A stretch of 64,000 nucleotides of DNA. It comes from Candidatus Uhrbacteria bacterium. Its GTDB lineage: Bacteria > Patescibacteriota > Patescibacteriia > UBA9934. The stretch spans positions 4,713 to 68,712 of the forward strand of contig CAINGB010000025.1 in NCBI GenBank assembly GCA_903848275.1, written 5' to 3'. The notes beneath the pieces are model-generated. The model had not been told where the DNA came from. It was given only the letters and a program-made list of their open reading frames with translations, and did not search any database. Position 1 is the first letter of the stretch, and each line of letters begins with the position of its first letter. The translations under genes were made by a program, and so were the position numbers. This document shows, piece after piece, positions 1 to 64,000 of the stretch.

Positions 1-119
1 CCCCACCGACCACAAGACCACCGCCGAGTAAAAGCTGATTACGGCGAACTTGGAGCCACTTTTTTGGTGGTTCCGGCGGTAGACCTGGGGTGAAGTATTG
101 AGGTTCAAGAGCATTCATA

Positions 120-3100
120 TTAAAGGGCGCAGTAGTTGAATTTGATGTTGCTGATGTTGACTTCGCCTACGCCAGTGTAGGTGACGCGAAGAGGTAGATC
201 CTGCTCAGCTGTTTGATCGCAGACAAAACCTTCCGGCCAAGGGAGAGCTACGCCAGTGCCTTCGGTCACGACACCTGTGGTCGAAGTTGTAGTTGCACCG
301 TTTGAAGTTAGGAGTTCAACCACGATACCGGTAAAGGACGAAACAATGGAGCTGAAAGCGTCGGCGATTTCGGTTGAAGCGGCGCCATTGTAAGCGTAGT
401 CAAGGTGATTAGTAGTGTTGGGAATAGTGCCATCTGACGTCAGTGCTGTGAAACGCGCGGCGGAATTACTCGACCAGCCAGCGATAGTACGAATGAGGGT
501 TGATGAACTGGAAGGTAGAGGAGCGATAGTGTAGAGCTCGTAGCCGGCAGCTTTGATTGAGTCGGCATTCGTTGAGGCACTTGAAGGCGAAGAGGCTCGG
601 CTGGCCTGAACTAGAACGATAGCCTTGCGGAAGTTACTCGTGACAGAGGATGTACCATCCAGAAGATGCTGAGCTAGGTTTAGACCGCTGGCAGTATCGG
701 GTTTACCGCTAGTTGTTGTATAGAGATCAATCAAGCCGGCGAGCGTACTTTCGTCAGCCGCGCTGTAGAAAGTACTGGTAGCGACTGGCCCGGAACGAGG
801 CATGTAAACTAGGCCGATGTGGACGTTGTCGTTCTGACGGAAGAGGTCGGAAATAGCTGTGCGCAGATCAGCCTTCACATCATCCAGACTGCTCGACATG
901 GCGGTCGTTAGATCCGTCACGAAGACCACGTAAATATCTGGTGAAGCGACATTATCGAGCGAGACGTCGGCGGTGAGGGTGGCGCCCAAGCGACAGGCTG
1001 GGAAGGTGATGGTAGCGGCGTTTGGGAGAATGGAAGTGGTAGTGGCGGAATAAGAGTAGAGGTCGACGCTAGAGGACGAGGCGGCGCCTGGTTGGTTGTC
1101 GGTCAAGAGCATGGCGTCGGAGAGGAAGGTGTCAGGACAAGTGGATCCACAATCATTGGCACAGACTGGGAACTGGCAGTCGTTGCTCGAGCAGTCGGCG
1201 TCAGAGAGACAAGTAGCACTGAGGCCGCGGATTGGATCCGAACTGTCACCGCCGTTGCACTGACCGACGGTTTGACAGACTTCGGTTTCATTAGCGGCAG
1301 CAATTCCATCGGAGTTAAGGTCGACAGAGATGCGCTGACCATTAGAAGTGCAGGTGCCAGTACCGACATAGGTATAACGGGTACTGGTCATGGTCGAGTC
1401 CCAAGCCGTAACCGGTGAAGAACCATAAATGGCTTCGACAGCGGGAACATAGGAGTTTGGTAAATCGTAAGCGTCGCAGTACTCGCTACCGTTGGCAACA
1501 CCGTCGCCGCAGAATTCGCCGGAGAGGCTGGTGTATTTGCAGCTGACGGAACAAGCCGTACAGGTGGATTCGTAAGCGCTGGTACAACCGGCACCGTTGT
1601 TTGCGCCTTCGTCACACTGCTCGGTGTCGAGTTCGAGGTAACCATCGCCGCAGACGTTAGTTTTACACTGATTGGTACAGGTGTCGCCGGAGTTGGTGTT
1701 GCCGTCGTCGCATTCTTCGCCAGTATCAACCACGCCGTCGCCACAATTATTGAGAGCTTTGCAAGTAATGCCTTCGTAACCTGTTGAGGCATCCGCCCAG
1801 TTGCAGGTTCCTCCATGCGCACCATCATCGTCACAAACACGGGTACGATAGGTTTGATAAGTGTTATTTGAGCAAGTGCCGCCAGCGCCACAGTCGTCAT
1901 CAGTAGTACAGGCCTGGCCGATGAGGGTGGCGTCGTCGCTAAGCTGACAAACGGTAGTTATCGGACAAGCGGTGAATGGTCCATGAAGCTGAACGGTTTC
2001 GTTACTAACGCCACATTTTGCTTGAGCTTTAGCACGAGCCGATCTGACACCAGCCTGACAATCGGCGTCCAATAAAGCTGGGTCACAAGACTGACCTTCC
2101 ATGGTACCGGAATTATTGTTACAGATAGTGCCGGCGTAGGAATCTGGTGCACCATCACAAACTTCCCCACTATCAATCACGCCGTCGCCGCAGTAGCTAG
2201 CTGGGCCTTGGCAGTCCCAAGCACAGGTGTTGTTTGGGTTGGAGTTGTAGTCACCGTTAAGGTAGCCAGATCCAGACGAGCCACCACAATAACGAGTTGA
2301 GCCATCGGTGGAATCAGTGCGGCCACCGTAAGGACGAGAGTCGGTGGAGGCAGAAGTTGAGGAACAGTCGCAGGCTTCGCTACCAGCTAAGCTGCCGTCA
2401 CCGCAGTAGAAGGCATCGACCGTGAGTTTACAAGTTGAGCCGCAGTAACCATAACGACCGTTCAGGGAGCCGTCATCACATTCTTCGCTGGCGGCATCGA
2501 TGAGACCGTTGCCACAAGTGGCGGCGACGCAGGTAGCGGAAGTGTCGGCGATGAAGGCTGAACAGGTGCTGTTGCAAACTTGAGAGATGGTACCGTCAAG
2601 AACAGTGGTGTCCGTGGTCGTGCTGCAAGAAGTGGTGGTGCCGCCGCGCTCGCCGATTTCGCAAACTTCGCTAGCGTTAACCACACCGTCACCGCAGTTA
2701 CCGGTGCTGCCGTAGATGGTAGTGCCGTCGCAGAAGACGGCGGTGGTGAAGCCAGCGGCCGTGCTGAGAGGACTCGAAACTTGGTAAGTGACGGCGTCGG
2801 TAGCACTGGTGTCATAGTCGTAGTACCAGGCACCGGTAGCATATTCGAGGTCAGCGTAGAGGGTGTAGCTTGCGCTGCCGGCTGCTTTGTAGTGGTAAAC
2901 GTGGCTACCAGCTGGACAGATGTACTGACCGTTGGCTTGGTTGACGCAAGTAGCGCTGTCGTAGCTAGCGAGAGGAGCCGTACCGCAACCGAGGAAGGCG
3001 TTAAGAGGATCGGCGACTAAACTGCTGTTGGCCAAAGCGCCACCCAGCAAGTCTGTCCAAGAACCCCAGACGCTAGCGCCGAGGCCACGAACGAAGGTGC

Positions 3101-6100
3101 CGGAACCGAGAGTTGGCACGTCGGAAGTAGCGTAGGTGGAGCTGTAAGTGCTGACTTCACTACTGATAGTGCGGAGGTCGGCCAAGCGTTTAACGTCGCG
3201 AGTTAATTTTATTTTGTTATTAGCACAAGTTTCGCCGGTAGCACAGTCGGCGTCGGCCGTACAAGTCTCAGTCGTGTAAGCTGAGCCGTCGGAACAGAGA
3301 GCGACGTCGCTGACGTTGGTGGCGAAAGAGAGGTTGGCGAGGAGCTGGTCGTAGATGGCGATGGTAGAGTCGCTGGCGCCTTCGTTGTAGGAAATGACGT
3401 AGATATTTGGGTAGAGAGTAGCGCCACTTTGGTTGACGGCGGCGATATAGGTGGTACGGCCGTCTTTAACAGCTTGGAAGCCGTCGGCGGTAGTGACAGA
3501 TGGACTGCCCGAGAAACCTTGAGCTGTGTACCAGGCCAGCGGGCTCAAGTAGTCGGAGTTGGTGACCACACGGTAACCAATAGCGTCGCCGCTGCCGTCA
3601 TTAACTTCGAAGAGATACTCCTTGAGGATATTGTCGGTCGTCGAGTAGTCGGCGGCGTTTTGGACGGTCAGAGCTGGATAGTCGTCCGTGGTGTCGGTGG
3701 TAGCTCCGGCGTCGCGGCAGTAGAAGTCCGAGAAGTTCATCCAACCAGAGCCAATGACAGCGCCGGTAGCCAAACTAGCGTCGTCGCTCCAAGGGAAGAC
3801 GGTGGTTTTGACGTCGGGCCAAGTATTTTCACAGAGGAAAGCGACAACTTTTTGCGTGCCAGCAATAGACGTACCTTCAGAAGTACCGAATTGATCGTAG
3901 TCGATGGTGGCGGTGGCCAATACATTAGCGTCGCCGTTCTTGCCGACAGCGGCGACCGCGGCAGTATCGGTAGCGCTAGGATCTGTGCTGCCGGTAGCAG
4001 TCACGATGGTAGCATTCATGTCGTCGGTCCAAGCCCAATTCCACGAGTAAACGCCGGACAAAGATTCGATTGGTTCGCTGGTCGTGCCGTTAAAAGTGTA
4101 AGCGGTGGCTGTAAAGTCGTGGCTTTCCGTAGCTTGTGAGAAGTAGTTTGGACTATCGGTATTGCCGTCTGTGACAGCTACACTGTCCAAAGTACAGATT
4201 TCTGAACCAGTTGAGAACTCTTGAGTGGCGGCGCCATGTACGTTATACATCGCTACCCCGTCAACAGAATGGACGCCTGGATGTGAAGCGTCAGTAACGT
4301 CGCTGTCAGTCATGACTTCTAGAGTGTAGTGAGCGTTGGCTAGCAAGGGGACGTCGTAGTGCATGGTGACTTTATAGCTAGTTACGTCAGGTGATGTTTC
4401 GATAGCGGTTTGTGAATAGGAAGCGACAGGCACAACACAATCGCCGGCAGCAGCCTCTGCTGAACGACCGGTGAAGAGCTGACGGACGTTAAGCCAGCTA
4501 CGAGAATACCAAGGAAGGTGCGAACTAACAGCCATGGCGAGCGAAGTGTGATCGCTAGGACAGAGGTGGCCAGGAACGGTAGTTAAGTCGAGCTTAGCAA
4601 ACATGAGCGGTTGTGCGGTAGCTGGCGCGGTGGGTGCAGTCAAGAACGTCGAGAGATCCATCTCGCTGCTAAAGAGACCGGATAGCTCGGCATTGCGGCA
4701 GACATTGCGTCCGGTTGGATGCAGGCTGACTGTTGGGCGAGCTAGGCAGCAGTTATTAACGCCGACACCAGTGGCTAATGGCAAATGACAGTCGAGATCG
4801 CTAACAGCTGAGCAGGAGAGAGAATAGGTGGTAGGTGTGGCTGAAGTAGTGATGCCAGAAACTGGTTCCGTGACGTACATGGAAGCAATGGCCAGCTTGG
4901 TAGCTGGGTCGACTTCCTGCGCGGCGTGGAGGTCAATGGCGGCCAATTGAGTGTCGTCAATACGGCTATCGCCACCAGAGGATTCACAAGTAGCGTATTC
5001 ACCAAGGCCGACCGTGCCATCACCGCAGAATGATGGAGTAGTGTAGGAAGTAGAGGAGCCAAGAAGGGTGCAAGATGATGAGCAATACTGTTGACCGTCG
5101 CAGTCTTCACCGGCACCAGTGGCAGCTTGAGTAGTGGCACCATCGCCGCACTTGCTGGCCCAGAAAGCACCACCAGCCGAACCTTCACGGAGACAGGAAG
5201 CGGAACAACCGTCACCACTGACACTATTGCCGTCGTCGCAAGTTTCGTAGTTTGGAGTAATGGTGCCGTCGCCGCAACGAGCGCCACCGATGTCAGCTGA
5301 ACTGACCGTGCCTTCGTTCAAGCAGAGTGAAGAACAACCGTCACCATTGGCCACGTTGCCGTCGTCGCAGTCTTCACCGCCCTGAGTAGGGTCATAAGCA
5401 ATGTCGTTGTTGCCGCAAGTGGTGTCGACAGAACGGGAACCTTCGTCAAGACAAGTGGCGGAACAACCGTCACCGTTCTTGGTGTTGCCGTCGTCGCAAT
5501 CTTCGCCGCTGCCGTCGCCAGCGCGATCGAGATGACCGTTGCCACAAACTGGCGCCCAGGTTGGACCACCGTTGCTACCTTCACGGAGACAGGATGATGA
5601 GCAGCCGTCGGCATTGGCAGTATTGCCGTCTTCACATTCTTCGCCGTGCAGAGTGTCGATGTGTCCGTCGCCACAAATTGCGGCGTAGGCCTGGCTGCCG
5701 CCTGGTGTACAAAGTGAGGTACAGCCGGCTGCAATGTCGTTCTTATTGGTGTCGATAGTAGCGCTTGGCAGCCAGTTGGCGACGTTAATGGTGCTGCTGT
5801 GGCCATTGTCGGTCCAGTTATGGAAGCTCCAGTTGTAACCGGTAGTGGCCAACAGCTGACCGGAGGTGGAACAGGCGTCAGGTACGCCGTAGGCAGAGAC
5901 TGCAAAGTTCTGACGCTCGCCAACCGTGGATGCCGTAGCGGCGTCCGGAGTAACGGCCAAACGGCTGACAGCACAAACGTCGGTGCCAGATTTCACGCCA
6001 AAGGTCCAGGAATAATCACCGGAGTAATTAGTGCGGGTTAAAGCAACACCACTTGGGGTAGCGACGTCACCCGAGATGACTACACGGTAGAAGGTACCAG

Positions 6101-9100
6101 GAGTGAGGTTGGTGCCAGAAGGTAAGGCAATGTCAGCTTGTTTGCAGTGAGTCGAGGCGTCGCTGGCGCAATTGGAGGCGCTCACTGAATAGGCGCGCAC
6201 TTCGTCGCCAACGCCGACGTTACAGAGTTCATTAGGACAAGCGTAGAGTTTAACGGCACCAGGAGCGACAAGCGTCGCGGCGTCCATGTCGGTATTGAAG
6301 GAGGCACCAATTAAACTGTTACGGCAAGCGCCGTCACAGCTTGGCCAGAAATCGGCGACGTAAGGATCCGTAAAGTTAATTGTGAGCACAGCGTTACCGT
6401 CGACATTGCTGGCTTGCTCTTGGGCGGTGACGTCCGTGGTGCCTTCGGCGTTGGCCTGAACGAGAGTGCAATATGAGTTACCGCTGGCACAGGCGTCACT
6501 CGAAGCAAGACCAGCGATACTTGGATCTACTGTCCAGTTGTAGGTGTACTTACTAGCATCGAGAACGACACAGCCGTCGCTTGGTAAGGCGTTGAAGGTG
6601 TCGGTGTTGCCTTGGGCGTCGATGGTGGCGGTAGCCGGCGAAACTGAGACATTATTAACAGCACAGGAAGCACCGGTACTGGAGACTAGGAAATGCCAAG
6701 AGTAATCGGCAGCCATAGCAATGCCGCCAGGGGAAGACTTGGCCGCGGTGCTGACCGTAACCTTGTAACTCGCAGCGTTAGCAAAAGGTGTATTTGGGAC
6801 CCAGGTGAAGGTGGTTGGCGAGGAGTCGGAAATAGTGAGAAGGCCGTCGGCCGTAATGTCCGTGCCGCCAGTGCAAGCGTCGCTGCTACACTTTTCGATT
6901 TTGACGGCGTCGTCGATAGTGCCGCGGTTCATGAGTTCCGTGAATTCAGCGTAAACTACAGCCTGAGGGCAGACGTCCGTAGTGAAAGTAGAGTTTGGTA
7001 CAGCGCTGATGCGACCACCAGGGGTGAGAGTACACTCAGTGACAATCTCTGGAGTTGTCGGAATTTTACCGGTTGAGAAATACCACTGATAGGCCGCTGG
7101 ACCTGGTGGGAGGGTGGTGGTAGTGGCGGCGCCGTAAGTGAAGTTGAGGGTGTTACTCGTGGCACCAGCCGCTGAGGTGATCTGCACTGGTCCGGAGGTA
7201 GCGCCTACTGGAGCCTTGACGGTGACAGCGGTGCTATTCCAGGCGCTGGTTAAAGTAGCTGGGATAGCGGAAAAGAAATCAACTGCGCCTGTACTTGAAC
7301 CGAGACTGCCGGTGATAGTAACCGTGTCACCGGCGGCGCCAGTGTTGGGCGAGATGGAACAGATGCCAGGGCTAGGCGCATTAGAAGTGATAGTGAAATC
7401 AGTAAGAGCCGAAGAGGCGCCGCTTTGGGCGACGAGATAAATGGCAAAATCAGTACCGGCGACAACCGGATTACCGTTTTGATAACTAGCCGGTACAATG
7501 ACAGTAACCTGAGTGTCAGACCAATAATCTGAGCAGGCGGCCGGGAAATCGACGCTAGCCAAGGCTTTGTAACCAGAAGTTTTGTTTTCGAAAAAGACTT
7601 GGCCGATATTGGCACCAAAGTTGCTGCCGGTTAAGGTAATGTAGTCGCCAATGGCAGCTGAGCTTGGGCTGATACTGGCGATGATTGGGACGGTTGTTGT
7701 AGCGGTCGCCAGGCTGTAGAGAATAGTATTGGAAGCCACGCCGCCCACAGTAACGCCGACTGGGTAGCTACCGTCACGAGCCGAAGGAGCCGTAACGTTA
7801 AGGGAACTATCGCTCCAGCCGCTGTAAGAACCGGCCGCGTTAGTACCGAAAGCAACAGTTGAGGTGCTTTGGGCGTCGCCGAAGTCTAAACCAGACAAAA
7901 CCACGGCGTCAGTTGGTGCGCCAGAGGCTGGCAACAGTGAACAAAGTTTAGGATGAACGACGTCGTTCACCACGAAGTCGTCGAAAATTTGACCGTAGTC
8001 GTCGTTACTCGAGTCACTGAGAGGCGTAGTAGCGCCAGTTGTGACCGTAATTGGGCCAGTCACAGCACCAACTGGAACCATCACAATCAAGCCGGTAGAA
8101 GACCAGGTGCTGCAAGATGGGCTGAGAGCGACGACTGTGCCGCCGTTAGCTGCGGTAAAGGTCACGGTTGGTTGTGTGTCGCCGAAGCCAACGCCGTCGA
8201 TAGTCACGAAGGTGCCAACAGCACCGGAGAGTGGCGAGATGCCAGTAATTTCTGGCAAGGCGGTACAAATGCCGTCCACACAGCTATCGCTTGGGCCGCA
8301 GTCGGCGTCAGAAGTACAGATGCTGCCAGAACAAGCGCCGCAGTAGTCGACGTTAGCGCTATCGCCACCACAGTTAAGGCCAGTTTCACCATGCGAGGTG
8401 TCGATAACGTCGTTAAAGCACCAAGGGCCACGGGCCGTAACATGAATGGTGTCGTCGCTCGTGTTGCCGGCGATGTCGGTGACGGTGGTGGCTAGCTTGT
8501 AGCTAGTGCTGTTGACGAGAGCTGTGGTATCCCAGTTAGTGGCGATGGTGGTGTCAGAAAGATCGGGGCCGGTGGCACCAACGGAGTCGAACTGCACGTC
8601 TTCTGCGCTAAAACTGGCGTCCGCCACTTGGCTGTCGTCTGTGGCATGGACTTGGACGAGGGCAGAAGAACCAGATTCCACGCTGCCGCTTGGGATAGTG
8701 ATGACGGCGGTTGGGTTAGCGACGTCGACGAGGTTGCCGGTGGTGAAGGAGGAAGTACAGCTGGTGGTGGTACAGACAAGCGTAGTACCGTTGGTGCTTT
8801 TTACGGCCGTGGAAACACTGACCGAGAAGGCAGTGTCTGCATCAAAACAGAAACGGGTGTCATTTGGTGATGGACAAGCGGCGTTAGGCCGGAAGCTGGC
8901 ACTATTACTGCTAACCGTGATGGTGCCGTCGATGACTGCGCCGCTAGCGGTGTTTTTGACGACTAGATTATTAGCAAGAGTAGCGGCGTCGAGAGTCTTG
9001 GAGAAAGTAACTTTAAGGAGGACGTTGCGGATGGCGACCGGGCCGTCTGGTGAATAGTCCGTCACCGAGAAGGCTGAGGTGCTGCTACTACCGCCGAATC

Positions 9101-9527
9101 CCCCGCCGCTGCCGTTACCACTGCTGGTGTTGCCGCCGCCAGCGCCAGTGGCGTTAAGCAACGCGGAAAGGATGAAGCTGGCAATCGCGAAGGAGAGCAG
9201 GATGATGGCCAGGCCAATGACGCCACGAATGAGGATTTTCTTGGCGCGTTCTAATTTTTCTTCGTTGCCGGCCGCGGTCATCCAAGTAAAGCCACCGTAG
9301 AGGACGATAAGTACTGAGAGAATACCGAGAACGCCAATGACCACGCGGATGATGCGAGCGATGATGATTTTAGGGTCTTCCGCCGTGAGGCCGGAGGCAG
9401 CGCCAACGTCGGCCAGGCTACTGGTGACTTGAGCTAGGAGGTGTGGAGCGTGCAAAAATACGCCAGCCGCAATGAGGCCAAGGACAGAAGGAAGAACGTA
9501 TTTAAGGCGGAACCAACGCATAGCCAA
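120..9527 (-). CDS. Giant (3135 aa) secreted or surface-anchored multidomain protein. N-terminal TM segment plus TrbC/VirB2-like pilin-type domain, then a Gly/Ser linker, Ig/IPT-like repeats, at least 12 Myxococcus-type Cys-rich repeats and a possible vWA-like C-terminus.
   Basis: One uninterrupted 9.4 kb ORF. N-terminus: hydrophobic segment, then ...LYGGFTWMTAAGNEEKLERAKKILIRGVIGLAIILLSFAIASFIL (pilin-like amphipathic/TM helix pair). Repeats CGDGHIDTLHGEECEDGNTANADGCSSSC, CGNGHLDRAG..EDCDDGNTKNGDGCSATC and others match the C-G-D-G-x-E-x-C-D-D-G-N-x-DGC-x-C pattern. IPT-like ITGISPLSGAVGTFVTIDGVGFG. C-terminal DIYVVFVTDLTTAMSS.. segment is vWA-like. Confidence 0.85.
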   Translation of the reverse strand: MAMRWFRLKYVLPSVLGLIAAGVFLHAPHLLAQVTSSLADVGAASGLTAEDPKIIIARIIRVVIGVLGILSVLIVLYGGFTWMTAAGNEEKLERAKKILIRGVIGLAIILLSFAIASFILSALLNATGAGGGNTSSGNGSGGGFGGSSSTSAFSVTDYSPDGPVAIRNVLLKVTFSKTLDAATLANNLVVKNTASGAVIDGTITVSSNSASFRPNAACPSPNDTRFCFDADTAFSVSVSTAVKSTNGTTLVCTTTSCTSSFTTGNLVDVANPTAVITIPSGSVESGSSALVQVHATDDSQVADASFSAEDVQFDSVGATGPDLSDTTIATNWDTTALVNSTSYKLATTVTDIAGNTSDDTIHVTARGPWCFNDVIDTSHGETGLNCGGDSANVDYCGACSGSICTSDADCGPSDSCVDGICTALPEITGISPLSGAVGTFVTIDGVGFGDTQPTVTFTAANGGTVVALSPSCSTWSSTGLIVMVPVGAVTGPITVTTGATTPLSDSSNDDYGQIFDDFVVNDVVHPKLCSLLPASGAPTDAVVLSGLDFGDAQSTSTVAFGTNAAGSYSGWSDSSLNVTAPSARDGSYPVGVTVGGVASNTILYSLATATTTVPIIASISPSSAAIGDYITLTGSNFGANIGQVFFENKTSGYKALASVDFPAACSDYWSDTQVTVIVPASYQNGNPVVAGTDFAIYLVAQSGASSALTDFTITSNAPSPGICSISPNTGAAGDTVTITGSLGSSTGAVDFFSAIPATLTSAWNSTAVTVKAPVGATSGPVQITSAAGATSNTLNFTYGAATTTTLPPGPAAYQWYFSTGKIPTTPEIVTECTLTPGGRISAVPNSTFTTDVCPQAVVYAEFTELMNRGTIDDAVKIEKCSSDACTGGTDITADGLLTISDSSPTTFTWVPNTPFANAASYKVTVSTAAKSSPGGIAMAADYSWHFLVSSTGASCAVNNVSVSPATATIDAQGNTDTFNALPSDGCVVLDASKYTYNWTVDPSIAGLASSDACASGNSYCTLVQANAEGTTDVTAQEQASNVDGNAVLTINFTDPYVADFWPSCDGACRNSLIGASFNTDMDAATLVAPGAVKLYACPNELCNVGVGDEVRAYSVSASNCASDASTHCKQADIALPSGTNLTPGTFYRVVISGDVATPSGVALTRTNYSGDYSWTFGVKSGTDVCAVSRLAVTPDAATASTVGERQNFAVSAYGVPDACSTSGQLLATTGYNWSFHNWTDNGHSSTINVANWLPSATIDTNKNDIAAGCTSLCTPGGSQAYAAICGDGHIDTLHGEECEDGNTANADGCSSSCLREGSNGGPTWAPVCGNGHLDRAGDGSGEDCDDGNTKNGDGCSATCLDEGSRSVDTTCGNNDIAYDPTQGGEDCDDGNVANGDGCSSLCLNEGTVSSADIGGARCGDGTITPNYETCDDGNSVSGDGCSASCLREGSAGGAFWASKCGDGATTQAATGAGEDCDGQQYCSSSCTLLGSSTSYTTPSFCGDGTVGLGEYATCESSGGDSRIDDTQLAAIDLHAAQEVDPATKLAIASMYVTEPVSGITTSATPTTYSLSCSAVSDLDCHLPLATGVGVNNCCLARPTVSLHPTGRNVCRNAELSGLFSSEMDLSTFLTAPTAPATAQPLMFAKLDLTTVPGHLCPSDHTSLAMAVSSHLPWYSRSWLNVRQLFTGRSAEAAAGDCVVPVASYSQTAIETSPDVTSYKVTMHYDVPLLANAHYTLEVMTDSDVTDASHPGVHSVDGVAMYNVHGAATQEFSTGSEICTLDSVAVTDGNTDSPNYFSQATESHDFTATAYTFNGTTSEPIESLSGVYSWNWAWTDDMNATIVTATGSTDPSATDTAAVAAVGKNGDANVLATATIDYDQFGTSEGTSIAGTQKVVAFLCENTWPDVKTTVFPWSDDASLATGAVIGSGWMNFSDFYCRDAGATTDTTDDYPALTVQNAADYSTTDNILKEYLFEVNDGSGDAIGYRVVTNSDYLSPLAWYTAQGFSGSPSVTTADGFQAVKDGRTTYIAAVNQSGATLYPNIYVISYNEGASDSTIAIYDQLLANLSFATNVSDVALCSDGSAYTTETCTADADCATGETCANNKIKLTRDVKRLADLRTISSEVSTYSSTYATSDVPTLGSGTFVRGLGASVWGSWTDLLGGALANSSLVADPLNAFLGCGTAPLASYDSATCVNQANGQYICPAGSHVYHYKAAGSASYTLYADLEYATGAWYYDYDTSATDAVTYQVSSPLSTAAGFTTAVFCDGTTIYGSTGNCGDGVVNASEVCEIGERGGTTTSCSTTTDTTVLDGTISQVCNSTCSAFIADTSATCVAATCGNGLIDAASEECDDGSLNGRYGYCGSTCKLTVDAFYCGDGSLAGSEACDCSSTSASTDSRPYGGRTDSTDGSTRYCGGSSGSGYLNGDYNSNPNNTCAWDCQGPASYCGDGVIDSGEVCDGAPDSYAGTICNNNSGTMEGQSCDPALLDADCQAGVRSARAKAQAKCGVSNETVQLHGPFTACPITTVCQLSDDATLIGQACTTDDDCGAGGTCSNNTYQTYRTRVCDDDGAHGGTCNWADASTGYEGITCKALNNCGDGVVDTGEECDDGNTNSGDTCTNQCKTNVCGDGYLELDTEQCDEGANNGAGCTSAYESTCTACSVSCKYTSLSGEFCGDGVANGSEYCDAYDLPNSYVPAVEAIYGSSPVTAWDSTMTSTRYTYVGTGTCTSNGQRISVDLNSDGIAAANETEVCQTVGQCNGGDSSDPIRGLSATCLSDADCSSNDCQFPVCANDCGSTCPDTFLSDAMLLTDNQPGAASSSSVDLYSYSATTTSILPNAATITFPACRLGATLTADVSLDNVASPDIYVVFVTDLTTAMSSSLDDVKADLRTAISDLFRQNDNVHIGLVYMPRSGPVATSTFYSAADESTLAGLIDLYTTTSGKPDTASGLNLAQHLLDGTSSVTSNFRKAIVLVQASRASSPSSASTNADSIKAAGYELYTIAPLPSSSSTLIRTIAGWSSNSAARFTALTSDGTIPNTTNHLDYAYNGAASTEIADAFSSIVSSFTGIVVELLTSNGATTTSTTGVVTEGTGVALPWPEGFVCDQTAEQDLPLRVTYTGVGEVNISNIKFNYCAL

Positions 9528-9530
9528 AAA

Positions 9531-11408
9531 CTAAGGTGAAACAGGCAAGAGGTCGCAAGTAGCAGACTGAGCGTGGCCGTTGCAGCAGGATGGGCTAGCA
9601 GGATTGACGGCGCAGGCGGCACCGCTAGCGTCTGGACCGTTGGCAGGGACGTAACAGTTTTGGTATTGGTTTTCGATGCCCTGACTGGCCAGAACGCCGT
9701 AGAGATAGGTCTTGCCATCGGTTGAGGCTAAGAAAGTACCGTGTTGAATAGTGGTTTGAGTTTGGGTGGCGGCTTGGTTGACTGGATCGATAACTTCGGC
9801 ACCGGTCTTGTCGAGGCTGACACTACGTGGCAAGAACCACATTTCGTGACTACCGCCGGTTGAAGTCTCTTTGTTGCTCATGCTGACGTTGGCACTGGTG
9901 AGAGACAAGGTACGCATGATGTCGGAGAACGTGATAGTGACGATCTGGTCGAGTGCTTGATCTTCGCCGAGGATGTTGGGAGCGATTGTCGAAATGGTTG
10001 GCCCGACCAAGTTAATGTCGCCCGAGGTTGAGAAGGTCCAATCCGGGAAGTCATCACCAGCTGTGCCGTCCTGGTTACCGTCCAAACTGTTGGCAGCGGC
10101 GTCGGTGATACCGTCATAAGGGAAGCTGTCAGCTTGTGGCGGACTCTTGGTGGTGGTAGCAGCGGCGATTTTGATTGTTAGGTCGTCGTTAGCCGGTAGA
10201 CAGTAGATGGTGGCGCCGCACGAGTTGGTACCGCAGGCATCTGTCGAGGTGAAGGTGATGGTTTTATAGCCGTTGCTCGTTTGGTAGGTACCAGCTTGAG
10301 TAGTGTGGCTGGCGCCGCTAACGGTTTGGATGTTGGAGAAACCGCTAGTTGCCGTGCGAGTACCAGTTGAGGATGTTGGGTCGATGGCTTCATTGAAGGT
10401 GACCTCCACAGAAATGTTACGGTCGAAGGTTTGATTTTGTGCTGGTACGACCGAGACCACGTAAGGTGGGGTCAGATCGATGGTGGTGCCAACGGTGAAG
10501 GACCACTCGTAGCCACCGGAATAGACGCCAGTAAAGGCATCGGCGTTGGCGGCGGTTTTAATGGCGGTATTAAGCGAGACGGTGTAGAGCGTGTTGTCGG
10601 TGGCGGAACCGAGATAACCCTGGGGGATGAAAGTGAAAGTTTTGAGATCGTCAGTAAAATAAACGTCGACGTCGGTGCGGACAGCTTCAAGACCAGTGCT
10701 TGGGTAAACAGAGGAAATAGCAACCATGGAGCTATTAATGAGGGTGCCAGCCGCGGTGTCGTCGGTGATGTCGGTGCCGGTGCCGTTAGTGTTATAGCCG
10801 GTAATAAATGAGGAAATGTCCATTGGCTCAGCAAAAGTGACCATGATGTGGGTGTTGCGGGCGATGTCCGTGGCGTTGCGCTCCGGGTAGTGGTCACGGA
10901 GAATGCCGGCGCCGAGGGAACCAGATAGTGCTTCCACGGAGACGACACCGTTACTCGAGGTATTGTTGCCGGTTCCAGAGCCCGCGCCGAGGGCGTTCAA
11001 AATGAAGGTAGCGATACCGTAAGCGCCGAGAACGATGATGATGCCGATGGTGCCATTAATGAGCGTGCTTTTGGCGCGCTTGATTTTATCTTCGCTACCG
11101 CCGGCAGTCATCCAGAGGACGCCGGCGTAGATAATGAGAATAAGGAATACGACACCGAGCACACCGAGAACGACCGAAATAATGGTACCGATGATAGTTA
11201 ACAGATCTGTATTCGCAAAACCGGCTGTAGCACCGACGTCGGTGAGAGCAGTGGTAGCCGATTGAGCTAAAGCGAAGTGCGGATGAGTAACCACAAAGGC
11301 CGCCAGAGCGGCAGCAAATGTGGTGAATAACGAAGCTCGTTTCAAGATAGAAGAATAGACCACAGGAAAGATGCAAACTGCAGAACCAATGCTCACAGTA
11401 TACAACAC
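9531..11408 (-). CDS. 625-aa surface protein, paralogous at its N-terminus to the giant protein (TM segment plus TrbC/VirB2-like pilin-type domain), with Ig-like repeats and a Cys-rich C-terminus.
   Basis: N-terminus ...IIYAGVLWMTAGGSEDKIKRAKSTLINGTIGIIIVLGAYGIATFILNAL parallels the giant protein's N-terminus. It lies 3 nt upstream of the giant gene on the same strand, so an operon is likely. Confidence 0.8.
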   Translation of the reverse strand: MLYTVSIGSAVCIFPVVYSSILKRASLFTTFAAALAAFVVTHPHFALAQSATTALTDVGATAGFANTDLLTIIGTIISVVLGVLGVVFLILIIYAGVLWMTAGGSEDKIKRAKSTLINGTIGIIIVLGAYGIATFILNALGAGSGTGNNTSSNGVVSVEALSGSLGAGILRDHYPERNATDIARNTHIMVTFAEPMDISSFITGYNTNGTGTDITDDTAAGTLINSSMVAISSVYPSTGLEAVRTDVDVYFTDDLKTFTFIPQGYLGSATDNTLYTVSLNTAIKTAANADAFTGVYSGGYEWSFTVGTTIDLTPPYVVSVVPAQNQTFDRNISVEVTFNEAIDPTSSTGTRTATSGFSNIQTVSGASHTTQAGTYQTSNGYKTITFTSTDACGTNSCGATIYCLPANDDLTIKIAAATTTKSPPQADSFPYDGITDAAANSLDGNQDGTAGDDFPDWTFSTSGDINLVGPTISTIAPNILGEDQALDQIVTITFSDIMRTLSLTSANVSMSNKETSTGGSHEMWFLPRSVSLDKTGAEVIDPVNQAATQTQTTIQHGTFLASTDGKTYLYGVLASQGIENQYQNCYVPANGPDASGAACAVNPASPSCCNGHAQSATCDLLPVSP

Positions 11409-11426
11409 TTTCGAGTGGTGTACGAC

Positions 11427-12527
11427 CTAGGTTGTGGAGAACATTTTAGCGATGGCGGTTTTTAGTTCTATCAGGCCTGTTTTAGCGTGTGCAGAAACTA
11501 AGAGCGCGCAGCTGGCCACGTCGGTCGCGACCGACGTGGCGGGCTTTTTGATGGCGTCGATTTTATTGTAGACCGTGAGTCGTGGGTGATCCGCGATATT
11601 TAATTGTTGCAGCACGTCTTCCACTACCGCCATCTTGGCAACGTACTTAGGATCAGCTACGTCGACGATCTGCAGGAGTAAATCAGCGTTGGCGGCTTCA
11701 GATAAGGTCGAATGGAAAGCGCGGATGAGTTGGGGTGGCAAGCCAGCGATGAAGCCGATGGTGTCGGAGAGCAAAATAGTTTCGTTAAGTTCGGGAATGT
11801 AAACGTCGGCCACGCGGGTGTCGAGAGTGGCGAAGAGTTTATCCGCGGCGTATTCCTGACGCTTGCCGAGGGCGTTTAAGAGCGACGTCTTGCCGGCGTT
11901 GGTGTAGCCAACGAGCGCCACGGTTTTCTTTTCCTGACGACGGCGATGCTGCTGGTGTTGGTCGCGGACGCTTTGGCATTTTTCGAGCTTCTGCAAAATC
12001 TGTTTTTCTTGCTCGCGCAAGTGACGCTTCATGGCTTCTGTGTTGCCTTCCCCACTACCACCGACCGTACCACGACCGCCGCGCTGCCGGCCCAATTCCG
12101 CACCCATGTTGAAAATGCGCGGACCCATGTGGCGCAAACGTGCCAGCTCGATTTCTAATTTGGCCTCGCTCGTCTTGGCGTGTTTGTCGAAGATGTTGAG
12201 GATGAGGTCGATGCGATCCCAGACCTGGATTTTGGCGCCACGCAATAGCTCTTCGAGGTTGAAGATCTGCTGAGGCTTGAGGACTTCGTTGATAATCAAA
12301 AGATCGGCGCCGAGGAGCTTGCCTTCTGCCACGATCTCCTCCACCTTGCCGCTGCCGATGTAGGTGCGATTGTCCGGCTTAGCGCGACGCTGGACAGTTC
12401 TAACTACGGCGACCCCACCGTAAGTTTTGGTGAGCTCCTCAAGCTCGGCCAAGCGCTCTAAAGCCTCGGCCTTCGGCACGGTGAAATGAACGAGGTCAGC
12501 GAGGATAGCGCGGCGGAGAGTGGGCAT
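11427..12527 (-). CDS. hflX: GTPase HflX
   Basis: HflX N-domain followed by G-domain motifs LVGYTNAGKTSLLNALG and DTIGFI. Confidence 0.85.
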   Translation of the reverse strand: MPTLRRAILADLVHFTVPKAEALERLAELEELTKTYGGVAVVRTVQRRAKPDNRTYIGSGKVEEIVAEGKLLGADLLIINEVLKPQQIFNLEELLRGAKIQVWDRIDLILNIFDKHAKTSEAKLEIELARLRHMGPRIFNMGAELGRQRGGRGTVGGSGEGNTEAMKRHLREQEKQILQKLEKCQSVRDQHQQHRRRQEKKTVALVGYTNAGKTSLLNALGKRQEYAADKLFATLDTRVADVYIPELNETILLSDTIGFIAGLPPQLIRAFHSTLSEAANADLLLQIVDVADPKYVAKMAVVEDVLQQLNIADHPRLTVYNKIDAIKKPATSVATDVASCALLVSAHAKTGLIELKTAIAKMFSTT

Positions 12528-12528
12528 A

Positions 12529-13074
12529 TTATTTAGTAGATTTTATCTTTTTGATGGCTCGCGCTACAGAAAATACAAACTCCAAATCTTTTGTTGAGTA
12601 TTCTGAGTCTATAGCAGTCAGGGTTCCTATATGTAGGCGATTTCGCAGAATTCGTACTTTGTCAACATCTTTATAAATCTGTTCGTTGATAACTGAGTGA
12701 TCCCGACAAAGAGTGTTAATATCACCTAAATTTAATTTACCTAGCTTTACATGTTCTATGCTCACTACATGAGAGCCTAAAACGATGCGATCTTGATTAT
12801 TAATTTTATAAAGTTCTCTGGAAATCTTAAAGCTTTTTGTTTCTCTAGTTAAATTTTCTTCAGAGACCATGCTCTTCAAAAACCAAACCAGTAGTGCTTC
12901 GATAATTGAAGCGGTATAAACAATAGCAGTTTTCCTAAAGCTACTTCTGAGCGAAGAGGTGTATGTTGGTAAATCTGATAGATATACTAATTCCATCAAA
13001 TGCTCAAATGCAGTGTAGATGTTTCCCCTTAGAATGTCGTCTTCAACAAAAGAAAAATTGGACATTCTAGACAT
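12529..13074 (-). CDS. Hypothetical 181-aa protein in a low-GC insert. It may be an HEPN/Abi-like nuclease (Rx6H-type motif VRILRNRLHIG); this is speculative.
   Basis: An AT-rich ORF inside a GC-rich chromosome. The only motif is R-x6-H near the C-terminus. No confident homology from sequence alone. Confidence 0.4.
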   Translation of the reverse strand: MSRMSNFSFVEDDILRGNIYTAFEHLMELVYLSDLPTYTSSLRSSFRKTAIVYTASIIEALLVWFLKSMVSEENLTRETKSFKISRELYKINNQDRIVLGSHVVSIEHVKLGKLNLGDINTLCRDHSVINEQIYKDVDKVRILRNRLHIGTLTAIDSEYSTKDLEFVFSVARAIKKIKSTK

Positions 13075-13089
13075 AAATAATATTACAGC

Positions 13090-13263
13090 CTAGGCATCCT
13101 GTAGCATACCGGCCAATGAAGGATAGCCTTTCTCAATAAAAAACTCGCCAAGTTTTTTCTCTGAATGAGCACCAAAATCAGTTCCGAGTTTTTTAGCGAT
13201 GACACTAATTTTAGTATCGAACTTATATATTTCCTCTCGAGTCTTAATTGCCTTCTTTTTCAT
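13090..13263 (-). CDS. Small hypothetical protein (57 aa) directly upstream of the 181-aa ORF. It is not in the supplied ORF track.
   Basis: By my translation it reads MKKKAIKTREEIYKFDTKISVIAKKLGTDFGAHSEKKLGEFFIEKGYPSLAGMLQDA*. It ends 15 nt before the next ORF and has the same low GC. Confidence 0.3.
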   Translation of the reverse strand: MKKKAIKTREEIYKFDTKISVIAKKLGTDFGAHSEKKLGEFFIEKGYPSLAGMLQDA

Positions 13264-13301
13264 ATAACTAAACTATACCAAGATGGTTCTAAGTGGACAA
13301 A

Positions 13302-13760
13302 TTAACCTTTAAGAACTTTATCCACCATTTGCTTAATGCGAGAGCCGTCGGCCATGTCCTTCAGCTTGCCCATAAGAGTGCCCATGGCTTTGCCGAGGTC
13401 GGCCGCAGAGGTGATACCGAGAGCGGCGAGTTCAGCGCGGACTTTGGCTTCTAGTTCACCGTCGGTGATTTGAGCTGGGAGATATTTTTCCAGGATGGCG
13501 ATTTCTTTGCGGGCGGCGTCGGCGAGATCGGCACGAGCGGCGGTGACGAATGATTCGAGACCGTCCTTCAATTTCTTGACGTCGCTCTTGATGACAGCCA
13601 TGACGTCGGCGTCGGCAATTTCCTGACTGGCGACGGTGCCGGCTTCGATCATCTTGTTCTTAATGCTCGAGATGAGCATGCGGATGGTGTCGAGCGTGGC
13701 ACTGTCATGAGCTTTCATGGCGGACTTCATGTCTTCGCGGATTTGTTCGTAGAGGGTCAT
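13302..13760 (-). CDS. yqeY: GatB/YqeY domain protein
   Basis: MTLYEQIREDMKSAMKAHD...ILEKYLP matches the YqeY family N-terminus. The start is probably the 4th codon of the tracked ORF. Confidence 0.75.
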   Translation of the reverse strand: MTLYEQIREDMKSAMKAHDSATLDTIRMLISSIKNKMIEAGTVASQEIADADVMAVIKSDVKKLKDGLESFVTAARADLADAARKEIAILEKYLPAQITDGELEAKVRAELAALGITSAADLGKAMGTLMGKLKDMADGSRIKQMVDKVLKG

Positions 13761-13804
13761 AAAATACAAAACAGGGGAATTAATCCCCTGTTTTATACCA
13801 TCTT

Positions 13805-14059
13805 TTATTGACGACGGCGAGACTGTTGCATGTCTTCTTCCTTTACCTTGCCAGTTTTAAGCAAGTATTCGCGTTTAGCACCCATTTCTAAGCGGCGGAT
13901 AGCGCTGCCATGTTTACGGGTTTTGCTTGGGGCTTTGGCGTGATAGCGGGAGGCGCGCACGGTCAAAACCTTACCACTTTGCTGAATGCGACGTGAAAAG
14001 CGACGGAAAACCGCCTCAAAACTCTCGCCTTTTTTGCGTTTTACTTCAATTGTAGCCAT
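13805..14059 (-). CDS. rpsU: 30S ribosomal protein S21
   Basis: MATIEVKRKKGESFEAVFRRFSRRIQQSGKVLTVRASRYHAKAPSKTRKHGSAIRR. Internal ATG preceded by AGGAAGG. Confidence 0.85.
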   Translation of the reverse strand: MATIEVKRKKGESFEAVFRRFSRRIQQSGKVLTVRASRYHAKAPSKTRKHGSAIRRLEMGAKREYLLKTGKVKEEDMQQSRRRQ

Positions 14060-14124
14060 GAATATACCTTCCTTTCTATTGTTGGATGGGTGGATAGTAC
14101 CGTAAAGGGAGGGTTTGGTCAACC

Positions 14125-15642
14125 TTAGTGCCTACCAAAGAGCTTGCGCTTCTTTTGGATTGGTTCTGGGGCTTTTGGCGCTGGGGCCTTTTTGACCTCC
14201 TCGACAACTGGAACGATGCCGGCTTCGAGATTTTCAGCAGCGATAGCGGTCTTCTCCACGAGTGAGAGCTTGTTCTTGGCGACAATGCGGCGAGCTAGGA
14301 GACCGACCACCTTCTCGATGTCGACAATTTCCTGGGCGCCGGAGTCCATGTCGCGAACAATGATGGTGCCGTCGAGAACTTCCTTTTGACCGAGGATAAG
14401 GGCCATCTTGGCTTTGAGTTTGTCGGCCACTTCGAGCTGAGCTTTTAATGAGCCTTTACCGAAGGCTTCGGCACAACTCATGCCACCGACGCGGATCTTT
14501 TCAAAAACGGCCAAACCCTTGCGACGAGCAGCTTCGCCCAGCTGACAGAAGAAAATGTCGACGCGACGTTCTTCTGCTAACTGGAAAACGCCGGACTGTT
14601 TCATAGCGAGGATGGTTCTGTCGACGCCCAAACCAGCACCCATGGCACCGGTATTCTCGCGACCACCGAGCATTGGGACCAAGCCGTCATAGCGACCACC
14701 GCCACCGAGAGCCAGGCCTTTCATTTCCTCATTCTTGGGGTTCAACATGTAAACCTCGAAGATGCTGTGGGTGTAGTAATCGAGGCCGCGGACCAAGTGT
14801 GGATCAAGCACGTAAGGCACTTCTGCTTCGTCGAGATATTCCAAGGCCTTCATGAAGTGAGCCTTGCTCTCAGCGTCCAAGTAGTCAATGATTTGGGGGG
14901 CGCCGGCCTTCAGCTCGTTCATGCCTGGCTCCTTAGAGTCGAGCAAACGAAGTGGGTTTTTGAGCATGCGCTTCTTATCGAGTTCGGAGAGCTTGTTCTT
15001 GTGTTGCTTGAAGTAGCTCAGCAATTCGCTGATGTAGTCCTTGCGGGAAGCTGGGGTACCGAGGGAATTAACGTGGAGAATGACCTCGACGCCGAGCTCG
15101 CGGTAAAAACGGTGAGCCATGAGCATGACTTGGGCGTCGATGATTGGATCGATGGAACCCAAAGCCTCGAGACCAAACTGTTGCAACTGGCGATAACGGC
15201 CGAACTGTGGGCGGTCATGACGGAAGAATTGCTCGAAGTACCAGAGCTTCACTGGCTGAGGTTGGTTGACCATGCCGTGTTCAATGTAAGCGCGAGCAAC
15301 TTGAGCGGTGCCTTCAGGACGCATGGCCACGCGGTCACCGCCTGGATCTTCAAACGTGTACATTTCCTTAGTCACGACGTCGCTCTCTTTGCCGGCGGTG
15401 CGCTCAAATAAAGCAGCATTTTCCAGGACCGGCAAACGAATGCGATTGAAGCTATAGGACTTGGTGAGACTGGCGGCCACGGTTTCGACGCGGTCCCAGA
15501 ACCATTGTTCGTCGGGCAAAACGTCGCGGAAACCACGGACGAGTTCGGGGGTCTTGCTCTTCTTTTTGGATTCAACTGGAGCACCAGCTGAGCTGGGCTT
15601 CGCGGCGGCGACGATGGTGGGCTTTGGCATAGTAATTATCAA
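14125..15642 (-). CDS. hisS: Histidine--tRNA ligase, with N- and C-terminal extensions
   Basis: Class II HisRS motifs RGFRD, AMRPEGT and a GGRYD-like element, plus an anticodon-binding C-domain. Confidence 0.85.
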   Translation of the reverse strand: MIITMPKPTIVAAAKPSSAGAPVESKKKSKTPELVRGFRDVLPDEQWFWDRVETVAASLTKSYSFNRIRLPVLENAALFERTAGKESDVVTKEMYTFEDPGGDRVAMRPEGTAQVARAYIEHGMVNQPQPVKLWYFEQFFRHDRPQFGRYRQLQQFGLEALGSIDPIIDAQVMLMAHRFYRELGVEVILHVNSLGTPASRKDYISELLSYFKQHKNKLSELDKKRMLKNPLRLLDSKEPGMNELKAGAPQIIDYLDAESKAHFMKALEYLDEAEVPYVLDPHLVRGLDYYTHSIFEVYMLNPKNEEMKGLALGGGGRYDGLVPMLGGRENTGAMGAGLGVDRTILAMKQSGVFQLAEERRVDIFFCQLGEAARRKGLAVFEKIRVGGMSCAEAFGKGSLKAQLEVADKLKAKMALILGQKEVLDGTIIVRDMDSGAQEIVDIEKVVGLLARRIVAKNKLSLVEKTAIAAENLEAGIVPVVEEVKKAPAPKAPEPIQKKRKLFGRH

Positions 15643-16275
15643 CTAGAAATTATATTGGGGAGCGGCGAAGGTGCCAAGGCGGTCGAGCGGGAAACCACGA
15701 ATCCAGACGCGGCCAATGAAGTTCTCAAACGGGATGGTACCAATGATGCGCGAGTCGAGGCTGGCGCCGCGGTTGTCGCCCATGACGAAGTATTGGCCAG
15801 CTGGCACAACAACTTTTTGTGGGTTGCCGGTTGTTTGTGTTTCGTAGCTTTCGTCGAGCACGATGCCATTTGGATGCTCTGTGTTACTGATAGTGATTTT
15901 ACCATCTTTCACTTCTACTGTTTCGCCGGGTAAACCAATGATGCGTTTAATATAGTATTGGTCGCTCTCGCCGACTGCACCAGTGGCCGTGTGCTGCGGT
16001 GGATGAAAGACGATGACTTCGCCACGTACCGGAGCGCGCAAGCGGAAGGACATTTCGTCGACGATGAGATACTCCTTATCATGGAAGGTTGGATCCATGC
16101 TGGCACCTTTGACGACGAACGGTTGAATGAGGAAATAACGAACGATGAAAATGATAACCACGGCGACGATGATGATTTTGCCGATTTCGATCAAGAAAGC
16201 GACGACGGGGTTCTTGAAGAAGCTTCGGCCTGGCACTGGTCCCGCTCCGGCTGTCTCTGGAGTTAGCTCATTCAT
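15643..16275 (-). CDS. lepB: Signal peptidase I
   Basis: VKGASMDPTF (Ser box), YIKRIIGLPGETV, and FVMGDNRGASLDSR (Lys/box E region). Confidence 0.85.
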   Translation of the reverse strand: MNELTPETAGAGPVPGRSFFKNPVVAFLIEIGKIIIVAVVIIFIVRYFLIQPFVVKGASMDPTFHDKEYLIVDEMSFRLRAPVRGEVIVFHPPQHTATGAVGESDQYYIKRIIGLPGETVEVKDGKITISNTEHPNGIVLDESYETQTTGNPQKVVVPAGQYFVMGDNRGASLDSRIIGTIPFENFIGRVWIRGFPLDRLGTFAAPQYNF

Positions 16276-16373
16276 AGGGAAATATGCAAAATTACTCACA
16301 GTATAGCACAAAATAGGAAAAAATCAAGTATGGCATGATTACAAAAAAACAGCCACCGAAGTGACTGATTTTT

Positions 16374-16450
16374 TGGTGGACATTGGTGGGCTCGAACCAC
16401 CGACCTCTGTCGTGTGAGGACAGCGCTCTAACCAACTGAGCTAAATATCC
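16374..16450 (-). tRNA. tRNA-Val (anticodon CAC)
   Basis: Cloverleaf GGATATT/aatgtcc acceptor stem, anticodon stem ctgtc/gacag with loop cTCACAc, T-loop GGTTCGAGCC, and an encoded CCA. A hairpin plus T7 terminator lies downstream (16330-16373). Confidence 0.85.
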
Positions 16451-16518
16451 GTGTATATAACTTCCTGAATTGGCCTTAATTCAGAACGAGGCAATAATAG
16501 TGTTTCGGTTGATAAAAA

Positions 16519-17136
16519 TCAAGTCCTGCGTCTTTTAGTTAGACTGATTTGGATAACGCGGCTCATCGGCCTGTAGTCTTGCTTCATGCCGACTATACAG
16601 GCTTCGATGTAAGCTCTTTGACTGCTCTTTTTCCAAGCTATTTGCTGATAACCAATGCGTGTAGCTATAACATCTAAAAATAAACGAATTGTTCGGCCGT
16701 TGCCTTCACGAAAGGGGTGAATAGCATTGAGTTCGCAATGGATGAGGGCGAGCTTGTCAGTAATCTGCTTCTTAGTGTCATCGATGGAAGGAATATTCTG
16801 CCTGAGAATGCGATCGAAATCTGCTAGAGCCGAGCCGATAAAATTAGCCGAACAGAACATGGCGTCACCCTTACTAATATTTACGGTACGAATTTTACCG
16901 GCCCAGACATAAAGAGGTTCCAGAAAATAATAGTGAATTTTTAATAAAAATGAAACATCGATAACTTTAGGAATGGCGGCATTGGGTCCTAAAAAATATT
17001 CTTTAGCATCTAAGTAAAGAATAGCCTCAGTGTTCTCGAGTTTGGCTTGGTCTTTAATACTGAGTTTATTTTTCAGAACGCCATCTTCCATGCCAGCCTC
17101 GCCGGCAGTCGAACTATACCGAGAAGGCGCGGCCAT
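16519..17136 (-). CDS. fic: Fic/Doc family protein (toxin of a class I FicTA module)
   Basis: Canonical Fic motif HPFREGNGRTIR. Confidence 0.85.
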   Translation of the reverse strand: MAAPSRYSSTAGEAGMEDGVLKNKLSIKDQAKLENTEAILYLDAKEYFLGPNAAIPKVIDVSFLLKIHYYFLEPLYVWAGKIRTVNISKGDAMFCSANFIGSALADFDRILRQNIPSIDDTKKQITDKLALIHCELNAIHPFREGNGRTIRLFLDVIATRIGYQQIAWKKSSQRAYIEACIVGMKQDYRPMSRVIQISLTKRRRT

Positions 17137-17272
17137 ATTGTTTGAGTTTTTTTATGGTGGCAGTGTCTTTTAAGGCGCGGCGTAAACTGATGCCTTCCAT
17201 CTTTAACGATTGTGCAGCCGAAGCACGTATTGCCCTCTTACTAATGACTCTTCGTTTGTTGAGTGCTTTCAT
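17114..17272 (-). CDS. Fic antitoxin (VbhA/YhfG-like, 52 aa). It carries the inhibitory [ST]xxxE[GN] motif and overlaps the fic start by 23 nt in another frame. It is not in the supplied ORF track.
   Basis: My translation: MKALNKRRVISKRAIRASAAQSLKMEGISLRRALKDTATIKKLKQYGRAFSV*. The segment SLKMEG fits S-x-x-x-E-G. Confidence 0.6.
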   Translation of the reverse strand: MKALNKRRVISKRAIRASAAQSLKMEGISLRRALKDTATIKKLKQYGRAFSV

Positions 17273-17371
17273 ACAGTCGCTTTTATTAGCTTAATTATAC
17301 CAGAAATTAGGGTGATAGGCAACCGTGCTGCGTTGTTTAATTCTGATGATTCAGCTATACTCCCAGTAGTT

Positions 17372-18874
17372 ATGTCAGACCAACATTCCGTCGATTTTTT
17401 GCAGCAAAAGTACGAAGTGCCGGTGGAACGCGTAGTGCGGGCCAAGGTTTCGCGTACCGGCCGATATATTGCCGGATTTTTAGTTATTGGCGCGGTGGTG
17501 GGAACCTTTTTTTCTTATAAGTTGGCGCAAATCACGCACGGCGATGAGTCTGACGTGGGTAGTTTGAGTATCTTCTCCACCATTACCTCAAGCATCTCGC
17601 ATCTGGTCGGAAGTCCTGACCGACCGCTAGTTGGCGAGGAAACCGATCGCATCAATTTTTTGCTGATGGGTGTCGGCGGCACTGGACATGATGGTGCACA
17701 ATTGGCGGATACAATTATGTTCGGCAGTTTTAAGCCAAGTACAGCTGAATTGGGTTTGCTCTCAATTCCCCGCGACCTGTACGTAGCCATTCCGGGCTAC
17801 AGCAGCGGCAAGATTAACCACGCCAACGCTTACGGCGAAATGAATGGCACGGGACAGGGTTTAAAGCTGGGGAGCGACGTGGTGAGTAGCGTCGTCGGCC
17901 AACCGATTGATTATACGATTCGCGTCGACTTTGACGGCTTTTCTAAATTGATTGACCAGTTGGGTGGCGTGAATGTTTACATTGATAAGAGTTTTGATGA
18001 CTACCAATTTCCGGAATACGAAGGCTCGCCAACCTACAAGACTCTCCATTTTGTGCAAGGTTATACCCATATGAACGGGGCCGAGGCTTTGGATTACGCC
18101 CGTTCACGACACGGCAACAACGGCGAGGGTACCGATTACGCCCGCGCTGCTCGTCAGCAGAAAATTTTAATGGCGGCTAAAGAGCAAGCTCTGTCGCTTG
18201 GTGTTTTGTTGAATCCGGTTAAACTAACTAAACTTTTCAGCACACTCAGTAGTCATATCGCTACCAATCTCTCAGTCTGGGAGATGATCAAGATGGCCAA
18301 GTATGTGCCGAGCATTGACCCTAAAGCGGTGGCCATGCAGGTGCTCGATACTAGCCCAGGCAGTCCCCTTTACAGCACGACCACGGAAACGGCGGGCTTC
18401 ATTATTTTGCCAAAGAGCGACAATTGGAGCGATATTCAGAAGATTGCGGCCAATATGTTCGTGTCAGCCGGAGCTAAAGCCAGCACTAGTGTACCTGTAG
18501 CTGCGGCTGCTACGCCAGTTGTTAAGGTAGAAATCCAGAACGGGACCGAAGTTTCCGGCCTGGCTTATCAAACGGCAGCTCGTTTAACAGGCTCGAGCTA
18601 TGAGGTGGTCAGTGTGGGCAATGCCACCGACAGAACAGTGGCCAAAACAACTATCTACGACCTGACCAACGGCCGAAAAGCCGCTGAATTGGCAACGTTA
18701 AAGCAGTTTTTGGGAGCTGATGTGGTCCTGACTGGCGAGGGCTGGACTTATGCAGACAACGTGGTGCCGACCAAACTGCAAACGATTTCCAGTAGCGATA
18801 CGGCTAAAACAAGCGAAAAAGTTGACTTTTTGATTATAGTGGGTCAAGATGCGACTTCTCTCGTATTGAAATAA
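17372..18874 (+). CDS. LytR-CpsA-Psr (LCP) family cell-envelope phosphotransferase with a LytR_C-like C-domain
   Basis: DRINFLLMGVGGTGHDGAQLADTIMF...LSIPRDLYV LCP core. The start is taken at MSDQHSV, because the longer ORF would overlap the fic antitoxin. Confidence 0.8.
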   Translation: MSDQHSVDFLQQKYEVPVERVVRAKVSRTGRYIAGFLVIGAVVGTFFSYKLAQITHGDESDVGSLSIFSTITSSISHLVGSPDRPLVGEETDRINFLLMGVGGTGHDGAQLADTIMFGSFKPSTAELGLLSIPRDLYVAIPGYSSGKINHANAYGEMNGTGQGLKLGSDVVSSVVGQPIDYTIRVDFDGFSKLIDQLGGVNVYIDKSFDDYQFPEYEGSPTYKTLHFVQGYTHMNGAEALDYARSRHGNNGEGTDYARAARQQKILMAAKEQALSLGVLLNPVKLTKLFSTLSSHIATNLSVWEMIKMAKYVPSIDPKAVAMQVLDTSPGSPLYSTTTETAGFIILPKSDNWSDIQKIAANMFVSAGAKASTSVPVAAAATPVVKVEIQNGTEVSGLAYQTAARLTGSSYEVVSVGNATDRTVAKTTIYDLTNGRKAAELATLKQFLGADVVLTGEGWTYADNVVPTKLQTISSSDTAKTSEKVDFLIIVGQDATSLVLK

Positions 18875-18879
18875 GTCGT

Positions 18880-20313
18880 ATGTCAGCCGAAAATCCAACG
18901 CGTATTCCAAAAGTGGCCTTGATCGGGCGTACCAACGTCGGTAAGTCGACGCTTTTTAATAAATTGATTGAGGAACAGCGTTCGCTCGTGTCCGACGTCG
19001 CTGGTACCACCCGTGACCGTTTTGAAGCGGACTGTATTTGGCGCGGTCAGGTGATTCGTTTGATTGATACTGGTGGCTTGGACGTCGACCCAAAGCTGGA
19101 GATTGAACGCGGTGTGATTGAGCAAACTGAATACGCGATTAAGGAAGCTGACTTGGTTTGTTTCTTGGTCGATTTGACCGTGGGCCCCACCGTCGACGAC
19201 TACGTAATCGCCAAGAAATTATTCGCGGCTGGTAAGCCAGTAATTGTCGTTGGTAACAAGGGCGATACTCCAGCCCTCCGAGCTAGTGCAGAGAGTGACA
19301 CTTGGAAGAGCTGGCCGCTTAGCCGCCCACTCGCCGTTTCTGCGGCTCGTGGTATTGCCGCTGGTGATTTGCTCGATGAGGTTTACAACGGCTTGAATAA
19401 GGCTGGCGCCCCACCAACCGACGTGACGAACGTTATCCCAATGGAGGTAGCGGTGCTCGGTGAACCAAACGTCGGTAAGTCTACCTTGCTTAACGCGATT
19501 TTGGGTGAGAAGCGTTTTATTGCATCGTCAATTGCGCACACCACTCGTCAGCCAAACGAGGTGAGTGTAAAAATTGGTAAACAGAACTACGTCTTTGTGG
19601 ACACGGCCGGTATTCGCCGTCAGTCACGCCGCTTGCAAGCTGGCAGCTTCCTCGAAAAGCACGGCGTCAAACAAACTGTGGAATTATTGAAGAAGGTAAA
19701 CGTCGTTTTGTTCGTGCTCGACATGAGCCAGAAGATTGACGTGCAGAACAAGCGCTTGGCTGGTTTGATTGCAGAACATGGCACCAGCGTCGTCATTATC
19801 GCCAACAAGTGGGACTTAATTCCAGACAAGGACACCACGACCATTCTCAAGTACGAGGAATATATTCGCGCTCATTTGCCGCAGATCAACTACGCACCAA
19901 TTCTCTTCATCTCCGCTTTGACCGGTCAACGCGTCGGCGACATCATGAAAAAGATTTCGAGCGTGTTCAGCAGCCGCTTTACACAGTTGCTCGATACGGA
20001 ATGTAAGGAGTTTATTTCGAAGTGTATTGCTAAGCACAAGCCAAGCAAGAATAAAGGTACTTGGCACCCGAACATTACGGAGTTCGTGCAGACCACCATC
20101 AACCCACCACGCTTCCGCTTGACCATCAACGCTCCACGCGAAGATGCTTTGGCCGATAGCTACGTCCGATTCTTGGAACGTTTGATGCGTGATGAGTTCA
20201 ACTTTGTCGGCACGCCAGTTTCAATTCGCGTGTTAGCGGTGCAGCGTAAGCATGGTGAAGCACGTACGCCGATGAAACGAGTCAAAACTAAAATGGGAGG
20301 AAGACATAATTAG
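18880..20313 (+). CDS. der: GTPase Der (EngA): two GTPase domains plus a KH-like domain
   Basis: GRTNVGKSTLFN and GEPNVGKSTLLN P-loops. DTGG/DTAG motifs. Confidence 0.9.
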   Translation: MSAENPTRIPKVALIGRTNVGKSTLFNKLIEEQRSLVSDVAGTTRDRFEADCIWRGQVIRLIDTGGLDVDPKLEIERGVIEQTEYAIKEADLVCFLVDLTVGPTVDDYVIAKKLFAAGKPVIVVGNKGDTPALRASAESDTWKSWPLSRPLAVSAARGIAAGDLLDEVYNGLNKAGAPPTDVTNVIPMEVAVLGEPNVGKSTLLNAILGEKRFIASSIAHTTRQPNEVSVKIGKQNYVFVDTAGIRRQSRRLQAGSFLEKHGVKQTVELLKKVNVVLFVLDMSQKIDVQNKRLAGLIAEHGTSVVIIANKWDLIPDKDTTTILKYEEYIRAHLPQINYAPILFISALTGQRVGDIMKKISSVFSSRFTQLLDTECKEFISKCIAKHKPSKNKGTWHPNITEFVQTTINPPRFRLTINAPREDALADSYVRFLERLMRDEFNFVGTPVSIRVLAVQRKHGEARTPMKRVKTKMGGRHN

Positions 20314-20321
20314 TTCGCTCG

Positions 20322-20448
20322 CAACTGCCGTGTCTCCTGTTCCTAGCGGCGCCTCGACAACCGTACCGGCTGGCTCACCTCGTATGACTCGGGGGCCGGC
20401 ACAGGGCCGAGGCTGGCGTCGTCACAGGAGACAACGGCAGTCGCTCGC
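20322..20448. repeat. GC-rich structured intergenic element with a ~20-bp outer stem. It carries a ~40-nt motif shared with 22229-22270.
   Basis: Arms gcaactgccgtgtctcctgt / acaggagacaacggcagtcgc. Shared core ctcacctcgtatgactcggg(g/c)gc(c/t)ggc(a/g)cagggccga. Confidence 0.5.
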
Positions 20449-20523
20449 TCTTAAAGGCCTCCGTCTTGCTAAATAGTTTAAACTACCAACTACTAACTAC
20501 CTACTACCAACTTTCATACTCTA

Positions 20524-21086
20524 TGGCAATCATGATCGTGGGGCTCGGTAATCCAGGTGCAGAGTACAAGAAGACCCGCCACAATGCGGGTTTTTTGGCG
20601 CTTGATAAGTTGGCGGCAGAATGGGGTGCGAGCTGGCGAGTGAATACTACAGCTAAGGCCGAGGTGGCAGAGGTGATTGTTGGCGAGATGAAAATTGTGC
20701 TCGTGAAGCCACAAACTTTCATGAATAATTCGGGGCTCGCAGTAGCGTCGCTTATGCACCGTTATAAGATTACGATTGAACGAGTGTGGGTGGTTTACGA
20801 CGACGCAGCTATTGCGAACGATCAAGTGAGAGTAAGGCGTGGCGGCAGTGCTGGCGGTCACAATGGACTCAAGTCGATTATTGCTCACAACGGCGACCCG
20901 TTTGCGCGTTTCCGTATTGGCTTGGGTAATCCCCCAGAACGAGTACCGCTCGAAGAGTTTGTGTTGCAGAATTTTAAGGCCGATGAGATGACGCTGCTTG
21001 AGGATAAATTAAACGTCGTGATTGAGCTCATTAACGAAGCCCGAGTGACCGGCGTGCAGGAAAAAACGGTAACAATCGCCACATGA
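20524..21086 (+). CDS. pth: Peptidyl-tRNA hydrolase
   Basis: MAIMIVGLGNPGAEYKKTRHNAGF N-terminus. Confidence 0.85.
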
Positions 21087-22171
21087 TCTCCCCCTACCGC
21101 TTAGCCCTGACGCATTTTAACGACCTCACCATCGGCCCAGTCCGCCATGCGAGCTTGCTTGAAGTTTTGGGCAGTGACGAAAAGATTTGGCGAGCAACCA
21201 CCGACGAACTGCAGAGTGGCGGCTTGAGTCGCGGGATGGCGGCGAAGTTTATCGCCTGGCGCACCACGCAAGACCCGCAGGCCCTGCTCGATGATACCTT
21301 GAAGCGTGGGATTAGCTTGGTGACGCTCGATGACCCAGAATACCCAGAACTGCTCCGCGCCATTCATGACGCACCGTATGTGCTCTATTATCGCGGTACG
21401 TTGCCGCCGGCAGATGCATTGCTTGTCGGCGTCGTGGGGTCGCGACAGGCTTCGCAGTATGGTTTAAAAGTAGCTGGTGAATTGTCTGAAGCTCTAGCTA
21501 GGCATCATTTGGTAATAGTAAGTGGCCTGGCCTGGGGTATTGATGAAGAGGCGCACAAAGCGACGGTTAAAGTAAATGGTAAGACGATTGCCGTACTTGG
21601 CTGCGGTTTAGATGCCAATGATTCTTATCGAAAAATACAACTAGCTGAAGAGATCCTCGCTAAAGGCGGAGCGGTAATTAGCGAGTACCCACCAGAGATG
21701 CCTTCGCTTACTCACCATTTCCCAATTCGTAACCGAATAATTTCTGGCATGAGTAAAGGTACCCTGGTGGTCGAGGCAGCTGAGAAGTCTGGCTCACTAA
21801 TAACGGCACGAGCGGCCTTAATGGAAAATCGTGAAGTATTTGCCGTGCCTGGATCTATTCACTCCCCCACTTCTGTTGGTACTAATCGTTTGTGTCGTGA
21901 TGGCGCTCATGTGGTGACCTGTGCCAATGACATCCTTGAAGTACTCGGCGTAACACCAAGAGTGACTTCAACGGAAGTTCCGGCCGCTATGATACCTCCT
22001 GCTGCACCAGAGGCTAGGGCGATTCTAGCGCTACTAAACCACGAACCGAAACACATCGACGATTTGGCTTTGACTGTTAATCTACCGAGCCATACCGTCG
22101 GCGCAACGTTGACGATTATGGAGATTGAGGGTTACGCTCGGCATGTTGGCGGTGGAAATTATACGAGGTAA
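21083..22171 (+). CDS. dprA: DNA processing protein DprA (Smf)
   Basis: Rossmann-like DprA core LLVGVVGSRQAS...VSGLAWGIDEEAHK...VVEAAEKSGSLITA. Start overlaps the pth stop (ATGA). Confidence 0.85.
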   Translation: MISPYRLALTHFNDLTIGPVRHASLLEVLGSDEKIWRATTDELQSGGLSRGMAAKFIAWRTTQDPQALLDDTLKRGISLVTLDDPEYPELLRAIHDAPYVLYYRGTLPPADALLVGVVGSRQASQYGLKVAGELSEALARHHLVIVSGLAWGIDEEAHKATVKVNGKTIAVLGCGLDANDSYRKIQLAEEILAKGGAVISEYPPEMPSLTHHFPIRNRIISGMSKGTLVVEAAEKSGSLITARAALMENREVFAVPGSIHSPTSVGTNRLCRDGAHVVTCANDILEVLGVTPRVTSTEVPAAMIPPAAPEARAILALLNHEPKHIDDLALTVNLPSHTVGATLTIMEIEGYARHVGGGNYTR

Positions 22172-22179
22172 ACGTCAGT

Positions 22180-22420
22180 GAGTTCGCCTAACGCTTCGCT
22201 TCGCCGAAGTCGTCAACCGCACCAGCCGTCTCACCTCGTATGACTCGGGCGCTGGCGCAGGGCCGACTTCAGCTCAGCTCATCGTCAGTCGCAACTCACT
22301 TATCGAGTCAGATGATACAGGTAGCAATGAGGCGAATGAATGCCGGCCCTGCGGAATCCCGCCGAGTCAGACGAGGTATGGTCTGGGATTCTGCGGTTGA
22401 CGGTATGAGTGAGACGAAGT
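22180..22420. repeat. GC-rich structured intergenic element. It carries a direct copy (22229-22270) and an inverted near-copy (~22350-22372) of the motif shared with 20367-20410.
   Basis: gtctcacctcgtatgactcgggcgctggcgcagggccga versus ggctcacctcgtatgactcgggggccggcacagggccga. A reverse-complement-like ccgagtcagacgaggtatgg lies downstream. Confidence 0.45.
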
Positions 22421-22448
22421 GCTATCTGTATCATCTGAATCTGTGAAT

Positions 22449-23705
22449 ATGAAAAATTATAAAGAAGCGGTGCAGCGATTGATTAGTCTCAGTAATTTGG
22501 AAACGCCGTGGCGCGGGAGTCAGGAGAGTTTGCAGGATTCGCTCAAGCGCACCAAGCAGCTGCTAACTAAGCTCGAGTACCCGGAGCGTGAGTTGAAGTT
22601 TGTGCATGTGACCGGCACGAGCGGTAAAGGCAGTGTGACTAATCTGATTCACGAGATGCTCTTGGCGGATGGTCGGACTGTGGCTAGTTATACGTCGCCG
22701 CATACTACCACGCTGCTTGAGAGGTTTAGAGTGAACGAGAAGCTGATCGAACCGAAGCTGCTCGTGCAGGCCATCGAGCTCGTGATTGCGAGTTATGAGG
22801 CTCATCTGGTAGAAGGAAAACAAGCACTCAGCTATTTTGAATTAGCGACCGTGGTGGCGCTGGTAGCTTTCGTGCTGGCGAAGGTTGAATGGTGCGTGCT
22901 CGAGGTGGGACTCGGCGGCCGCTGGGATTCGACCAATGTGATTCCTAAGAAAGAGGTGGCGGTGATTACCAACGTCGACCTTGATCATACGGATATTTTG
23001 GGGAATAGCGTGAAGGAGATTGCGCAGGAGAAAGTGGGAATTATTACGGGACGCTGTGCGGTTATTTCTGGCGTCGTCCAGCCGAATCTAAGGGAGTTGA
23101 TAAGCGACGTGGCGAGCGATAAGAAGGCGAGCGTAAGATTCATCGATGCGCCGAATAGTGATCATCGATTGCACAATGCGTTGATAGCGACGGCAACGGC
23201 GCAAGCGGTGGGAGTAAAGATTGAAGTGATCGAAAAGGCATTGACGAAGACCAGAGGACTGCCCTGCCGGTTTGAAGTGATGAGCGAGAAGCCGCTCGTG
23301 ATTGTCGATGGGGCGCATAATGAGGCCAAGATGAAAGGAACGGTCAGTCTGCTCAAATCGATTAAGCGCGGAAAAGTTCATGTCGTCTTTGGCTGCAAGC
23401 ATAGTAAAGATGCGGGGGCGATGCTAAAGTCGTTAATGCCACTAGCCGATGTGATTCACACGACGCGTTACCAGCATGGTTATGGCGCGCCAGAGAATCC
23501 GGCGGTGCTCGCTAAACTGATTACGAAGAATAAGCGCGGCAAGACCTGGCTCTTTGCCGACGAGGCACTGCATTTTGTACTCGAGGCGATGAAGCCGGAG
23601 GATACGCTACTAATTACTGGATCGCTCTATTTGGCTGGAGAATTGAGAACGCAATGGGTGAGTGAAGAATCAATTGTGAAGAAGCAGTCGAGTCAAGTTA
23701 AATGA
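22449..23705 (+). CDS. folC: FolC-type Mur-ligase family protein (folylpolyglutamate/dihydrofolate synthase-like)
   Basis: HVTGTSGKGSV P-loop, YTSPHTTTLLERFRVNE, and Mur ligase middle and C-terminal domains. Confidence 0.7.
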   Translation: MKNYKEAVQRLISLSNLETPWRGSQESLQDSLKRTKQLLTKLEYPERELKFVHVTGTSGKGSVTNLIHEMLLADGRTVASYTSPHTTTLLERFRVNEKLIEPKLLVQAIELVIASYEAHLVEGKQALSYFELATVVALVAFVLAKVEWCVLEVGLGGRWDSTNVIPKKEVAVITNVDLDHTDILGNSVKEIAQEKVGIITGRCAVISGVVQPNLRELISDVASDKKASVRFIDAPNSDHRLHNALIATATAQAVGVKIEVIEKALTKTRGLPCRFEVMSEKPLVIVDGAHNEAKMKGTVSLLKSIKRGKVHVVFGCKHSKDAGAMLKSLMPLADVIHTTRYQHGYGAPENPAVLAKLITKNKRGKTWLFADEALHFVLEAMKPEDTLLITGSLYLAGELRTQWVSEESIVKKQSSQVK

Positions 23706-23882
23706 CTCAAACTCGTCAGTCGGCCAAGGCTCGGGGTGCAAAAGTTCGTCGGGTCCTGCCGCTGCGGACCCCGCTGGGTGCTCGCAAGCTGCGCGCCCAA
23801 GCAGGGGCCTCCCTTCGCGTCACCCGACTACAGGAATTAGGCCTGCCCCTCGCTACTTGGCCTTATGGGCTGCATAAAAAGT

Positions 23883-23911
23883 TTGACATAACGGGCTCTG
23901 GAGGCTATCGT
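23883..23911 (+). promoter_or_regulatory. Sigma70-like promoter of topA (TTGACA-17-TATCGT), about 11 nt before the ATG, so a near-leaderless mRNA
   Basis: ttgaca taacgggctctggaggc tatcgt, then ATG at 23923. Confidence 0.5.
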
Positions 23912-23922
23912 TCGCAGCAAAT

Positions 23923-26205
23923 ATGTCTAAACTTGTCATTGTCGAGTCCCCTACTAAAGCTAAAACTATTACCAAATTTTTGGGGAAAGAATTCACAATT
24001 CTTTCTTCTTTTGGTCATATTCGTGACTTGCCAAAGAAGTCCACCGCGGTCGACGTCGAGCATGGCTTTACGCCAACTTACGAAGTGCCCGTGGATAAGA
24101 AGGCTAAGGTGACGGCGCTTAAACAAGCGGCCAAGGGTGTAGATGAAGTCTACCTCGCAACCGACGAAGACCGTGAAGGAGAAGCGATTGCCTGGCATAT
24201 TGCTGAGGTGCTTAAGCTCGACGTCGCCACAGCCAAGCGCATTACTTTCCACGAAATTACCAAGGCCGCGATTGTGAACGCGGTGGAGCATCCAAGGACC
24301 ATCGACATGAACATGGTCAACGCGCAGCAGACGCGCCGCATTTTGGACCGTTTGGTTGGTTATGAATTGTCGCCGTTATTGTGGAAGAAGGTGCAGCGCG
24401 GACTTTCGGCTGGTCGCGTGCAGAGCGTGGCTGTGCGTTTGGTAGTTGAACGCGAACTGGAGCGCAACGCTTTTAAGAGCGATGAATACTGGACGATCGA
24501 AGCGACGTTTGAGAAAGACGGCGCGGTGCTGGAAGCTAAGTTGAACAGTATTGACGGCAGGAAGCTGGAGAAGCTCGATATTAAAAATGAGGCCGATGCC
24601 AAGAAGATTGTCGACGACGTGACTGGTGTCAGCTTTGTCGTTGATAAGATTGAGTTAAAAGATGCTTCACGTAAACCGCCGATTCCTTTGACGACGTCGA
24701 GTTTGCAGCAGGATGCATACAACCGTTTGGGCATGAGTGCTAAGCAGACCATGACCTTGGCGCAGAAGCTGTACGAAACGGGTAAGATTACTTACATGCG
24801 TACTGACTCCCAGAATTTGGCGGAGCAGTTTACGAGTGCCACACAAGATTATTTGCAGACGACTTTCGGTGCTGAATACGCCAAAGGTGCAGTTAAGTAT
24901 GCCACTAAGAGTAAGGGAGCGCAGGAAGCGCACGAGGCTATTCGTCCAACTGATGTGACCGCGTCACCTGAGAGCTTGCAAGCGAGTCTCGAAAGTGGCG
25001 AATGGAAACTGTATGATTTGATTTGGCGCCGCACAGTGGCCAGCCAGATGCCAAGCGCCAAGATGCGTCGGACCGCCGTCGATCTACTCGGCAACAAACA
25101 TATTTTCCGCGTGAACGGCAGCACAGTAGTGTTCCCAGGTTTCATGAAAGTATGGCAAGCAAGTGAAGACAAGCTCTTGCCGGTAATGGCGCAAGGTGAC
25201 GTGATTGGTGAGGCCAAGGAGATAAAGCCGGAGCAGCACTTCACCGAACCAGCTGCCCGCTACAGCGATGCGACTTTGATTAAGGCCTTAGAAGAATACG
25301 GCATTGGTCGCCCTTCTACTTACGCCCCAACTTTGACGACGATTATTGACCGCGGCTACGTGCTGCGCGACGATAATAAGAAGCTCTTCCCGTCTGACAT
25401 TGCGATCATCGTGACGGATTTGCTGAAGACGCATTTCCCGAATATTGTCGGCTACGATTTTACCGCCGACATGGAGTTGAAGCTCGACGAAGTGGCTGAG
25501 GGTAAGCAAGACTGGCAGAAGATTTTGGGCGATTTTTATGGCCCGTTCCATGCACAAATTACCGAGAAGACCGGTGATTTAAGCCGGGCTGACGTCATGA
25601 AGGAACGTAGCCTGGGCGTCGACCCTAAAGACGGCCTTGAGATTATTGTACGAACTGGGCGCTTTGGTCCGTACGTGCAACGCGGCATTGTGAGTGATGA
25701 GAATCCGAAACCACCACGCGCCTCGCTGACCAAAGATCAACTGATGGATACGATTACCCTCGACCAGGCCTTGAAATTGTTGCTGCTCCCCCGCTTGGTC
25801 GGTAAGCACACGAATGGCGAAGATATTATTGCCAACCTAGGCCGCTTTGGTCCGTACTTGAAGTGCGGCACGGTGAACATTACTTTGCCGCCGGAAGATC
25901 ACCCGGCGGAAGTGACGCTCGAACGGGCGATTCAGATTTGTACAGAAGGCGTCGCTAAAAAGGCCGCGGCCATGAAGCCACTAGCCGAACTCGGTACTGA
26001 CCCGACGAGTAAAGGTGAGATTGTTATTCGTAGTGGACGCTTTGGTGACTATATTACGGACGGCAAGACCAACGTGACGGTGCCGAAGAAAATTACCTGG
26101 CAAGACGTGACACCGGAAATGGCGATCGAGATGCTAGTCAAGAAGCGAGCGTCGCCCAAGAAGGCTTGGGGGAAGAGGAAGAAGAAGAGTGATGATAATG
26201 ACTAA
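23923..26205 (+). CDS. topA: DNA topoisomerase I with C-terminal GRFGPY repeat tail
   Basis: MSKLVIVESPTKAKTI... Toprim plus Top1A core. Four C-terminal RFGPY/RFGDY repeats. Confidence 0.9.
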   Translation: MSKLVIVESPTKAKTITKFLGKEFTILSSFGHIRDLPKKSTAVDVEHGFTPTYEVPVDKKAKVTALKQAAKGVDEVYLATDEDREGEAIAWHIAEVLKLDVATAKRITFHEITKAAIVNAVEHPRTIDMNMVNAQQTRRILDRLVGYELSPLLWKKVQRGLSAGRVQSVAVRLVVERELERNAFKSDEYWTIEATFEKDGAVLEAKLNSIDGRKLEKLDIKNEADAKKIVDDVTGVSFVVDKIELKDASRKPPIPLTTSSLQQDAYNRLGMSAKQTMTLAQKLYETGKITYMRTDSQNLAEQFTSATQDYLQTTFGAEYAKGAVKYATKSKGAQEAHEAIRPTDVTASPESLQASLESGEWKLYDLIWRRTVASQMPSAKMRRTAVDLLGNKHIFRVNGSTVVFPGFMKVWQASEDKLLPVMAQGDVIGEAKEIKPEQHFTEPAARYSDATLIKALEEYGIGRPSTYAPTLTTIIDRGYVLRDDNKKLFPSDIAIIVTDLLKTHFPNIVGYDFTADMELKLDEVAEGKQDWQKILGDFYGPFHAQITEKTGDLSRADVMKERSLGVDPKDGLEIIVRTGRFGPYVQRGIVSDENPKPPRASLTKDQLMDTITLDQALKLLLLPRLVGKHTNGEDIIANLGRFGPYLKCGTVNITLPPEDHPAEVTLERAIQICTEGVAKKAAAMKPLAELGTDPTSKGEIVIRSGRFGDYITDGKTNVTVPKKITWQDVTPEMAIEMLVKKRASPKKAWGKRKKKSDDND

Positions 26206-26228
26206 CTAATCTTAACGTTATATTTTCT

Positions 26229-26414
26229 ATGTCAAATGTATTAGCGGCATTACTAGCTAATAAATTAGCCAAAAATCCTGATAAATTATTGAAAACTGTT
26301 AAGCCGCTAGGCAAAGTGTTGCTGAAGATATTCGTAATTTTTATTATCTTTGATGTGGTATTTTTTATATTACTTTTTCTCTGGGCAATTATAACTAACC
26401 ACCTTGGTAATTAA
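26229..26414 (+). CDS. Possible small hydrophobic membrane peptide (61 aa), AT-rich
   Basis: ...KIFVIFIIFDVVFFILLFLWAIITNHLGN, a single TM helix. Weak. Confidence 0.25.
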   Translation: MSNVLAALLANKLAKNPDKLLKTVKPLGKVLLKIFVIFIIFDVVFFILLFLWAIITNHLGN

Positions 26415-26442
26415 CTCGGAAAAAAATGATACAATACTCTCA

Positions 26443-26490
26443 GCGGTGTGAGTGAAAACTTCGTTCGGCTAGCCAAGCCGAAGACATCGC
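26443..26490 (+). ncRNA. Small structured RNA, copy 1: P1 helix enclosing a GAAA-tetraloop hairpin and a uucggc...gccgaa hairpin. An extended -10 (tgatacaat) promoter sits directly upstream.
   Basis: P1 gcggtgt/acatcgc. Inner ttcggctagccaagccgaa. Extended -10 at 26427-26435 puts the TSS at the P1 start. Confidence 0.45.
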
Positions 26491-26616
26491 TCAAATAATT
26501 TGCTATAATGCGAGTGTCTCTTGGTTGAGGTAATAACTGAGAGGGTATTATTTCCGAGAGTCATCCTCCGAGAGGCGGGTGACTATTGTTTTATTGGGAG
26601 ATACGAGTCAACGTTT

Positions 26617-26645
26617 TTGACATAGGGACTGATCTAGTTTATAGT
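26617..26645 (+). promoter_or_regulatory. Consensus sigma70 promoter (TTGACA-17-TATAGT) driving sRNA copy 2
   Basis: ttgaca tagggactgatctagtt tatagt. The predicted TSS (~26652) coincides with the first base of P1. Confidence 0.6.
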
Positions 26646-26652
26646 TTATTTG

Positions 26653-26738
26653 CGCTTGTGGGCGAAAGCCCCGTTCGGCCAATATCATAAGCCGAAGACA
26701 AGCGTAAAACAACCCTTTAATGGGGTGTTTTTTTGTTT
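26653..26738 (+). ncRNA. Small structured RNA, copy 2: P1 cgcttgt/acaagcg enclosing gggcGAAAgccc and ttcggcc..gccgaa hairpins, followed by a hairpin plus T7 terminator
   Basis: Perfect 7-bp P1. GNRA hairpin. The second hairpin uses the same ttcggc/gccgaa stem as copy 1. Then ccctttaatggggtgttttttt. Confidence 0.5.
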
Positions 26739-27228
26739 AAGAGTCCAATAGCCATCCTCCACCGATCCTTTTAACGGTTTTCTGACTATTCGTCTTAAGC
26801 TCCTTCCAAGCAGGAGATACACTCCAAAAATGAAAATTGCCATCCCCAACTCTGCGTACTACAACATTAATCCTACGCTTTTTGTCGAGATTAATAATAG
26901 CAGCAAAGGCATAGTAACGAACTGATTTCTCTTGCCGATGACCACTAACATCTGGCTTGCCTACCGTCTGCACAGACTCGCGATGTTCCTGAATAGTGGT
27001 AGTTTTCTTAATTATTAAAACGGCGTCTTCCAAACAGAGAAGTTTATTTTTCTGAACTACCTTAGTTCGTTCCGTTCGAGTGCCATCAAACTGCAAGTGA
27101 TGGAATCCGTCTGAGCTGAAATGTACCATTTGATTAAGAGCTGGGCAATGAACTTTGATAACTGATTTATAAAATTTCTCTGCTTTTGCAAAGATCTTTT
27201 TAAACTCAAATAAATCGCTATTACTCAT
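26737..27228 (-). CDS. Hypothetical protein (163 aa), low GC
   Basis: AT-rich ORF with no recognisable motif. Confidence 0.45.
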   Translation of the reverse strand: MSNSDLFEFKKIFAKAEKFYKSVIKVHCPALNQMVHFSSDGFHHLQFDGTRTERTKVVQKNKLLCLEDAVLIIKKTTTIQEHRESVQTVGKPDVSGHRQEKSVRYYAFAAIINLDKKRRINVVVRRVGDGNFHFWSVSPAWKELKTNSQKTVKRIGGGWLLDS

Positions 27229-27311
27229 ACTTATAAACTATACTTGCACAGGTCTTTCGTCAACATGCGGAACTTGCCACAAAGTGATATTCGGCCTATT
27301 CTCTATAGAGT

Positions 27312-28781
27312 ATGCAGATGCCTTCGTTTGATGATTTAAAGGTGGTGCTCGATGCCAGATACAGCGAGTTTGATTTGATTTTGCTGCAAACGGCGTATGA
27401 ATATGCCAAGCTGGCGCATGAGGGGCAAACTAGGAGTACAGGTGAGCCGTATTTTAATCACGTTTTTCAGACGGCGGTTAAGCTGGCGAAGTTGCGTTTG
27501 CCGAGTGAGGTGATTGCGGCTGGCTTGTTGCACGATGTGCCAGAGGATACTGAGAGAACGCTCGAGGATGTGGAGCGCGAGTTTGGGGCGGATATTGCTG
27601 GCATGGTGGCGAGTTGCACCAAGCTTGGTAAAGTGAAGTACCGTGGCGAGGAGCGTTACATTGAAAACTTGCGTAAGATGTTCGTGGCCATGGCAGAAGA
27701 CGTGCGCGTCATCTTCATTAAGTTTGCGGACCGCATGCACAACATGGAGACGCTCTACGCCAGGCCAGAGCATAAACGCTTGCGGATTGCTAAGGAGGTA
27801 ATGGAGATTTACGCCCCGATTGCCAACAGGCTCGGCATGGCGGAATACCGTGGTCAATTTGAGGATCACGCGTTTAAATATTTGTTCCCTCGCGATTACA
27901 CTTGGACGCAGCATTTGCTCGAGGAACGAGTGCGCAAATTTGGGCCGGCCATGAACCGCGCCATTCCGACGGTGGAAAAAGAATTGAAAGATCATAGCGT
28001 CAACTACGTCGACATCCACGGCCGGATGAAACATTGTTATAGTTTGTATAAGAAGCTCAAAAAGTACGGCAACGACATCGATAAAGTGTACGACATTGTG
28101 GCGCTGCGCATAATTGTACCGAGTGTCAGCGACTGTTATGCGGCGCTTGGCATTCTACACAGCCTGTATACGCCGCTCCCTGGCCGTATTAAGGATTATA
28201 TCGCGCAACCTAAGCCAAACGGTTATAGCTCACTCCACACCACCGTGTTTGACGACCAAGGGGCGATTGTCGAGTTCCAGATCCGTACTCAGCAGATGCA
28301 CGAGGAAGATGAATACGGTATTGCGGCGCACTGGCGCTACAAAGAAGGGTCGGCTAAGAATAAACACGTCACCTGGATGGAGGAGTTTGCTAAAATTCAG
28401 AAAGAAATTAGTGGCGACACCTTCATGGACCATTTGGACAACATGAAGCTCGACATGTTCCGCGACCGGATTTTCGTGTTTACACCGCGCGGTGACGTGA
28501 TCGACTTGCCGGAAGAATCGACACCGGTTGATTTTGCTTACGCTGTACATACCGACATTGGCAACAAGGCGACCATGGCCCAGGTGAACCGTGTAGTGGC
28601 ACCGCTTGATACCACACTCAAAAGTGGCGATGTGGTAGAAATTGTGACCGACAAGAATCGTAAACTGCCGAACGAGGATTGGCTGCGGTTTGTGAAAACG
28701 CACCAGGCCCGCGAGAAAATAAAAGACGCGCTCCGAGCGACGAAGCGGTCGTTTATTGCGAAGATGTTAGGTCGATCTTAG
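27312..28781 (+). CDS. rel: Short bifunctional RelA/SpoT-family (p)ppGpp synthetase/hydrolase: HD, synthetase and TGS domains, no ACT domain
   Basis: HD motif LLHDVPEDT. Synthetase region DIVALRIIV...GYSSLHTTV. TGS IFVFTPRGDVIDLP. Confidence 0.85.
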   Translation: MQMPSFDDLKVVLDARYSEFDLILLQTAYEYAKLAHEGQTRSTGEPYFNHVFQTAVKLAKLRLPSEVIAAGLLHDVPEDTERTLEDVEREFGADIAGMVASCTKLGKVKYRGEERYIENLRKMFVAMAEDVRVIFIKFADRMHNMETLYARPEHKRLRIAKEVMEIYAPIANRLGMAEYRGQFEDHAFKYLFPRDYTWTQHLLEERVRKFGPAMNRAIPTVEKELKDHSVNYVDIHGRMKHCYSLYKKLKKYGNDIDKVYDIVALRIIVPSVSDCYAALGILHSLYTPLPGRIKDYIAQPKPNGYSSLHTTVFDDQGAIVEFQIRTQQMHEEDEYGIAAHWRYKEGSAKNKHVTWMEEFAKIQKEISGDTFMDHLDNMKLDMFRDRIFVFTPRGDVIDLPEESTPVDFAYAVHTDIGNKATMAQVNRVVAPLDTTLKSGDVVEIVTDKNRKLPNEDWLRFVKTHQAREKIKDALRATKRSFIAKMLGRS

Positions 28782-29713
28782 GTGAGGTGCTCAATGAGGG
28801 CCTTCAAGTCGTCCTTAGAGTAGAAGTGAATGATCACCTGGCCGCTGGCTTGGGTGGTCATTTTGATTTCTACTTTGGTGCCGATTTTCTCGCGGAGTTC
28901 GCGTTCGATGGCTTCTAGGTTGGGGTCGCGGAAAAGGTGTGGTTGGCGAACATGGGCACGGACGGTGCGCTCGGCTTCGCGGATGCTGACGCCGCCCTTT
29001 AGCATGCGTTCAAAGAGGTCGCGTTGACGAGCCACGTTGCCTTCTTGCAAGAGCGTGCGGCCGGCGGATTTGCTGATTTTGCCTTCTTTAATGGCGGTCA
29101 GAATATCGTCGGGTAAATCGAGCAAGCGGAGAGCATTCGTGATGAACGGGCGGCTCTTGCCGACGCGCTGTGCCATGTCGTCCTGGCTCAAGCCGAAGTC
29201 TTCCATGAGGGCTTTATAGGCCAAGGCTTCTTCGACTGGATTCAGGTCCGAGCGTTGGACGTTCTCGATGATGGCGAGTTCCAGCTTTTCGCGATCGGTT
29301 GCTTCGCGAACAACGACTGGGACCTTCTCGAGTCCGAGCAAGTTGGAAGCACGTAAACGACGTTCACCGGCGATGAGTTCGTACTGGCCGTTGCCTTTGT
29401 CGGTCACCGTCAGCGGCTGCAAAATACCGTGCTCGCGAATGCTGTCGGCCAAGTCGCTTAGTTCCTCTGGCGCGAACTCGCGGCGGGGCTGACGAGGATT
29501 GGGCACGATTTGCGAAGGGGAAACGTGAATGAGGCGCAGGCCCTCGTCGACCACGCTTTCTAGGATGTTTGGTTGCTCGATAGCTGGAGCAGCTACCGGC
29601 GCCTCACCGGCCCCCTCCACCTCCCCCATACCTGGGGGAGAGTTGCGCACTGGAGTCATTTGGGGAATTAACGAGCCGAGTCCCCGGCCGAGTCCTCCCA
29701 TTGGTTTTGCCAT
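28778..29713 (-). CDS. parB: Chromosome partitioning protein ParB/Spo0J
   Basis: GLGRGLGSL, the ParB box LIAGERRLRAS, and a helix-turn-helix (HTH) region. Confidence 0.9.
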   Translation of the reverse strand: MAKPMGGLGRGLGSLIPQMTPVRNSPPGMGEVEGAGEAPVAAPAIEQPNILESVVDEGLRLIHVSPSQIVPNPRQPRREFAPEELSDLADSIREHGILQPLTVTDKGNGQYELIAGERRLRASNLLGLEKVPVVVREATDREKLELAIIENVQRSDLNPVEEALAYKALMEDFGLSQDDMAQRVGKSRPFITNALRLLDLPDDILTAIKEGKISKSAGRTLLQEGNVARQRDLFERMLKGGVSIREAERTVRAHVRQPHLFRDPNLEAIERELREKIGTKVEIKMTTQASGQVIIHFYSKDDLKALIEHLT

Positions 29714-29722
29714 ATACTTCGA

Positions 29723-30505
29723 TTACTGTTGAACAGGTGCAGCCACGTCTTCCCGCGTCACGAATTCTCGAGCCAAGCGTTCGTAAGCCTTGGCGGCTTT
29801 GCTTTCCGGGTCGTAGTGCAGGATTGACTTGCCGAAACTTGGGGCTTCTGCCAGGCGAATACTGCGCGGAATGACGGAGCGGAAGATTTTGCCTGGGAAA
29901 TGTTTGTAGAGTTCTTGCAGGACTTGATTGCTCAGGTTGGTGCGGGTGTCGAACATGGTAATGACCGCGCCCATGACCTCGAGTTCTGGTTTGAGGTTGG
30001 TGCGAATGAGGTTGACGGTGTGCATAAGTTGGCCGATGCCTTCTAAGGCGTAGTATTCGGCCTGGACCGGAATGAGGACGCTGTCGCTGGCGACTAAGCC
30101 GTTGATGGTGAGGAGGCCGAGAGACGGCGGGTTGTCGATGATGATGTAGTCGTAGTCGTTACGGACTTCGAGTAAGGCTTTGGCGAGTTTGTGCTCGCGG
30201 TTGAATTCATTGACCAATTCCACGGAGCTGCCGGCCAAGTTGGCGCTGCCAGGCAAGATAGACAGGCCGTCGTGGGCGGTGGCAATGATGACGTCCTTGG
30301 CCTTTTGGCTACCTGAGATGACCTCGTAAGTACCCATGAGGTCGCTGACGTCGTGGCCGAAGCCGCTCGTGGCGTTGCCCTGGGGGTCGAGATCCACTAA
30401 TAAAACACGTTTGCCGAAACTGGCTAAATAGGCAGATAAATTGATAGATGTGGTGGTTTTACCCACCCCACCCTTTTGGTTCACGACGGATACGATATAG
30501 GCCAT
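29723..30505 (-). CDS. parA: Chromosome partitioning ATPase ParA/Soj
   Basis: Deviant Walker A VNQKGGVGKTT. Confidence 0.9.
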   Translation of the reverse strand: MAYIVSVVNQKGGVGKTTTSINLSAYLASFGKRVLLVDLDPQGNATSGFGHDVSDLMGTYEVISGSQKAKDVIIATAHDGLSILPGSANLAGSSVELVNEFNREHKLAKALLEVRNDYDYIIIDNPPSLGLLTINGLVASDSVLIPVQAEYYALEGIGQLMHTVNLIRTNLKPELEVMGAVITMFDTRTNLSNQVLQELYKHFPGKIFRSVIPRSIRLAEAPSFGKSILHYDPESKAAKAYERLAREFVTREDVAAPVQQ

Positions 30506-30587
30506 AATGATGGGGAGAGTATAGCAAATAAAATACCACGACGACAGGGCTCGGAACTAAGCCAAGAAATTAGCTATTTACACGTTT

Positions 30588-30902
30588 CTACCTAACCGTA
30601 TCATCACAAACATACATATCCCAATCAGGGTTATATTTTCCATTTTTACAGCATTCGTAATCGTCGTCTCTTGCTCCGTTGGGGTTGTATGTGCTCTTTT
30701 CGTCGTCTATCCAAACTCTACAAGCCTCTAGTGAATCGAGCTCCCCTGAAAGTCTGTCTACGGTTAAGTTTGATGCGTCTGGATAATACATGGCTATCCA
30801 TGTATCCCTAAAAATACACCCCGACCCAAGTAGAAAAAGTGAAATACCTACAATTGTAATTTTTATAAATTTTGAGTTAATCATATCAAACAAGTAATAC
30901 AC
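30588..30902 (-). CDS. Small Cys-containing secreted or lipoprotein-like hypothetical protein (104 aa), low GC
   Basis: N-terminal hydrophobic segment ...ISLFLLGSGC. AT-rich. Confidence 0.4.
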   Translation of the reverse strand: MYYLFDMINSKFIKITIVGISLFLLGSGCIFRDTWIAMYYPDASNLTVDRLSGELDSLEACRVWIDDEKSTYNPNGARDDDYECCKNGKYNPDWDMYVCDDTVR

Positions 30903-31218
30903 TAATTTTTTTAGCTAATTTTGGGACGTCGTGCTTGGCCACATTCCAGACGGCTTCGGGGTCAACGAAGGCGTAATCGTGGATGAGAATATCGCGCAGG
31001 CCAGCCATCTGCTTCCAGGGAATTGATTTGTCCCGTTCTTTGATTTCTTCGGTAATGCGTTTAGTGGCTTCGCCGATTATTTCAAGACGTCTAATAACGG
31101 CGTCGCGGAGTTTGGGGTCACGCAAGAATTCTGCTTTTTTGATGCCCGAAATATACTCGGCTATAGCTGTAGCCGAGTCCAAAATGTGCCCAAGGTAAAT
31201 CAGTGGGTCACGAATCAT
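30886..31218 (-). CDS. hepT: HepT-like (DUF86) HEPN RNase toxin
   Basis: R-x4-H-x-Y motif RDILIHDY near the C-terminus. Confidence 0.75.
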   Translation of the reverse strand: MIRDPLIYLGHILDSATAIAEYISGIKKAEFLRDPKLRDAVIRRLEIIGEATKRITEEIKERDKSIPWKQMAGLRDILIHDYAFVDPEAVWNVAKHDVPKLAKKISVLLV

Positions 31219-31505
31219 AGAATCGTTCTGGCGTCGGCCATGATAGTTTTCTTGAGGCGTGGTGAGATGGACTTATAGCTGACCAAGTCGACTTTGCGAC
31301 CAAGTGCTTTTTGTAGTTTGTAGCGTAAGGCGATAACTTCGAAGAGACCAGTTTTGGGAGCGTATTCAACCAATAGATCGACGTCGCTCTTGGCTTTGGC
31401 TTCACCCCTAGCAAATGAACCAAACAAGGCAGAACGACGTACCCCGGAGCGTTTGAGCACGGGGACGGAGAGGCGTTTGATTTGTTGAAAGGTGAGGGTT
31501 AGCAT
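31215..31505 (-). CDS. mntA: MntA-like minimal nucleotidyltransferase antitoxin
   Basis: GSxxRG...SDxD motif LFGSFARGEAKAKSDVDLLVEY. The internal Met start makes a 4-nt ATGA overlap with hepT. Confidence 0.7.
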   Translation of the reverse strand: MLTLTFQQIKRLSVPVLKRSGVRRSALFGSFARGEAKAKSDVDLLVEYAPKTGLFEVIALRYKLQKALGRKVDLVSYKSISPRLKKTIMADARTIL

Positions 31506-31686
31506 ATCTTGCTTAGAGTATAGCAGATGGAAATGTGAGGTGATAGTGGGACTCGGCCTCGCCTCTCGGGTCGTCGACACTCCCCGAGGGCTGGCCACCA
31601 GCTCGCGGTTCCGATTGGTATCGGAACATCGCTCCGCTGTTCTCGTCCCTCACGCAAGCCAAACTGTTGGCTTGCTCCGCGGCATC

Positions 31687-31714
31687 AAAAAAACAGCCAG
31701 AAGGCTGTGTTTTT
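31687..31714 (-). terminator. Hairpin plus T7 intrinsic terminator downstream of tRNA-Leu. It is A/T-flanked, so possibly bidirectional.
   Basis: aaaaaaacagccagaaggctgtgttttttgg. Confidence 0.6.
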
Positions 31715-31800
31715 TGGTGCCGCGGGAGGGACTCGAACCCTCAATCCCTTACGGGAAACGGATTTTGAGTCCGTCGCGTATACCATTCCGCCACCGCGGC
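31715..31800 (-). tRNA. tRNA-Leu (anticodon CAA), class II with a long variable arm, CCA encoded
   Basis: Reverse complement GCCGCGGTGGCGGAATGG...cggaCTCAAAAtccg...long variable arm...GGTTCGAGTCC..CCGCGGCACCA. Confidence 0.85.
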
Positions 31801-31859
31801 CGGATAGTTCAACGCGGGAAAATAGTAACAAACTGGGGCGATTTAGGCAACCCCTCGGC

Positions 31860-31888
31860 TTGTCAAAAACACTTGTATTTGTTATAGT
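31860..31888 (+). promoter_or_regulatory. Sigma70-like promoter (TTGTCA-17-TATAGT) for elongator tRNA-Met
   Basis: ttgtca aaaacacttgtatttgt tatagt, about 18 nt before the tRNA 5' end. Confidence 0.55.
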
Positions 31889-31906
31889 GCCGTCGTTTCC
31901 TACCCT

Positions 31907-31983
31907 AGCTGGGTAGCTCAGTCGGTTAGAGCGAAGGACTCATAAGCCTTAGGTCGCGGGTTCGATTCCCGCCCCAGCTACCA
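31907..31983 (+). tRNA. Elongator tRNA with CAU anticodon (Met, or Ile2 if lysidinylated). No 3 G-C pairs in the anticodon stem.
   Basis: agctggg acceptor, ctCATaa anticodon loop, GGTTCGATTCC T-loop, CCA encoded. Followed by hairpin cccccactgttcagtgcgaacttggggg plus T-run (31987-32027). Confidence 0.8.
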
Positions 31984-32058
31984 AATGTCCCCCACTGTTC
32001 AGTGCGAACTTGGGGGATTTTTGTTTGACCTTTTTTGTTAAATAGGCTATTATTCCGG

Positions 32059-32135
32059 CGCAGGGTAGAGCAGCCTGGCAGCTCGTCGGGCTCATAACCC
32101 GAAGGTCGTCGGTTCAAATCCGACCCCTGCAACCA
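32059..32135 (+). tRNA. Initiator tRNA-fMet (CAU)
   Basis: C1xA72 mismatch in the acceptor stem, three consecutive G-C pairs (ggg/ccc) closing the anticodon stem, CAU anticodon, and CCA encoded. A hairpin plus T-run follows (32140-32175). Confidence 0.85.
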
Positions 32136-32178
32136 AAAGTCCCCCGTCTAGCACGGAGGATTTTTGTTTTAGCGTCGA

Positions 32179-32700
32179 TTAGAACCAAGCATTCGCGCCA
32201 GCGGAAATGAGAGTGACGAGGAGGCCAGCGACAAGCGTGCCGAGGCCGATGGCTAGGAAGGCTTTACGGAATGGGATTTTGAGAGCGACGGCGACGAGGG
32301 CAGAAGACCAGAGGCCGGCTAGTGGCAGGGGGATGCTGGCGAGAAGAAAGAGGGCAATGGCGCCGTAGCGTTCGTATTGTTTTTTGAGACGGTGCTCGCC
32401 ATGGACGAGAAGGCGGTCGATGGGGGCGACGAGTTTGGGGAAATGTTTGGAGCAGAAGTCGCGGAGGGCGCGAAGTCCGAAGAAGATTGGGAAGAATGGG
32501 ATGAGGGTGCCGAGAACGGCCAGACCGTAAGCGTCCATGGGGTTAATATTCCAGGAATGGATGGCGAGAGGAATGGTTAGGCGGAGCTCGGTCAGCGGGA
32601 GGCCGGAGAGCAACATGGTGGCCAGCCAATGTGGCCAAGAGTCAAAAAAATTTATTATTAACTCAACCATATATACTAGTAAAATGACTAAATGTAGCAA
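32179..32700 (-). CDS. Small multidrug-export-like (COG2426/Sm_multidrug_ex-like) integral membrane protein
   Basis: 4-5 TM helices. PLTELRLTIPLAI resembles the family motif ELRGAIPLG. Moderate. Confidence 0.5.
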   Translation of the reverse strand: MLHLVILLVYMVELIINFFDSWPHWLATMLLSGLPLTELRLTIPLAIHSWNINPMDAYGLAVLGTLIPFFPIFFGLRALRDFCSKHFPKLVAPIDRLLVHGEHRLKKQYERYGAIALFLLASIPLPLAGLWSSALVAVALKIPFRKAFLAIGLGTLVAGLLVTLISAGANAWF

Positions 32701-32718
32701 TACACGACCTGACCCCAG

Positions 32719-33633
32719 TTACCAAGTGAACGTCTTGAAAGCCCAGGCGGCGAGGCCTTTGGCGTCTTTGAAGCGGCTGGATTTTGACTCGGAACCGAGG
32801 ACGACGACGCGGAGGGCGTGGCCATCGTGCTTGATGAGCGTGGCAAAACAGTAGCCAGCTTCTGGGATAAAGCCCGTCTTCCCTGCTACCACCTGATAAT
32901 CGCCAGTATTCATGTAGCTCGCGAGAAGTTCGTCCGTGGCGTCGATGTCGACGGAGTAACCGCTAGCTTGAGTGACGGTGACTTGGCTCTTGGGCATAAT
33001 CGCAGCCATGGTTGGGTTGGCGGCGGCGGCTGAGAGAATTTTGGTGAGGTCGCGAGCGGTTGAGACGTTGCCCGAGTCGACCCCGCTAACGTCGACGTAA
33101 TGCGTGCTCGTCATGCCGAGATCTGCAGCTTTTTTGTTCATGGCAGTTAAGAAATCCTCAGGCGATAAATTTGAGAAACGGGACAGGGCTTTGGTGGCCG
33201 TGTTGTCGCTGCCGACCAAACTGGCGCGCAAAACGTCGCGCATGGTGACAGCGTCGTCAAAGCGGAGGTAGACGCGTCCTCCGCCAACGTAATCATCGCC
33301 GATGACGGTGACGCGGGAGTCGAGTTTAGGATTGGTGTCCATGAAGACGAGGACGGTCATGAGCTTGGTGATGCTGCCAATGGCGCGAACGTCGTCGGGC
33401 TGCTCGGAATAGAGGATGGCGCCGCTGGCGTCGTCGATGACAATCGCGCTCTCCGCTGAGGTGACGATGCCGTAGGAATCGAGATCCGTCTTGGTTGGTG
33501 GCGTGATGCGATCCGCGGCTAATGGCAAAGTGGCGAACCAAGAGGTGGCCGAGTTAAGGGTGGTGCCGGAGCTAGGAAAAAGGTTCATTAGACTGACGGC
33601 GAGTAGTAGTTGAGCGATGATGTTGGGGATCAT
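32719..33633 (-). CDS. dacA: D-alanyl-D-alanine carboxypeptidase (S11 penicillin-binding protein, DacA-like)
   Basis: SxxK (SITK), SxN (GSDN) and KTG (GKTG) active-site triad motifs, plus a signal peptide. Confidence 0.8.
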   Translation of the reverse strand: MIPNIIAQLLLAVSLMNLFPSSGTTLNSATSWFATLPLAADRITPPTKTDLDSYGIVTSAESAIVIDDASGAILYSEQPDDVRAIGSITKLMTVLVFMDTNPKLDSRVTVIGDDYVGGGRVYLRFDDAVTMRDVLRASLVGSDNTATKALSRFSNLSPEDFLTAMNKKAADLGMTSTHYVDVSGVDSGNVSTARDLTKILSAAAANPTMAAIMPKSQVTVTQASGYSVDIDATDELLASYMNTGDYQVVAGKTGFIPEAGYCFATLIKHDGHALRVVVLGSESKSSRFKDAKGLAAWAFKTFTW

Positions 33634-33712
33634 AGTATGAGTTTACGAGTTGGTAGTTAGTAGTTTGTAGTTGGTAGCTTCCGTAATCAGTGAGCCAACT
33701 ACCGACTACCCA

Positions 33713-34273
33713 CTACAAACTACTAACTGCCAAGTTACTGAGCAGTGCATCAATCTTCGCATTGACGTGGAGGGTGCTGTAGTCGGGCAGCTCGGAGACT
33801 TCATGCACGCCGAAGAAGCGGAGGGCGTCCGTGGATAAGCGGTAAGTTGGTTGCATTTTGACGACGTCGTCGCGTTCGTCGACCAGGCCACGAAGCTGTA
33901 AGTTGCGCAGGATGAGGGAGCAATTAACGCCGCGAATGGCTTCGATTTCTGGCTTGGTGAGCGGCCCGCGATAAGCGATGATGGTGAGGGTTTCGAGCGA
34001 TGGTCGAGTCAGTTCTGTGTCGAGCTCGACGTTGGTAGCTTTGGCGACGAGATCCGCGTGCTCGGGGTTGGTGACGAACTGGATCAAGTCATCATCGATG
34101 AGGAGATGGATGCCGGACGATGAGATGTTATGGGAGGCGGCCAGAGTAGTAATAGCGGCGCTAACTTCGGCTTCGGCCACGCCCACAAGTTTGGCCAGTT
34201 GCTTGCGCGAAATCGGTTTCGTTAAGACGAAGAGGAGGGATTCAAGCTGGCTGCAGAGTAATTCAGTGTCCAT
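33713..34273 (-). CDS. scpB: Segregation and condensation protein B
   Basis: Tandem winged-helix ScpB core LESLLFVLTKPIS...IAYRGPLTKPEIEAIRG. Confidence 0.85.
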   Translation of the reverse strand: MDTELLCSQLESLLFVLTKPISRKQLAKLVGVAEAEVSAAITTLAASHNISSSGIHLLIDDDLIQFVTNPEHADLVAKATNVELDTELTRPSLETLTIIAYRGPLTKPEIEAIRGVNCSLILRNLQLRGLVDERDDVVKMQPTYRLSTDALRFFGVHEVSELPDYSTLHVNAKIDALLSNLAVSSL

Positions 34274-34274
34274 A

Positions 34275-34979
34275 TTAATCGATGCGGTGAATCATGATGT
34301 CGCCCCAAGTACTATTCTGCGTTGTACGGATGATGTTGCGGCGAAGAAGTTCGAGGAGAGCCAGGAAGCTCATGACGACGTCGATCTTCTTTTGCGCACC
34401 GGCTGTAACTTGATTAAAGCTCAGGCTCGCATTTAAGGAAATGGCTTCGCGGAGTTCGTCGATGCGTTCTTCCACTGACTTTACTCGCTCTAAGGATACT
34501 GCTGTGAGGGCGAAGAAAGGTTCGAGGCGTTTTTGCACGTCGCGGTAGGCGTCGGCGAGCATGGCTGGGGTGAGAGTTGAGGGTGGGATGAACGACGGGG
34601 CGAGCGAAGACTTGGGCTTGAGGTAAGGCCGGGGGAAGAGGAGATGCTGACCGTAACGTTCTTCCAGGCGTTCGGCAGCGTCGACGAATTCGCGGTAAAT
34701 GCGGAGTTGCTCGGCTAGGACGTCGGAGGCAATGTCCTCGTCGACCAAGCGCAGGAACGGTAGTAACTCGCGGCTTTTGAGGTAGATGAGGCGGGAGGCG
34801 ACGAGGAGGAAGTCGGCGAGGCCGTCGGCGGGGACGTGATTTTCCTGTAAGTACAGCAAAAAATCGTCAGCAACTTTAGCTAACGAAATTTTGGCTATCT
34901 CGAGGTCCTTCTTTTCTATGAGCTCGAGGAGAAGCTCTAGAGGGCCTGAGAATTCCTCGTTTTTGACGGCGAAATCCAT
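34275..34979 (-). CDS. scpA: Segregation and condensation protein A. TGcTATACT extended -10 lies 6 nt upstream of the ATG, so a leaderless mRNA.
   Basis: MDFAVKNEEFSGPLELLLELIEKKDLEIAKISLAKV is a ScpA N-terminus. Confidence 0.85.
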   Translation of the reverse strand: MDFAVKNEEFSGPLELLLELIEKKDLEIAKISLAKVADDFLLYLQENHVPADGLADFLLVASRLIYLKSRELLPFLRLVDEDIASDVLAEQLRIYREFVDAAERLEERYGQHLLFPRPYLKPKSSLAPSFIPPSTLTPAMLADAYRDVQKRLEPFFALTAVSLERVKSVEERIDELREAISLNASLSFNQVTAGAQKKIDVVMSFLALLELLRRNIIRTTQNSTWGDIMIHRID

Positions 34980-34995
34980 GACAGCAGTATAGCAT

Positions 34996-35042
34996 CTGTG
35001 GATAAGTGCTGTATACGTTGAGCGTATACGCTCAACGTATAC
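34996..35042. repeat. Perfect DnaA box (TTATCCACA, minus orientation) followed by a 32-nt perfect palindrome (gtatacgttgagcgtatacgctcaacgtatac) in the scpA promoter region
   Basis: + strand tctgtggataagtgct | gtatacgttgagcgtatacgctcaacgtatac. The palindrome is self-complementary over all 32 nt and contains 3 GTATAC. Confidence 0.7.
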
Positions 35043-35043
35043 A

Positions 35044-36357
35044 CTACGGTCTTAAGCGTTGAACATCCCGAGGGAAAATCGTCGCCTCCTTAACGTTCGC
35101 GAGGCCCAAGATGTTTTGGGTGAGGCGTTGCAGGCCAATAGCGAAGCCGCCTTCGGGGGGAATACCGAATTTGTGCATGGTCAAGTAGTCCTCAAAATCG
35201 GCCGGGTTCAAGCCTTTCTCCACGATGCGGGCGAGCTGTTCGTCGTAGCGGTTAATGCGCATACCGCCGGAAGTGATTTCACTCCCCCAGCCGATGACGT
35301 CGAAAGTGAGGGTGTTGTTCGGGTCGGTTGGATCCACCTTGGCATAGAACGGGCGTTTGGCTGGCGTCCAGTCAGTGACGAAGACAAAGCCGCAGTTGTG
35401 GTGCTTGGGGGCCCATTCTTTGGAGAGCCACTTTTCGGCCGCTGGTGAGAGGTCTGGCTCCCCTGTTTCGTCGACACCGGCTTCGTCGCGGTAAGCGGCC
35501 AGGGCGTCGGCCAGCTTGATACGAGGGAAACGCTCGCCGAGTGGTGGGAGAACGGTTTCGAGAAGTTTTAATTCGACGGTGCAATCACGCTCGACAGAGG
35601 CAACCATCTGGCGAATGGCGGCTTCTTCGATGTCCATGAGCTCGTCGATGCTATCGATGAAACCAGCTTCAAACTCGAGTTGGTTGAACTCGGTCAAGTG
35701 ACGTGAGGTAGCGAATTTTTCGGCGCGGAAGGAGTAGCTCAAACCGTAAACGCCTTCGTAGACGCCCATGGTGATTTGCTTGTAGAGCTGGGCGGACTGG
35801 GTGAGCGTGGCTTCGCGGCCGTAATAGTCGACCTTGAAGAATTCGGCGCCACCTTCACTAGCGGCACCAGCCAGCACGGGGAAGAAAATTTCGGTGTAGC
35901 CCTGAGCTTCCATGAAAGCGCGGTAACCGTGAACCAAAGCGGCCTGCACACGGAAGATGGCGCGCTGCTTAGGGTGACGGAGAGTGACCACGCGGTTGTC
36001 GAGGAGGGTGTCCAAGTTGACGTCGAGCACAGGCTTGCCGATTTCGACTGGCACGACGTCGACAACTGGTGAGAGAATTTCCAAAGTCTCAACTTGCATT
36101 TCGACTTCTTTAATCAACGGATCCTTCGACTTCTTTTCCACGATGAGGCCGGTGACGGCTACGACGGTTTCCACCTGGAGGCCGTGGAGTTGGGTAAGTT
36201 GCTCGGCGTTAAGGACGGTTTGCGCGAGGCCGGAACGGTCGCGGATGATGGCGAAGCCGAACTTGCTCATGTCGCGGAGGGTGTTGAGCCAGCCTTTGAT
36301 GGTGACGACTTCACCTAGATGGCTTGGGAGATCCTTTACTAGAGTTCTGGTATTCAT
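35044..36357 (-). CDS. aspS: Aspartate--tRNA ligase, archaeal/eukaryal type (possibly non-discriminating)
   Basis: Motif 2 FRAEKFATSRHLTEF. Motif 3 GGFAIGLQRL. SGGMRINRYD is AspRS-like. Start taken at MNTRTLVKDL. Confidence 0.75.
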   Translation of the reverse strand: MNTRTLVKDLPSHLGEVVTIKGWLNTLRDMSKFGFAIIRDRSGLAQTVLNAEQLTQLHGLQVETVVAVTGLIVEKKSKDPLIKEVEMQVETLEILSPVVDVVPVEIGKPVLDVNLDTLLDNRVVTLRHPKQRAIFRVQAALVHGYRAFMEAQGYTEIFFPVLAGAASEGGAEFFKVDYYGREATLTQSAQLYKQITMGVYEGVYGLSYSFRAEKFATSRHLTEFNQLEFEAGFIDSIDELMDIEEAAIRQMVASVERDCTVELKLLETVLPPLGERFPRIKLADALAAYRDEAGVDETGEPDLSPAAEKWLSKEWAPKHHNCGFVFVTDWTPAKRPFYAKVDPTDPNNTLTFDVIGWGSEITSGGMRINRYDEQLARIVEKGLNPADFEDYLTMHKFGIPPEGGFAIGLQRLTQNILGLANVKEATIFPRDVQRLRP

Positions 36358-36383
36358 AGGTCGTATTGGTCCAATAGGACCTA

Positions 36384-37688
36384 TTAAGGAGTTGAGCGAT
36401 TTAGCATGCGGGGGAAGGCGATGGTTTCGCGGATGTGGTGGTTGCCGGTGATCCAACGGACGGTGCGCTCGAGACCGATGCCGAAGCCGCTGTGCTGTAC
36501 GGCGCCGTACTTGCGGGTGTTCAAGTACCAGTCATATTCGGCCAAGGGGTAGCCACGATCCACAATTTCCTTTTTGAGCGCGTCGTAGCTTTCTTCACGC
36601 TGACTACCGCCGATAATTTCGCGGCCTTCTTCTGGCGCGATGAGGTCCGCATTCCTGGCGCGGAGGACGCCAGCTTCATCGACGTAACGCTTCATGTAGA
36701 AGGCTTTGACAGCGGCTGGATAATCCTCGATGAAAATTGGCAGTTGATATTTGTTACCGAGGTAGATTTCTTCCTCCGTGCCCATGTCGTCCAAGGGATC
36801 CACGTCGGCGATGCCGTCGGCGATCAAGATGGCTTTGGCTTCCGCGTGCTTGAGGTGGACGAATGGTTCGTCGACTAGTTTTTGTAAGAGCGTGGTGTCG
36901 CGCTCGAGGATTTTGAGCTCGGGGGCGCAGAATTTGAGGACGTCGCCGACGATGCGCTTGACCATCCGTTCCTGCACAGCCATGTTGTCCACTTGGTCGT
37001 GGAAGGCCATTTCCGCGTCCATCATCCAGAGTTCCGAGAGGTGGTGGCGCGTCTTGCTCTTTTCCGCGCGGAAGACGGGGCCGAAGTCGTAAACTTTGCC
37101 GAAGCTCATGATGCCCGCTTCGCTGTAAAGCTGGCCCGATTGCGAGAGATACATGGGATTGCCGTAGTAGTCGACGCTGAAGAGCTGGGTGGTGTCTTCG
37201 CAGCTAGTTGGCTGCAAGATTGGGGTGTCAAAGCGGATGAAACCGGCTTCGTGGAAGAATTGCTCGATGCTGAAGAAGACTTGGTCGCGAATGCGGAGTG
37301 TGGCCCAGGGCGTGGCGCTGCGGAGGTACAAGTCGCGGTTGTCGAAGAGGAAGTCCGGGCCGTGTTCTTTGTTGGCGATTGGGTAATCTTCTGGAGCGAG
37401 CGCGATGATGGCGAAGGCGGTGCCTTGGATTTCGAAGCCGCTTGGCGCACGAGGCTCAGCTTTAACAAGACCGGTGACGGTGACGGAAGACTCGAGGGTC
37501 AGCGACTTGAGGGCGTCCCATTGCTCGGCTGGCAAATCCCCCGCCGAGTAGACGACTTGGACACGGCCGCTGCCGTCGCGGAATTGGAGGAAGAAGATTT
37601 TGCCGCTGCTCCTGAAGTTGTAGGCCCAGCCTTGAAGAGTAATGGTTTCACCGACGAGGGTTGAGAGTTGGGAGATTGAGGGAGTCAT
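36384..37688 (-). CDS. asnS: Asparagine--tRNA ligase
   Basis: FRAEKSKTRHHLSEL, GGSQREE, DWYLNTRKYGAVQHSGFGIGLER (AsnRS-type motif 3). Start taken at MTPSISQLS. Confidence 0.75.
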   Translation of the reverse strand: MTPSISQLSTLVGETITLQGWAYNFRSSGKIFFLQFRDGSGRVQVVYSAGDLPAEQWDALKSLTLESSVTVTGLVKAEPRAPSGFEIQGTAFAIIALAPEDYPIANKEHGPDFLFDNRDLYLRSATPWATLRIRDQVFFSIEQFFHEAGFIRFDTPILQPTSCEDTTQLFSVDYYGNPMYLSQSGQLYSEAGIMSFGKVYDFGPVFRAEKSKTRHHLSELWMMDAEMAFHDQVDNMAVQERMVKRIVGDVLKFCAPELKILERDTTLLQKLVDEPFVHLKHAEAKAILIADGIADVDPLDDMGTEEEIYLGNKYQLPIFIEDYPAAVKAFYMKRYVDEAGVLRARNADLIAPEEGREIIGGSQREESYDALKKEIVDRGYPLAEYDWYLNTRKYGAVQHSGFGIGLERTVRWITGNHHIRETIAFPRMLNRSTP

Positions 37689-37706
37689 ATAGAGATATTG
37701 TTTTGA

Positions 37707-37847
37707 GTTGGTCACGTTTTGTGACCAACTGGCTACCTGGGGACAATCTGTCCCCAGGTAGCCATCGTAAGAATAGTTTTTTTCGTTCTCAAGTGGTGAC
37801 AACCTGTCACCACTTGACCTCAGTCTGTCACAGTTTGTGACAGACTG
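37707..37847. repeat. Four tandem perfect hairpins between the T-box terminator and the asnS start codon. Stems are 9-13 bp, all built around GTCAC/GTGAC or TGTCCCC cores.
   Basis: + strand: gttggtcac gtttt gtgaccaac. ggctacctggggaca atc tgtccccaggtagcc. caagtggtgaca acc tgtcaccacttg. cagtctgtcaca gtt tgtgacagactg. Confidence 0.7.
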
Positions 37848-37995
37848 AAAAATAAAATTCACCCGTACAGAACGACGAGTTAGGCTCATCATTTTGTAAG
37901 GGCGAATCTTCATTAGATCGCGGTGCCACCTCACTTTAGGCTTTTAAGCAATTGTGCGCGCTGGTCGTTAAGCAGCGGGAGGATTGTCAGGCCTG
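37847..37995 (-). promoter_or_regulatory. Candidate T-box riboswitch leader of asnS. It has a promoter (TTGCCA-17-TATAGT), a short specifier hairpin with AAC (Asn) in its loop, a T-box sequence GGUGGCACCGCG that forms a canonical antiterminator (A1 6 bp, 7-nt bulge UGGCACC, A2 6 bp), and an overlapping 13-bp terminator plus U-tract.
   Basis: Minus strand reads cgcug CUUAACGAC cagcg ... aaGUGAGG UGGCACC GCGAUC uaaugaa GAUUCGC CCUUAC a ... terminator attcgcccttaca...tgtacgggtgaat tttattttt. UGGC is complementary to GCCA (G73 discriminator of tRNA-Asn). Confidence 0.55.
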
Positions 37996-38115
37996 GTAAG
38001 ACTATAGCTGAACGGGGATTTGGTGGCAAGCCTCTAGAATAGAAGAACGACACCGGGGGCATGCCGTTCCCCTGGGGGTCGGGCACCTCACGGTGTCGTT
38101 AAAGTAGAGTTGCAA

Positions 38116-38403
38116 TTAGGCGGGCCTGGTACGCCACTCTCCATCGAGGAAAAAGACGGCACGATGCACGAGCCAACCATCCGAGCGACGGAACACCGAG
38201 CCGAAGATGTGCTCATCAATCTTCCATTCCTCGGGGAAATCCTGAGTCGCCAGACGGTGATCCAAGACGTGTGAGGGACAGAGCCAACTGGGGGTTTGGA
38301 TATCAACCAGGCCGCGGGGGAGGTGTTTGGGCTGGTCGGCCTCGTTGTAGGTGCAACCAGCGGGGATGATGGGGATGCCGGAACAATCGACCATTTGAGG
38401 CAT
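38116..38403 (-). CDS. Hypothetical 95-aa Cys-containing protein with its own consensus promoter and SD
   Basis: Promoter TTGACA-17-TATACT at 38441-38469 (minus). GGAG 7 nt upstream of the ATG. No recognisable family. Confidence 0.5.
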   Translation of the reverse strand: MPQMVDCSGIPIIPAGCTYNEADQPKHLPRGLVDIQTPSWLCPSHVLDHRLATQDFPEEWKIDEHIFGSVFRRSDGWLVHRAVFFLDGEWRTRPA

Positions 38404-38440
38404 TGGGAAACTCCAGGTTGGTGATAAGTTGACCTAAATT

Positions 38441-38469
38441 AGTATAGCAAAAAAATGGCCTTTTGTCAA
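38441..38469 (-). promoter_or_regulatory. Consensus sigma70 promoter (TTGACA-17-TATACT) for the 95-aa ORF
   Basis: Minus strand cttgaca aaaggccatttttttgc tatact. Confidence 0.6.
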
Positions 38470-38506
38470 GCCATGGTGTCAATTATTTGGCTAAAATTGG
38501 CTTAGT

Positions 38507-39295
38507 TTATGGGGTTGATGTGAGGGGTAAAATGCCGGTCCAGAAGGGTTGCGTGGGGTGGCCGGGGACGTGGTAAAGGACGGTGTCGTGGACGCAAGCG
38601 GCCAGAGAGGCGACGTCGGCGCCTTTGAGAGGATAGCGGAAAAGGCCGTCGTAGGAGCTGTCGCGAGCGAGGCGGAGGAGTTGGACGACTTCCTGGCGAA
38701 GGGGCGTGGCCAGGAACCATTCGCCGGGGTTTTTGGCAATGCAGTTGGAGCAAACCAGTCCCCCACGGCCGCCATGCCAGCGGAAAGATAGTGGCACGAT
38801 CTCACCCTCGCAACCAACGCAATGGTCGAGCGCGACGTTGTAGCCGAGTTGGCGCATCAAACGTAAGAGAAAGCCGCTCAGCAAAAAAGTGCTGCGGGTG
38901 GGGTGCAGCGTCTGCTGAGCTTCGAGAAAATGGAGCCAAGTGGTTAGCTCGCCGTAGAGTACGGCGTCCTCTTGCTCTTCGTGAATGATTTTGTCGAGGA
39001 GGCCGAGGGAGGTGAGGGCGAGGAGGCGATGGTCGATGGATTCAGCGATGTTTTTGAAGGCGTGTTTACGTTCGACGCCGATGACGGTGACGGAATGCGC
39101 GCCGCGGATAATTTCGAGGTCGAGAATGGCGCAGGGCCCAAGATGTGGAGAGAGTTTGGCGAGAGGTTTAGCGGCGCCACGACCGAAGAACTCGAGCTTG
39201 CCGTGGCCGGGCGTCAACGCTGAATAACGGCGATCGGCTTCGCGCCAAGGAGAAACTGATAATATTATCGCTTCAGTTTTTATACTCGCCCACAT
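38507..39295 (-). CDS. recO: DNA repair protein RecO
   Basis: OB-fold N-domain plus CxxC...CxxC zinc finger (LDHCVGCEGEI...LVCSNCIAK). Confidence 0.85.
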   Translation of the reverse strand: MWASIKTEAIILSVSPWREADRRYSALTPGHGKLEFFGRGAAKPLAKLSPHLGPCAILDLEIIRGAHSVTVIGVERKHAFKNIAESIDHRLLALTSLGLLDKIIHEEQEDAVLYGELTTWLHFLEAQQTLHPTRSTFLLSGFLLRLMRQLGYNVALDHCVGCEGEIVPLSFRWHGGRGGLVCSNCIAKNPGEWFLATPLRQEVVQLLRLARDSSYDGLFRYPLKGADVASLAACVHDTVLYHVPGHPTQPFWTGILPLTSTP

Positions 39296-39305
39296 ACAAC
39301 GAAAA

Positions 39306-39707
39306 CTAAGCGAGGCGGCGGAGGTCGTCGAGATGGGCTTGAAGAACGAGTTGCGCGGCGATGGCGTCTTCCTGGGCTTTGACGCCGAATTCCTGTTGCA
39401 TGCGGCGAGCTTCCGAAGATGAGAATTTTTCGTCCGCTGTGATAATGGGGAGAGGTGTCGACGAAGCTAAAAGATCGATAAACTTTTTAGTGAGATCGAC
39501 CTGAGTCGAGGAATGCTCGGGATTGCTTTGATAAGGCACGCCGACTACGAGAGCGTCGATGCTTTCGGCCTTGGCGAGCTTGAGAATGACGGGAATAGCG
39601 GCATCGCCACCGACGATGACTTCTAGGGGAAACGCCAAGCCGGAGCTGTCGTCGCCGATAGCTAAGCCGATTTTTTTGAGGCCGAAGTCGATGCCGAGGA
39701 AGCGCAC
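39306..39707 (-). CDS. ruvX: YqgF/RuvX-like putative Holliday junction resolvase / pre-16S nuclease (GTG start assumed)
   Basis: VRFLGIDFGLKKIGLAIGDD...IDALVVGVPY RNase H-like fold signature. The longer tracked ORF overlaps the upstream gene. Confidence 0.65.
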   Translation of the reverse strand: MRFLGIDFGLKKIGLAIGDDSSGLAFPLEVIVGGDAAIPVILKLAKAESIDALVVGVPYQSNPEHSSTQVDLTKKFIDLLASSTPLPIITADEKFSSSEARRMQQEFGVKAQEDAIAAQLVLQAHLDDLRRLA

Positions 39708-39708
39708 A

Positions 39709-40155
39709 TTATTTGACGTCAGACTGGAAGTCAACGCGGAGAACTTGACCGTCCACACTGACTGGAAGGTCGTCGGTAACGCTGAAGACCTGGTCGCCGT
39801 TGTCGACATGGAGGAGCGCAATGTAATCCTTGCTCGGGTCGAGCGGGGTGGTTAAGCGAACGCCAGTACCCTCATGCAAACCGTGATCCAAGAAGCCGGA
39901 GGTAGCAATAATTGGACCAGGAGCCTTGCCGATAGCCTCGTGAATAGTAATGAAACCGTCCTTAACCAGGTTGACAGTAAACATTTGCATATTGGCCCAG
40001 CTGGCACCCGGGGTGATGGCGAGGGTGGAGCCTGGAACGTCGACCGGTACATAATCTGGCTTGGCTGGCGGTGCAGCAAAGAAGAGAACGCCGAGGCCGG
40101 TGATGGCGGCGAGAATGACGACGAGGACGACGATGTCAGTTTTTTTGAAGATCAT
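39709..40155 (-). CDS. Membrane-anchored hypothetical protein (148 aa)
   Basis: N-terminal TM helix, then a soluble domain. No recognisable family. Confidence 0.5.
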   Translation of the reverse strand: MIFKKTDIVVLVVILAAITGLGVLFFAAPPAKPDYVPVDVPGSTLAITPGASWANMQMFTVNLVKDGFITIHEAIGKAPGPIIATSGFLDHGLHEGTGVRLTTPLDPSKDYIALLHVDNGDQVFSVTDDLPVSVDGQVLRVDFQSDVK

Positions 40156-40349
40156 ATTTTGGTTAATTGAAGATCCATGAAGGAGGTGTCGGAGGCGTCT
40201 ATACTCTCATAATCGACGAAAAAGTCGAGGCTACCGACGCGCACTTCGTAGCCGCCGTCGTAATGGTTGGGGGTGATGTAAACAGTCTCTCCGCTAACTT
40301 TAGCGACGTGCTGGCGGATGAAGGCTTCGTCGGAGGTTTGATCGCGCAT
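40152..40349 (-). CDS. Small hypothetical protein (65 aa). 4-nt overlap with the downstream gene. TTATCCCCAC motif lies 42 nt upstream.
   Basis: ATGA overlap with the 39709..40155 gene, so translational coupling is plausible. Confidence 0.35.
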   Translation of the reverse strand: MRDQTSDEAFIRQHVAKVSGETVYITPNHYDGGYEVRVGSLDFFVDYESIDASDTSFMDLQLTKI

Positions 40350-40391
40350 ACGAGAGTTAGTGTACCTGAACGGTGACTTGGAACAAGGAGG

Positions 40392-40445
40392 GTGGGGATA
40401 AGTGGTCTACATTCAATGTATACATTGAATGTAGACCACTTATCC
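40392..40445. repeat. 50-nt perfect palindrome (25-bp arms, centre GTATAC) flanked by TTATCC(CC)AC DnaA-box-like motifs. Its right arm overlaps the stop codon of the ABC permease gene.
   Basis: ggataagtggtctacattcaatgta|tacattgaatgtagaccacttatcc. The left end reads gtggggataag (reverse complement cTTATCCCCAC). The right end reads cTTATCCACgg. Confidence 0.8.
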
Positions 40446-41276
40446 ACGGAGGCCGATGAAGTTACCGCTTTCGTAGCGGCGGACGGAGCCGTAGAAGGCG
40501 GCGATGCTGATGAGGAGCCAGAGGAGAGCGATGAGCCAGACGAGGCCGAGGGTGAGCCAGCTGTGGCCCATGACGGCTTCCACGGGGAGACCACCGACGG
40601 TGAGGGACGGAATGAGAACGACGAAGATGAAACGGGCGACTTTTGGAAATAAGGCGGAGGGATACATGGTTGGGTTCATGAAAACCTTAAAGACGGCCAT
40701 GACAGTGTGATTGGAATCGGGAAGATAAAAGGCGGCGGTACCGGCGACCACGCTGACGCTCAAAAAGATCAACATGGTGGCTGGCAACATGGCGGCGAAC
40801 CAAACGAGCGAGAGAGCTGAGCCGGTTATGACAGCATAAGCAATAATCAAAATCACGCCGAGTAAAGCGTCGCCCAAACCAGCGAGGTCGAAGCGACTGG
40901 TCATGGTGCGCACATAAAGATTGCGGGGCGAGAGTAGAAAGCCATCGAATGTTCCCTGCTCGACATAACGCGGTAACCACAAACTGCCACCAGCAAAGCC
41001 GAACGTGAAGCCGTAACACATGAGGTTCATGCCGAGCAGCGCAAAAATTTGAGTGCCGCTCCAGCCGTTGACGCTGCCCATGACCTGGAAGAATAAGATC
41101 CACAAGGCTAAGAAGGCGCAGTCGTTAATCATCATGCCGACGATCTGCAACATGAAAGCAGTACGGAATTCCATGGCGGCACGAAAATTAGTCAGCCAAA
41201 TAATCCGAGCGACCGTGAACTCGGCGATGAGGCCAGAAACGAATGATCGTTTATTTTTAATGCGCTTAGCCCCCAT
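40440..41276 (-). CDS. ABC-2 type transporter permease (second permease of a three-gene system)
   Basis: Polytopic membrane protein with a 6-TM ABC-2 profile. Confidence 0.7.
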   Translation of the reverse strand: MGAKRIKNKRSFVSGLIAEFTVARIIWLTNFRAAMEFRTAFMLQIVGMMINDCAFLALWILFFQVMGSVNGWSGTQIFALLGMNLMCYGFTFGFAGGSLWLPRYVEQGTFDGFLLSPRNLYVRTMTSRFDLAGLGDALLGVILIIAYAVITGSALSLVWFAAMLPATMLIFLSVSVVAGTAAFYLPDSNHTVMAVFKVFMNPTMYPSALFPKVARFIFVVLIPSLTVGGLPVEAVMGHSWLTLGLVWLIALLWLLISIAAFYGSVRRYESGNFIGLRG

Positions 41277-42081
41277 AAATTGATAAGATCTTTTTGGCGC
41301 GACGCCAGCTAAAGGTGGCGAACGATAACATTACGATGCACCAGATTAGTTGAGACAATAACAGCGTCGGAAATTCTGCCGCGAAGTCGCCTGTAAAAGC
41401 TCGAGCAAAAGAAATCATGGCGCCCATAGGCAGCCAAGTCGCCAAGATCTTCAACCAACTTGGGAAAAAGACAACGGGCACGATGGAGCCACCAAGAATC
41501 ATGACGCTTTTGTCGAAAATCCACATGACTGGCTCGGGGTCGTCCAACCAAAATGAAGTTATGCCAATGCAAGCAAAGGAGAACATGGAGAGCAGAAAAC
41601 CGAAGAAGCCGAGGCTTAAGAACTCGACCAGCCAGATTAACGAGAAGTCGACTGGAGGCGCGCCGGCCATGAGGAATAAGATTATAAATGAGATAGTGAG
41701 AGTTGAGATGCAGACCCAGGTTTGACGACCTAGGCGCTTGCAAACCGTGAGAATGATGTAGTCAACAGGCTTGTTTAAGATGCCTTCGACACTGCCGCCT
41801 TTGACGTCAAAAGCAATGTCGCGATAAATGTTACGAACACCGGTTGACCAATAAACGGTGTACATGCCGATGGACCAGAGGGACATGGCTAAGGTGACGC
41901 CCTGAATGGAAGAGCGGGCAGCGAAAGCGAAATGGTAAACAGAAAAGAGCGTCACGAGTGTGACGCTAATAGCACAGCAGTTAGAAAAAATTGTCGCGTA
42001 GTTACTAGAACTATCGCGCGCGGAGATGCGAGCGGCGACCCAGTATTTACGGAGGGACAAATAGCTACTTTTTAGCCCCAT
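41266..42081 (-). CDS. ABC-2 type transporter permease (first permease)
   Basis: Polytopic membrane protein that overlaps both neighbours. Confidence 0.7.
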   Translation of the reverse strand: MGLKSSYLSLRKYWVAARISARDSSSNYATIFSNCCAISVTLVTLFSVYHFAFAARSSIQGVTLAMSLWSIGMYTVYWSTGVRNIYRDIAFDVKGGSVEGILNKPVDYIILTVCKRLGRQTWVCISTLTISFIILFLMAGAPPVDFSLIWLVEFLSLGFFGFLLSMFSFACIGITSFWLDDPEPVMWIFDKSVMILGGSIVPVVFFPSWLKILATWLPMGAMISFARAFTGDFAAEFPTLLLSQLIWCIVMLSFATFSWRRAKKILSIYGG

Positions 42082-42889
42082 AAATATCTTGAATGATTTC
42101 TTCGAGCGATGGTTCGACGGCGACCATTTTCACGGGGCGGTGAGCGAAGTAGTCGTGCTTGAGGGCGTCGGTAGATTCGTCGACCACAATGCGGCCGTGG
42201 TTGACGACCATGGTGCGAGTGCAGAGTGCTTCGATGTCGCCGACGTCGTGACTGGTGAGAAAGAGAGTGACGCCTTCTTCGCGATTGATGCGACCCAAGA
42301 CTTCGCGGAGGGATTTTTTGGCGACGATGTCGAGGCCGATGGTGGGTTCGTCGAGGAAGATGATTTCTGGTTTGTGAATGAGGGCGACGGCGATTTCGGC
42401 CCGCATGCGTTGACCGAGCGAGAGCTTGCGGACGGGACGGTCGACGAATTCAGCGAGATCGAAGAGGCCGATGAGTTCTTTTTGACGACGACGGACGGTG
42501 GCTGGGGAGAGTTCGTAAATGGCGCCGAAGAGTTCGAAGGAGTCGCGGACCGGAAGATTCGGCACGAGTTGGGAGCGTTGGCCGAAGAGGGTGCCAATGC
42601 GGAAGGCCAGCTCGCGGCGGTTTTTGTAAGGGTGGAGGCCGGCCACGGTCATGTTGCCAGACGTGGGGTAAAGAATGCCGGTGAGCATCTTAATCGTCGT
42701 CGACTTCCCTGCCCCGTTCGGGCCAATAAAAGCGACAGCCTCCCCTTCCGGCACCGTAAAGCTGATGTCGTCGACGGCGGTGACAATCTCTTTCTCTGGC
42801 TTAAAAAAGTTGCGCAGGCGGCCTTGTTCTGGTTGACGCACGGCCAGACTAAAGCTTTTGACGAGATGGCTGACGGTGATGGCGGGCAT
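42065..42889 (-). CDS. ABC transporter ATP-binding protein
   Basis: Walker A GPNGAGKSTT, signature LSLGQRMR, Walker B IIFLDEPTIGLD. TGcTATAAT extended -10 immediately upstream. Confidence 0.85.
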   Translation of the reverse strand: MPAITVSHLVKSFSLAVRQPEQGRLRNFFKPEKEIVTAVDDISFTVPEGEAVAFIGPNGAGKSTTIKMLTGILYPTSGNMTVAGLHPYKNRRELAFRIGTLFGQRSQLVPNLPVRDSFELFGAIYELSPATVRRRQKELIGLFDLAEFVDRPVRKLSLGQRMRAEIAVALIHKPEIIFLDEPTIGLDIVAKKSLREVLGRINREEGVTLFLTSHDVGDIEALCTRTMVVNHGRIVVDESTDALKHDYFAHRPVKMVAVEPSLEEIIQDIYGAKK

Positions 42890-43009
42890 AATGAGGTGAT
42901 TATAGCACAATGGGAGGTGCTAGGTGCTACCCAGTACCTAGGGTGAGTTCAAACCCCAATGCACCACCCTGTAAACATTGAGGTTTGAACTCACCGGGGG
43001 ATAATTAGC

Positions 43010-43296
43010 TAGACAAAAGTGCGTTTTTGTGATACTATGCACAGTTACACAGAAACAATAAAAACCTCATGCCTTGTCCACTAGGGGTGGACGCCATTGG
43101 CAGTGAATATAGCAAACAGTTATCGCTGGCCAAGTCTGTCATGGACTTGGACAATGGCGAGTAAAACTCGTCGTAGTCCGGATTCTCACCGTGAGATGAA
43201 GTAGGAAGCGAAAGTAATCGCGTGAGCGGTGAATGCCTTAACCCTTGCTGTGTAAGCCTGCATCAAAGAACAAGCTGAACCCTGTGCCAACAGGGT
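43010..43296 (+). promoter_or_regulatory. Promoter (TAGACA-17-TACTAT) plus a ~250-nt structured 5' leader upstream of the RNHCP gene. The terminal hairpin accctgt gcca acagggt abuts the ATG. Possible riboswitch or cis-regulatory RNA of unknown class.
   Basis: Long untranslated region with multiple predicted helices and no ORF of 60 aa or more. The start codon sits immediately 3' of a 7-bp hairpin with no SD. Confidence 0.35.
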
Positions 43297-43623
43297 ATGA
43301 GGAAAAATTTCCTAGGTAGTGGCAACGATGCCTTTGTTTGCGAGAATTGCAAACTGACCGTCCGGCCGCTGACCAATGGGAGCTACCGTGATCACTGTCC
43401 GCGCTGCTTATACTGCAAACACGTCGACGTAGTGCCAGGAGACCGATTGGCAACTTGCCAGGGGTTGATGGAACCAGTTGGTGTGGAGTACTCGCCCAAG
43501 AAGGGTTGGATGATTCTGCACCGCTGTACACGTTGTACGGAACTGCGTCGTAATAAAGCAGCGTTGAATGATACTGAAGCGGATGACTACGAATTGATTA
43601 TCGCGCTCGCTAGCTCGCCATAA
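43297..43623 (+). CDS. RNHCP-domain zinc-ribbon protein
   Basis: Cys pairs CENC..CPRC..C...CTRC. SYRDHCPRCLYCKH resembles the RNHCP signature. Confidence 0.6.
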   Translation: MRKNFLGSGNDAFVCENCKLTVRPLTNGSYRDHCPRCLYCKHVDVVPGDRLATCQGLMEPVGVEYSPKKGWMILHRCTRCTELRRNKAALNDTEADDYELIIALASSP

Positions 43624-43689
43624 AGAAAACCACCCATGATTGGGTGGTTTTTCGTGTTTCAAAATGAGAGATGGAAATAGGAAAATATT

Positions 43690-44064
43690 TTAGCTTATCC
43701 CATTGTACAACCAAATTAATAAAAATATTGATACAGACTCCTCAATAATACGTCCGAAGCAACCCACCCAGAACCACGTTTGTTGCTTTGTATTTAAATC
43801 CTTATTTTTACCTGACAGAATATAAAATGTACCAAATACTGCTCCACCCAAAGCAAATAAAGTAGTTATAATACTAAATAAACACAGCACTCCAAAACCC
43901 ACTAAAGCTACCCAACCAACCCACTGCCACCCGATTGTATTAGTAAAAAATAGCGCCACGGAGACGGCTATACCGTAGAAAATAATATTTTTAATGGCGT
44001 CTCTCCAAACTTTCCCCGCTACTAGTCTCGCCTGAACAATATCATCGTGTGTCGTTAATGCCAT
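43690..44064 (-). CDS. Hypothetical integral membrane protein (low GC). The internal Met start avoids overlap with map.
   Basis: 3-4 TM helices. AT-rich. Confidence 0.45.
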   Translation of the reverse strand: MALTTHDDIVQARLVAGKVWRDAIKNIIFYGIAVSVALFFTNTIGWQWVGWVALVGFGVLCLFSIITTLFALGGAVFGTFYILSGKNKDLNTKQQTWFWVGCFGRIIEESVSIFLLIWLYNGIS

Positions 44065-44194
44065 AATATAATAATGAGATAATATATGAATTCTCCCATG
44101 TACTCCGAGGATGCTGATGTGTTTGCTTGAGTACGCCAATCTGTTTCGTGGATAACTCCTGTAAAATTGGAATTTGGTGAGTTCGATATTTGAT

Positions 44195-44977
44195 TTAGAT
44201 ACGTACTTTCGGCTGCGGGGTGAGAATTTCGACACCAGCTTCGGTGACAGCAATGGTGACTTCGAAGTGAGCGGCGTCGGAGCCGTCCAGGGTTTTGATG
44301 GTCCAGCCGTCGTCGCCGGTGGTGACGTCGCTGTCGCCGGTGGTCAGCATTGGTTCGATGGCGAGGACCATGCCGGAGACGATTTTGACGGTTGGGAAGG
44401 CTTTGCCGGCGCGGTAGTTAGGAATGTGTGGTGGCTCGTGGACTTTGTGACCCACGCCGTGGCCGACGAGGGCGGTGACGATGCCGTAGCGGCCGTCCAC
44501 AGCGTCCTCTACAGCGTCGCCGATGTCCGCGATGTTGCCACCGAGTTTGACGGCGTCGATACCAGCGTACATGGCGTCGCGAGTGAGGCGTATGAGGGCC
44601 AGGCGTTCCTGACTGACATTGCCGACGGGGACGGTGACCGCCATGTCCGTGGCGAGATTTTCGAGCCAGAGACCAATGTCGAGGCCGACGATGTCCCCTT
44701 CTTTGAGGACTAAATTGCGGTTGCCGAGGCCGTGGACAATTTCGTCGTTAACGGAAATGCAGACGGTCGAGGGAAATGGAATAGAGCCGCCAGCTTTGTA
44801 GCCGCGGAATGAAGGCTTGCCGCCGCCCTTTTCGATAACTTCGGTCGCGATAGCATCGAGCGACCGAATAGTAACGCCCGGTTTGACGGCGTCGACTGCG
44901 GCTTGGAGGGCTTGGGAGAGTAGCAGTCCACCGCGGCGGAGGGCATCTATTTCGGTAGAGGTTTTCGTTAATGACAT
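44195..44977 (-). CDS. map: Methionine aminopeptidase type I
   Basis: Pita-bread fold motifs VHGLGN..., DIVGLDIG, HGVGHKVHEPP. Confidence 0.9.
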   Translation of the reverse strand: MSLTKTSTEIDALRRGGLLLSQALQAAVDAVKPGVTIRSLDAIATEVIEKGGGKPSFRGYKAGGSIPFPSTVCISVNDEIVHGLGNRNLVLKEGDIVGLDIGLWLENLATDMAVTVPVGNVSQERLALIRLTRDAMYAGIDAVKLGGNIADIGDAVEDAVDGRYGIVTALVGHGVGHKVHEPPHIPNYRAGKAFPTVKIVSGMVLAIEPMLTTGDSDVTTGDDGWTIKTLDGSDAAHFEVTIAVTEAGVEILTPQPKVRI

Positions 44978-45040
44978 ATTTATACCGCTCGTTTTGTTGG
45001 GAAATTAGTGAAAACCAGACGATCGACGACCTGACCCCAG

Positions 45041-45586
45041 TCAAAAGATGTTGGCGATATCAGCAGAAACTTCGGCGACAGGACGGTTGCCGTCGATGGT
45101 GTGGACCAGACCGCGCTCAGCGAAGTGAGCGATGACTGGCTTGGTGTCGTGCTCGTAGATGTCGAGGCGGCGAGCCATGGCTTCGGGCGAGTCGTCGTTA
45201 CGGACTTCCACGCCAGCGCGGACGTGCATGCGACTAATCGAGACTTCGCGTGGGACTTCGATGACGATGACTTCAGTTGGGGCGTCGAAAGTGAGGTATT
45301 TGAGGTACTGGGCTTCGTTGCGAGGATAGCCGTCGAGAATATAGCCGTTGACCATGTCGGGCTTGGCCAGGCGGCGCTGCAAAACTTGGGCAGCGACTTC
45401 GTCGGAAACTAAGTGACCGGCGGCTTGAATGGCGTGAATAGACTCGCCGAATTCCCCACCCTCCTGTGCTGCATCACGCAACAAGGCACCCATGGAAAGT
45501 TCCGGGATGCCGAGTTTGTCCGATAAAATTTTAGCTTGAGTACCTTTGCCGCAACCTTGGGGGCCGAGGATGAGAATTTTATGCAT
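45041..45586 (-). CDS. adk: Adenylate kinase
   Basis: ILILGPQGCGKGTQ P-loop and the LID region. Confidence 0.9.
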   Translation of the reverse strand: MHKILILGPQGCGKGTQAKILSDKLGIPELSMGALLRDAAQEGGEFGESIHAIQAAGHLVSDEVAAQVLQRRLAKPDMVNGYILDGYPRNEAQYLKYLTFDAPTEVIVIEVPREVSISRMHVRAGVEVRNDDSPEAMARRLDIYEHDTKPVIAHFAERGLVHTIDGNRPVAEVSADIANIF

Positions 45587-45587
45587 A

Positions 45588-45857
45588 CTATTTGGCGAGC
45601 TCTGCCTGCTGGTCGTCGTAGAGATCTTCAATTTTAGCGATAACACGGTTAGCGGCACCACCCGAAAGTAGGTTACGGCTGAGATCTTTCATGGCCTCTT
45701 CGAAGTAGCCAATGTCGACCTTGCCGCCAGAACGTCTATCCTTCAAAACGATATTCAAGGCGTATTCGGCTAAGCCGCGCTGGTCACCCGAACCAAAGCT
45801 TGAACTACGGACAATAGAGGCGAGATCACGTTCGGTAATCCTTACTAACTTGGCCAT
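45588..45857 (-). CDS. Hypothetical 89-aa protein inserted between secY and adk
   Basis: Tightly packed between the secY stop and the adk start. No recognisable family. It is not IF-1 or L36. Confidence 0.45.
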   Translation of the reverse strand: MAKLVRITERDLASIVRSSSFGSGDQRGLAEYALNIVLKDRRSGGKVDIGYFEEAMKDLSRNLLSGGAANRVIAKIEDLYDDQQAELAK

Positions 45858-45874
45858 AGAGCGAGGTTTAAAGA

Positions 45875-47140
45875 CTAAACATCGTAGCTGCGCATGGTGA
45901 GCTGAGATTCCATCTGTTTGATGATGTCGATGACGACCGATACCACGATGATAACACTGGAGCCGCCAACAATAAAGTTAGCGTTGCCGGTGGCACCTTT
46001 AACGAGGATTGGGAGAACAGCGATGACACCCAAGAAAGTGGCGCCGGTCAAGAGCAGACGGTTAGAAACCCAAGCGAAGTAGTTGGCAGTTGGGACGCCT
46101 GGACGAATACCAGGAACGAAGCCGCCTTGCTTTTGGAGGTTGTCCGCAATGTCGGTTGGTTTGAAGACGATTGAAGCGTAGAAGTAGGTGAAGGCCACGA
46201 CCAAAACGAAGTAGAAGATGCCGTAGAAGGTTTGGTTGGCGAAGAGTTGGATGATGAAGTTAGCGATGTCGCGAATGACTTGAGTGCGGGCGTCGACGAA
46301 GAACTGAGCGACGAGTGGTGGCAAGACAACGATGGACAACGAGAAAATGATAGGAATCATGCCGACCATGTTGACGCGGAGTGGCAAGTGAGACTGCACT
46401 TTGGTTGAGCCGATACGGGCGCCGCGAGCGTATTGAACTGGTACGTTGCGCTGACCTTCAGTAATGACAATGACGCCGATCAAGGTGATGAGGGCCAAAG
46501 CCAAGAAAATGAGAACGTTCATGAGCTGGCTCGAGTTGTATGTAGCAACGGACTGACCGATGAACGATGGGAGGCCAGCGATGATACCGGCGAAGATCAT
46601 GAGGGACACACCGTTGCCGATTTTGCGTTCGCTGATAAGTTCACCTAACCACATGAGGAAGATGGTACCAGCAACCATGGAGACCAAAGCGACAACCCAT
46701 TCGAAACCGGTCAACTGAATGTTGACGCCGAAGGATGAGCCTTTTTGACCGATGAGTTTAAGCAAGGCGAAACCCTGTAAAAGGGCCAAAGGAACCGTGG
46801 CGACACGCGTCCAACGATTGAGCTTTTGGCGACCTTGCTCTTCCTTTTGCATCTCTTCCATACTCGGGAAAATCATGCCGAGAAGCTGGAAGACGATGCT
46901 CGAGGTAATGTAAGGCGAGACACCAAGAGCGACGATAGAGAAGCTCTTGAGTGTACCACCTGAAAAAACGTTCAACAGACCCAAGAACTGGTTGCCGTTC
47001 AACAACGCGCTGAGACCAGCGGTGTTAATACCGGGAACCGGGATATGGGCAGCAATACGGAACAAAGTCACCGCGAACAGCACGAAGAGCACACTCTGAC
47101 GAATCTCTTTAGTTCGCCAGATACGGAGCAATGTTTCCAT
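45875..47140 (-). CDS. secY: Preprotein translocase subunit SecY
   Basis: 10-TM SecY with IFAGIIAGLP-like segments. Confidence 0.9.
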   Translation of the reverse strand: METLLRIWRTKEIRQSVLFVLFAVTLFRIAAHIPVPGINTAGLSALLNGNQFLGLLNVFSGGTLKSFSIVALGVSPYITSSIVFQLLGMIFPSMEEMQKEEQGRQKLNRWTRVATVPLALLQGFALLKLIGQKGSSFGVNIQLTGFEWVVALVSMVAGTIFLMWLGELISERKIGNGVSLMIFAGIIAGLPSFIGQSVATYNSSQLMNVLIFLALALITLIGVIVITEGQRNVPVQYARGARIGSTKVQSHLPLRVNMVGMIPIIFSLSIVVLPPLVAQFFVDARTQVIRDIANFIIQLFANQTFYGIFYFVLVVAFTYFYASIVFKPTDIADNLQKQGGFVPGIRPGVPTANYFAWVSNRLLLTGATFLGVIAVLPILVKGATGNANFIVGGSSVIIVVSVVIDIIKQMESQLTMRSYDV

Positions 47141-47153
47141 ATAGAAAGAAATG

Positions 47154-47588
47154 TTATTCAACCTTACCGCCGGCAGCCACAATTTTGGCTACAGCCGACT
47201 CTGACACCAAACAACCCTTAACGACGACAGCGACAGCAATTTCACCTTGGCCCAAAACTTTGACTGGAACCTTGGTGGTAGTGATGAGGCTCTTGTTGAG
47301 GAGAGTCTTTGGGGTGACCATCTCGCCCGCAATGTACATGCGGCCAATGTCGGTCAAGTTAACAACGACTGCCTTTGGAGCAAAGGAACGGAAACCACGC
47401 AACTTTGGCGTCGACAAGATAAGCTTACGCATACCGAGACGCTTCAAGTTACCGACACCGGAACGGGAGGTCTGACCCTTTTGACCACGACCAGCAGTGG
47501 TACCCTTGCGACCGAGTCCGCGACCATTGCGCTGGACAGTCTTACGAGCACCGAAGGCGGCCTGGATTGTGTTTAGAGAAATGGCCAT
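47154..47588 (-). CDS. rplO: 50S ribosomal protein L15
   Basis: GRGLGRKGTTAGRGQKGQ. Confidence 0.9.
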   Translation of the reverse strand: MAISLNTIQAAFGARKTVQRNGRGLGRKGTTAGRGQKGQTSRSGVGNLKRLGMRKLILSTPKLRGFRSFAPKAVVVNLTDIGRMYIAGEMVTPKTLLNKSLITTTKVPVKVLGQGEIAVAVVVKGCLVSESAVAKIVAAGGKVE

Positions 47589-47593
47589 ATCCG

Positions 47594-48277
47594 TTATTTA
47601 GTCTCGGTGGTTACTGCCTCTACTGCTTTAGGTGCTTTGGCGACAAATGGGCGAAGAGCCTTGAGTGCTGCCATAACAGCTTTGGCGTTGTTGATTTTGT
47701 TGTTGGAACCCATGACCTTAGAGACAGCGTTAGGGACGCCAGCAAGTTCCAAGATAACACGGATTGGACCACCACACTTAAGACCGGTACCTTGTGGAGC
47801 TGGCATCAGGAGGACGCGAGCGGCCGCAAACTTGCGATCGACGATGTGAGGGATGGTTTCGTTGTGGAGTGGGATGGTGACCATGTCCTTCTTAGCCTTA
47901 CGGAAGGCTTTCTCGACAGACATAGCAACGTCAGCGCCCTTAGCAACGCCCATACCAACGCGACCACGACGGTCACCGATGATGAGACAAGCTCGGAAAC
48001 GCATGCGCTTACCACCTTTGGTGACACGAGTCACGCGGGCAAGCTCTAAAATCTTTTGCTCGAACTCGCGTGGTTCACGTTCTGGACGACCGCCGCGGGA
48101 ACCGCCTGCGCCGCCTGCACCACGTCCGCTACCGCCTTGGCCACCTGGACCACGGCTACCGCCCTGTCCAGCACCGGCTGGGCCACGACCACCGGCGGCA
48201 CCCGAACGGGTAGCACGCTGTGGACCGCGACCAGCTGGAGTTGCTGGAACTGCTGCTGTTTTGATTGCTTCAGTCAT
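47594..48277 (-). CDS. rpsE: 30S ribosomal protein S5 with a ~70-aa Gly/Arg/Ala-rich N-terminal extension. L30 is absent between S5 and L15.
   Basis: S5 core RVTRVTKGGKRMRFRA...GTGLKCGGPIRVILELAGV. 5-nt gap to rplO. Confidence 0.9.
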   Translation of the reverse strand: MTEAIKTAAVPATPAGRGPQRATRSGAAGGRGPAGAGQGGSRGPGGQGGSGRGAGGAGGSRGGRPEREPREFEQKILELARVTRVTKGGKRMRFRACLIIGDRRGRVGMGVAKGADVAMSVEKAFRKAKKDMVTIPLHNETIPHIVDRKFAAARVLLMPAPQGTGLKCGGPIRVILELAGVPNAVSKVMGSNNKINNAKAVMAALKALRPFVAKAPKAVEAVTTETK

Positions 48278-48280
48278 AGT

Positions 48281-48637
48281 TTAGAATTCAAGGCCTGCGG
48301 CACGAGCGGCAACGGCCACCGCTTCCACACGACCATGGTAAAGGTATGGTCCACGATCGAAGACGACTTTGGTGACACCAGCGGCCTTGGCCTTGGCGGC
48401 AACTTCGGCACCAACGATAGCAGCGGACTCAAGTGGCTTCTTGTCACCCTTGTTCTTCAAGTCAGAAGCGGCGGCTAGCGTCTTGCCAGTTTCGTCGTTA
48501 ATAACCTGAGCGTACATGTGGGCGCCAGAACGGAAGACGGTCAAGCGTGGGCGTTCAGCGGAACCGCTAATCTTAGCACGAGTGCGGATGGCACGGCGCT
48601 TAGCAGCTGCTCGCTTTTTGAGAATTGGTTTTAACAT
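48281..48637 (-). CDS. rplR: 50S ribosomal protein L18
   Basis: [20 protein letters not shown]. Confidence 0.9.
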
Positions 48638-48646
48638 AGAGGCGGA

Positions 48647-49216
48647 TTATTCCGAGGTCTTAGACGCCTTACCAGCCTTACGACGGATAATTTCGTCAGT
48701 GTAACGGAAGCCCTTACCCTTGTATGGTTCTGGCTTCTTCAAGGAACGGATTTCAGCCGCACATTGACCCAAGACTGCACAGTTGGCAGAGGTGAGAGTC
48801 AAGATGTTCTGCTCAATCTTACCAGCAACTTCTGGTGGCAAAGTGTAGCGAACTTCGTGGGAGAAACCGAGTGCCATGACGAGCACTTGACCCTGCAAGT
48901 TCATTTTGAAACCGACACCGTTCAGCTCAAGAGCTTTCTTGAAGCCGGTGGTGACGCCTTCGACCATCTGCGCCAAAAGTGCACGCATAGTGCCCCACAT
49001 AGCGCGGTCTTCGCGGTCGCCGTCTAAGACGGTAACGTCGAGATAGTCACGACCTTCGTCGTCCTTCTGCTGCGAAACGGCAGCGTGAGGATGGAGGCTG
49101 AGGGTGAGCTCGCCCTTCGGGCCCTTAACCGTAACAGTGGTGACGTCCATCGTTTGCACGATAGTAGCAGTCACACCTGCTGGGAGGAACACCGGTTTTT
49201 TTCCAATGCGCGACAT
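48647..49216 (-). CDS. rplF: 50S ribosomal protein L6
   Basis: MSRIGKKPV...VKGPKGEL. Confidence 0.9.
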   Translation of the reverse strand: MSRIGKKPVFLPAGVTATIVQTMDVTTVTVKGPKGELTLSLHPHAAVSQQKDDEGRDYLDVTVLDGDREDRAMWGTMRALLAQMVEGVTTGFKKALELNGVGFKMNLQGQVLVMALGFSHEVRYTLPPEVAGKIEQNILTLTSANCAVLGQCAAEIRSLKKPEPYKGKGFRYTDEIIRRKAGKASKTSE

Positions 49217-49217
49217 A

Positions 49218-49613
49218 TTAGTAGATTTCGCAAATCAACTCACCGCCCAAGTGACGCTTGCGCGCTTCGGCTCCGGTCATAAGACCGTTTGGTGTGGAGA
49301 CAATGGAGAAGCCCATGCCTGAACGAACGCGATGCAAATCCGTTGACTTCACGTAAACACGCTGACCAGGCTTGCTGATACGGGTGATTGCGCTAATCAT
49401 TGGCGAGTTGCCTTCGTCGTACTTCAAGGTAAGACTCATCATTGGTTTATTACCGTCTTCAAACGCTTCTACATTCGACACATAACCTTGGCCCTGAATA
49501 ATCTTCGCAATGGCGAATTTCATAATAGAGCGAGGCATGGCCACAACCTTCGCGCGGCTCATGCCGGCGTTACGGATGCGGGTAAGCATGTCAGATACTG
49601 GATCGGTCATCAT
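49218..49613 (-). CDS. rpsH: 30S ribosomal protein S8
   Basis: MTDPVSDMLTRIRNA. Confidence 0.9.
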   Translation of the reverse strand: MMTDPVSDMLTRIRNAGMSRAKVVAMPRSIMKFAIAKIIQGQGYVSNVEAFEDGNKPMMSLTLKYDEGNSPMISAITRISKPGQRVYVKSTDLHRVRSGMGFSIVSTPNGLMTGAEARKRHLGGELICEIY

Positions 49614-49614
49614 A

Positions 49615-49800
49615 TTACCAGCTAGCTTTACGAATGCCTGGAATTTCGCCAACGTTGGCTAATTCACGGAAGCAGATACGGCACAAGCCGAAGTCACGGA
49701 GGAAGAAACGGTTACGTCCACAGCGCCAGCATCGGTTGACCTTGCGGGTCATGAATTTTGGCTCTTTTTTGGATTTCGCAATTTGGTTTTCTGTTGCCAT
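49615..49800 (-). CDS. rpsZ: 30S ribosomal protein S14, type Z (zinc-binding, 61 aa)
   Basis: RCWRCGR...CRICFRE Cys4. Confidence 0.9.
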   Translation of the reverse strand: MATENQIAKSKKEPKFMTRKVNRCWRCGRNRFFLRDFGLCRICFRELANVGEIPGIRKASW

Positions 49801-49801
49801 A

Positions 49802-50347
49802 TTACTTTTTTTCGGTCGGGGCGAACGGGAACCCGAGACCCTTGAAGAGTGCCAACCCTTCGGCATGATTCTTGGCGGTGGTCGTGATCGTTACCTGTAG
49901 ACCATGCAACGACTCGACTTCGTCAGGACGAACTTCAGGGAACGGTGTGTGTTCAGTGAAACCGTAGTTGAAGTTACCCTGCTTGTCGACCGAAGACTCT
50001 GGAATACCACGGAAGTCGCGGATACGAGCAAAGACGACGTTCGCTAGCTTGTCCAAGAAGTGCCACATGTGCGGACCACGGATAGTTACCATGGCACCGA
50101 CTACCTGACCTTCGCGGAGTTTGAAACCGGCGACTGACTTACGAGCCTTGGTCATAACTGGCTGTTGACCAGTGATGCGCTTCAAGGTGTCAGCGACGAT
50201 GTCGGCGAACTTGGAGTCCTTGCCCTTGCCGAGGCCAGCGTTCAAAGTCACTTTGACGATGTGCGGTGTCTCGTGGACATTAGTGCGGCCAAACTGTTCG
50301 CGCAAACTGGCGGACAGGGCGCTGAATTTTTCTTTAAGCATTTGCAT
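49802..50347 (-). CDS. rplE: 50S ribosomal protein L5
   Basis: PHIVKVTLNAGLG... Confidence 0.9.
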   Translation of the reverse strand: MQMLKEKFSALSASLREQFGRTNVHETPHIVKVTLNAGLGKGKDSKFADIVADTLKRITGQQPVMTKARKSVAGFKLREGQVVGAMVTIRGPHMWHFLDKLANVVFARIRDFRGIPESSVDKQGNFNYGFTEHTPFPEVRPDEVESLHGLQVTITTTAKNHAEGLALFKGLGFPFAPTEKK

Positions 50348-50348
50348 A

Positions 50349-50654
50349 TTAGCCGATTTCTTCAGTGCCCTTCTTGGAGTGGAGCACGCGAATCTTGCGA
50401 CCTTCCTTGACGACGTAACCGACGCGTCCTGGACCATTCTTGCCGACCATCTGAACGTTTGAGGCGTTCATAGGTGCCGAGAAGGTGATGCGTTGACCGG
50501 CTTGCGTGCCGCGTGGTTTCAAGTGCTTAACGCGCTGGTTAAGACCTTCGACTACGACTTGGTTCTTATCAGGAAAGACCTGACTGATCTTGCCTTCCTT
50601 ACCCTTGTCCTTGCCAACCATGACACGGACGTTATCCCCAGTTTTGATTTTCAT
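50349..50654 (-). CDS. rplX: 50S ribosomal protein L24
   Basis: KIKTGDNVRVMVGKDKGKEGKI (KOW). Confidence 0.9.
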   Translation of the reverse strand: MKIKTGDNVRVMVGKDKGKEGKISQVFPDKNQVVVEGLNQRVKHLKPRGTQAGQRITFSAPMNASNVQMVGKNGPGRVGYVVKEGRKIRVLHSKKGTEEIG

Positions 50655-50663
50655 ATATGGGAA

Positions 50664-51035
50664 TTAGAGCACCTCTGGCGCTAAAGAAATAATCTTGTTG
50701 AAACCGAGGGCGCGTAATTCGCGAGCGACCGGGCCAAAGATACGGGTACCTTTTGGCTCTTTGCTTTCGCGGTTGATAATCACGGCAGCGTTTTCGTCAA
50801 ACATGATGTAGGAACCGTCCTTACGACGCACTTCCTTGCGGGTGCGGACAATGACGGCGTGGACGACGTCACTCTTTTTTACTGCCATGTGCGGCGAGGC
50901 CACCTTGACCGCGCACGTCACAACGTCGCCTAGGCGAGCGTAACGCTTTTTGTAGCCACCAAGGACGCGGATAACCTGGAGCCTCTTGGCACCAGAGTTG
51001 TCGGCGACGTGGATCATCGATCGATGTTGCAACAT
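50664..51035 (-). CDS. rplN: 50S ribosomal protein L14
   Basis: [21 protein letters not shown]. Confidence 0.9.
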
Positions 51036-51046
51036 ATACGTGGGGG

Positions 51047-51310
51047 CTAGTTGGCTACCGCTACAACGCGGAAACGCTTCTTAGCCGAAAGAGGACGGGT
51101 TTCTTCGATGGTCACCTGGTCACCAACCTTGACCTCGGGATTCTCGTTATGAGCGAGGTAAGTCTTGCTGACAGTGTAACGCTTCTGGTACTTGCTGTTG
51201 AGCACGGTGCGGTCAATCTTAACCGTCACAGTCTTTTGCATCTTGGTGGCCACGACGACGCCAGTTAAGCGACGACGACCGGTTGCTGGAATAATTTTTT
51301 CAGTCGTCAT
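51047..51310 (-). CDS. rpsQ: 30S ribosomal protein S17
   Basis: [18 protein letters not shown]. Confidence 0.9.
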
Positions 51311-51312
51311 AC

Positions 51313-51501
51313 TTAAGCTTTAATCGCGTTAAGAGCCGTCATAAGATGAGCGATGCTCTTTTTTGCGAGGGTGATTTCACGAACATTTTTAAGCTGTCCG
51401 ATGGAATGTTTGAATACGAGCTCGTGCAAGAGTCCGCGAGTTTCCGCGAGGAGTCCTTGCAATTCTGCTACGTCTTTGCCTTTATAATCGAGGTATGCCA
51501 T
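51313..51501 (-). CDS. rpmC: 50S ribosomal protein L29
   Basis: 62-aa helical protein with an L29 profile. Confidence 0.85.
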   Translation of the reverse strand: MAYLDYKGKDVAELQGLLAETRGLLHELVFKHSIGQLKNVREITLAKKSIAHLMTALNAIKA

Positions 51502-51504
51502 ACA

Positions 51505-51918
51505 TTACATTCGGGTAACAACTTTGGTCTGAACTGGAAGTTTGTGCATGGCCAAGCGGAAAGCTTCAGTAGCGGTAGCGGCGTCGACACCGTCCATTTC
51601 GAACATGACTGTACCAGCACGAACTGGGGTCATGTAATAATCGACGGCACCTTTTCCTTTACCCATTGGAGTTTCCGAACCGTGGTTCGTAACTGGATGG
51701 TCGGGGAAAATGCGGATCCAGATCTTACCACCGCGTTTGACGGCACGCGTCATGGCGCGACGAGCGGCTTCGATCTGACGGGCCGTGACCCAACCTTCGG
51801 TAATGGCTTTTAGACCAAAGGAACCAAAGGCGACACTGGTCTTTTGCGTAGCCAAGCGATCACCCTGAGTGTGACGCTTCTGCCACTTGCGATATTTCAT
51901 CTTTTTAGGAAGCAACAT
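51505..51918 (-). CDS. rplP: 50S ribosomal protein L16
   Basis: [15 protein letters not shown]. Confidence 0.9.
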
Positions 51919-51927
51919 ACAAATGGG

Positions 51928-52671
51928 TTAAGCGCGACGCGCTGCTGGACGACCACCCTTAGAAGGTGCGCGACCTTGATTTGGACTTGGGTTGGGAACG
52001 CGTGGAGCAACGGCTTCATTCTTCACTACGCCTTCGAAAACTTCGCCGCGGTAGATCCAGACCTTGATACCGATCACACCCTGGAGGGTGGTGGCACGAA
52101 TACGAGCGAACTCAATGTCAGCGCGCAAGTTGTGGAGTGGGATAGAGCCTTGGGAAAGAGTTTCAACGCGGGCAATTTCAGCACCGTTCAAGCGGCCAGA
52201 GAGAGTCAACTTAACTCCCTTTGCACCGGCTTTCATGACGCGTTCGATGGCCATCTTCATGGAGCGACGGAAGGCCATGCGACTTTCCAGTTCGCGGGCG
52301 ATCTGTTCACCGACGACGACGCCAGAGAGAGCAGGACGAGCGATTTCATGAACGTTCAGGTTCATGGTCACGCGGCGACCGCGGTAGAATTCACCCATGA
52401 GCTTCTTCTTAAGCTCTTCGATACCAGCGCCGGCGCGTCCGATGACGAAACCAGGCTTGGCAGCGTAGATGTTGACGGTGACGTTCTTAGGCGTACGGTC
52501 GATTTCGATATGATCGACACCGGCGTCGCGCAAGTTCTTGCGGAGATAGTCGCGAATGCGGACATCTTCCGAAAGTGAGGTCACGAATTGCTTGCCCTTA
52601 GCAAACCATTTGGATTCCCAGCCGTAGATTGTCCAGAGACGAAAGGCTCGTGGATGTACTTTATTTCCCAT
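51928..52671 (-). CDS. rpsC: 30S ribosomal protein S3
   Basis: MGNKVHPRAFRLW...KH domain. Confidence 0.9.
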   Translation of the reverse strand: MGNKVHPRAFRLWTIYGWESKWFAKGKQFVTSLSEDVRIRDYLRKNLRDAGVDHIEIDRTPKNVTVNIYAAKPGFVIGRAGAGIEELKKKLMGEFYRGRRVTMNLNVHEIARPALSGVVVGEQIARELESRMAFRRSMKMAIERVMKAGAKGVKLTLSGRLNGAEIARVETLSQGSIPLHNLRADIEFARIRATTLQGVIGIKVWIYRGEVFEGVVKNEAVAPRVPNPSPNQGRAPSKGGRPAARRA

Positions 52672-52674
52672 AGG

Positions 52675-53010
52675 TTAGGCTTTAGGCGCAACCACGATAG
52701 TGATATGCGACATACGATGACGAATTGGAGTAGCGCGACCGTGGGCTTTTGGCGTGAAGCGGAAGAAGGAAGGACCTTCGTCGACCCAAGCCTTAGTAAC
52801 CACGAGACTGGCCGGATCAAGTTTCAAGTTCTCGGTCGCGTTGGCGACAGCAGAGTTGAGGACCTTGAGAATTGGGAGGGATGACTGTTTTTTGGAGAAG
52901 TTTAACTGCGCGCGGGCTGCAGCCACGTTAAGACCGCGAACGAGTGCCACAAGCAACCGCGTTTTTCGCGGGGCCATGCGGACAAATCGTGCTTTTGCAA
53001 AGGCTTCCAT
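52675..53010 (-). CDS. rplV: 50S ribosomal protein L22
   Basis: AKARFVRMAPRKTRLLVALVRG. Confidence 0.9.
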   Translation of the reverse strand: MEAFAKARFVRMAPRKTRLLVALVRGLNVAAARAQLNFSKKQSSLPILKVLNSAVANATENLKLDPASLVVTKAWVDEGPSFFRFTPKAHGRATPIRHRMSHITIVVAPKA

Positions 53011-53019
53011 AAGACGGTA

Positions 53020-53346
53020 TTAACGGGTGAGCTTTTTGGCGGCAGGAGCAGGTGCTCCCTTCGCGGCTGGAGCGGCAGCAGCGGCTGCAGCCTTACCAGC
53101 GTGACGAACGAACTTACGAGTTGGTGAAAATTCACCAAGCTTGTGTCCGACCATGTTCTCGACGACACGGACAGGGATAAAATCCTTTCCGTTATGGACG
53201 GCGATGGTGAATCCAACCATTTCTGGTGTGATTGAACAAGCGCGGGCCCAGGTTTTGATGATGGTCTTATCGCCTTGGCGGAGCTTACCAACTTTGATGG
53301 CGAGCTTAGCGTCGACGTAAGGACCCTTTTTGATGCTACGAGACAT
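53020..53346 (-). CDS. rpsS: 30S ribosomal protein S19 with Ala-rich C-terminal tail
   Basis: [12 protein letters not shown]...HNGKDFIPV. Confidence 0.9.
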
Positions 53347-53349
53347 AGA

Positions 53350-54195
53350 TTAAACGCCACTCTTCTTAGCGCCACGGCGGCGGACAATGAACTTGTCAGT
53401 GCTGGTGCGACGACGTGACTTAACACCGTGCGCTGGCTTACCCTGTGGGGTCTTGGCATGCTTGAGACCAATGGAGTTACGAGCTTCACCACCACCGTGT
53501 GGGTGATCGACTGGGTTCATAGCCTTACCACGAACGGTTGGGCGGATAGAACGGTGACGGGTGCGGCCGGCTTTACCCCAACGGACTAAGCGCCAGTCTG
53601 GGTTGCTAACTGTACCAATGCTGGCCATACAAGTCTTTGGCACCATGCGCATTTCGCCACTTGGTAATTTGAGCGTGGCCATTTCACCTTCGATGGCAAG
53701 GAGCATGGCACTAGTACCAGCACCGCGAACCATTTGGGAGCCACGACCTGGCTGCAATTCAACGTTGTAAATGGTCATACCGACAGGAATCTTTTCCAAG
53801 GGGAAACGATTGCCGACGCTTGGTTCACCACGTTCCTTCGAGCTGACGAAAACGGCACCAACGGTGACACCTTCAGGAGCTAGGACGTAACGCTTTTCAC
53901 CGTCCTTGTAGGCGACGAGAGCGATACGAGCACCGCGGTTTGGATCGTATTCGATGGTCTGGACAGTGCAAGGGATGTCGTACTTTTCCTGCTTCCAGTC
54001 GATCGTACGGATGTGACGCTTAGCACCACCTCCACGATGACGAACACTGATTTGACCACTGCTGCCACGACCGGCATTCTCTTTCTTGGAGACGAGCAAC
54101 TTCTTGTATGGCTCGTTGGTGGTCAAGTCTTTGAACGATTGAACGCTCGAGACACGACGACCAGCTGAGGTTGGTTTATAAATCTTGATTGCCAT
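53350..54195 (-). CDS. rplB: 50S ribosomal protein L2
   Basis: GRNxxGxITxRHRGGG core. Confidence 0.9.
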   Translation of the reverse strand: MAIKIYKPTSAGRRVSSVQSFKDLTTNEPYKKLLVSKKENAGRGSSGQISVRHRGGGAKRHIRTIDWKQEKYDIPCTVQTIEYDPNRGARIALVAYKDGEKRYVLAPEGVTVGAVFVSSKERGEPSVGNRFPLEKIPVGMTIYNVELQPGRGSQMVRGAGTSAMLLAIEGEMATLKLPSGEMRMVPKTCMASIGTVSNPDWRLVRWGKAGRTRHRSIRPTVRGKAMNPVDHPHGGGEARNSIGLKHAKTPQGKPAHGVKSRRRTSTDKFIVRRRGAKKSGV

Positions 54196-54204
54196 ACAAG
54201 GGGG

Positions 54205-54642
54205 TTAGACCGTTTCGAAGATGTCGAGGTGACTGCCAGTTGGCAAGGTCACGAGCGCCTTCTTCAGGTTATTGGTGCGACCATTGAAACGACCGAAGCG
54301 ACGAGCGGTGCCGCGGATGTTCATGATGTTCACCTTAACTGGGGTGACGTTGTACAACTCGCGAATAGCCTGCTTGACCGTGATGCGGTTGGCGTCGACG
54401 GCGACGTAGAAGGCGTACACGTTCTTAGCAGCCAACTGAGCTGACTTTTCGCTAGCCACTGGGCCGACGATAGTACGAGCAGTCAAGACTGAGAGTGAAC
54501 GAGCAGCGCGAGTGGCTTTAGCTGGAGCGACAGTCTCTGCGACCTTGGCAGCTTTGACCGACTTTTTGATCGGCTTAGCAGCAGCGTCGGGAGCATTGTC
54601 CTTTTTGGCTGTTTTCTTAAAAATTGGCATATTACGAGGCAA
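54205..54642 (-). CDS. rplW: 50S ribosomal protein L23 with Lys/Ala-rich N-terminal extension
   Basis: YAFYVAVDANRITVKQAIRELYNV. Confidence 0.85.
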   Translation of the reverse strand: MPRNMPIFKKTAKKDNAPDAAAKPIKKSVKAAKVAETVAPAKATRAARSLSVLTARTIVGPVASEKSAQLAAKNVYAFYVAVDANRITVKQAIRELYNVTPVKVNIMNIRGTARRFGRFNGRTNNLKKALVTLPTGSHLDIFETV

Positions 54643-55264
54643 AGGTTTCCGTCATCGCGGCCAAACCGGCAGCAGAAACGATCAGGAAACGATACTTGAC
54701 GATGTCGCGGACGTTGAGACTACCAGCGCGGATAATTTCCGTACCTTCGATATTCTTAGCGGCGCGGGCCATCATTTCTTCACCTGGGGCCAACACGAGC
54801 AAGGCTGACTGCTTAGCACCCGGCAAGGCCTGGCGCATAGCGGCGACCAACTTGGTCTTGGCGGCTGGCAAGGTGAAATCCTTGACGGCGATCAGGGCAC
54901 TGTCTTGAACCTTGTCGGTCAAAACCATGCAAAGGGCCAAACGCTTGGTGCTCTTGTTAACTTTGAGGGTGTAGACGCGATCCTTGATTGGTCCAAAGGT
55001 GACACCACCACCCGACCAGATTGGTGAACGGGAGGAACCGTGACGAGCACGACCGGTGCCCTTCTGACGCCATGGCTTCTTACCACCACCGCGCACTTCG
55101 CTGCGGTCTTTGGTGTGGGCGAGGACCTGACGGCTGTTAGCATCTTGGGCGACAATCACAGAGTGAATGACGCTCTTTTTTGGTTTGACGGCAAAGAGTG
55201 CGTCGGACAGGGTAAGCTGACCGGCTGACGAGCCATCGAGATTATAGAGGTTTACTTCTGCCAT
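54632..55264 (-). CDS. rplD: 50S ribosomal protein L4
   Basis: KPWRQKGTGRARHGS. Confidence 0.9.
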   Translation of the reverse strand: MAEVNLYNLDGSSAGQLTLSDALFAVKPKKSVIHSVIVAQDANSRQVLAHTKDRSEVRGGGKKPWRQKGTGRARHGSSRSPIWSGGGVTFGPIKDRVYTLKVNKSTKRLALCMVLTDKVQDSALIAVKDFTLPAAKTKLVAAMRQALPGAKQSALLVLAPGEEMMARAAKNIEGTEIIRAGSLNVRDIVKYRFLIVSAAGLAAMTETFAS

Positions 55265-55875
55265 ACATTTCCTTCAGTGGCGAATATCGTGATAGCACTG
55301 TTACGTGCTCCAGGAATGGCACCTTTGATAGCGATAATGTTCTTTTCCAGGTCGATCGACACAACTTCGAGGTTCTTGACTGTGACCCGATTGCCACCCA
55401 TGCGGCCGGCCATGCGCATTCCTTTGAACACGCGCTGGATGCCACCGGCTCCAATGGAACCAGACTTACGCAATTGGTCTTTGTGACCGTGCGTGGATGG
55501 GTGACCGCGGAAGCCGTGACGCTTGACCACACCTTGGAAACCACGACCCTTGGCCGTACCCACGATGTTGACCATGTCGCCCAGGGCGAACACGTTAGCG
55601 TCTAGCTTAGCTCCACGTTCGACCGTTTCACCCTCAGCGAGAGGAAACTCTTGCGTCTCACGGAAGTTGCCAAGATCTCCGAACTGTCCTTGTTGTGCCT
55701 TGTTGAGGAGGTGACGAGTGCCAAACCCGAGGACCATCGTGGTTTTGCCGTTAGGCGAAACGCGCGTGGCGACCACGGTGCAAGGACCGGCTTCCACCAA
55801 GGTGACTGGGATAACGTTGCCGTTGTCCGCAAACACCTGTGACATGGCGATTTTTTTACCGAGAAGTACCTTCAT
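55252..55875 (-). CDS. rplC: 50S ribosomal protein L3
   Basis: MKVLLGKKIAMSQVF...GKGFQGVVKRHGF. Confidence 0.9.
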   Translation of the reverse strand: MKVLLGKKIAMSQVFADNGNVIPVTLVEAGPCTVVATRVSPNGKTTMVLGFGTRHLLNKAQQGQFGDLGNFRETQEFPLAEGETVERGAKLDANVFALGDMVNIVGTAKGRGFQGVVKRHGFRGHPSTHGHKDQLRKSGSIGAGGIQRVFKGMRMAGRMGGNRVTVKNLEVVSIDLEKNIIAIKGAIPGARNSAITIFATEGNVWQK

Positions 55876-56152
55876 AAAGTGAGTCAACCGTTGGAGCACA
55901 GAGGCCTGATAACGAAAAAGCGTGAAGTTGCATTAAAATGCAGCTTCCGCCTTCAGCAGTTACCCTTCCTAAAATTGCTGTCGGTCTTTGATTAATCTGA
56001 GTTGTAAAACTTCTAGAACACTCTCGCGAAGCTGCGGTAAGGTTTTCTCACGGTGAGATCTTTCTTTCCGGTTCACTATTGAGTGGGATGTCCGAGTCTC
56101 CGTGCTATGCTCGATTGATCGAGGATATGACGGAGACTCGGACGGGGTAAAA
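55876..56152 (-). promoter_or_regulatory. Unusually long (277 nt) structured spacer between rpsJ and rplC. It has a 14-bp hairpin (gtccgagtctccgt...acggagactcggac) and a second hairpin. Possible attenuator or autoregulatory RNA, or a missed small ORF.
   Basis: S10 and L3 are adjacent in most bacteria. Here there is a 277-nt gap with long perfect stems and no ORF of 60 aa or more. Confidence 0.35.
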
Positions 56153-56497
56153 TTACATTTTGATTTCGATGTCGACGCCGGCTGGCAAGTTGAGTGACAT
56201 GAGGGCGTCGATGGTGCGCTCTGTTGGACCGACGATGTCGATGATGCGCTTGTGGATGCGCATTTCGTACTGGTCGCGTGAAGTCTTGTCGATGAAGGTT
56301 GAGCGGTTCACCGTGTAGCGACGTCGTTCCGTCGGCAATGGTACTGGACCAATGACCGTGGCACCAGAACGGATGGCCGTTTTGATGATGGTGTCCGTGG
56401 CGGTGTCGATGATCTTGTGATCATAGGCCTTGATACGGATACGGATGCGCTGCTTAGGAGCTTCAGCTTCAGTAGTTGTTTTTTTGGTGTCAGTCAT
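56153..56497 (-). CDS. rpsJ: 30S ribosomal protein S10
   Basis: [16 protein letters not shown]... Confidence 0.9.
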
Positions 56498-56525
56498 AGG
56501 AGCAAAGAAAGAACAAGGTAACTAA

Positions 56526-57716
56526 TTACTCAATGATTTTGACAACCACACCAGCGCCGACGGTACGGCCACCTTCGCGGATAGCGAAGCGCATCTTGTC
56601 TTCCAAGGCAACTGGGTTGATGAGAGTTACGGTACAAGTGACGGTGTCACCTGGCATAACCATTTCGGTACCTTCTGGGAGGGTGATTTCACCAGTTACG
56701 TCCGTAGTACGGATGTAGAACTGTGGCTTGTAGCCCTTGAAGAATGGCTTGTGACGACCACCTTCTTCCTTGGTCAAAGCGATGATTTCAGCTTCGAACT
56801 TGGTGTGTGGCTTGACCGAACCTGGTTTGGCCAAAACCTGACCACGCTGCACGTCCTCCTTCTTAATACCACGGATCAAGATACCAGCATTGTCGCCAGC
56901 CATACCGGAGTCCAAGGACTTGTTAAACATTTCGATACCAGTAACGGTGGTCTTGGCGGTGTCGGTGATACCAACGATTTCTACTTCGTCACCAACCTTG
57001 ATCTGACCGCGCTCGATACGACCGGTAACAACCGTACCACGACCTTCGATAGAGAAGACGTCTTCGATTGGCATCAAGAAAGTCTTGTCGAGGTCACGAA
57101 CTGGTTCCGGAACGTAGGCATCCAAGGCATCCAAAAGGTCGCGGATTGGCTTGCTGGCAACTTCGTCAGAAGGAGCGGCCAAGGCCTTAGAGGAAGAACC
57201 GCGGATAACTGGGACGGTGTCGCCTGGGAAATCGTACTTCTTCAAAAGGTCGCGAACTTCCTGCTCGACCAAATCAATAAGTTCTGGGTCGTCAACCATG
57301 TCAACCTTGTTCAAGTAGACAACGATAGTTGGCACACCAACCTGCTTGGCCAAAAGAATGTGCTCGCGGGTCTGTGGCATTGGACCGTCAGCAGCAGAAA
57401 CAACGAGAATAGCGGCGTCCATCTGGGCAGCACCGGTGATCATGTTCTTCACATAGTCAGCGTGGCCTGGACAGTCGACGTGAGCGTAGTGACGCTTGGC
57501 AGTCTCGTATTCACAGTGGGCGGTAGAAATAGTGATACCGCGGGCCTTGGATTCAGGAGACTTGTCCAAACCATCCATGCCCTTAGTGGAGGCAGAGTTA
57601 CCCATGGCAGCTGCCACCGCAAGGATGGCCGCCGTGGTGGTGGTCTTTCCGTGGTCGACGTGACCAATGGTACCAACGTTAACGTGCGGTTTGGCTCGGG
57701 AGAACTGTTCTGCCAT
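56526..57716 (-). CDS. tuf: Elongation factor Tu
   Basis: [22 protein letters not shown]-motifs. Confidence 0.95.
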
Positions 57717-57785
57717 AAAAGGATGGGCGGTCGAGAGACCTTAAATGTGAGGGATTAAAGGATTTCTTGTAAAGTGCGTGGCAGG

Positions 57786-57814
57786 AGTATAGCAAAAGTC
57801 CTTTATTTGTGCAA
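57786..57814 (-). promoter_or_regulatory. Sigma70-like promoter for tuf (TTGCAC-17-TATACT)
   Basis: Minus strand cttgcac aaataaaggacttttgc tatact, about 75 nt upstream of the ATG. Confidence 0.55.
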
Positions 57815-57840
57815 GGGCTTAGCTGTGTTCAGACTGACCC

Positions 57841-58383
57841 CTAAAGTGGTTCGAGGTAGAACTGCTCTTCCCCGCCGTTATTTTTTGCTTGGGAAAGCGG
57901 TTGACGGGGTGTTTCGGGCGGTCGTGGTGAGGCCGGAACTGGGGTATTTACAGACTGGCGTGGCTCGGTTCGAGGCTCAGCCTGAGGAATGGGACGGGGC
58001 TCGAGGCGTGGTTCGGGCTCGTAACGAGGGCTCGGGGCGGGTTCGATGATTTCGAGGACGGGTTCGGTAGGTGCGGCCAGAAAGACTGGGTCGATCTCGA
58101 TTTCCCCTATCTCCTCCTCCCCTTCCGCCTCAAACTCGGGCTCGACCCGCTCGGCTGTCTCGGCCTGGTGGCCGTGTGGGTGGCTATGTCCGGCGTGGTC
58201 GTGCTCAGCCTCCAGCTGTTCTATCTCCTCGTCGTCCGGCCCTAGGAAGCCATTGACCAAGGCCTCGTACTGCTCAAACGGCAGAATAACCAGTGGTTCC
58301 CCACCGTGCTCGTTGGTCACAATCAGTCTGTCCCCTGTCCGCCTAGCAAACCGCAAGAGCTTCTGGAATTGATCATTAGCCAT
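57841..58383 (-). CDS. Phd/YefM-like antitoxin-domain protein fused to a long acidic Pro/Glu-rich tail with a His-rich patch. It is an orphan, with no adjacent toxin.
   Basis: N-terminus RLIVTNEHGGEPLVILPFEQYEAL resembles the YefM/Phd core. The tail is EPEPRLEPRPIPQAEPRTEPR..., with HDHAGHSHPHGH. Confidence 0.45.
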   Translation of the reverse strand: MANDQFQKLLRFARRTGDRLIVTNEHGGEPLVILPFEQYEALVNGFLGPDDEEIEQLEAEHDHAGHSHPHGHQAETAERVEPEFEAEGEEEIGEIEIDPVFLAAPTEPVLEIIEPAPSPRYEPEPRLEPRPIPQAEPRTEPRQSVNTPVPASPRPPETPRQPLSQAKNNGGEEQFYLEPL

Positions 58384-58453
58384 ATAGGGCCATCTTAGTA
58401 CTTGGGCCCGGAATGTCAAAACCGAGGCACTGAGCCCCGGTTCGGATGTTGAC

Positions 58454-59263
58454 CTAGCCTCTTGTTTCATTTGCTTTTTCTGCTGCGACTTTCTTTTCAG
58501 CTTCTTCTTGGAGCCACTCAGTTATTTGTTCTATCTCTCTTAAAGCGTTTAGTGCTTCTTCGATTTGCTCATTAAGGAAATCCCTTTCGCGTTTCAGTGC
58601 TCCCAGCCTCTTCTCAGAGGTAGATACGGTATCGGCGACTTGAGCCTTAAATGAATTAGGATCGGTATTTTCCAGCCAAAATTTATGCACAGCAGCTAGA
58701 TTTTTTTCTGCATCTATTATTTTATTGCCTATTTCTTTTGTTAAGAAAGTCGCATTCGTTTGCAAATCCTCCCAATACTTTTGCTTGTTTGCCATTTCTT
58801 TTAATGTAAGGGTGCTGTTTATTTTTTCAATCTCACCATGCATGTCGCGGTAAAAGTCATTAGGGTTGTCATGATACACATCCCTCTCTCCAGCTTTTTC
58901 TCGTTTTTCCGCTTCTTCCCTGCGTCCCTCAATGTAGGCAGCGGTCTCTATAGCATTCGTCATTTGATCTCGTAAACCCGACATTATTGGCCCATCAATA
59001 TTGCGCATGCCTTCGAGCGCTGTAACAGCTCTTTCTACTGCTTCAATTTGCCCGAGAGCACCCTTAAAACCCTCAATTGCTTTCTTTCCTTTTAATGAAT
59101 CAATAACGTTCTCGAGTTTTTTGTAATTGTCGCTTGTACTATACCTATCATGAGGCAATGTTTTAGCGAAGCGCTCGGCTGGGGAAGAAACCTTATCCGC
59201 CTCTTTGGGGACATTAATAAACTCCTTCAATCCGTCCGGTCGCGTTCTTTCTTCAACACCCAT
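58454..59263 (-). CDS. Hypothetical coiled-coil protein (269 aa), low GC. TTATCCCCAC motif lies ~65 nt upstream.
   Basis: AT-rich, charged and helical. No family recognised. Confidence 0.45.
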   Translation of the reverse strand: MGVEERTRPDGLKEFINVPKEADKVSSPAERFAKTLPHDRYSTSDNYKKLENVIDSLKGKKAIEGFKGALGQIEAVERAVTALEGMRNIDGPIMSGLRDQMTNAIETAAYIEGRREEAEKREKAGERDVYHDNPNDFYRDMHGEIEKINSTLTLKEMANKQKYWEDLQTNATFLTKEIGNKIIDAEKNLAAVHKFWLENTDPNSFKAQVADTVSTSEKRLGALKRERDFLNEQIEEALNALREIEQITEWLQEEAEKKVAAEKANETRG

Positions 59264-59344
59264 AAAATAACAAAAATAATCTTACCTGGCGTAATTTTCC
59301 CATAGAGTGCCTCCCACCTGCAAATGAGTGTGGGGATAACACGA

Positions 59345-59821
59345 TTATGTAGAGGTAGTCCTAACCCCCTCGGCGATGTGGAGAATGTGGGATTTGGGGA
59401 CGAGATAAGTTGGGTAATGCTGGCCGTCGACGAGGGCGACTTTTTGTTTGGCGAGGTGTTCTGTTTCGGCGTCGACGAGGAATTTAAGGCCGAAGAGGTT
59501 GATGCTGGCTTTGACTTGGACGTTGTGCGACCAAGAACCGATGAACTCCCAGTTATGAATAGCGCAGCGTTGAGCGTTGGTTAAAAGCCATAGAGTGCCG
59601 GTGACTTGGCTAGCTGGTTGTTTGACAATGCCATAGGAGACAAAGCTGTCGCCCCAAGCGCGACGGAGGGGACGTTGGGCTTTTTTGGGAATATCGTTCA
59701 GCTGTTGCACGCATAAGTGCCAGCCGTCGAGAGAAGCTGGTAGGTGTAGAGCGGAACGACCAGTAATAGCCTTGATCATAGCCGCGTCGCGATTGGCGCC
59801 AAAGCCGAAGTAAAGTTTCAT
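59345..59821 (-). CDS. Gamma-glutamyl cyclotransferase (AIG2/GGCT)-like protein. TTATCCCCAC motif lies ~36 nt upstream.
   Basis: N-terminus MKLYFGFGANRD resembles the YGSN motif of AIG2-like proteins. Moderate. Confidence 0.4.
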   Translation of the reverse strand: MKLYFGFGANRDAAMIKAITGRSALHLPASLDGWHLCVQQLNDIPKKAQRPLRRAWGDSFVSYGIVKQPASQVTGTLWLLTNAQRCAIHNWEFIGSWSHNVQVKASINLFGLKFLVDAETEHLAKQKVALVDGQHYPTYLVPKSHILHIAEGVRTTST

Positions 59822-59930
59822 ACAGAAGTATTGTCCCCTGCCAGAAAAAGTAAAGCAACTGGCCGTGGGGATAAAATCGAATCTGTGCTAGACTGAAAGT
59901 AGCAGTAATTCATTATTAATTAACAGCCCT

Positions 59931-60704
59931 ATGGAAAAGCGCAATAATTGGGCAGTAGTTGGAGGAGTTGTGGTAATAGCAGCGGTGATTGTCGCGATCG
60001 TGCTATTGACGAGAACACCATTAGAACCAGATGGCAAAGGTGACCAGCCGACGAACGTGGTTGACGACACTACAACTGGCGGAGTTGTGAAGGATGATCA
60101 GAAGCCCGTGGTTACAGGAACGGTCTACGAAAACTCGAAGTTCAGTATTGCTATACCAAAAGGTTGGACGGCTAGTGAGGCGATAATCAATATCGACAGT
60201 AAATCAGACGGTGCGACCACGGAATTGAACCCAGCGGCGGTAAATATTACCAATGGCAAATGGATTCTCTACGTCAACGTCGACGCCAACCAGGCTAGCG
60301 GTGTGCCCGGTGGACGATTCGCGGAAATTGGCATGGGTGCGCCGAGTGTGGATGCTGTAGTATTAGTCGAACCAGGCGAATGCGGACGCTCGACTGGCCC
60401 TGAAGGCACGCCAGCGTTTGCGAATTATAGCCGGATTGATGATTTCATTTCAGTAGCTGATGCCACGACTGGCTGTGCCACGCCAACTGACGGGCAGGAT
60501 CACTGGTTCTTCTCGTATTTGACGAGTCCGGGTAATGGCTTCTTTAACGACTACGTACTCGGACAAAACCCAGGCTTAGTGGTAACGATGGCTTATAACG
60601 AAAAGGTGGTGAATAAACTCCCAATTTGGAACAGCGACTCGCTAACTAAAGCACTGAATGACATGACGAGTATCGCGAGTACGTTGAAGATTAAGAATCG
60701 CTAG
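59931..60704 (+). CDS. Hypothetical membrane-anchored exported protein (257 aa)
   Basis: N-terminal TM/signal anchor AVVGGVVVIAAVIVAIVLL, then a Gly/Thr-rich domain. Confidence 0.5.
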   Translation: MEKRNNWAVVGGVVVIAAVIVAIVLLTRTPLEPDGKGDQPTNVVDDTTTGGVVKDDQKPVVTGTVYENSKFSIAIPKGWTASEAIINIDSKSDGATTELNPAAVNITNGKWILYVNVDANQASGVPGGRFAEIGMGAPSVDAVVLVEPGECGRSTGPEGTPAFANYSRIDDFISVADATTGCATPTDGQDHWFFSYLTSPGNGFFNDYVLGQNPGLVVTMAYNEKVVNKLPIWNSDSLTKALNDMTSIASTLKIKNR

Positions 60705-60715
60705 GAGCTTTCGTA

Positions 60716-60800
60716 AAAAATAACTCCCGGAGGGCTTGCCACGTCAGTCGCGACTGACGTGGCTTGCACGCCTCCGGGAGATGTTTTTTTATTTAAGCGG
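60716..60800. terminator. Bidirectional intrinsic terminator: nested perfect palindrome (gccacgtcagtcg|cgactgacgtggc inside ctcccggagg/cctccgggag), flanked by A6 and T7
   Basis: aaaaaataactcccggagggcttgccacgtcagtcgcgactgacgtggcttgcacgcctccgggagatgtttttttattt, between convergent genes. Confidence 0.7.
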
Positions 60801-61239
60801 CGATGGATCGTTCGGCGGCGGCGAGGGCTTTAGCCTGTTGGTCTGGTGTGCGGTGTTGGGCAGCGAAGGTGTCGGAAGCAATGACGTCTGAGGCGGCGTC
60901 GTTCTGCTTGCTGGCCATGCGGATAGCCGAGAGGATGAGGTCGAGTTCTGGGAGTTGGAGTTGATTGGCGAACTTTTTAACGCGGGCGATGGCTTGCGAC
61001 ATGTCGTGCAGTGAAGAGCTGTCCAAGTGTCGGCCGTCGGCAAAGGCGGCGAAGATTGGTTGTAAACTCTGAAGCTCGGCGCTGGCTGACTCGTTGGTGG
61101 TTTGTTCGATGATATTAGGAATGATGTTGGTGGCAATATTGCTGGCGTGTTCGGCGATGGTGCGCAAACGTTCGTGACGGGCAGGGTCGGGCTGTTCTGG
61201 CTGTTCGGATGAATGCATCATATGGATAGAGTTTAGCAC
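60793..61239 (-). CDS. Hypothetical protein (148 aa)
   Basis: ORF only. Last gene of a four-gene minus-strand cluster. Confidence 0.4.
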   Translation of the reverse strand: MLNSIHMMHSSEQPEQPDPARHERLRTIAEHASNIATNIIPNIIEQTTNESASAELQSLQPIFAAFADGRHLDSSSLHDMSQAIARVKKFANQLQLPELDLILSAIRMASKQNDAASDVIASDTFAAQHRTPDQQAKALAAAERSIAA

Positions 61240-61562
61240 TAAACTACGATGTCGTTAATTGCTTCGAGTCGACGAGGATAACTGGCCGAAGGAGAGGCAT
61301 CGACAAGACTTAACGAAAATATATCTACGTCTTGGCCACCCTCGGTAAGTGTGGCGACTGTATTTGTAATAGTGAGGCTGGTGTGAGCCAGGTCATCACA
61401 TGTCCAATGGATACAGTTTTTGTTGGCGTCGACGTCTTCTTCCACAACTGTTTGCCGCAGGACCTTGTTCAAGCCGTTAATTTTAATAATGCAGCCGGCG
61501 CGAAGTGAACGAAATTTCTCCCAATCGGCGGCAGTAATGGGTAGGATAGAAATAGTAGACAT
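61239..61562 (-). CDS. Hypothetical protein (107 aa)
   Basis: ORF only. Stop/start junction with the downstream gene. Confidence 0.4.
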   Translation of the reverse strand: MSTISILPITAADWEKFRSLRAGCIIKINGLNKVLRQTVVEEDVDANKNCIHWTCDDLAHTSLTITNTVATLTEGGQDVDIFSLSLVDASPSASYPRRLEAINDIVV

Positions 61563-61564
61563 AC

Positions 61565-61855
61565 CTATTTAGTAAAGGCGAACGAAGTGATATCGGCAAA
61601 TTTACCACTGCCTTGGCGTGAGCTATCACTGAACTCTTTTTTCTTCAGCTCTCCGTTACGGAGAAGTAAAAGGTAATTTCTATACCCTACGTCCATGTAG
61701 CGATATGGAAGTAGAAAATTCTCGGCTGGTTCGTCGACGATCAGTAGGCTGGTAATAATTTCTGGTGCGCTATCAACCAAAATTATGTCGCCAATGCGGA
61801 GGTTGAAGAATTTGATTTGTGAGAGTTCGCTTAAGGGGAAAGGTTTACTAATCAT
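61565..61855 (-). CDS. Hypothetical protein (96 aa)
   Basis: ORF only. Confidence 0.4.
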   Translation of the reverse strand: MISKPFPLSELSQIKFFNLRIGDIILVDSAPEIITSLLIVDEPAENFLLPYRYMDVGYRNYLLLLRNGELKKKEFSDSSRQGSGKFADITSFAFTK

Positions 61856-61952
61856 AAAAAAATTACTATTAATACCATGCTATCACGTCGGTGCAAACGA
61901 AAACACCACCCACGACGTGCGAGCGGTGTTGTTCTGTTAGCTGACCAATCAA

Positions 61953-63149
61953 TTAAGATGCGTACTCTTTGATACCTGGCTTTCCCGCCAGCTCATCAAG
62001 CGCGTACCCCATTTCGCAGGCAACGCTCCCCCAGTCTGCTAGTTGCTTGAATTCGATATTTGGGAATAGTTCATGCACCATCGTTTCGAATTTTTCACTA
62101 GCGCCACCGGATGTTGAGGTATGATCTTTCAACCATTGTTCAACCAACTCTTTATTGTGCTGCATGCCAATCGATAGTTCAAGAGCCTCGGTATCATAAT
62201 CTTTAGAGTCAGTTTCTTCTCGATCATAAGGGCTCCTTACCATTCTCTTTAATCTCTCTGCATGCCGTACTGCTCTCGGTTCAACCCATGCTCGCCATTC
62301 CGTTACACCTTGCCAAAATTGAGTAAGCGTTTGCTCATTGTCTTCTAATAATTTCGCGATTTCAGGAAAATCTTTAGCGGTGAGCTCCATAACTTTCATG
62401 AACGGTTGCAGTATTCGCCAGGCGCGTCGGATAAAATCTTTTCTTGGCGAGCCCGATTGTTGCCACTCCTCAAAAATGTTGCTCACGAAGTCCGAAGCCA
62501 TTTTTTCGACTTCTTCATTAGTGAGAATGCCTCGTTCTACAAAAAGACTTTGGACATCTTTAACCCTGGTTGCATCGACAAAACCTAGACTCATCTTGAA
62601 AGAATCGAGCATGGATCTCTCGGCAATATGTTTCAGTTCAGGATGTTGTGACAAAACCTCGATCATGAACGGACTGGTGGGGCTAAGACCCGAAAATGCT
62701 AATTCCCTTGCATTAGAAGTATTTTTTTCTATCCAGCTAGATACGAAGCCGCCTGCCTCTTCAGCAAGTTCAACAGCAAGAATAGTACTAACATTCGTCG
62801 CGTCCAATAACGAATTGATAACTTTATCTCCGGATTGTAAAGCTTTAATTATTCGGGTTTTTACCGCCTCATAAACTTCTGGATCATTTTTCATGAGTCT
62901 GTCGATCATGATGCAATAAATGTACGGCATTTCAGAAGCCTGGTTGACGGCCTGAAGGACAACTCTTTTAGCTGCCGCAAAAACTTCTGGATCCTGCAGA
63001 ACTCCGAGACTGCCGTCGGCTGCAGGCCACATGTCTCTCGAAATAGTCTCATTATCCTCCGAGGATATAGCAGCAATGAGTCTTTGTCGCTTTTGCTCGG
63101 GATTTTGTTCGAGCTTGAATCCTGGCTCACCTTTAGAAATTTCAGCCAT
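61953..63149 (-). CDS. Hypothetical alpha-helical protein (398 aa), low GC. First gene of the cluster. TTATCCCCAC motif and a C10 tract lie upstream.
   Basis: AT-rich ORF. TATAAT at about -20. Motif at 63215-63224. C10 homopolymer at 63196-63205. Confidence 0.45.
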   Translation of the reverse strand: MAEISKGEPGFKLEQNPEQKRQRLIAAISSEDNETISRDMWPAADGSLGVLQDPEVFAAAKRVVLQAVNQASEMPYIYCIMIDRLMKNDPEVYEAVKTRIIKALQSGDKVINSLLDATNVSTILAVELAEEAGGFVSSWIEKNTSNARELAFSGLSPTSPFMIEVLSQHPELKHIAERSMLDSFKMSLGFVDATRVKDVQSLFVERGILTNEEVEKMASDFVSNIFEEWQQSGSPRKDFIRRAWRILQPFMKVMELTAKDFPEIAKLLEDNEQTLTQFWQGVTEWRAWVEPRAVRHAERLKRMVRSPYDREETDSKDYDTEALELSIGMQHNKELVEQWLKDHTSTSGGASEKFETMVHELFPNIEFKQLADWGSVACEMGYALDELAGKPGIKEYAS

Positions 63150-63239
63150 ACTAATTAAAATAATTATAACTCACACAAGTTTCTCATAAAGTCACCCCCC
63201 CCCCGCAAATGAACGTGGGGATAAGATTATCTGCAAAAA

Positions 63240-63283
63240 CAAAACGCCCCGGACGCTTGCACGTGTCCAGGGCGTATTTGTTT
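63240..63283 (-). terminator. Intrinsic terminator of fusA (hairpin acgccctggacacgtgcaagcgtccggggcgt plus U-tract)
   Basis: Minus strand aaacaaatacgccctggacacgtgcaagcgtccggggcgttttgtttttg. Confidence 0.6.
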
Positions 63284-64000
63284 TTAGCGAGCGGAGCGCT
63301 TTTTGATGATGTCTTCCGCGATGTTACGTGGGACTTCCTGGTACTCGTGGAATTCCATGGAGTAACTAGCGCGACCTTGGGTCATGGAGCGCAAAGCGGT
63401 GGAATAGCCGAACATTTCGGCGAGAGGGACAAGAGCGCGGACGAACTTGATGTTACCGCGGTCGCCCATTTCCTGGATTTGACCACGCTTGGCGTTAAGG
63501 TCGCCGACGACGGTACCCATGAAGTCTTCTGGGGTGACGGCTTCGACCTTCATGATAGGTTCGAGAATGACTGGCTTAGCTTTGCGGACAGCGTCCTGGA
63601 AAGCCATGGAACCAGCGATTTTAAAGGCTGATTCGTTACTGTCGACGTCGTGATAGGAACCATCGAAGACAGTGGCCTTGATGTTGATGAGCTGGTAACC
63701 AGCCAAGACACCGCGATCCATAGCTTCCTTAGCACCTTTACCGATTGGCGCGATGTACTCCTTTGGCACGGAACCGCCCTTGGTTTCGTCGGCAAAGACG
63801 AAGTTCTCGCCTTCTGGGTCGATGAAAGGTTCAACACGGAGACAAGCGTGACCGTACTGACCGCGACCACCGGACTGTTTGACGTACTTACCTTCACCTT
63901 CGGCACTCTCGCGAATGGTTTCGCGGTAGCTGACCTGTGGGTTACCGACATTGACCTCCACACCGTATTCACGCTTCATGCGGTCGACCATGATTTCCAA
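63284..64000 (-). CDS. fusA: Elongation factor G, C-terminal part (gene continues beyond the window end)
   Basis: EF-G domains III-V: ...VSYRETI..., [16 protein letters not shown]. Confidence 0.9.

What the first reader, a model, noticed from the sequence alone, without database searches (positions are those of the whole stretch)
26427..26738. Two paralogous ~50-nt structured small RNAs, each transcribed from its own promoter with the TSS at the first base of helix P1
Copy 1 (26443-26490) and copy 2 (26653-26704) share the same architecture: a 7-bp P1, an internal GAAA-tetraloop hairpin, and a second hairpin with an identical uucggc...gccgaa stem, forming a three-way junction. Copy 2 has a consensus TTGACA-17-TATAGT promoter whose predicted +1 is the first P1 nucleotide, and a hairpin plus T7 terminator. 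Copy 1 has a TGnTACAAT extended -10. No ORF is driven by either copy, and the next gene is convergent. They look like trans-acting sRNAs or an RNA family I cannot place in a known class.
Basis: seen in the sequence. Interest (0 to 1): 0.6.

Follow-up and report, generated by a model that had tools for sequence, protein, structure and literature searches.

The report
Structured small RNA paired with protein
The two small RNAs are real and belong to an undescribed family of about 90-base structured RNAs in Patescibacteria (tiny, mostly uncultured bacteria); the family almost always sits tail-to-tail with one uncharacterised small basic protein gene, and I think the pair most likely works as an RNA-antitoxin and protein-toxin (phage-defence) module.

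Summary
Copy 1 (26441-26493) and copy 2 (26651-26707) fold into the same three-way junction. Each has its own promoter, with the predicted start at the first P1 base. Rfam 15 has no match.

- All 12 loci fetched through homologues of that protein carry the RNA just 3' of the gene.
- Of about 105 metagenomic loci fetched through the RNA alone, 80 carry the protein: 76 convergent, sharing one terminator, and 4 in tandem.
- About 17 RNAs are solo. Three more copies lie on viral contigs without the protein, one heading a 16-tRNA array.

In 102 sequences 98% of cells pair, and P1 covaries at 7 of 8 pairs.

The protein family has more than 1,200 clusters at 50% identity. Its members are basic and unannotated. 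It is a remote relative of the LPD3 domain and weakly resembles BECR-fold RNase toxins.

Copy 2 is the cognate RNA and copy 1 is a diverged orphan paralogue.

Best reading: a type III-like toxin-antitoxin or abortive-infection module. I put about 0.85 on a functional RNA-protein partnership and about 0.45 on the toxin/antitoxin mechanism. This is a new variant of a known kind.

The parts
26427..26435 (+). Extended -10 promoter element (TGaTACAAT) of RNA copy 1; no good -35
   Evidence: Read from the sequence. The -10 lies at the family-typical distance from P1.
26441..26493 (+). RNA copy 1, a diverged orphan paralogue. P1 is 26442-26448 with 26485-26491. P2 is 26450-26453 with 26458-26461, loop GAAA. 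P3 is 26464-26469 with 26477-26482. The junction bases are U26449, C26462, G26463 and GA 26483-26484.
   Evidence: Covariance-model hit of 56.6 bits, E = 2.5e-13. Fold z = -2.96. P1 and P2 are kept by compensatory changes relative to every other member.
26517..26592 (+). Atypical 3' tail of copy 1: hairpin 26517-26544, then a G+C-rich hairpin 26560-26583 followed by a T-rich run. This is the probable terminator of copy 1.
   Evidence: Terminator-like site and fold. No other family member has this tail; their terminators end a median of 33 nt after P1.
26617..26645 (+). Promoter of RNA copy 2: TTGACA, 17-nt spacer, TATAGT
   Evidence: 11 of 12 consensus matches. Homologues keep the same geometry.
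26651..26707 (+). RNA copy 2, the canonical family member. P1 is 26652-26658 with 26699-26705. P2 is 26660-26663 with 26668-26671, loop GAAA. P3a is 26674-26679 with 26691-26696. The distal P3 loop is 26680-26690. J31 is GA 26697-26698.
   Evidence: Covariance-model hit of 78.8 bits. Fold z = -4.48. Covariation is shown in A3 and A4.
26712..26733 (.). Hairpin plus T7 terminator of copy 2. Read on the minus strand, it is also the only terminator available to the partner protein gene, so it is shared and bidirectional.
   Evidence: The gap from the RNA core to the protein stop codon is 29 nt here. Its median is 33 nt in 74 convergent pairs, which equals the terminator length.
26737..27228 (-). 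Partner gene: a 163-aa basic protein of an uncharacterised Patescibacteria family. It is a remote LPD3-like domain with a weak resemblance to BECR-fold RNase toxins.
   Evidence: Linkage to the RNA is shown.

Best explanation
The two elements are genes for a compact, tertiary-structured small RNA of about 90 nt. Each RNA has a three-way junction made of:
- P1, 8-9 bp;
- P2, 4 bp capped by a GNRA tetraloop;
- P3, carrying a conserved A-rich internal loop and a variable tip.

Each RNA is made from its own sigma-70-type promoter, starts at the first P1 base, and ends at an intrinsic terminator.

The RNA is the dedicated partner of the small basic protein encoded tail-to-tail with copy 2 (26737-27228, minus strand).

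I propose that the RNA binds this protein and keeps it inactive, and that the protein is an RNase-like toxin. The pair would then act as a type III-like toxin-antitoxin or abortive-infection module that moves between Patescibacteria genomes. Copy 2 is the cognate antitoxin. Copy 1 is an extra, diverged orphan antitoxin. Some phages carry their own copy of the RNA as a decoy.

Shown: the RNA family, its structure, its transcription unit, and its genetic linkage to the protein.

Inferred: direct RNA-protein binding, toxicity and RNase activity of the protein, neutralisation by the RNA, and the decoy role in phages.

I put about 0.85 on a functional RNA-protein partnership and about 0.45 on the toxin/antitoxin mechanism.
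For: Linkage:
- All 12 loci fetched through 12 different protein homologues, at 38-69% identity, carry the RNA convergent just 3' of the gene.
- Of about 105 non-redundant loci fetched by an RNA-only pattern, 80 carry the protein.
- Orientation can change: 76 pairs are convergent and 4 are tandem with a second promoter. Adjacency is kept. This argues for a trans partnership rather than a cis or antisense effect.
- L135 holds two protein+RNA modules in tandem.
- No third gene is conserved next to the pair.

Asymmetry expected of an antitoxin and a toxin:
- The RNA occurs without the protein in about 17 loci, in window copy 1, and on viral contigs L246-L248.
- The protein was never seen without the RNA.

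Phage copies:
- L248 is a phage contig with a large terminase subunit, E = 2.7e-85. It has a full RNA with its own promoter and no protein.
- In L247 the RNA heads a 16-tRNA array.
- Phage-encoded tRNAs have been proposed to counter tRNA-cleaving host defences (PMC10264068).
- A phage-encoded antitoxin mimic that counters a toxin-antitoxin defence (DarTG) has been reported (PMC11481870).

Protein:
- It is basic, with a median pI of 9.7.
- The AlphaFold2 model has pLDDT 86.
- It is remotely related to LPD3, a domain of phage and plasmid conflict proteins. LPD3 matched 8 of 28 members. Distant members reach 26.0 bits against a cut-off of 27 (PMC5512222).

Context: a large serine recombinase lies directly upstream in at least 6 loci, and restriction-modification or AbiL-like genes lie nearby in L250-L252.

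Precedent: a structured, non-repeat RNA neutralises the AbiF toxin by direct binding (PMC12373285).
Against: - There are no expression, binding or toxicity data.
- There are no convincing PADLOC or PHROG matches.
- The RNA is a single unit, not the tandem repeats of known type III antitoxins.
- Most immediate neighbours are housekeeping genes, not defence genes.
- Only three viral contigs carry the RNA. A broader viral pattern scan added none.
- The protein-without-RNA test rests on only 12 loci.
- P2 and its GNAA loop were fixed by the pattern used for the metagenome scan. Their conservation in that set is therefore not independent evidence.
Confidence: 0.45

Rival explanations
1. This is a non-toxic ribonucleoprotein. 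The RNA would be a scaffold, cofactor, substrate or activity switch for the LPD3-like protein, for example an RNA-modifying or RNA-processing enzyme, or an RNA-regulated effector. No poison/antidote logic would be involved.
For: The same linkage data apply. The strongly conserved junction and A-rich internal loop (YAA...UAA in more than 84% of members) look like a specific recognition surface. The protein is basic. Many modules sit among housekeeping genes.
Against: The patchy, context-free distribution, the tandem duplications, the solo RNAs and the phage-borne RNA copies without the protein fit a selfish or defence module better than a housekeeping RNP. LPD3 relatives occur in conflict proteins (PMC5512222).
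Confidence: 0.27
2. This is the first reader's view: independent trans-acting, base-pairing sRNAs. The neighbouring protein gene would be incidental cargo. For example, the RNA gene could serve as an integration site for serine-recombinase elements that carry the protein at their end.
For: The RNAs have their own promoter and terminator. About 17 solo RNAs exist. A recombinase lies directly upstream of the protein in at least 6 loci, giving the order recombinase, protein, then convergent RNA. This resembles tRNA-targeting islands.
Against: Most linked loci have no recombinase. The four tandem-orientation loci and the double module in L135 do not fit an attachment-site model. The most conserved bases lie in helices and junctions, not in an accessible seed. 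Pairing to the partner's start region is no better than for non-cognate or shuffled sequences: -20.6, -20.3 and -20.1 kcal/mol.
Confidence: 0.1
3. This is type I-like antisense control. The convergent RNA and the protein mRNA overlap at the shared terminator, and that duplex would control mRNA stability or read-through.
For: In 74 convergent pairs the spacer between the RNA core and the stop codon has a median of 33 nt. That equals the terminator length, so the 3' ends must overlap.
Against: Four loci have the tandem order RNA, terminator, promoter, protein, where antisense overlap is impossible. The overlap excludes the conserved structured core. The protein is a 163-aa soluble basic protein, not a small hydrophobic peptide. 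Solo and phage copies have nothing to overlap.
Confidence: 0.08
4. The RNA is a ligand-sensing aptamer (an orphan riboswitch) or a small ribozyme. Its neighbour would be only loosely related.
For: It is a compact three-way junction with a GNRA loop and an internal loop (CCUAAG/UAAGG) that resembles the 11-nt tetraloop receptor. Such RNAs can build binding pockets (the receptor resemblance is from my own knowledge).
Against: In 76 of 80 linked loci no gene lies downstream in cis, and a terminator follows at once with no alternative pairing. There is no Rfam match to any riboswitch or ribozyme. Tetraloop identity does not covary with the internal loop.
Confidence: 0.05

Closest known systems
Type III toxin-antitoxin systems (ToxIN, CptIN, TenpIN)
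   Same: A non-coding RNA gene is tightly linked to a small protein gene. The logic is likewise RNA-binds-protein. The distribution is sporadic and linked to mobile elements. Phage-borne copies of the RNA parallel the phage pseudo-ToxI escape (my own knowledge).
   Different: Here the RNA is a single structured unit, not tandem 34-36-nt repeats. It has its own promoter and is usually convergent with the protein gene, not an upstream co-transcribed array. The protein has no detectable similarity to ToxN, AbiQ, CptN or TenpN. Toxicity has not been tested.
AbiF / RCd22 (abiF RNA motif) of Clostridioides difficile (PMC12373285)
   Same: A structured, non-repeat ncRNA neutralises an adjacent toxic protein by direct binding and acts in trans. 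This is the nearest mechanistic precedent.
   Different: The RNA family is different: there is no Rfam abiF hit. The protein family is different, since Abi_2 is not detected. RCd22 lies upstream on the same strand and also acts in cis.
LPD3 domain (Pfam PF18798) of phage and plasmid polyvalent proteins (PMC5512222)
   Same: Weak but near full-length profile matches. The window protein scores 16.6 bits over profile positions 4-114 of 114. LPD3 matched 8 of 28 family members. Distant relatives reach 26.0 bits.
   Different: All scores fall below Pfam's cut-off of 27 bits. Here the domain is a stand-alone chromosomal protein. LPD3 itself has no known function and no known RNA partner.
BECR-fold RNase toxins (CdiA-CT tRNases, RelE, BrnT, RegB)

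Membership tests
Any Rfam 15 RNA family | Covariance-model score at or above the family's gathering threshold | tested here: not met
   The only hits at gathering threshold in the window are four tRNAs elsewhere. At E <= 10 on 26150-26800 there are only sub-threshold chance hits, the best being Phe_leader at 22.3 bits against 55.
Type III toxin-antitoxin | RNA gene genetically linked to the protein toxin gene | tested here: met
   12 of 12 protein-first loci and 80 of about 97 informative RNA-first loci.
Type III toxin-antitoxin | Antitoxin is an array of tandem direct repeats upstream of the toxin gene, on the same strand, separated from it by a terminator | tested here: not met
   Each module has a single unit. 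76 of 80 are convergent. Only 4 have the order RNA, terminator, protein.
Type III toxin-antitoxin | Toxin belongs to the ToxN/AbiQ, CptN or TenpN families | tested here: not met
   No such Pfam or PADLOC match.
Type III toxin-antitoxin | Protein is toxic (an endoRNase), and the RNA neutralises it by direct binding | not testable with these tools
   Only indirect hints: weak BECR-like fold matches, a basic pI, and solo RNAs but no solo proteins.
Type I toxin-antitoxin | Small hydrophobic toxin peptide, with an antisense RNA pairing to its mRNA | tested here: not met
   The protein is a 163-aa soluble basic protein. Overlap is limited to the shared terminator. There is no cognate-specific duplex with the start region. 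Tandem loci exist.
abiF motif RNA / Abi_2 system | RNA matches the abiF motif and the protein matches Abi_2 | tested here: not met
   No Rfam hit and no Abi_2 Pfam hit.
Pfam LPD3 (PF18798) | Whole-protein score at or above the gathering cut-off of 27 bits | tested here: inconclusive
   The window protein scores 16.6 bits, E = 0.009, over nearly the whole profile. LPD3 matched 8 of 28 members. Distant relatives P0268 and P0168 score 26.0 and 23.3 bits. This indicates remote homology, not formal membership.
BECR-fold RNases | Significant structural superposition on a solved BECR toxin | tested here: inconclusive
Riboswitch / cis-regulatory leader | Lies in the 5' UTR of the regulated gene, with an expression platform | tested here: not met
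   The RNA has its own promoter and an immediate terminator, and the next gene is convergent in 76 of 80 loci.
Independently transcribed bacterial sRNA gene | Conserved promoter at a fixed distance, plus an intrinsic terminator | tested here: met
   The -10 lies 5 nt before alignment column 1 in 73 of 97 homologues. 67 of 97 promoters match at least 9 of 12 consensus positions. A terminator is present in 94 of 100. No transcript data are available.

The most novel reading that the evidence does not exclude
This is a previously unrecognised class of RNA-protein defence or addiction module, widespread in the Candidate Phyla Radiation. A single, independently transcribed, tertiary-folded RNA would act as a decoy antitoxin, possibly mimicking a tRNA acceptor stem, for a new LPD3-type tRNase toxin. 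Phages would counter it by carrying their own copy of the RNA, in one case within a tRNA array. If so, this would also give LPD3 domains in phage and plasmid polyvalent proteins their first proposed function.
Probability: 0.25. Interest if true: 0.85.

Novelty: new variant of a known kind. Interest (0 to 1): 0.7.

Why it matters
Patescibacteria have tiny genomes, and almost nothing is known about their non-coding RNAs or their defence and addiction systems.

This analysis links an unannotated RNA family to a large unannotated protein family. The protein family has more than 1,200 clusters at 50% identity. The result is a concrete two-gene module that can be tested.

If the toxin/antitoxin reading holds, three things follow:
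- RNA antitoxins would extend beyond repeat arrays to a single folded RNA with its own promoter.
- A functional handle on LPD3 domains would exist for the first time.
- There would be a second example of phages carrying RNA antitoxin mimics.

Even if the mechanism is different, the RNA is a strong candidate for a new Rfam family. It is compact, has clear covariation, and suits structural study.

Tried and rejected
- **Rfam.** I ran it at gathering threshold and at permissive E-values. It found nothing relevant.
- **Strict genome pattern scan.** It returned 111 loci. Only 2 (L001, L007) were true homologues. The rest were chance inverted repeats in high-GC coding DNA.
- **Relic of a second protein gene after copy 1.** The local alignment score was 22, against 17.6 +/- 2.3 for shuffles with a maximum of 27. 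No relic.
- **Pairing between the RNA and the partner's start region.** Cognate pairs (-20.6 kcal/mol) were no better than non-cognate (-20.3) or shuffled (-20.1).
- **Protein annotation.**
  - Foldseek against PDB and against BFVD gave nothing at E <= 0.001.
  - NCBIfam gave no match.
  - PADLOC and PHROGs gave only isolated weak hits.
  - The PDB sequence and profile searches gave nothing useful.
  - The afdb50 library was unavailable.
- **A conserved third gene.** Among 142 immediate neighbours the commonest families were Recombinase (5) and NUDIX (4). The rest were mostly housekeeping singletons.
- **Covariation between the tetraloop and the receptor-like loop.** None was found.
- **The protein in viral contigs.** None was found.
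- **A broader viral pattern anchored on P3.** It returned 71 loci: L248, already known, and 70 new ones, none of which matched the covariance model.
- **Literature searches.** I found no prior description.
- **Source organism.** I could not name it.

Full report
**Observation**

- Copy 1 (26443-26490) and copy 2 (26653-26704) each fold, as their minimum-energy and centroid structure, into a three-way junction. It has a 7-bp P1, a 4-bp P2 capped by GAAA, and a P3 hairpin.
- The fold z-scores are -2.96 and -4.48.
- The shared core CGTTCGGC...GCCGAAGA occurs exactly twice in the 64-kb window, against zero expected by chance.
- The two copies differ in P1 (GCGGUGU/ACAUCGC against CGCUUGU/ACAAGCG) and in P2 (GAGU/ACUU against GGGC/GCCC) by compensatory changes. 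P3 and the junction bases are identical.
- Copy 2 has TTGACA-17-TATAGT (26617-26645) and a hairpin plus T7 terminator (26712-26733).
- Copy 1 has TGaTACAAT (26427-26435).
- Rfam 15 gives no match, either at gathering thresholds over the whole window or at E <= 10 over 26150-26800.

**Genomic setting**

The intergenic region lies between topA (23923-26205, plus strand) with a 61-aa hydrophobic ORF (26229-26414), and a convergent 163-aa ORF (26737-27228, minus strand). That ORF has no Pfam match above threshold. It is followed by a short relA/spoT homologue, parB and parA. This is chromosomal DNA. All named homologues of the 163-aa protein come from Patescibacteria. I could not name the source organism.

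**The key finding: the convergent ORF is the RNA's partner**

A strict pattern scan of 185,579 species genomes returned 111 loci. Nearly all were chance inverted repeats in high-GC coding DNA. Two were true homologues, one from a Patescibacteria MAG (L001) and one from a Falkowbacteria MAG (L007). In both, the RNA has its own promoter and terminator and is convergent with a homologue of the 163-aa ORF.

I then went protein-first. I fetched contigs for 12 different homologues at 38-69% identity. Every one carries the RNA on the opposite strand just 3' of the gene.

I also went RNA-first. About 105 of these are distinct true RNAs:
- 80 have the protein adjacent. Of these, 76 are convergent and 4 are tandem.
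- About 17 lack the protein despite room on the contig.
- 8 end too soon to tell.

The four tandem loci read promoter, RNA, terminator, second promoter, protein.

In 74 convergent pairs the gap between the RNA core and the stop codon has a median of 33 nt. That equals the distance to the end of the terminator's T-run, so the two genes share one bidirectional terminator.

L135 carries two protein+RNA modules in tandem. No third gene is conserved. Among 142 immediate neighbours the commonest Pfam families were Recombinase (5) and NUDIX (4), and most others were housekeeping singletons.

**RNA structure**

In 13 sequences not selected by the P2 pattern, 94% of cells pair, and 8 of 18 pairs show changes on both sides.

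In the 102-sequence alignment:
- 98.3% of cells pair, against 93.3% in shuffles and 19-49% for slid registers.
- P1 covaries at 7 of 8 pairs. One pair, for example, reads UA 58, CG 31, UG 11.
- One P3 pair switches between A-U (74) and G-C (19).

Viral homologues have entirely different P1 sequences around the same core: GAAACAC/GUGUUUC and GAGGU/ACCUC.

The P3 tip is a variable mini-hairpin whose pairs covary by eye (GG/CC, CC/GG, CA/UG, GUCC/GGAC, GCUC/GAGC). It is flanked by a conserved A-rich internal loop: YAA on the 5' side in 96% of members, and UAA on the 3' side in 84%.

One caveat applies. P2 and its GNAA loop were fixed by the metagenome pattern. Independent support for P2 comes only from window copy 1 and from the protein-first set, where the loops are GAAA, GUAA and GCAA.

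The common CCUAAG/UAAGG arrangement resembles the 11-nt GAAA-tetraloop receptor. This is my own recollection, not a test. Loop identity does not covary with it.

**Transcription unit**

Across homologues a -10 element sits at a fixed distance, with 5 nt before alignment column 1, in 73 of 97. That puts the expected start at the first P1 purine. A terminator follows in 94 of 100, ending a median of 33 nt after P1. No transcript data are available.

**The two window copies are not equivalent**

Only this window, among the loci examined, has an extra RNA with no extra protein. Copy 2 scores 78.8 bits and is the canonical partner. Copy 1 scores 56.6 bits. It has a divergent P1, P2 and P3 loop, and a longer 3' tail with two hairpins. 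I found no relic of a second protein gene next to copy 1.

**The protein**

- The family is large: 1,069 clusters at 90% identity and 1,213 at 50% identity with E <= 0.001. Members are mostly stand-alone proteins of 140-165 aa, annotated only as hypothetical.
- It is basic, with a median pI of 9.7.
- Invariant residues include G41, F42, H44, R54, K56, K62, Q80, E81, R83 and F134-W135-S136.
- Pfam LPD3 matches weakly but over nearly its full length. The window protein scores 16.6 bits. LPD3 matched 8 of 28 members. Distant relatives reach 26.0 bits against a cut-off of 27.
- LPD3 is a domain of unknown function in phage and plasmid polyvalent conflict proteins (PMC5512222).
- The AlphaFold2 model has pLDDT 86 and pTM 0.77.
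- Foldseek against PDB and BFVD, and scans of PADLOC, PHROGs and NCBIfam, add nothing.

**Distribution**

Apart from the partner protein, the neighbouring genes differ from locus to locus.
- A large serine recombinase lies directly upstream of the protein in at least 6 loci.
- Restriction-modification or AbiL-like genes flank it in L250-L252.
- Three viral contigs carry the RNA without the protein.
  - L248 has a large terminase subunit and a full RNA with its own promoter.
  - In L247 the RNA heads a 16-tRNA array on the same strand.
  - L246 holds a minimal version.
- A broader viral scan found no more copies.

**Mechanism**

What is shown: a conserved, structured, independently transcribed RNA that is genetically coupled to one protein family. 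Coupling survives a change of orientation. The RNA is often found alone, and the protein was never found alone.

What I infer: the RNA binds the protein. The most likely logic is antidote and poison. The protein would be an RNase-like toxin held inactive by the RNA, as in type III toxin-antitoxin systems and in the AbiF/RCd22 pair, where a structured non-repeat RNA neutralises the toxin by direct binding (PMC12373285). Solo RNAs, including window copy 1, would be orphan antitoxins. Phage copies would be decoys. The tRNA-array context fits the proposal that phage tRNAs counter tRNA-cleaving defences (PMC10264068).

I put about 0.85 on a functional RNA-protein partnership and about 0.45 on the toxin/antitoxin mechanism.

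Rivals:
- A non-toxic RNP (0.27).
- Independent base-pairing sRNAs with incidental or integration-site linkage (0.10).
- Antisense control through the shared terminator (0.08). The tandem loci and the solo and phage copies contradict this.
- An aptamer or ribozyme (0.05).

**Comparison with known systems**

It works most like type III toxin-antitoxin systems and AbiF/RCd22, but it is a member of neither. The RNA is not a repeat array and matches no Rfam family. The protein is unrelated to ToxN, CptN, TenpN or Abi_2. The usual layout is convergent with a shared terminator. The protein is a remote, sub-threshold relative of LPD3 and only weakly BECR-like.

**Verdict**

The feature is real. The RNA family is not in Rfam. 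The RNA-protein linkage has, as far as my literature searches show, not been described. I rate it a new variant of a known kind, with interest 0.7.

Main limitations:
- There are no experimental data.
- The fold evidence for the protein is weak.
- The protein-never-alone claim rests on 12 loci.
- The metagenome set is biased at P2 by the search pattern.

Noticed in passing
window 26229-26414 (+): A 61-aa ORF with a hydrophobic C-terminal helix lies between topA and RNA copy 1. It has no Pfam or NCBIfam match. I did not check whether it is conserved or whether it relates to the RNAs.
   Followed up: partly
window 26481-26592 (+): A promoter-like site (AAGACA, 17-nt spacer, TGcTATAAT) overlaps the 3' end of copy 1. 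Two hairpins follow (26517-26544 and 26560-26583), then a T-rich run. No other family member has such a tail. It could be copy 1's terminator region or a separate short transcript.
   Followed up: partly
L247 113-1715 (IMG/VR contig, 43.6 kb): An RNA homologue (50.6 bits, with a completely different P1 sequence) sits at the head of an array of 16 tRNA genes on the same strand. No partner protein is present on the stretch held.
   Followed up: partly
L248 489-549 (IMG/VR contig with a large terminase subunit at 4155-5768): A full-length RNA homologue (67.9 bits) with its own promoter sits in a phage contig that lacks the partner protein.
   Followed up: partly
L135 1869-3315; L129 945-2368: L135 carries two complete protein+RNA modules in tandem, and the second RNA is degenerate in P2. 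L129 carries two protein paralogues but only one RNA.
   Followed up: partly
L112 4744-5247, L114 4903-5310, L116 3579-3989: A NUDIX hydrolase gene lies next to the module in several lineages, in different arrangements. It accounts for 4 of 142 immediate neighbours. This may be chance, or a link to 5'-end or nucleotide metabolism.
   Followed up: partly
L119 2393-3919, L250 1316-2968, and five metagenome loci: A large serine recombinase lies directly upstream of the partner protein gene. This suggests that some modules sit at the edge of integrative elements. L250-L252 also carry restriction-modification or AAA_21+RloB (AbiL-like) genes nearby.
   Followed up: partly
window 120-9527 (-): A very long ORF of 3,135 aa occupies the first 9.5 kb of the window. 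I did not examine it.
   Followed up: no
window 31718-32132 and 16377-16450: Four tRNA genes. Three are clustered at 31.7-32.1 kb on both strands, and one of these has a long variable arm. They are unrelated to the finding.
   Followed up: no
P0161 (388 aa): One distant family member is recorded as a fusion: an N-terminal nucleotidyl-transferase domain with the LPD3-like domain at residues 245-379. It could be a real fusion or a gene-calling artefact.
   Followed up: no

Follow-up and report, generated by a model that had tools for sequence, protein, structure and literature searches.

The motif and its genomic setting

The window, i.e., the whole stretch of 64,000 nucleotides (64 kb) analysed here, comes from an uncultured Candidatus Uhrbacteria bacterium, a member of the CPR. 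Its parts of interest are an scpA promoter, a pair of intergenic regions next to ABC transporter genes, and a variable island between tuf and fusA (Table 1). What links them is the 10-mer GTGGGGATAA, which occurs at plus-strand positions 40392, 59330, 59865 and 63215, just as the initial annotation had reported, and has no further copy in the window. Four copies (a to d) compare with 0.10 expected, and 0 of 100 dinucleotide shuffles reach that number. All four are intergenic and each stands upstream of a minus-strand start codon, at distances of 42, 66, 43 and 65 nt rather than the 36–65 nt first given; coding sequence in the 64 kb contains no copy of the 10-mer.

The 8-mer core, TTATCCCC, is present six times in the window, five of these copies being intergenic, all on the minus strand and pointing towards the downstream gene. 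Intergenic DNA amounts to 4760 nt (7.4%) of the window, and the intergenic bias of the core corresponds to a binomial P of ~1e-5 by our own arithmetic. The most frequent intergenic 8-mer is GGGGATAA, tied with an extended -10 element, TGCTATAC. The degenerate sixth copy that had been placed near 42987 exists as TTATCCCCCG and lies at 42997–43006; it coincides with a synteny breakpoint relative to the related genome L002.

Table 1. Features of the window that carry or surround the motif.
Feature	Coordinates	Strand	Description
Perfect 9-mer TTATCCACA	34997–35005	-	inside the scpA promoter spacer (TATACA-18-TATACT; the -10 is followed 7 nt later by the ATG)
Palindromic element, scpA	35011–35042		GTATAC-N7-GTATAC-N7'-GTATAC; starts right behind the stop of the aminoacyl-tRNA synthetase gene upstream; z = -5.1
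Palindromic element, site a	40392–40449		GTGGATAAG-GTCTAC-N7-GTATAC-N7'-GTAGAC-CACTTATCCCCAC; triple-hexamer pattern
Copy a, TTATCCCCAC	40392–40401	-	42 nt upstream of the start of a 65-aa ORF (40349)
Partial copy TTATCCCCCG (8/10)	42997–43006	-	divergent intergenic region between an ABC ATPase gene (minus) and an RNHCP-domain gene (plus)
Variable island	57841–63266		tuf–fusA gap, filled with genes that match no Pfam family; holds b, c and d
Module b	59264–59348	-	ATAATC, motif, TTTGC, CTATGGGAAAATTA, TAAGAT, then ATG; from alignment
Copy b	59330–59339	-	66 nt upstream of the start of a 269-aa ORF (59263)
Copy c	59865–59874	-	109-nt divergent region between a 158-aa ORF (minus) and a 257-aa ORF (plus)
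Module d, paralogue of module b	63150–63230	-	58/80 positions identical to b
Copy d	63215–63224	-	65 nt upstream of the start of a 398-aa ORF (63149), directly after the fusA terminator

Sites a, c and the pair b/d share the exact 10-mer, and alignments compared with shuffles found no significant similarity between their flanks; copy c has in common with the others only the 10-mer and a TTGC six bases downstream. These sharp edges argue for constraint on the 10-mer itself. The recurrent 10-mer is a real regulatory-type signal, and the following analyses concern how its copies arose and what may read them. The species pair in which it was followed, this one and the sister species L005, is represented by only ~85 kb of sequence.

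A portable module upstream of unrelated genes

Sites b and d had been described as sharing an extended match of 22 nt. The actual match is 18 of 20 nt and marks the start of a homologous module of ~80 nt. Aligned without the 10-mer, the two regions score 64 against 19.8 ± 6.7 for shuffled sequences, none of which reaches 64 in 2000 trials. A third copy of the module, L005-b, was identified at 8184–8263 in the sister species; it is homologous to both b and d, with an alignment score of 81 against b. The genes behind the three modules are unrelated, their products of 269, 398 and 332 aa showing no similarity (E = 0.3–2). Given this homology, b and d are one evolutionary unit, and the number of independent exact copies of the motif is only three, not four.

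A homologous upstream region before non-homologous genes is the arrangement described for putative mobile promoters by Matus-Garcia et al. 2012 ('Promoter propagation in prokaryotes', PMC3488235), and the ~80-nt homology is found here both within a genome (b, d) and across species (L005-b). The likeness is limited in that there are three module copies only, no associated mobile element was found, and copies a and c share the 10-mer alone, without the module. A scan of a metagenome collection for the b/d module returned 0 matches.

A palindromic hairpin element at site a and scpA

Copy a lies within the arm of a hairpin-forming palindrome. The palindrome is perfect (25+25, at 40396–40445), the RNA fold of the element reaches -38.9 kcal/mol (z = -9.7), and its left end overlaps the stop codon of an ABC-2 permease gene. 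Together with the element upstream of scpA it belongs to a family of the form GTMKAC-N7-(G/A)TATAC-N7'-GTMKAC, with four intact copies (window 35011 and 40405; L003 431 and 11878) and two decayed ones in four genomes. Other copies, that of scpA included, carry TTATCCACAG where site a has the 10-mer. In eight of 23 stem pairs both partners have changed, and the paired share of cells is 86%, against 28–41% when the partners are slid, so that these are intergenic hairpin copies whose stems differ yet stay complementary, as in REP- or MITE-like repeats.

With REP/REPIN repeats the family shares imperfect palindromes just after stop codons, differing but complementary stems and conserved flanks. 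It departs from them in having only four intact copies in ~200 kb, with no RAYT-type transposase seen, and in its three GTMKAC hexamers in 13-nt phase, which are no REP feature. CCTCC is found at both ends of the site a element; it is probably not a target-site duplication, since the left end is ancestral coding sequence, the protein ending in GLRG* in all relatives. No transposase was detected in the window, and the element had 0 matches in the metagenome scan and 0 in the viral scan. Site a itself is not conserved: the corresponding place in L001, L002 and L003 holds either a different hairpin or no hairpin.

The fusA–tuf island and its relatives

The gap between fusA and tuf is filled by a different gene set in L005, L008 and L009, and copy d lies within a 2.0-kb segment (63266–61241) that is absent from L005. 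Searches of the island proteins against Pfam and PHROG gave no match except a weak Phd/YefM-like stretch in a 209-aa protein; the 'GGCT-like' label once attached to an island ORF finds no Pfam support even at E <= 1. The 209-aa protein was considered as an island-encoded regulator of the motif and set aside because it also occurs in relatives without the motif. No transcription factor gene was found in the window or the island.

The sister species has TTATCCCCAT at both orthologous sites (b and c), keeping nine of the ten motif bases at each. Position 10 is T at both of these sites and C in all four window copies, and this shared C-to-T change hints at co-variation of the sites with a reader. 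Alignment of site c with its L005 counterpart shows TTTATCCCCA, TTGCTT and GGACAATACT kept and the stretches between them differing; the six bases that follow the motif have all changed before TTGCTT resumes. As the surrounding island is ~76% identical between the two species anyway, conservation of the motif in two species is by itself weak evidence.

Beyond the pair, TTATCCCCAC has no copy in L001–L004, and no intergenic TTATCCCC was found in L008, L009 or L120–L125. The motif variant is limited to this species and its sister; the intergenic DNA of relatives, whose shared genes have ~80–85% DNA identity, lacks it. Four of the five TTATCCCC sites lie at or beside homology breaks with relatives. 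A recombination site at the island borders was also considered and rejected, the distance from the motif to the breaks being variable.

Part of the recurrence is owed to common descent, through the b/d module and the palindromic element, and does not represent independent sites. It could be argued that no shared reader exists and that all copies are leftovers of repeats, the module at b and d and the REP-like element at a and scpA, in which the 10-mer was kept by recent descent or gene conversion. The module homology before three unrelated genes, the membership of the a and scpA sites in one element family and the location of four of five core sites at homology breaks all speak for this account, and the uniform C (window) or T (L005) at position 10 also fits homogenisation among repeat copies. 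On the other side, the flanks of a, c and b/d are dissimilar, and neutral decay should have hit the 10-mer too; site c has neither palindrome nor module homology; there is no transposase nearby; and with module and element both absent from the metagenome/viral scans, nothing points to mobility beyond these genomes. We regard an origin of all copies as repeat leftovers as unlikely, though not negligible.

Promoter context and the possibility of a leader signal

When the DNA downstream of a–d was scanned with the consensus, no sigma-70-type promoter reached 9 of 12 matches, a result that would agree with promoters dependent on a factor. Sites a and c have a TTGnnn hexamer 5–6 bp past the motif and, after another 16–17 bp, a -10-like hexamer, which would place the motif centre at ~-46. 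For b and d, TAAGAT and TATAAT are the best -10 candidates and would place the motif at ~-62. The distance from the motif to candidate -10 elements is inconstant, being ~-46, ~-62 or, for scpA, within the spacer. Reading the TTGC-type hexamers as a sigma-70 -35 element was rejected, as b and d, unlike a and c, lack a suitably spaced -10 behind them.

The layout is CCCCAC-N6-TTGC at b, c and d and CCCCAC-N5-TTGT at a. Sites b, c and d are superficially similar to the two blocks of a sigma-54 promoter (TGGCAC-N5-TTGC), in which GG and GC doublets lie exactly 10 bp apart. A sigma-54 promoter was dismissed: the invariant GG doublet is missing, the spacing is off by one, being one base longer, and site a has no TTGC. 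A Fur-like box, suggested by GATAATCTTATC at d, was rejected, since its half-sites do not keep register and neither a nor c shows the pattern. Plus-strand ORFs that start from the motif (GTG GGG ATA A, with ATG in L005) were discounted; they run antisense to conserved genes, vary in length from 8 to 140 codons and have only 'VGI' in common. In the ORF of this kind at site c, the three between-species differences are all synonymous or start-preserving. The motif is far too rare for a DNA uptake sequence (DUS/USS), Chi or KOPS, and never lies inside genes. A viral scan for TTATCCCCAYNNTNNTTTGC gave 110 single matches, about the number estimated for chance, and a literature search for the 10-mer returned primer sequences only.

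In b, d and L005-b a -10-like (C/G)ATAAT stands 1–4 nt upstream of the motif, which raises the possibility that the motif is transcribed instead of lying upstream of the promoter. It would then act in the 5' leader, either as an ops/RfaH-like signal on the non-template strand or as an RNA element pairing with G-runs further downstream and controlling a short upstream ORF. An SD-like run and a short ORF (16, 7 and 5 codons) do follow the motif in b, d and L005-b; minimum-energy folding of b, c and d pairs the motif CCCC with a GGGG further downstream; and both the strict orientation and the placement 42–66 nt ahead of the start codon would suit such a signal. Yet the predicted structures around b, c and d are no better than those of shuffles (z = -0.6 to -1.9, not significant), and L005 has not kept the pairing partner. 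The upstream hexamers lack a -35 and a TG motif, a and c have better promoter candidates on the downstream side of the motif, and no NusG paralogue was seen in the window. At gathering score, Rfam reported only tRNAs in the window and in L001–L004. A role in the leader appears quite improbable.

DnaA as a candidate reader

The initial annotation proposed a DnaA-dependent regulon, a lineage-specific variant of the DnaA box, or a different factor with targets in the accessory island. The last of these is favoured by our analysis and both DnaA options are weakened. The annotation also listed a perfect TTATCCACA in the scpA promoter, said to lie at 34998–35006 and in the same relative position as the other copies. 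The box is there, shifted by one base to 34997–35005; its position differs from that of the other copies, as it falls within the promoter spacer at 17 nt from the ATG. A single TTATCCACA in the window is within chance (0.41 expected). The scpA box is conserved in L002 and L003 and absent from L004/L120, L122, L123, L124 and L125, i.e., it is missing in five of the nine Uhrbacteria lineages examined.

Like the DnaA box (TTATNCACA) through which DnaA regulates genes in E. coli and B. subtilis, the motif contains an asymmetric 9-mer that keeps one orientation near promoters. Sites a–d would accordingly be low-affinity or lineage-variant boxes, with DnaA acting as a transcription factor and the perfect scpA box in the same regulon. 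The 9-mer TTATCCCCA matches TTATNCACA at eight of nine positions and scores ~10.4 of 14.4 bits (own arithmetic on a B. subtilis frequency table). B. subtilis DnaA binds single boxes in vitro, including boxes with up to three mismatches (PMC4447404), and an A-to-C change at position 7 is reported as tolerated in some DnaA boxes, in Epsilonproteobacteria (PMC5043019). In several Uhrbacteria, perfect TTATCCACA(G) boxes stand beside promoters: at scpA (window, L002, L003), L001:3628, L003:420 and L121:2566, as does the 8-mer TTATCCAC at L125:796, and at site a the 10-mer occupies the place that TTATCCACAG has in other copies of the palindromic element.

The main difficulty is the base at position 7. 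Unlike in the DnaA box, where this position is among the most invariant, the enriched form here has C at position 7 in all of a–d, scpA alone being perfect; in a set of 150 boxes to which B. subtilis DnaA binds, 138 have A at this position and 9 have C. Within the intergenic DNA of the window TTATCCCCA occurs four times, TTATCCACA once and every other single-mismatch variant 0 times, so that the C7 form outnumbers the consensus form four to one, which is not the variant spectrum expected from DnaA preference, with consensus boxes much commoner than position-7 variants. Nor is the box type common to close relatives: the C7 variant is confined to two sister species, L005 having it as TTATCCCCAT, and near relatives have the A7 form alone. 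Such restriction is a poor fit to a changed specificity of a conserved initiator. Each site or promoter has one box only, position 10 behaves as constrained despite lying outside the 9-mer, the genes targeted are accessory orphans, and the motif has no constant position with respect to likely -10 elements, to which the absence of the scpA box from most lineages examined may be added. Neither dnaA nor oriC was found in the window, where parAB is present and GC skew is monotonic, and a literature search for DnaA boxes in CPR yielded nothing relevant. The DnaA reading of the motif is not supported, and we hold it to be unlikely.

A candidate regulator site

The explanation that we prefer, tentatively and at less than even confidence, is that TTATCCCCA(C/T) is an asymmetric recognition site of a sequence-specific DNA-binding protein, probably a transcription regulator restricted to the species pair rather than DnaA. 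Binding of a protein to the motif, its effect on transcription and all transcription start positions are inferred. The motif lies at the upstream border of the promoter regions that serve poorly conserved genes; these promoters have no consensus -35, and a bound factor would help or hinder RNA polymerase there. The site spreads partly by descent, as the 5' edge of the portable ~80-nt module before three unrelated genes, and at site a the motif is carried in the arm of the palindromic hairpin element.

A more far-reaching version, which we consider rather improbable, makes the fusA–tuf gap a cassette-like hypervariable site in which unrelated genes are placed behind the portable module with its operator TTATCCCCA(C/T). 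The whole accessory set would be switched jointly by a lineage-specific factor, or by a DnaA of relaxed specificity, and so would a few backbone genes that carry the same site inside hairpin elements.

As it stands, the motif belongs to an ordinary class of features, being a candidate regulator site with some repeat-derived copies, in an unusual organism. Regulators are very few in CPR/Patescibacteria, which cannot be cultured on their own, and to our knowledge almost nothing is known of their transcription control. If DnaA were the reader, replication status would be linked to accessory-gene expression. In this lineage a short, strand-fixed motif tags the promoters of rapidly exchanged orphan genes, on a module reused before unrelated genes, and motif and module together may offer a handle on the expression of newly acquired genes in CPR bacteria.

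Recurrence and placement of the motif

The exact 10-mer GTGGGGATAA was recovered at the four plus-strand sites claimed in the initial annotation (sites a, b, c and d) and nowhere else in the window; 0.10 copies are expected, and the observed count was reached by none of the shuffles. A search allowing one mismatch returned only two further matches, both within coding regions. On a gene map built from ORF length and Pfam, intergenic DNA amounts to 4760 nt (7.4% of the window), and this fraction contains five of the six copies of the 8-mer core TTATCCCC. All five lie on the minus strand, each directed at a minus-strand gene downstream. The commonest intergenic 8-mer of the window is GGGGATAA, level with the extended -10 element TGCTATAC.

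RecO relatives assign the host to Candidatus Uhrbacteria (CPR), with DNA identity to the window of approximately 78-90% over their shared genes. Window promoters follow the sigma-70 pattern TTGACA-N17-tgcTATACT, and numerous genes look leaderless. RecO and EF-Tu of L001 and L006 (GCA_964355955.1, CAYHFQ01) are 99% identical to the window proteins; GCA_964355955.1 is labelled 'uncultured Gammaproteobacteria bacterium' and is Uhrbacteria-like by gene content and similarity.

Sites b, c and d lie within a 5.4-kb insertion between tuf and fusA, whose genes belong to no Pfam or PHROG families; among 5.8 billion proteins, only one is a homologue of the 398-aa product. Each relative fetched with EF-Tu (the sister species L005, and L008 and L009) carries a different small-gene set in this gap, which is a hypervariable island with differing small orphan genes in all Uhrbacteria relatives examined. 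One exact single-gene replacement between conserved flanks was also seen, 269 aa in the window versus an unrelated 332 aa in L005.

Coordinates of the motif copies and associated features
Feature	Window	Relatives	Remarks
10-mer, sites a, b, c, d	40392, 59330, 59865, 63215 (+)		42, 66, 43, 65 nt from motif to start codon
DnaA 9-mer at scpA	34997-35005		
fusA-tuf island	57841-63266	L005 6327-9877; L008 7507-9850; L009 7450-9918	
Short upstream ORF, b/d module	59264-59320, 63150-63200 (-)	L005 8205-8263	16, 7, 5 codons
8-codon ORF at c	59850-59876 (+)	L005 c site	
Palindromic element, intact	35011-35042, 40405-40436	L003 431-462, 11878-11909	32 nt
Palindromic element, decayed		L002 scpA; L001 3628	
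~100-nt unit		L003 about 300-400 (-); L001 about 3500-3600 (-)	adjoins tRNA gene in L001
ACAAAA-N6-TTTTGT	about 43015-43035	L001 ~6230; L002 ~2725; L003 ~3650	adjoins synteny breakpoint
57-nt direct repeat	20354-20410, 22210-22266		
Gene-free region	26206-26736		531 nt
3135-aa ORF	120-9527 (-)		

Sites b and d share a promoter module

Aligned without the 10-mer, the 65-nt stretches that separate the motif from the ATG at b and d score 64 (shuffles 19.8 +/- 6.7, 0/2000), and 58 of 80 positions are identical when the motif is included. The orthologous L005 region aligns to b and d with scores of 81 and 49. The four copies are thus not four independent sites, since b and d share one homologous module, of which the motif forms the 5' edge in the alignment. 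The three module copies precede genes with products of 269 aa and 398 aa in the window and 332 aa in L005, and pairwise comparison of these revealed no similarity; at b, homology between the window and L005 extends to the ATG and resumes at the next gene, with an unrelated gene between, and the d module with its three genes (63266-61241) is absent from L005. This arrangement fits the pattern of promoter propagation, or mobile promoters (PMC3488235). A metagenome scan yielded no further copies of the module. Outside the 10-mer, neither a nor c is significantly similar to b/d or to the other, except that c shares with b/d a TTGC six bases downstream of the 10-mer.

Within the module, an SD-like purine run precedes a short upstream ORF (ATGGGAAAATTA... 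or ATGAGAAACTT...), whose stop codon in b overlaps the main ORF start. The position of both immediately downstream of the motif, and of a (C/G)ATAAT hexamer immediately upstream, would suit a transcribed leader signal; however, predicted folds are not better than those of shuffles, and we regard this explanation as very unlikely.

A palindromic element family at site a and at scpA

Site a and the scpA site are part of one element family, GTMKAC-N7-(G/A)TATAC-N7'-GTMKAC, bordered by CTGTGGATAAG at one end and CTTATCCACAG at the other, with three GTMKAC hexamers in a 13-nt phase. The N7 segments vary among copies yet remain complementary, with two-sided change in 8 of 23 pairs; 86% of cells are paired, against 28-41% when partners are slid, and the predicted folds are very stable (z-scores as low as -9.7). 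Each element directly follows the point where the preceding gene ends, at its stop codon or terminator. Every copy but a has a perfect TTATCCACAG; in copy a, one flank is the island 10-mer and the opposite flank is GTGGATAA, which overlaps the stop codon of the permease gene. Site a lacks conservation: at its place, L001 and L003 have unrelated hairpins, and L002, L004 and L120 have none. Metagenome and viral scans detected no further copies of the element. It is flanked by TTATCCAC-type sequence and may represent a REP-like element of Uhrbacteria. A unit of ~100 nt, kept in two species with a TTGACA-N17-TGGAAT promoter before it and an intrinsic terminator after it, is preceded by the element and TTATCCACAG and is a small RNA candidate.

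Copying of the promoter module and of the palindromic element accounts for part of the recurrence of the motif. That all copies are repeat debris with no common reader nevertheless seems unlikely to us, given that the exact 10-mer ends sharply amid unrelated flanks.

Conservation across Uhrbacteria

L005 retains TTATCCCCAT at its orthologues of sites b and c. Around the latter, TTTATCCCCA, TTGCTT and GGACAATACT form conserved blocks separated by replaced stretches; position 10, C in all window copies, is T at both L005 sites. No intergenic TTATCCCC was detected in L001-L004, L008, L009 or L120-L125. L002 and L003 share the scpA box with the window; it is missing from L004/L120, L122, L123, L124 and L125. 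In L121, an inverted pair GTGGATAG-N8-TTATCCACA surrounds a TTGACA hexamer that precedes scpA by 435 nt, and in L125 a palindrome followed by TTATCCAC-C-TTGACA precedes another gene. Promoter-adjacent TTATCCAC therefore recurs across Uhrbacteria, with the CC form confined to the species pair, from which only about 85 kb of DNA was examined.

On the plus strand, the c motif opens an 8-codon ORF, (V/M)GIKSNLC-stop, whose differences between the window and L005 (GTG/ATG, AAA/AAG, TGC/TGT) are each synonymous or start-preserving; since this ORF and the divergent promoter overlap, the pattern is probably coincidental.

DnaA as a candidate reader

The perfect DnaA 9-mer reported at scpA is present, but not in the same relative position as a-d, since it falls 17 nt from the ATG, between the two hexamers of a TATACA-18-TATACT promoter; its single occurrence against 0.41 expected is within chance. 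DnaA might still bind, since TTATCCCCA scores ~10.4/14.4 bits on the B. subtilis box table (our own arithmetic), single or imperfect boxes can be bound in vitro (PMC4447404), and Epsilonproteobacteria DnaA boxes are said to tolerate an A-to-C change at position 7 (PMC5043019). In contrast, the intergenic C7 form occurs four times, the consensus once and other variants not at all, the opposite of the DnaA preference (of 150 DnaA-bound B. subtilis boxes, 138 have A and 9 have C at this position); boxes are single and found in two species only, and site positions vary relative to the promoter. The DnaA label is accordingly unsupported, and DnaA is a doubtful reader of the motif. Neither dnaA nor oriC was found within the window, where parAB is present and GC skew is monotonic. 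The skew is positive on the plus strand across 1-64000, although the majority of genes, those of the ribosomal protein operon among them, lie on the minus strand.

Other features of the window

The 57-nt direct repeat (86% identical) occupies two intergenic regions, upstream of pth and Mur ligase genes, and has no Rfam match. The gene-free region contains two promoter-plus-terminator-like units sharing GTTCGGC...AGCCGAAGACA, which could be small RNA genes; Rfam returned no match for them. The inverted repeat ACAAAA-N6-TTTTGT, kept in four species upstream of an ABC transporter operon, may be an operator. The 3135-aa ORF has internal ~129-nt repeats (families D1-D6) and after it comes a 625-aa protein that has Big_5 and T4SS-pilin-like domains.

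A possible DNA-binding factor

Considering the exact, sharply bounded 10-mer, its strict orientation, its intergenic-only location and its retention in the sister species, we tentatively propose a predicted sequence-specific DNA-binding factor, which would sit on the 10-mer at the upstream edge of weak promoters. The motif itself is real, with its recurrence coming partly from shared descent, and represents a commonplace type of feature in a lineage about which little is known.

What the first reader, a model, noticed from the sequence alone, without database searches (positions are those of the whole stretch)
35011..40445. Two long perfect palindromes centred on GTATAC and flanked by DnaA-box-like sequences
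A 32-nt perfect palindrome (35011-35042, three GTATAC) lies between the aspS stop and the scpA promoter, adjacent to a perfect DnaA box. A 50-nt perfect palindrome (40396-40445) is likewise centred on GTATAC and bounded by inverted TTATCC(CC)AC copies. Its right arm is fused to the stop codon of the ABC permease gene. Neither palindrome has a U-tract, so neither is a simple terminator. They could be protein-binding sites, cruciform-forming elements, or recombination or restriction-related sites.
Basis: seen in the sequence. Interest (0 to 1): 0.55.

Follow-up and report, generated by a model that had tools for sequence, protein, structure and literature searches.

The report
REP-like hairpin repeats in a Uhrbacteria genome
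The two long perfect palindromes are real and are two copies of a small, lineage-specific family of hairpin-forming repeats that sits between genes in an uncultured Candidatus Uhrbacteria bacterium; this resembles the REP elements of other bacteria and is not a replication origin, a restriction site or a classical terminator.

Summary
Chance does not explain them: Markov simulations never exceeded 24 nt.

They are not independent. Both follow one plan, read on the minus (coding) strand: GTMKAC-N7-GTATAC-N7-GTMKAC, with a 13-bp period and self-complementary N7 spacers, followed by a conserved tail ACTTATCCMCAG. The "DnaA box" is part of that tail.

Further copies lie in two sister MAGs: L005, and two sites in L007. 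L006 holds a half copy. Other close relatives (L008/L205, and L006 at one site) have 18-23 nt spacers at the same junctions, so the element is gained and lost.

The stems covary: 6 of 14 pairs show compensatory changes and 95.7% of cells are paired. Orthologous copies keep 26/26 stem bases while their flanks diverge.

Every copy sits just after a stop codon or terminator and just upstream of a probably leaderless promoter. None has a U-tract. I found no oriC features, no GTATAC bias, and no R-M or transposase gene among the genes scanned.

Best reading: a REP-like dispersed hairpin repeat, probably acting as an RNA 3' stem-loop or insulator. Copy number, mobility mechanism and function are inferred.

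The parts
35010..35043 (-). F1 copy 1 (pal1). A 34-nt perfect palindrome, GTATAC-N7-GTATAC-N7-GTATAC, that starts directly after the aspS stop codon.
   Evidence: F1 profile hit E=2e-12. RNA fold -26.5 kcal/mol, z=-4.3.
34996..35009 (-). Conserved F1 tail GCACTTATCCACAG. It contains the perfect DnaA-box-like TTATCCACA at 34997-35005.
34986..34994 (-). Extended -10 (TGCTATACT) of the scpA promoter. The ATG at 34979 is only 6 nt downstream, so the transcript is probably leaderless (inferred).
   Evidence: The same -10/ATG geometry is seen upstream of scpA across relatives.
35044..35046 (-). Stop codon (TAG) of the non-discriminating aspS gene, abutting pal1.
40396..40445 (-). F1 copy 2 (pal2). 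A 50-nt perfect palindrome. The F1 core GTCTAC-N7-GTATAC-N7-GTAGAC is at 40405-40436. The outer 8-9 bp pair the tail with the end of the permease gene.
   Evidence: F1 profile E=5.6e-14. RNA fold -38.9 kcal/mol, z=-11.
40392..40403 (-). Conserved F1 tail ACTTATCCCCAC, with TTATCCCCA at 40393-40401.
40440..40442 (-). Stop codon (TAA) of the ABC-2 permease gene (40440-41276), lying inside the palindrome arm.
40359..40364 (-). The -10-like TACACT of the 65-aa gene that heads the DUF7282-ruvX-recO cluster (ATG at 40349). GGTACACTAACTC is shared with L007, which carries a different repeat upstream.
59331..59339 (-). Hairpin-less TTATCCCCA box at the upstream edge of a promoter region in the ORFan island. 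Possibly related to the F1 tail; the relationship is not shown.
59866..59874 (-). Hairpin-less TTATCCCCA box upstream of ORF 59345-59821.
63216..63224 (-). Hairpin-less TTATCCCCA box just after the fusA terminator and upstream of ORF 61953-63149.

Best explanation
The two palindromes are copies of one lineage-specific dispersed repeat, here called F1.

Read on the coding (minus) strand, F1 is a 32-34-nt hairpin with three parts:
- a conserved foot, GTMTAC/GTAKAC;
- variable but self-complementary 7-nt spacers;
- a conserved apex, GTATAC.

The hairpin is followed by an unpaired conserved tail, ACTTATCCMCAG, whose core equals the DnaA-box consensus.

F1 behaves like the REP (repetitive extragenic palindrome) elements of other bacteria. 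It is gained and lost at gene junctions. It sits within a few bases of the upstream stop codon, or of a terminator. It lies at variable distance from the next gene.

Proposed mechanism (inferred, not shown): the element is transcribed at the 3' end of the upstream message. There it folds into a 15-25-bp stem-loop. That stem-loop could block 3' exonucleases, damp read-through, or both. This would separate the upstream gene from the probably leaderless promoter that starts right behind it.

How copies spread is unknown. Candidates are an HUH/RAYT-type enzyme acting on the DNA hairpin plus tail, or recombination.
For: One family:
- The five intact copies align over foot, apex and tail. They are pal1, pal2, L005 3650-3701, L007 11873-11924 and L007 468-417. 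All have N7 spacing.
- The 15-nt string GTAGACCACTTATCC is identical at three non-orthologous junctions: permease-p65 in the window, aspS-scpA in L005, and terminator-to-promoter in L007.
- An F1 profile finds only these copies in about 2 Mb of held sequence.

Hairpin constraint:
- 95.7% of cells are paired and 6 of 14 pairs have changes on both sides.
- The covariation score is 0.52 against 0.22 in shuffles (0 of 500 reach it). Slid registers give 24-45% pairing.
- The apex tolerates asymmetric changes (GTATAT, ATATAC) while the stems stay perfect.

Purifying constraint or recent transfer:
- Orthologous L005 and L007 copies share 26/26 stem bases.
- I counted the 28 nt behind the tail by eye as 57% identical, and the flanking genes are about 82% identical.
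- The foot pair changed G:C to A:T on both sides.

Gain and loss:
- L008 and L205 have 18-21-nt spacers at both junctions.
- L006 has 23 nt at permease-p65 and only a half copy at aspS-scpA.
- L007 carries an unrelated palindromic repeat at permease-p65.

REP-like placement:
- Copies lie 0-11 nt from the upstream stop, or directly behind a U-tract terminator in L007.
- They lie 17-44 nt from the next ATG where one follows.
- This matches the published distribution of REPs between unidirectional genes, including REP ends that supply stop codons (PMC3733652).

Not a classical terminator: there is no U-tract. Most other perfect hairpins in the related loci are A-tract/stem/T-tract terminators.

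Context: the clade holds several other intergenic palindromic repeat families.
Against: - Only five intact copies and one half copy are known, in four genomes, and only two in this 64-kb window. The high copy number that defines REPs is not shown.
- No RAYT or IS200-type transposase was found, although not all ORFs were scanned and only 64 kb of the genome is available.
- F1 lacks the unpaired GTAG or CGTC tag of described REP super-families.
- Exact perfection of both window copies (34/34 and 50/50) could reflect recent palindrome formation or arm-to-arm correction rather than selection.
- In all five intact copies the tail points toward the downstream gene. The same two operon heads (scpAB and the ruvX-recO cluster) carry palindromic repeats in several genomes. 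Both facts would also fit a regulatory cassette.
- There is no expression data, so RNA-level and DNA-level roles cannot be separated. Only one G:U pair gives any hint of strand.
Confidence: 0.55

Rival explanations
1. Regulatory cassette on duplex DNA. A protein binds at the upstream edge of the promoters of chromosome-maintenance operons (scpAB; p65-DUF7282-ruvX-recO) and controls them. The protein could be DnaA at the TTATCCMCA box, or an oligomer reading the three GTMKAC hexamers spaced 13 bp apart.
For: - TTATCCMCA occurs 6 times against 0.46 expected (0 of 100 shuffles reach 6). Five of the six are intergenic, on the coding strand, upstream of genes.
- The box equals the DnaA-box consensus in four copies.
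- In every intact F1 copy the tail faces the downstream gene.
- Palindromic repeats recur upstream of scpA and of the ruvX-recO cluster in several genomes: F1 in the window, L005 and L007, and F4 in L007, L014 and L057.
- parAB and topA are nearby.
Against: - The distance from the box to the -10 varies from 5 to about 30 nt in F1 copies. In the hairpin-less sites the box lies roughly 45-60 nt upstream of the -10. That is not a fixed operator position.
- The N7 spacers differ between copies yet stay self-complementary, with compensatory changes. A symmetric duplex-binding protein does not explain this.
- The central hexamer mutates asymmetrically (GTATAT, ATATAC).
- The element is absent from the same promoters in close relatives that keep the genes.
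- The box is not enriched across 1.3 Mb of other Patescibacteria loci: 25 found, about 20 expected.
- p65 is acidic and has no DNA-binding family hit.
Confidence: 0.15
2. DNA-level recombination or transposition substrate. The hairpin plus tail is the single-stranded end or target of an HUH (IS200/IS605 or RAYT-like) enzyme or of an attC-like site-specific system. It has no role in the transcript.
For: - Pairs are strictly Watson-Crick in four of five copies.
- A conserved unpaired sequence lies next to the hairpin foot, as in REP/RAYT substrates and IS608 ends (my own knowledge).
- Presence and absence vary at orthologous sites.
- At the permease junction, the empty site in L006 (GGCTAAGT) already resembles the complement of the tail (GGATAAGT). 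This hints at target preference.
Against: - No HUH transposase, integrase or recombinase was found among the scanned genes of the window.
- No paired left and right ends or target duplications were seen.
- The orientation follows transcription on both DNA strands of L007. This fits an RNA role at least as well.
Confidence: 0.12
3. Neutral by-products of template switching or fold-back repair. Each palindrome arose locally by copying one arm, and the family resemblance is incidental.
For: - Both window copies are perfect.
- L006 carries only the right half of pal1, with the same downstream sequence. This fits one-arm to two-arm conversion, or the reverse.
- The clade's spacers hold many unrelated long hairpins that differ between close relatives.
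Against: - Local duplication cannot give the same 7-nt foot, 6-nt apex, N7 spacing and 12-nt tail at three unrelated junctions.
- The stems are conserved 26/26 between species whose flanks are 57-82% identical.
Confidence: 0.06
4. Restriction-modification-related sites (GTATAC, or GTMKAC as for AccI-type enzymes), or a replication origin or dif-type site.
For: - All hexamers in the elements fit GTMKAC.
- A perfect DnaA box is present.
Against: - GTATAC occurs 7 times against 5.5 expected and GTCGAC 65 against 51.5, so there is no avoidance.
- No R-M gene was found among the scanned genes.
- The boxes are single and 5.4 kb apart.
- Cumulative GC skew rises monotonically, with no turn.
- No dnaA or dnaN was found among the scanned genes.
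Confidence: 0.03

Closest known systems
REP / BIME elements (repetitive extragenic palindromes, including the GTAG- and CGTC-tagged super-families; Di Nocera et al. 2013, PMC3733652)
   Same: - A 30-40-nt hairpin-forming intergenic repeat.
- It lies close to the 3' end of the upstream ORF, between unidirectional genes, and sometimes supplies or abuts the stop codon.
- A conserved unpaired end sits next to the stem.
- It is species- or genus-specific and varies in presence between relatives.
- It is plausibly transcribed and acts as RNA.
   Different: - It has no unpaired GTAG or CGTC tag. The conserved end is a 12-nt tail, ACTTATCCMCAG.
- It has a 13-bp triad of GTMKAC hexamers.
- Copy number is unknown and so far low.
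- No RAYT gene was seen.
- The host is an uncultured Candidatus Uhrbacteria (Patescibacteria) genome. My one literature search turned up no description of such repeats in that group.
Intrinsic (Rho-independent) terminators
   Same: A stable stem-loop directly behind a coding region.
   Different: There is no U-tract and the stems are AT-rich and very long. One copy sits directly behind a genuine U-tract terminator. The clade's real terminators have flanking A and T runs.
DnaA boxes (oriC or DnaA-regulated promoters)
   Same: TTATCCACA is the consensus 9-mer. It is over-represented in intergenic DNA here.
   Different: The boxes are single rather than clustered. There is no DUE, no skew switch and no dnaA neighbourhood. 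The TTATCCCCA variant is equally common. The box travels as part of the repeat.
Correia / MITE-type miniature elements that carry promoter or terminator functions
   Same: A small dispersed element inserted between genes, next to promoters, and varying in presence between strains.
   Different: It is much shorter (about 45-60 nt). It is a single hairpin rather than terminal inverted repeats around a core. No target-site duplication was seen.

Membership tests
REP (repetitive extragenic palindrome) | Short (about 20-40 bp) palindromic unit able to form a stem-loop | tested here: met
   The core is 32-34 nt (50 nt in pal2 with the outer extension). Stems are 15-25 bp with z-scores of -4.3 and -11. 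Compensatory changes are present.
REP (repetitive extragenic palindrome) | Repeated at many dispersed loci in one genome (tens to hundreds of copies) | tested here: inconclusive
   There are 2 copies in 64 kb, and 5 intact copies plus 1 half copy in about 130 kb of four sister genomes, at 3 non-orthologous junctions.
REP (repetitive extragenic palindrome) | Extragenic, mostly just downstream of ORFs between unidirectional or convergent genes | tested here: met
   All copies lie between co-directional genes. They are 0-11 nt from the upstream stop or directly behind a terminator. Compare PMC3733652.
REP (repetitive extragenic palindrome) | Unpaired GTAG or CGTC tag at one end (tagged super-families) | tested here: not met
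   The conserved unpaired end is ACTTATCCMCAG. GTAGAC occurs, but inside the stem.
REP (repetitive extragenic palindrome) | Cognate RAYT (Y1 HUH) transposase gene flanked by the repeats | tested here: inconclusive
   None was found among about 50 ORFs of the window scanned with Pfam, NCBIfam or PHROGs. Only 64 kb of the genome was seen and some ORFs were not scanned.
Intrinsic terminator | GC-rich hairpin followed by a U-tract | tested here: not met
   The terminator scan does not list either palindrome. The sequences after the stems are GCACUUAUCC and CCACCCUCC.
oriC / DnaA-box cluster | Several DnaA boxes within a few hundred bp, with an AT-rich unwinding element, a GC-skew switch, and usually dnaA/dnaN nearby | tested here: not met
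   There are six boxes in 64 kb, never clustered. Cumulative skew is monotonic. No dnaA or dnaN was found among the scanned genes.
Restriction-modification target | Site avoidance or enrichment genome-wide, and a cognate R-M gene | tested here: not met
   GTATAC observed/expected is 1.27. Without the two palindromes it is 3 against 5.5. No R-M domain was found in the scanned genes.
Transcription-factor operator | Fixed position relative to the promoter, with sequence (not pairing) conservation of half-sites | tested here: not met
   The position relative to the -10 varies. The spacers covary rather than being conserved.
TIGR stem-loop arrays (Patescibacteria and phage) | Stem-loops whose large loops hold box C/D motifs and two 8-12-nt spacers, next to a Tas gene | tested here: not met
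   The loops here are 0-6 nt and no Tas-like gene is present. The family definition is taken from PMC12045711.

The most novel reading that the evidence does not exclude
F1 is a mobile cassette that carries a functional DnaA box on a hairpin scaffold. It drops that box at the upstream edge of leaderless promoters, so chromosome-maintenance operons (scpAB, ruvX-recO) come under DnaA (cell-cycle) control in a reduced CPR genome.

Alternatively, when extruded as single-stranded DNA, the pal2 form (box paired inside the stem) acts like the DnaA-box hairpins that nucleate ABC-type primosomes.

Either would be a new way of wiring or rewiring DnaA function through a REP-like repeat.
Probability: 0.1. 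Interest if true: 0.65.

Novelty: new variant of a known kind. Interest (0 to 1): 0.35.

Why it matters
If the reading holds, small Patescibacteria (CPR) genomes, which are usually described as streamlined, still carry and turn over REP-like hairpin repeats at gene junctions. At least one such family has a distinctive architecture: a triad of GTMKAC hexamers plus a tail that looks like a DnaA box.

There are three practical consequences:
- Isolated perfect DnaA boxes in these genomes should not be used to call origins.
- Long perfect palindromes break metagenome contigs. Two of four independent contigs end inside pal2, so such elements are under-sampled.
- These junction elements mark the places where operons are cut into separate transcription units in organisms that cannot yet be cultured.

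The general phenomenon is well known in other phyla, so the surprise is moderate.

Tried and rejected
- **Exact-pattern scans for the pal2-type right half.** GTCTAC-N18-24-GTAGACCACTTATCC gave no hit in viral contigs or JGI metagenomes.
- **Looser triad scan.** The hits were mostly 13-bp-period tandem satellites. A few unrelated palindromic GTATAC triads appeared, and none had the tail.
- **Plasmid BLAST of pal2.** No match.
- **Rfam.** No family matched at gathering or lenient thresholds, only spurious microRNA hairpin models.
- **parS near parB.** No match beyond chance.
- **TIGR stem-loop arrays.** Rejected because the loops are too small and no Tas gene is present.
- **p65 as an autoregulator binding pal2.** Rejected. 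The protein is acidic, has no family hit, and the element is absent upstream of p65 in close relatives.
- **Known operators recalled from memory (NrdR, LexA, Fur, CIRCE and QacR boxes).** None fits. These were not formally tested.
- **Homologue search with the island protein 61953-63149.** It was meant to reach relatives of the hairpin-less TTATCCCCA sites, but returned one distant hit only.
- **Der homologue search.** It gave extra loci only from the F1-free L205/L008 lineage and from the window's own strain (L211). No new copies were found.
- **F1 profile (nhmmer) on all about 2 Mb of held loci.** It found nothing beyond the known copies.

Full report
**The observation**

Both palindromes are in the sequence. 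The first is TGTATACGTTGAGCGTATACGCTCAACGTATACA at 35010-35043. The second is a 50-nt perfect palindrome at 40396-40445, exactly as reported.

In 100 first-order Markov simulations of the window, the longest perfect palindrome was 12-24 nt. Palindromes of 20 nt or more occurred 0.1 times per simulation. The window has four, up to 50 nt.

The 50-nt palindrome is not an assembly artefact. Independently assembled contigs from other samples (L001, L003) carry it with the same flanks. Two further contigs, L002 and L004, end inside it. That is what a long perfect palindrome does to a de Bruijn assembler.

**Gene context**

All genes here are on the minus strand. In order of transcription they are:
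- ABC ATPase
- two ABC-2 permeases
- a 65-aa ORF (p65)
- DUF7282
- ruvX
- recO
- a 95-aa ORF
- asnS
- non-discriminating aspS
- scpA
- scpB

pal2 contains the stop codon of the second permease and lies 46 nt upstream of the p65 ATG. pal1 starts at the base after the aspS stop codon and ends 30 nt before the scpA ATG.

Behind pal1 come GCAC, then TTATCCACA (a perfect DnaA-box 9-mer), then an extended -10 TGCTATACT six bases before the ATG. The same -10-to-ATG geometry recurs upstream of scpA in many relatives, so these genes probably have leaderless transcripts. This is an inference.

The organism is an uncultured Candidatus Uhrbacteria (Patescibacteria/CPR) bacterium. The nearest genomes are MAGs with 95-97% AsnS identity and about 80-90% nucleotide identity.

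**One family, not two curiosities**

Read on the minus strand, both palindromes have the same plan: GTMTAC-N7-GTATAC-N7-GTAKAC, followed by 2-5 nt and then ACTTATCCMCA(G/C). The hexamers are 13 bp apart in both.

The orthologous aspS-scpA spacer of two sister MAGs carries the pal2-type element rather than the pal1 type:
- L005: GGTCTACCTCAAAGGTATATCTTTGAGGTAGACCACTTATCCCCAG
- L007: AGTCTACCTCAAAGATATACCTTTGAGGTAGACTAACTTATCCACAG

A third locus in L007, at 468-417 on the opposite strand, has GGTCTACCTCTGGGGTATACGCTCGAGGTAGACCACTTATCCACAG.

L006 holds only the right half of the pal1 type, followed by the same tail and promoter.

A profile built from them finds nothing else in about 2 Mb of held sequence, including 76 more distant Patescibacteria loci. 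Exact-pattern scans of viral contigs and JGI metagenomes, and a plasmid BLAST, also found nothing. I call the family F1.

**The hairpin is what is constrained**

The 7-nt spacers differ between copies but are complementary within each copy:
- ATTCAAT/ATTGAAT
- CTCAAAG/CTTTGAG
- GTTGAGC/GCTCAAC

On the alignment, 95.7% of cells form standard pairs. Six of 14 pairs have changes on both sides. The covariation score is 0.52 against 0.22 in shuffles, and 0 of 500 shuffles reach it. Sliding the register drops pairing to 24-45%.

The apex hexamer, which would form the loop, mutates asymmetrically (GTATAT in L005, ATATAC in L007) while the stems stay perfect.

The orthologous L005 and L007 copies keep 26/26 stem bases. 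I counted the 28 nt behind the tail by eye as 57% identical, and the neighbouring genes are about 82% identical. Their outermost foot pair changed from G:C to A:T on both sides.

A symmetric duplex-binding protein would conserve half-site sequence rather than pairing. The data therefore point to a folded single strand, RNA or DNA, or to continuing arm-to-arm correction.

As RNA, pal1 folds at -26.5 kcal/mol (z=-4.3) and pal2 at -38.9 kcal/mol (z=-11).

**Gain and loss**

The close relative L008/L205 has only 18-21 nt at both junctions and no element. L006 has 23 nt between the permease and p65. L007 has an unrelated double palindrome there, CAACCCTAAGGGTTG x2, here called F4.

F4 itself recurs behind terminators and in front of promoters in L014, L021 and L057.

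The distribution of pal1-type copies (window, L006) and pal2-type copies (L005, L007) at the aspS-scpA junction does not follow overall similarity, where the window is closest to L005. The spacer has therefore been replaced or exchanged.

pal2's extra length has a simple explanation. The end of the permease gene (GGA TAA GT) happens to be the complement of the F1 tail (ACTTATCC). The empty site in L006 reads GGC TAA GT, already 7/8 complementary. This may be chance plus one synonymous change, or a hint of target preference.

**What it is not**

- Neither copy has a U-tract, and the terminator scan does not list them.
- The L007 468-417 copy sits directly behind a genuine hairpin-plus-U-tract terminator.
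- Most other perfect hairpins in the related loci are A-tract/stem/T-tract terminators.
- There is no oriC signature. TTATCCMCA occurs six times, never clustered. Cumulative GC skew rises without a turn. No dnaA or dnaN was found among the scanned genes, although parAB, topA, dprA and relA are present.
- GTATAC is neither avoided nor enriched: 7 observed against 5.5 expected, and 4 of the 7 lie in the palindromes.
- No R-M, recombinase or transposase domain was found in the ORFs scanned.
- Rfam has no matching family.
- TIGR stem-loop arrays, known from Patescibacteria, need large loops with box C/D motifs and a Tas gene. These are absent.

**The DnaA-box-like tail**

TTATCCMCA is over-represented: 6 found against 0.46 expected, and 0 of 100 shuffles reach 6. 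Five of the six are intergenic, on the coding strand, upstream of genes.

Two of the five are F1 tails. The other three (59339, 59874, 63224) have no hairpin. They lie in a 5.5-kb island of ORFans between fusA and tuf. Two of them head a shared 45-nt non-coding element in front of unrelated proteins.

The box's distance to the -10 varies from 5 to about 30 nt in F1 copies. In the hairpin-less sites it lies roughly 45-60 nt upstream of the -10. It is therefore not a core promoter element or a fixed operator.

Across 1.3 Mb of other Patescibacteria loci the box is not enriched: 25 found against about 20 expected. I therefore treat it as part of the repeat. A role as a protein-binding site is not excluded.

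**Comparison with known systems**

The closest known kind is the REP element. REPs are 20-40-bp palindromic repeats. They are mostly extragenic, lie close to the 3' end of the upstream ORF between unidirectional or convergent genes, and sometimes supply the stop codon. They have a conserved unpaired end and are often species-specific and probably transcribed (PMC3733652).

F1 meets the size, structure and placement criteria. It fails the GTAG/CGTC tag criterion. Copy number and a cognate RAYT could not be tested. It works like a REP, but membership in the described super-families is not shown, so I file it as a new variant.

From my own knowledge, not tested here: REPs stabilise upstream mRNA against 3' exonucleases, and REPs within about 15 nt of a stop codon can stall terminating ribosomes. 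Both would apply to pal1 (0 nt from the stop) and pal2 (stop codon inside the stem).

**Verdict**

The DnaA, R-M and recombination leads are not supported.

The most likely explanation is a REP-like dispersed hairpin repeat at gene junctions (confidence 0.55). Rivals are:
- a regulatory cassette on duplex DNA (0.15)
- a DNA-level transposition or recombination substrate (0.12)
- neutral template-switch products (0.06)
- an R-M or origin site (0.03)

Interest is moderate to low (0.35). It is a new variant of a known kind, in a phylum where such repeats have, to my knowledge, not been described.

Noticed in passing
window 37706-38010 (minus strand); L007 8310-8580; L205 6165-6320: The asnS leader looks like a T-box: AAAGTGAGGTGGCACCGCG followed by a U-tract terminator. 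Rfam's T-box model gives only 15.5 bits (E=0.32). The leader is conserved in L007, L008/L205, L020 and L060. Between its terminator and the asnS ATG the window has four perfect hairpins (37706-37848, arms 10-16 nt, loops 3-5 nt). These are absent from L008/L205. In L006 and L007 hairpins of the same kind (L006 9295-9372; L007 8474-8564) precede an extra gene inserted before asnS (in L007 its ATG is at about 8583).
   Followed up: partly
window 11515-11540 and 60738-60763; L007 13322-13347: A second palindromic repeat, GCCRCGTCRGTCGCGACYGACGYGGC (26 nt, perfect), with a compensatory A:T to G:C change between copies. One copy is the core of a bidirectional A-tract/T-tract terminator. Another lies inside the hflX-like ORF.
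   Followed up: partly
window 20314-20465 and 22172-22418; L205 10265-10432: The der-pth and dprA-mur spacers are very strongly structured; the 261-nt stretch 22165-22425 that I folded gives -116 kcal/mol. They share a 37-nt repeat, CTCACCTCGTATGACTCGGG..., at 20374 and 22230. A similar sequence (one mismatch over the first 20 nt) occurs inverted in another spacer of L205. The orthologous der-pth spacer in L208 holds a different long hairpin.
   Followed up: partly
L007 6226-6262; L014 4934-4969 and 13683-13720; L021 about 6470-6500; L057 about 10727-10760: Another dispersed palindromic repeat, TTCAACCCTAAGGGTTG-N3-4-CAACCCTTAGGGTTGAA. In L014, L021 and L057 it lies between a terminator and the next promoter; in L007 it directly follows the permease stop codon. 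Junctions: secY-adk, upstream of scpA, and permease-p65.
   Followed up: partly
window 57841-63224: A 5.5-kb island of eight ORFs with no Pfam or PHROG hit lies between fusA and tuf, which are usually adjacent. The 398-aa protein has a single distant homologue in 5.8 billion proteins. Three island genes are preceded by TTATCCCCAC. Two of them share a 45-nt upstream element although the proteins are unrelated.
   Followed up: partly
window 1-64000: GC skew is positive on the plus strand in 31 of 32 2-kb bins. Yet most genes, including the ribosomal protein operon, secY, tuf and fusA, are on the minus strand. The coding strand is therefore C-rich, which is unusual.
   Followed up: no
L002 (ends at 1642) and L004 (ends at 950): Two independently assembled contigs stop inside the 50-nt palindrome. 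Long perfect palindromes break short-read assemblies, so they will be under-represented inside contigs.
   Followed up: partly
window 120-9527 and 9531-11408: A 3135-aa ORF is followed by a 625-aa protein with Big_5 and T4SS-pilin-like domains. The giant ORF was not analysed.
   Followed up: no
L162 9230; L095 17; L152 241; L128 1940: Unrelated metagenome contigs carry GTATAC-N7-GTATAC-N7-GTATAC with (near-)complementary spacers, for example GTATACCAATTTGGTATACCAAATTGGTATAC. They have no TTATCC tail. It is unclear whether they are operators, satellites or chance matches.
   Followed up: no
L020 about 13030-13075; L206 about 9600-9640 (= L015 12920-12960): Between aspS and scpA (in L015/L206 several hundred nt upstream of scpA, with another small ORF in between), more distant relatives carry other inverted repeats built from DnaA-box-like words. 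Examples are TTTGTCCACACTAAGCACTGACAGTGCTTAGTGTGGAC and GTGGATAGCTTGACAGTTATCCAC.
   Followed up: no
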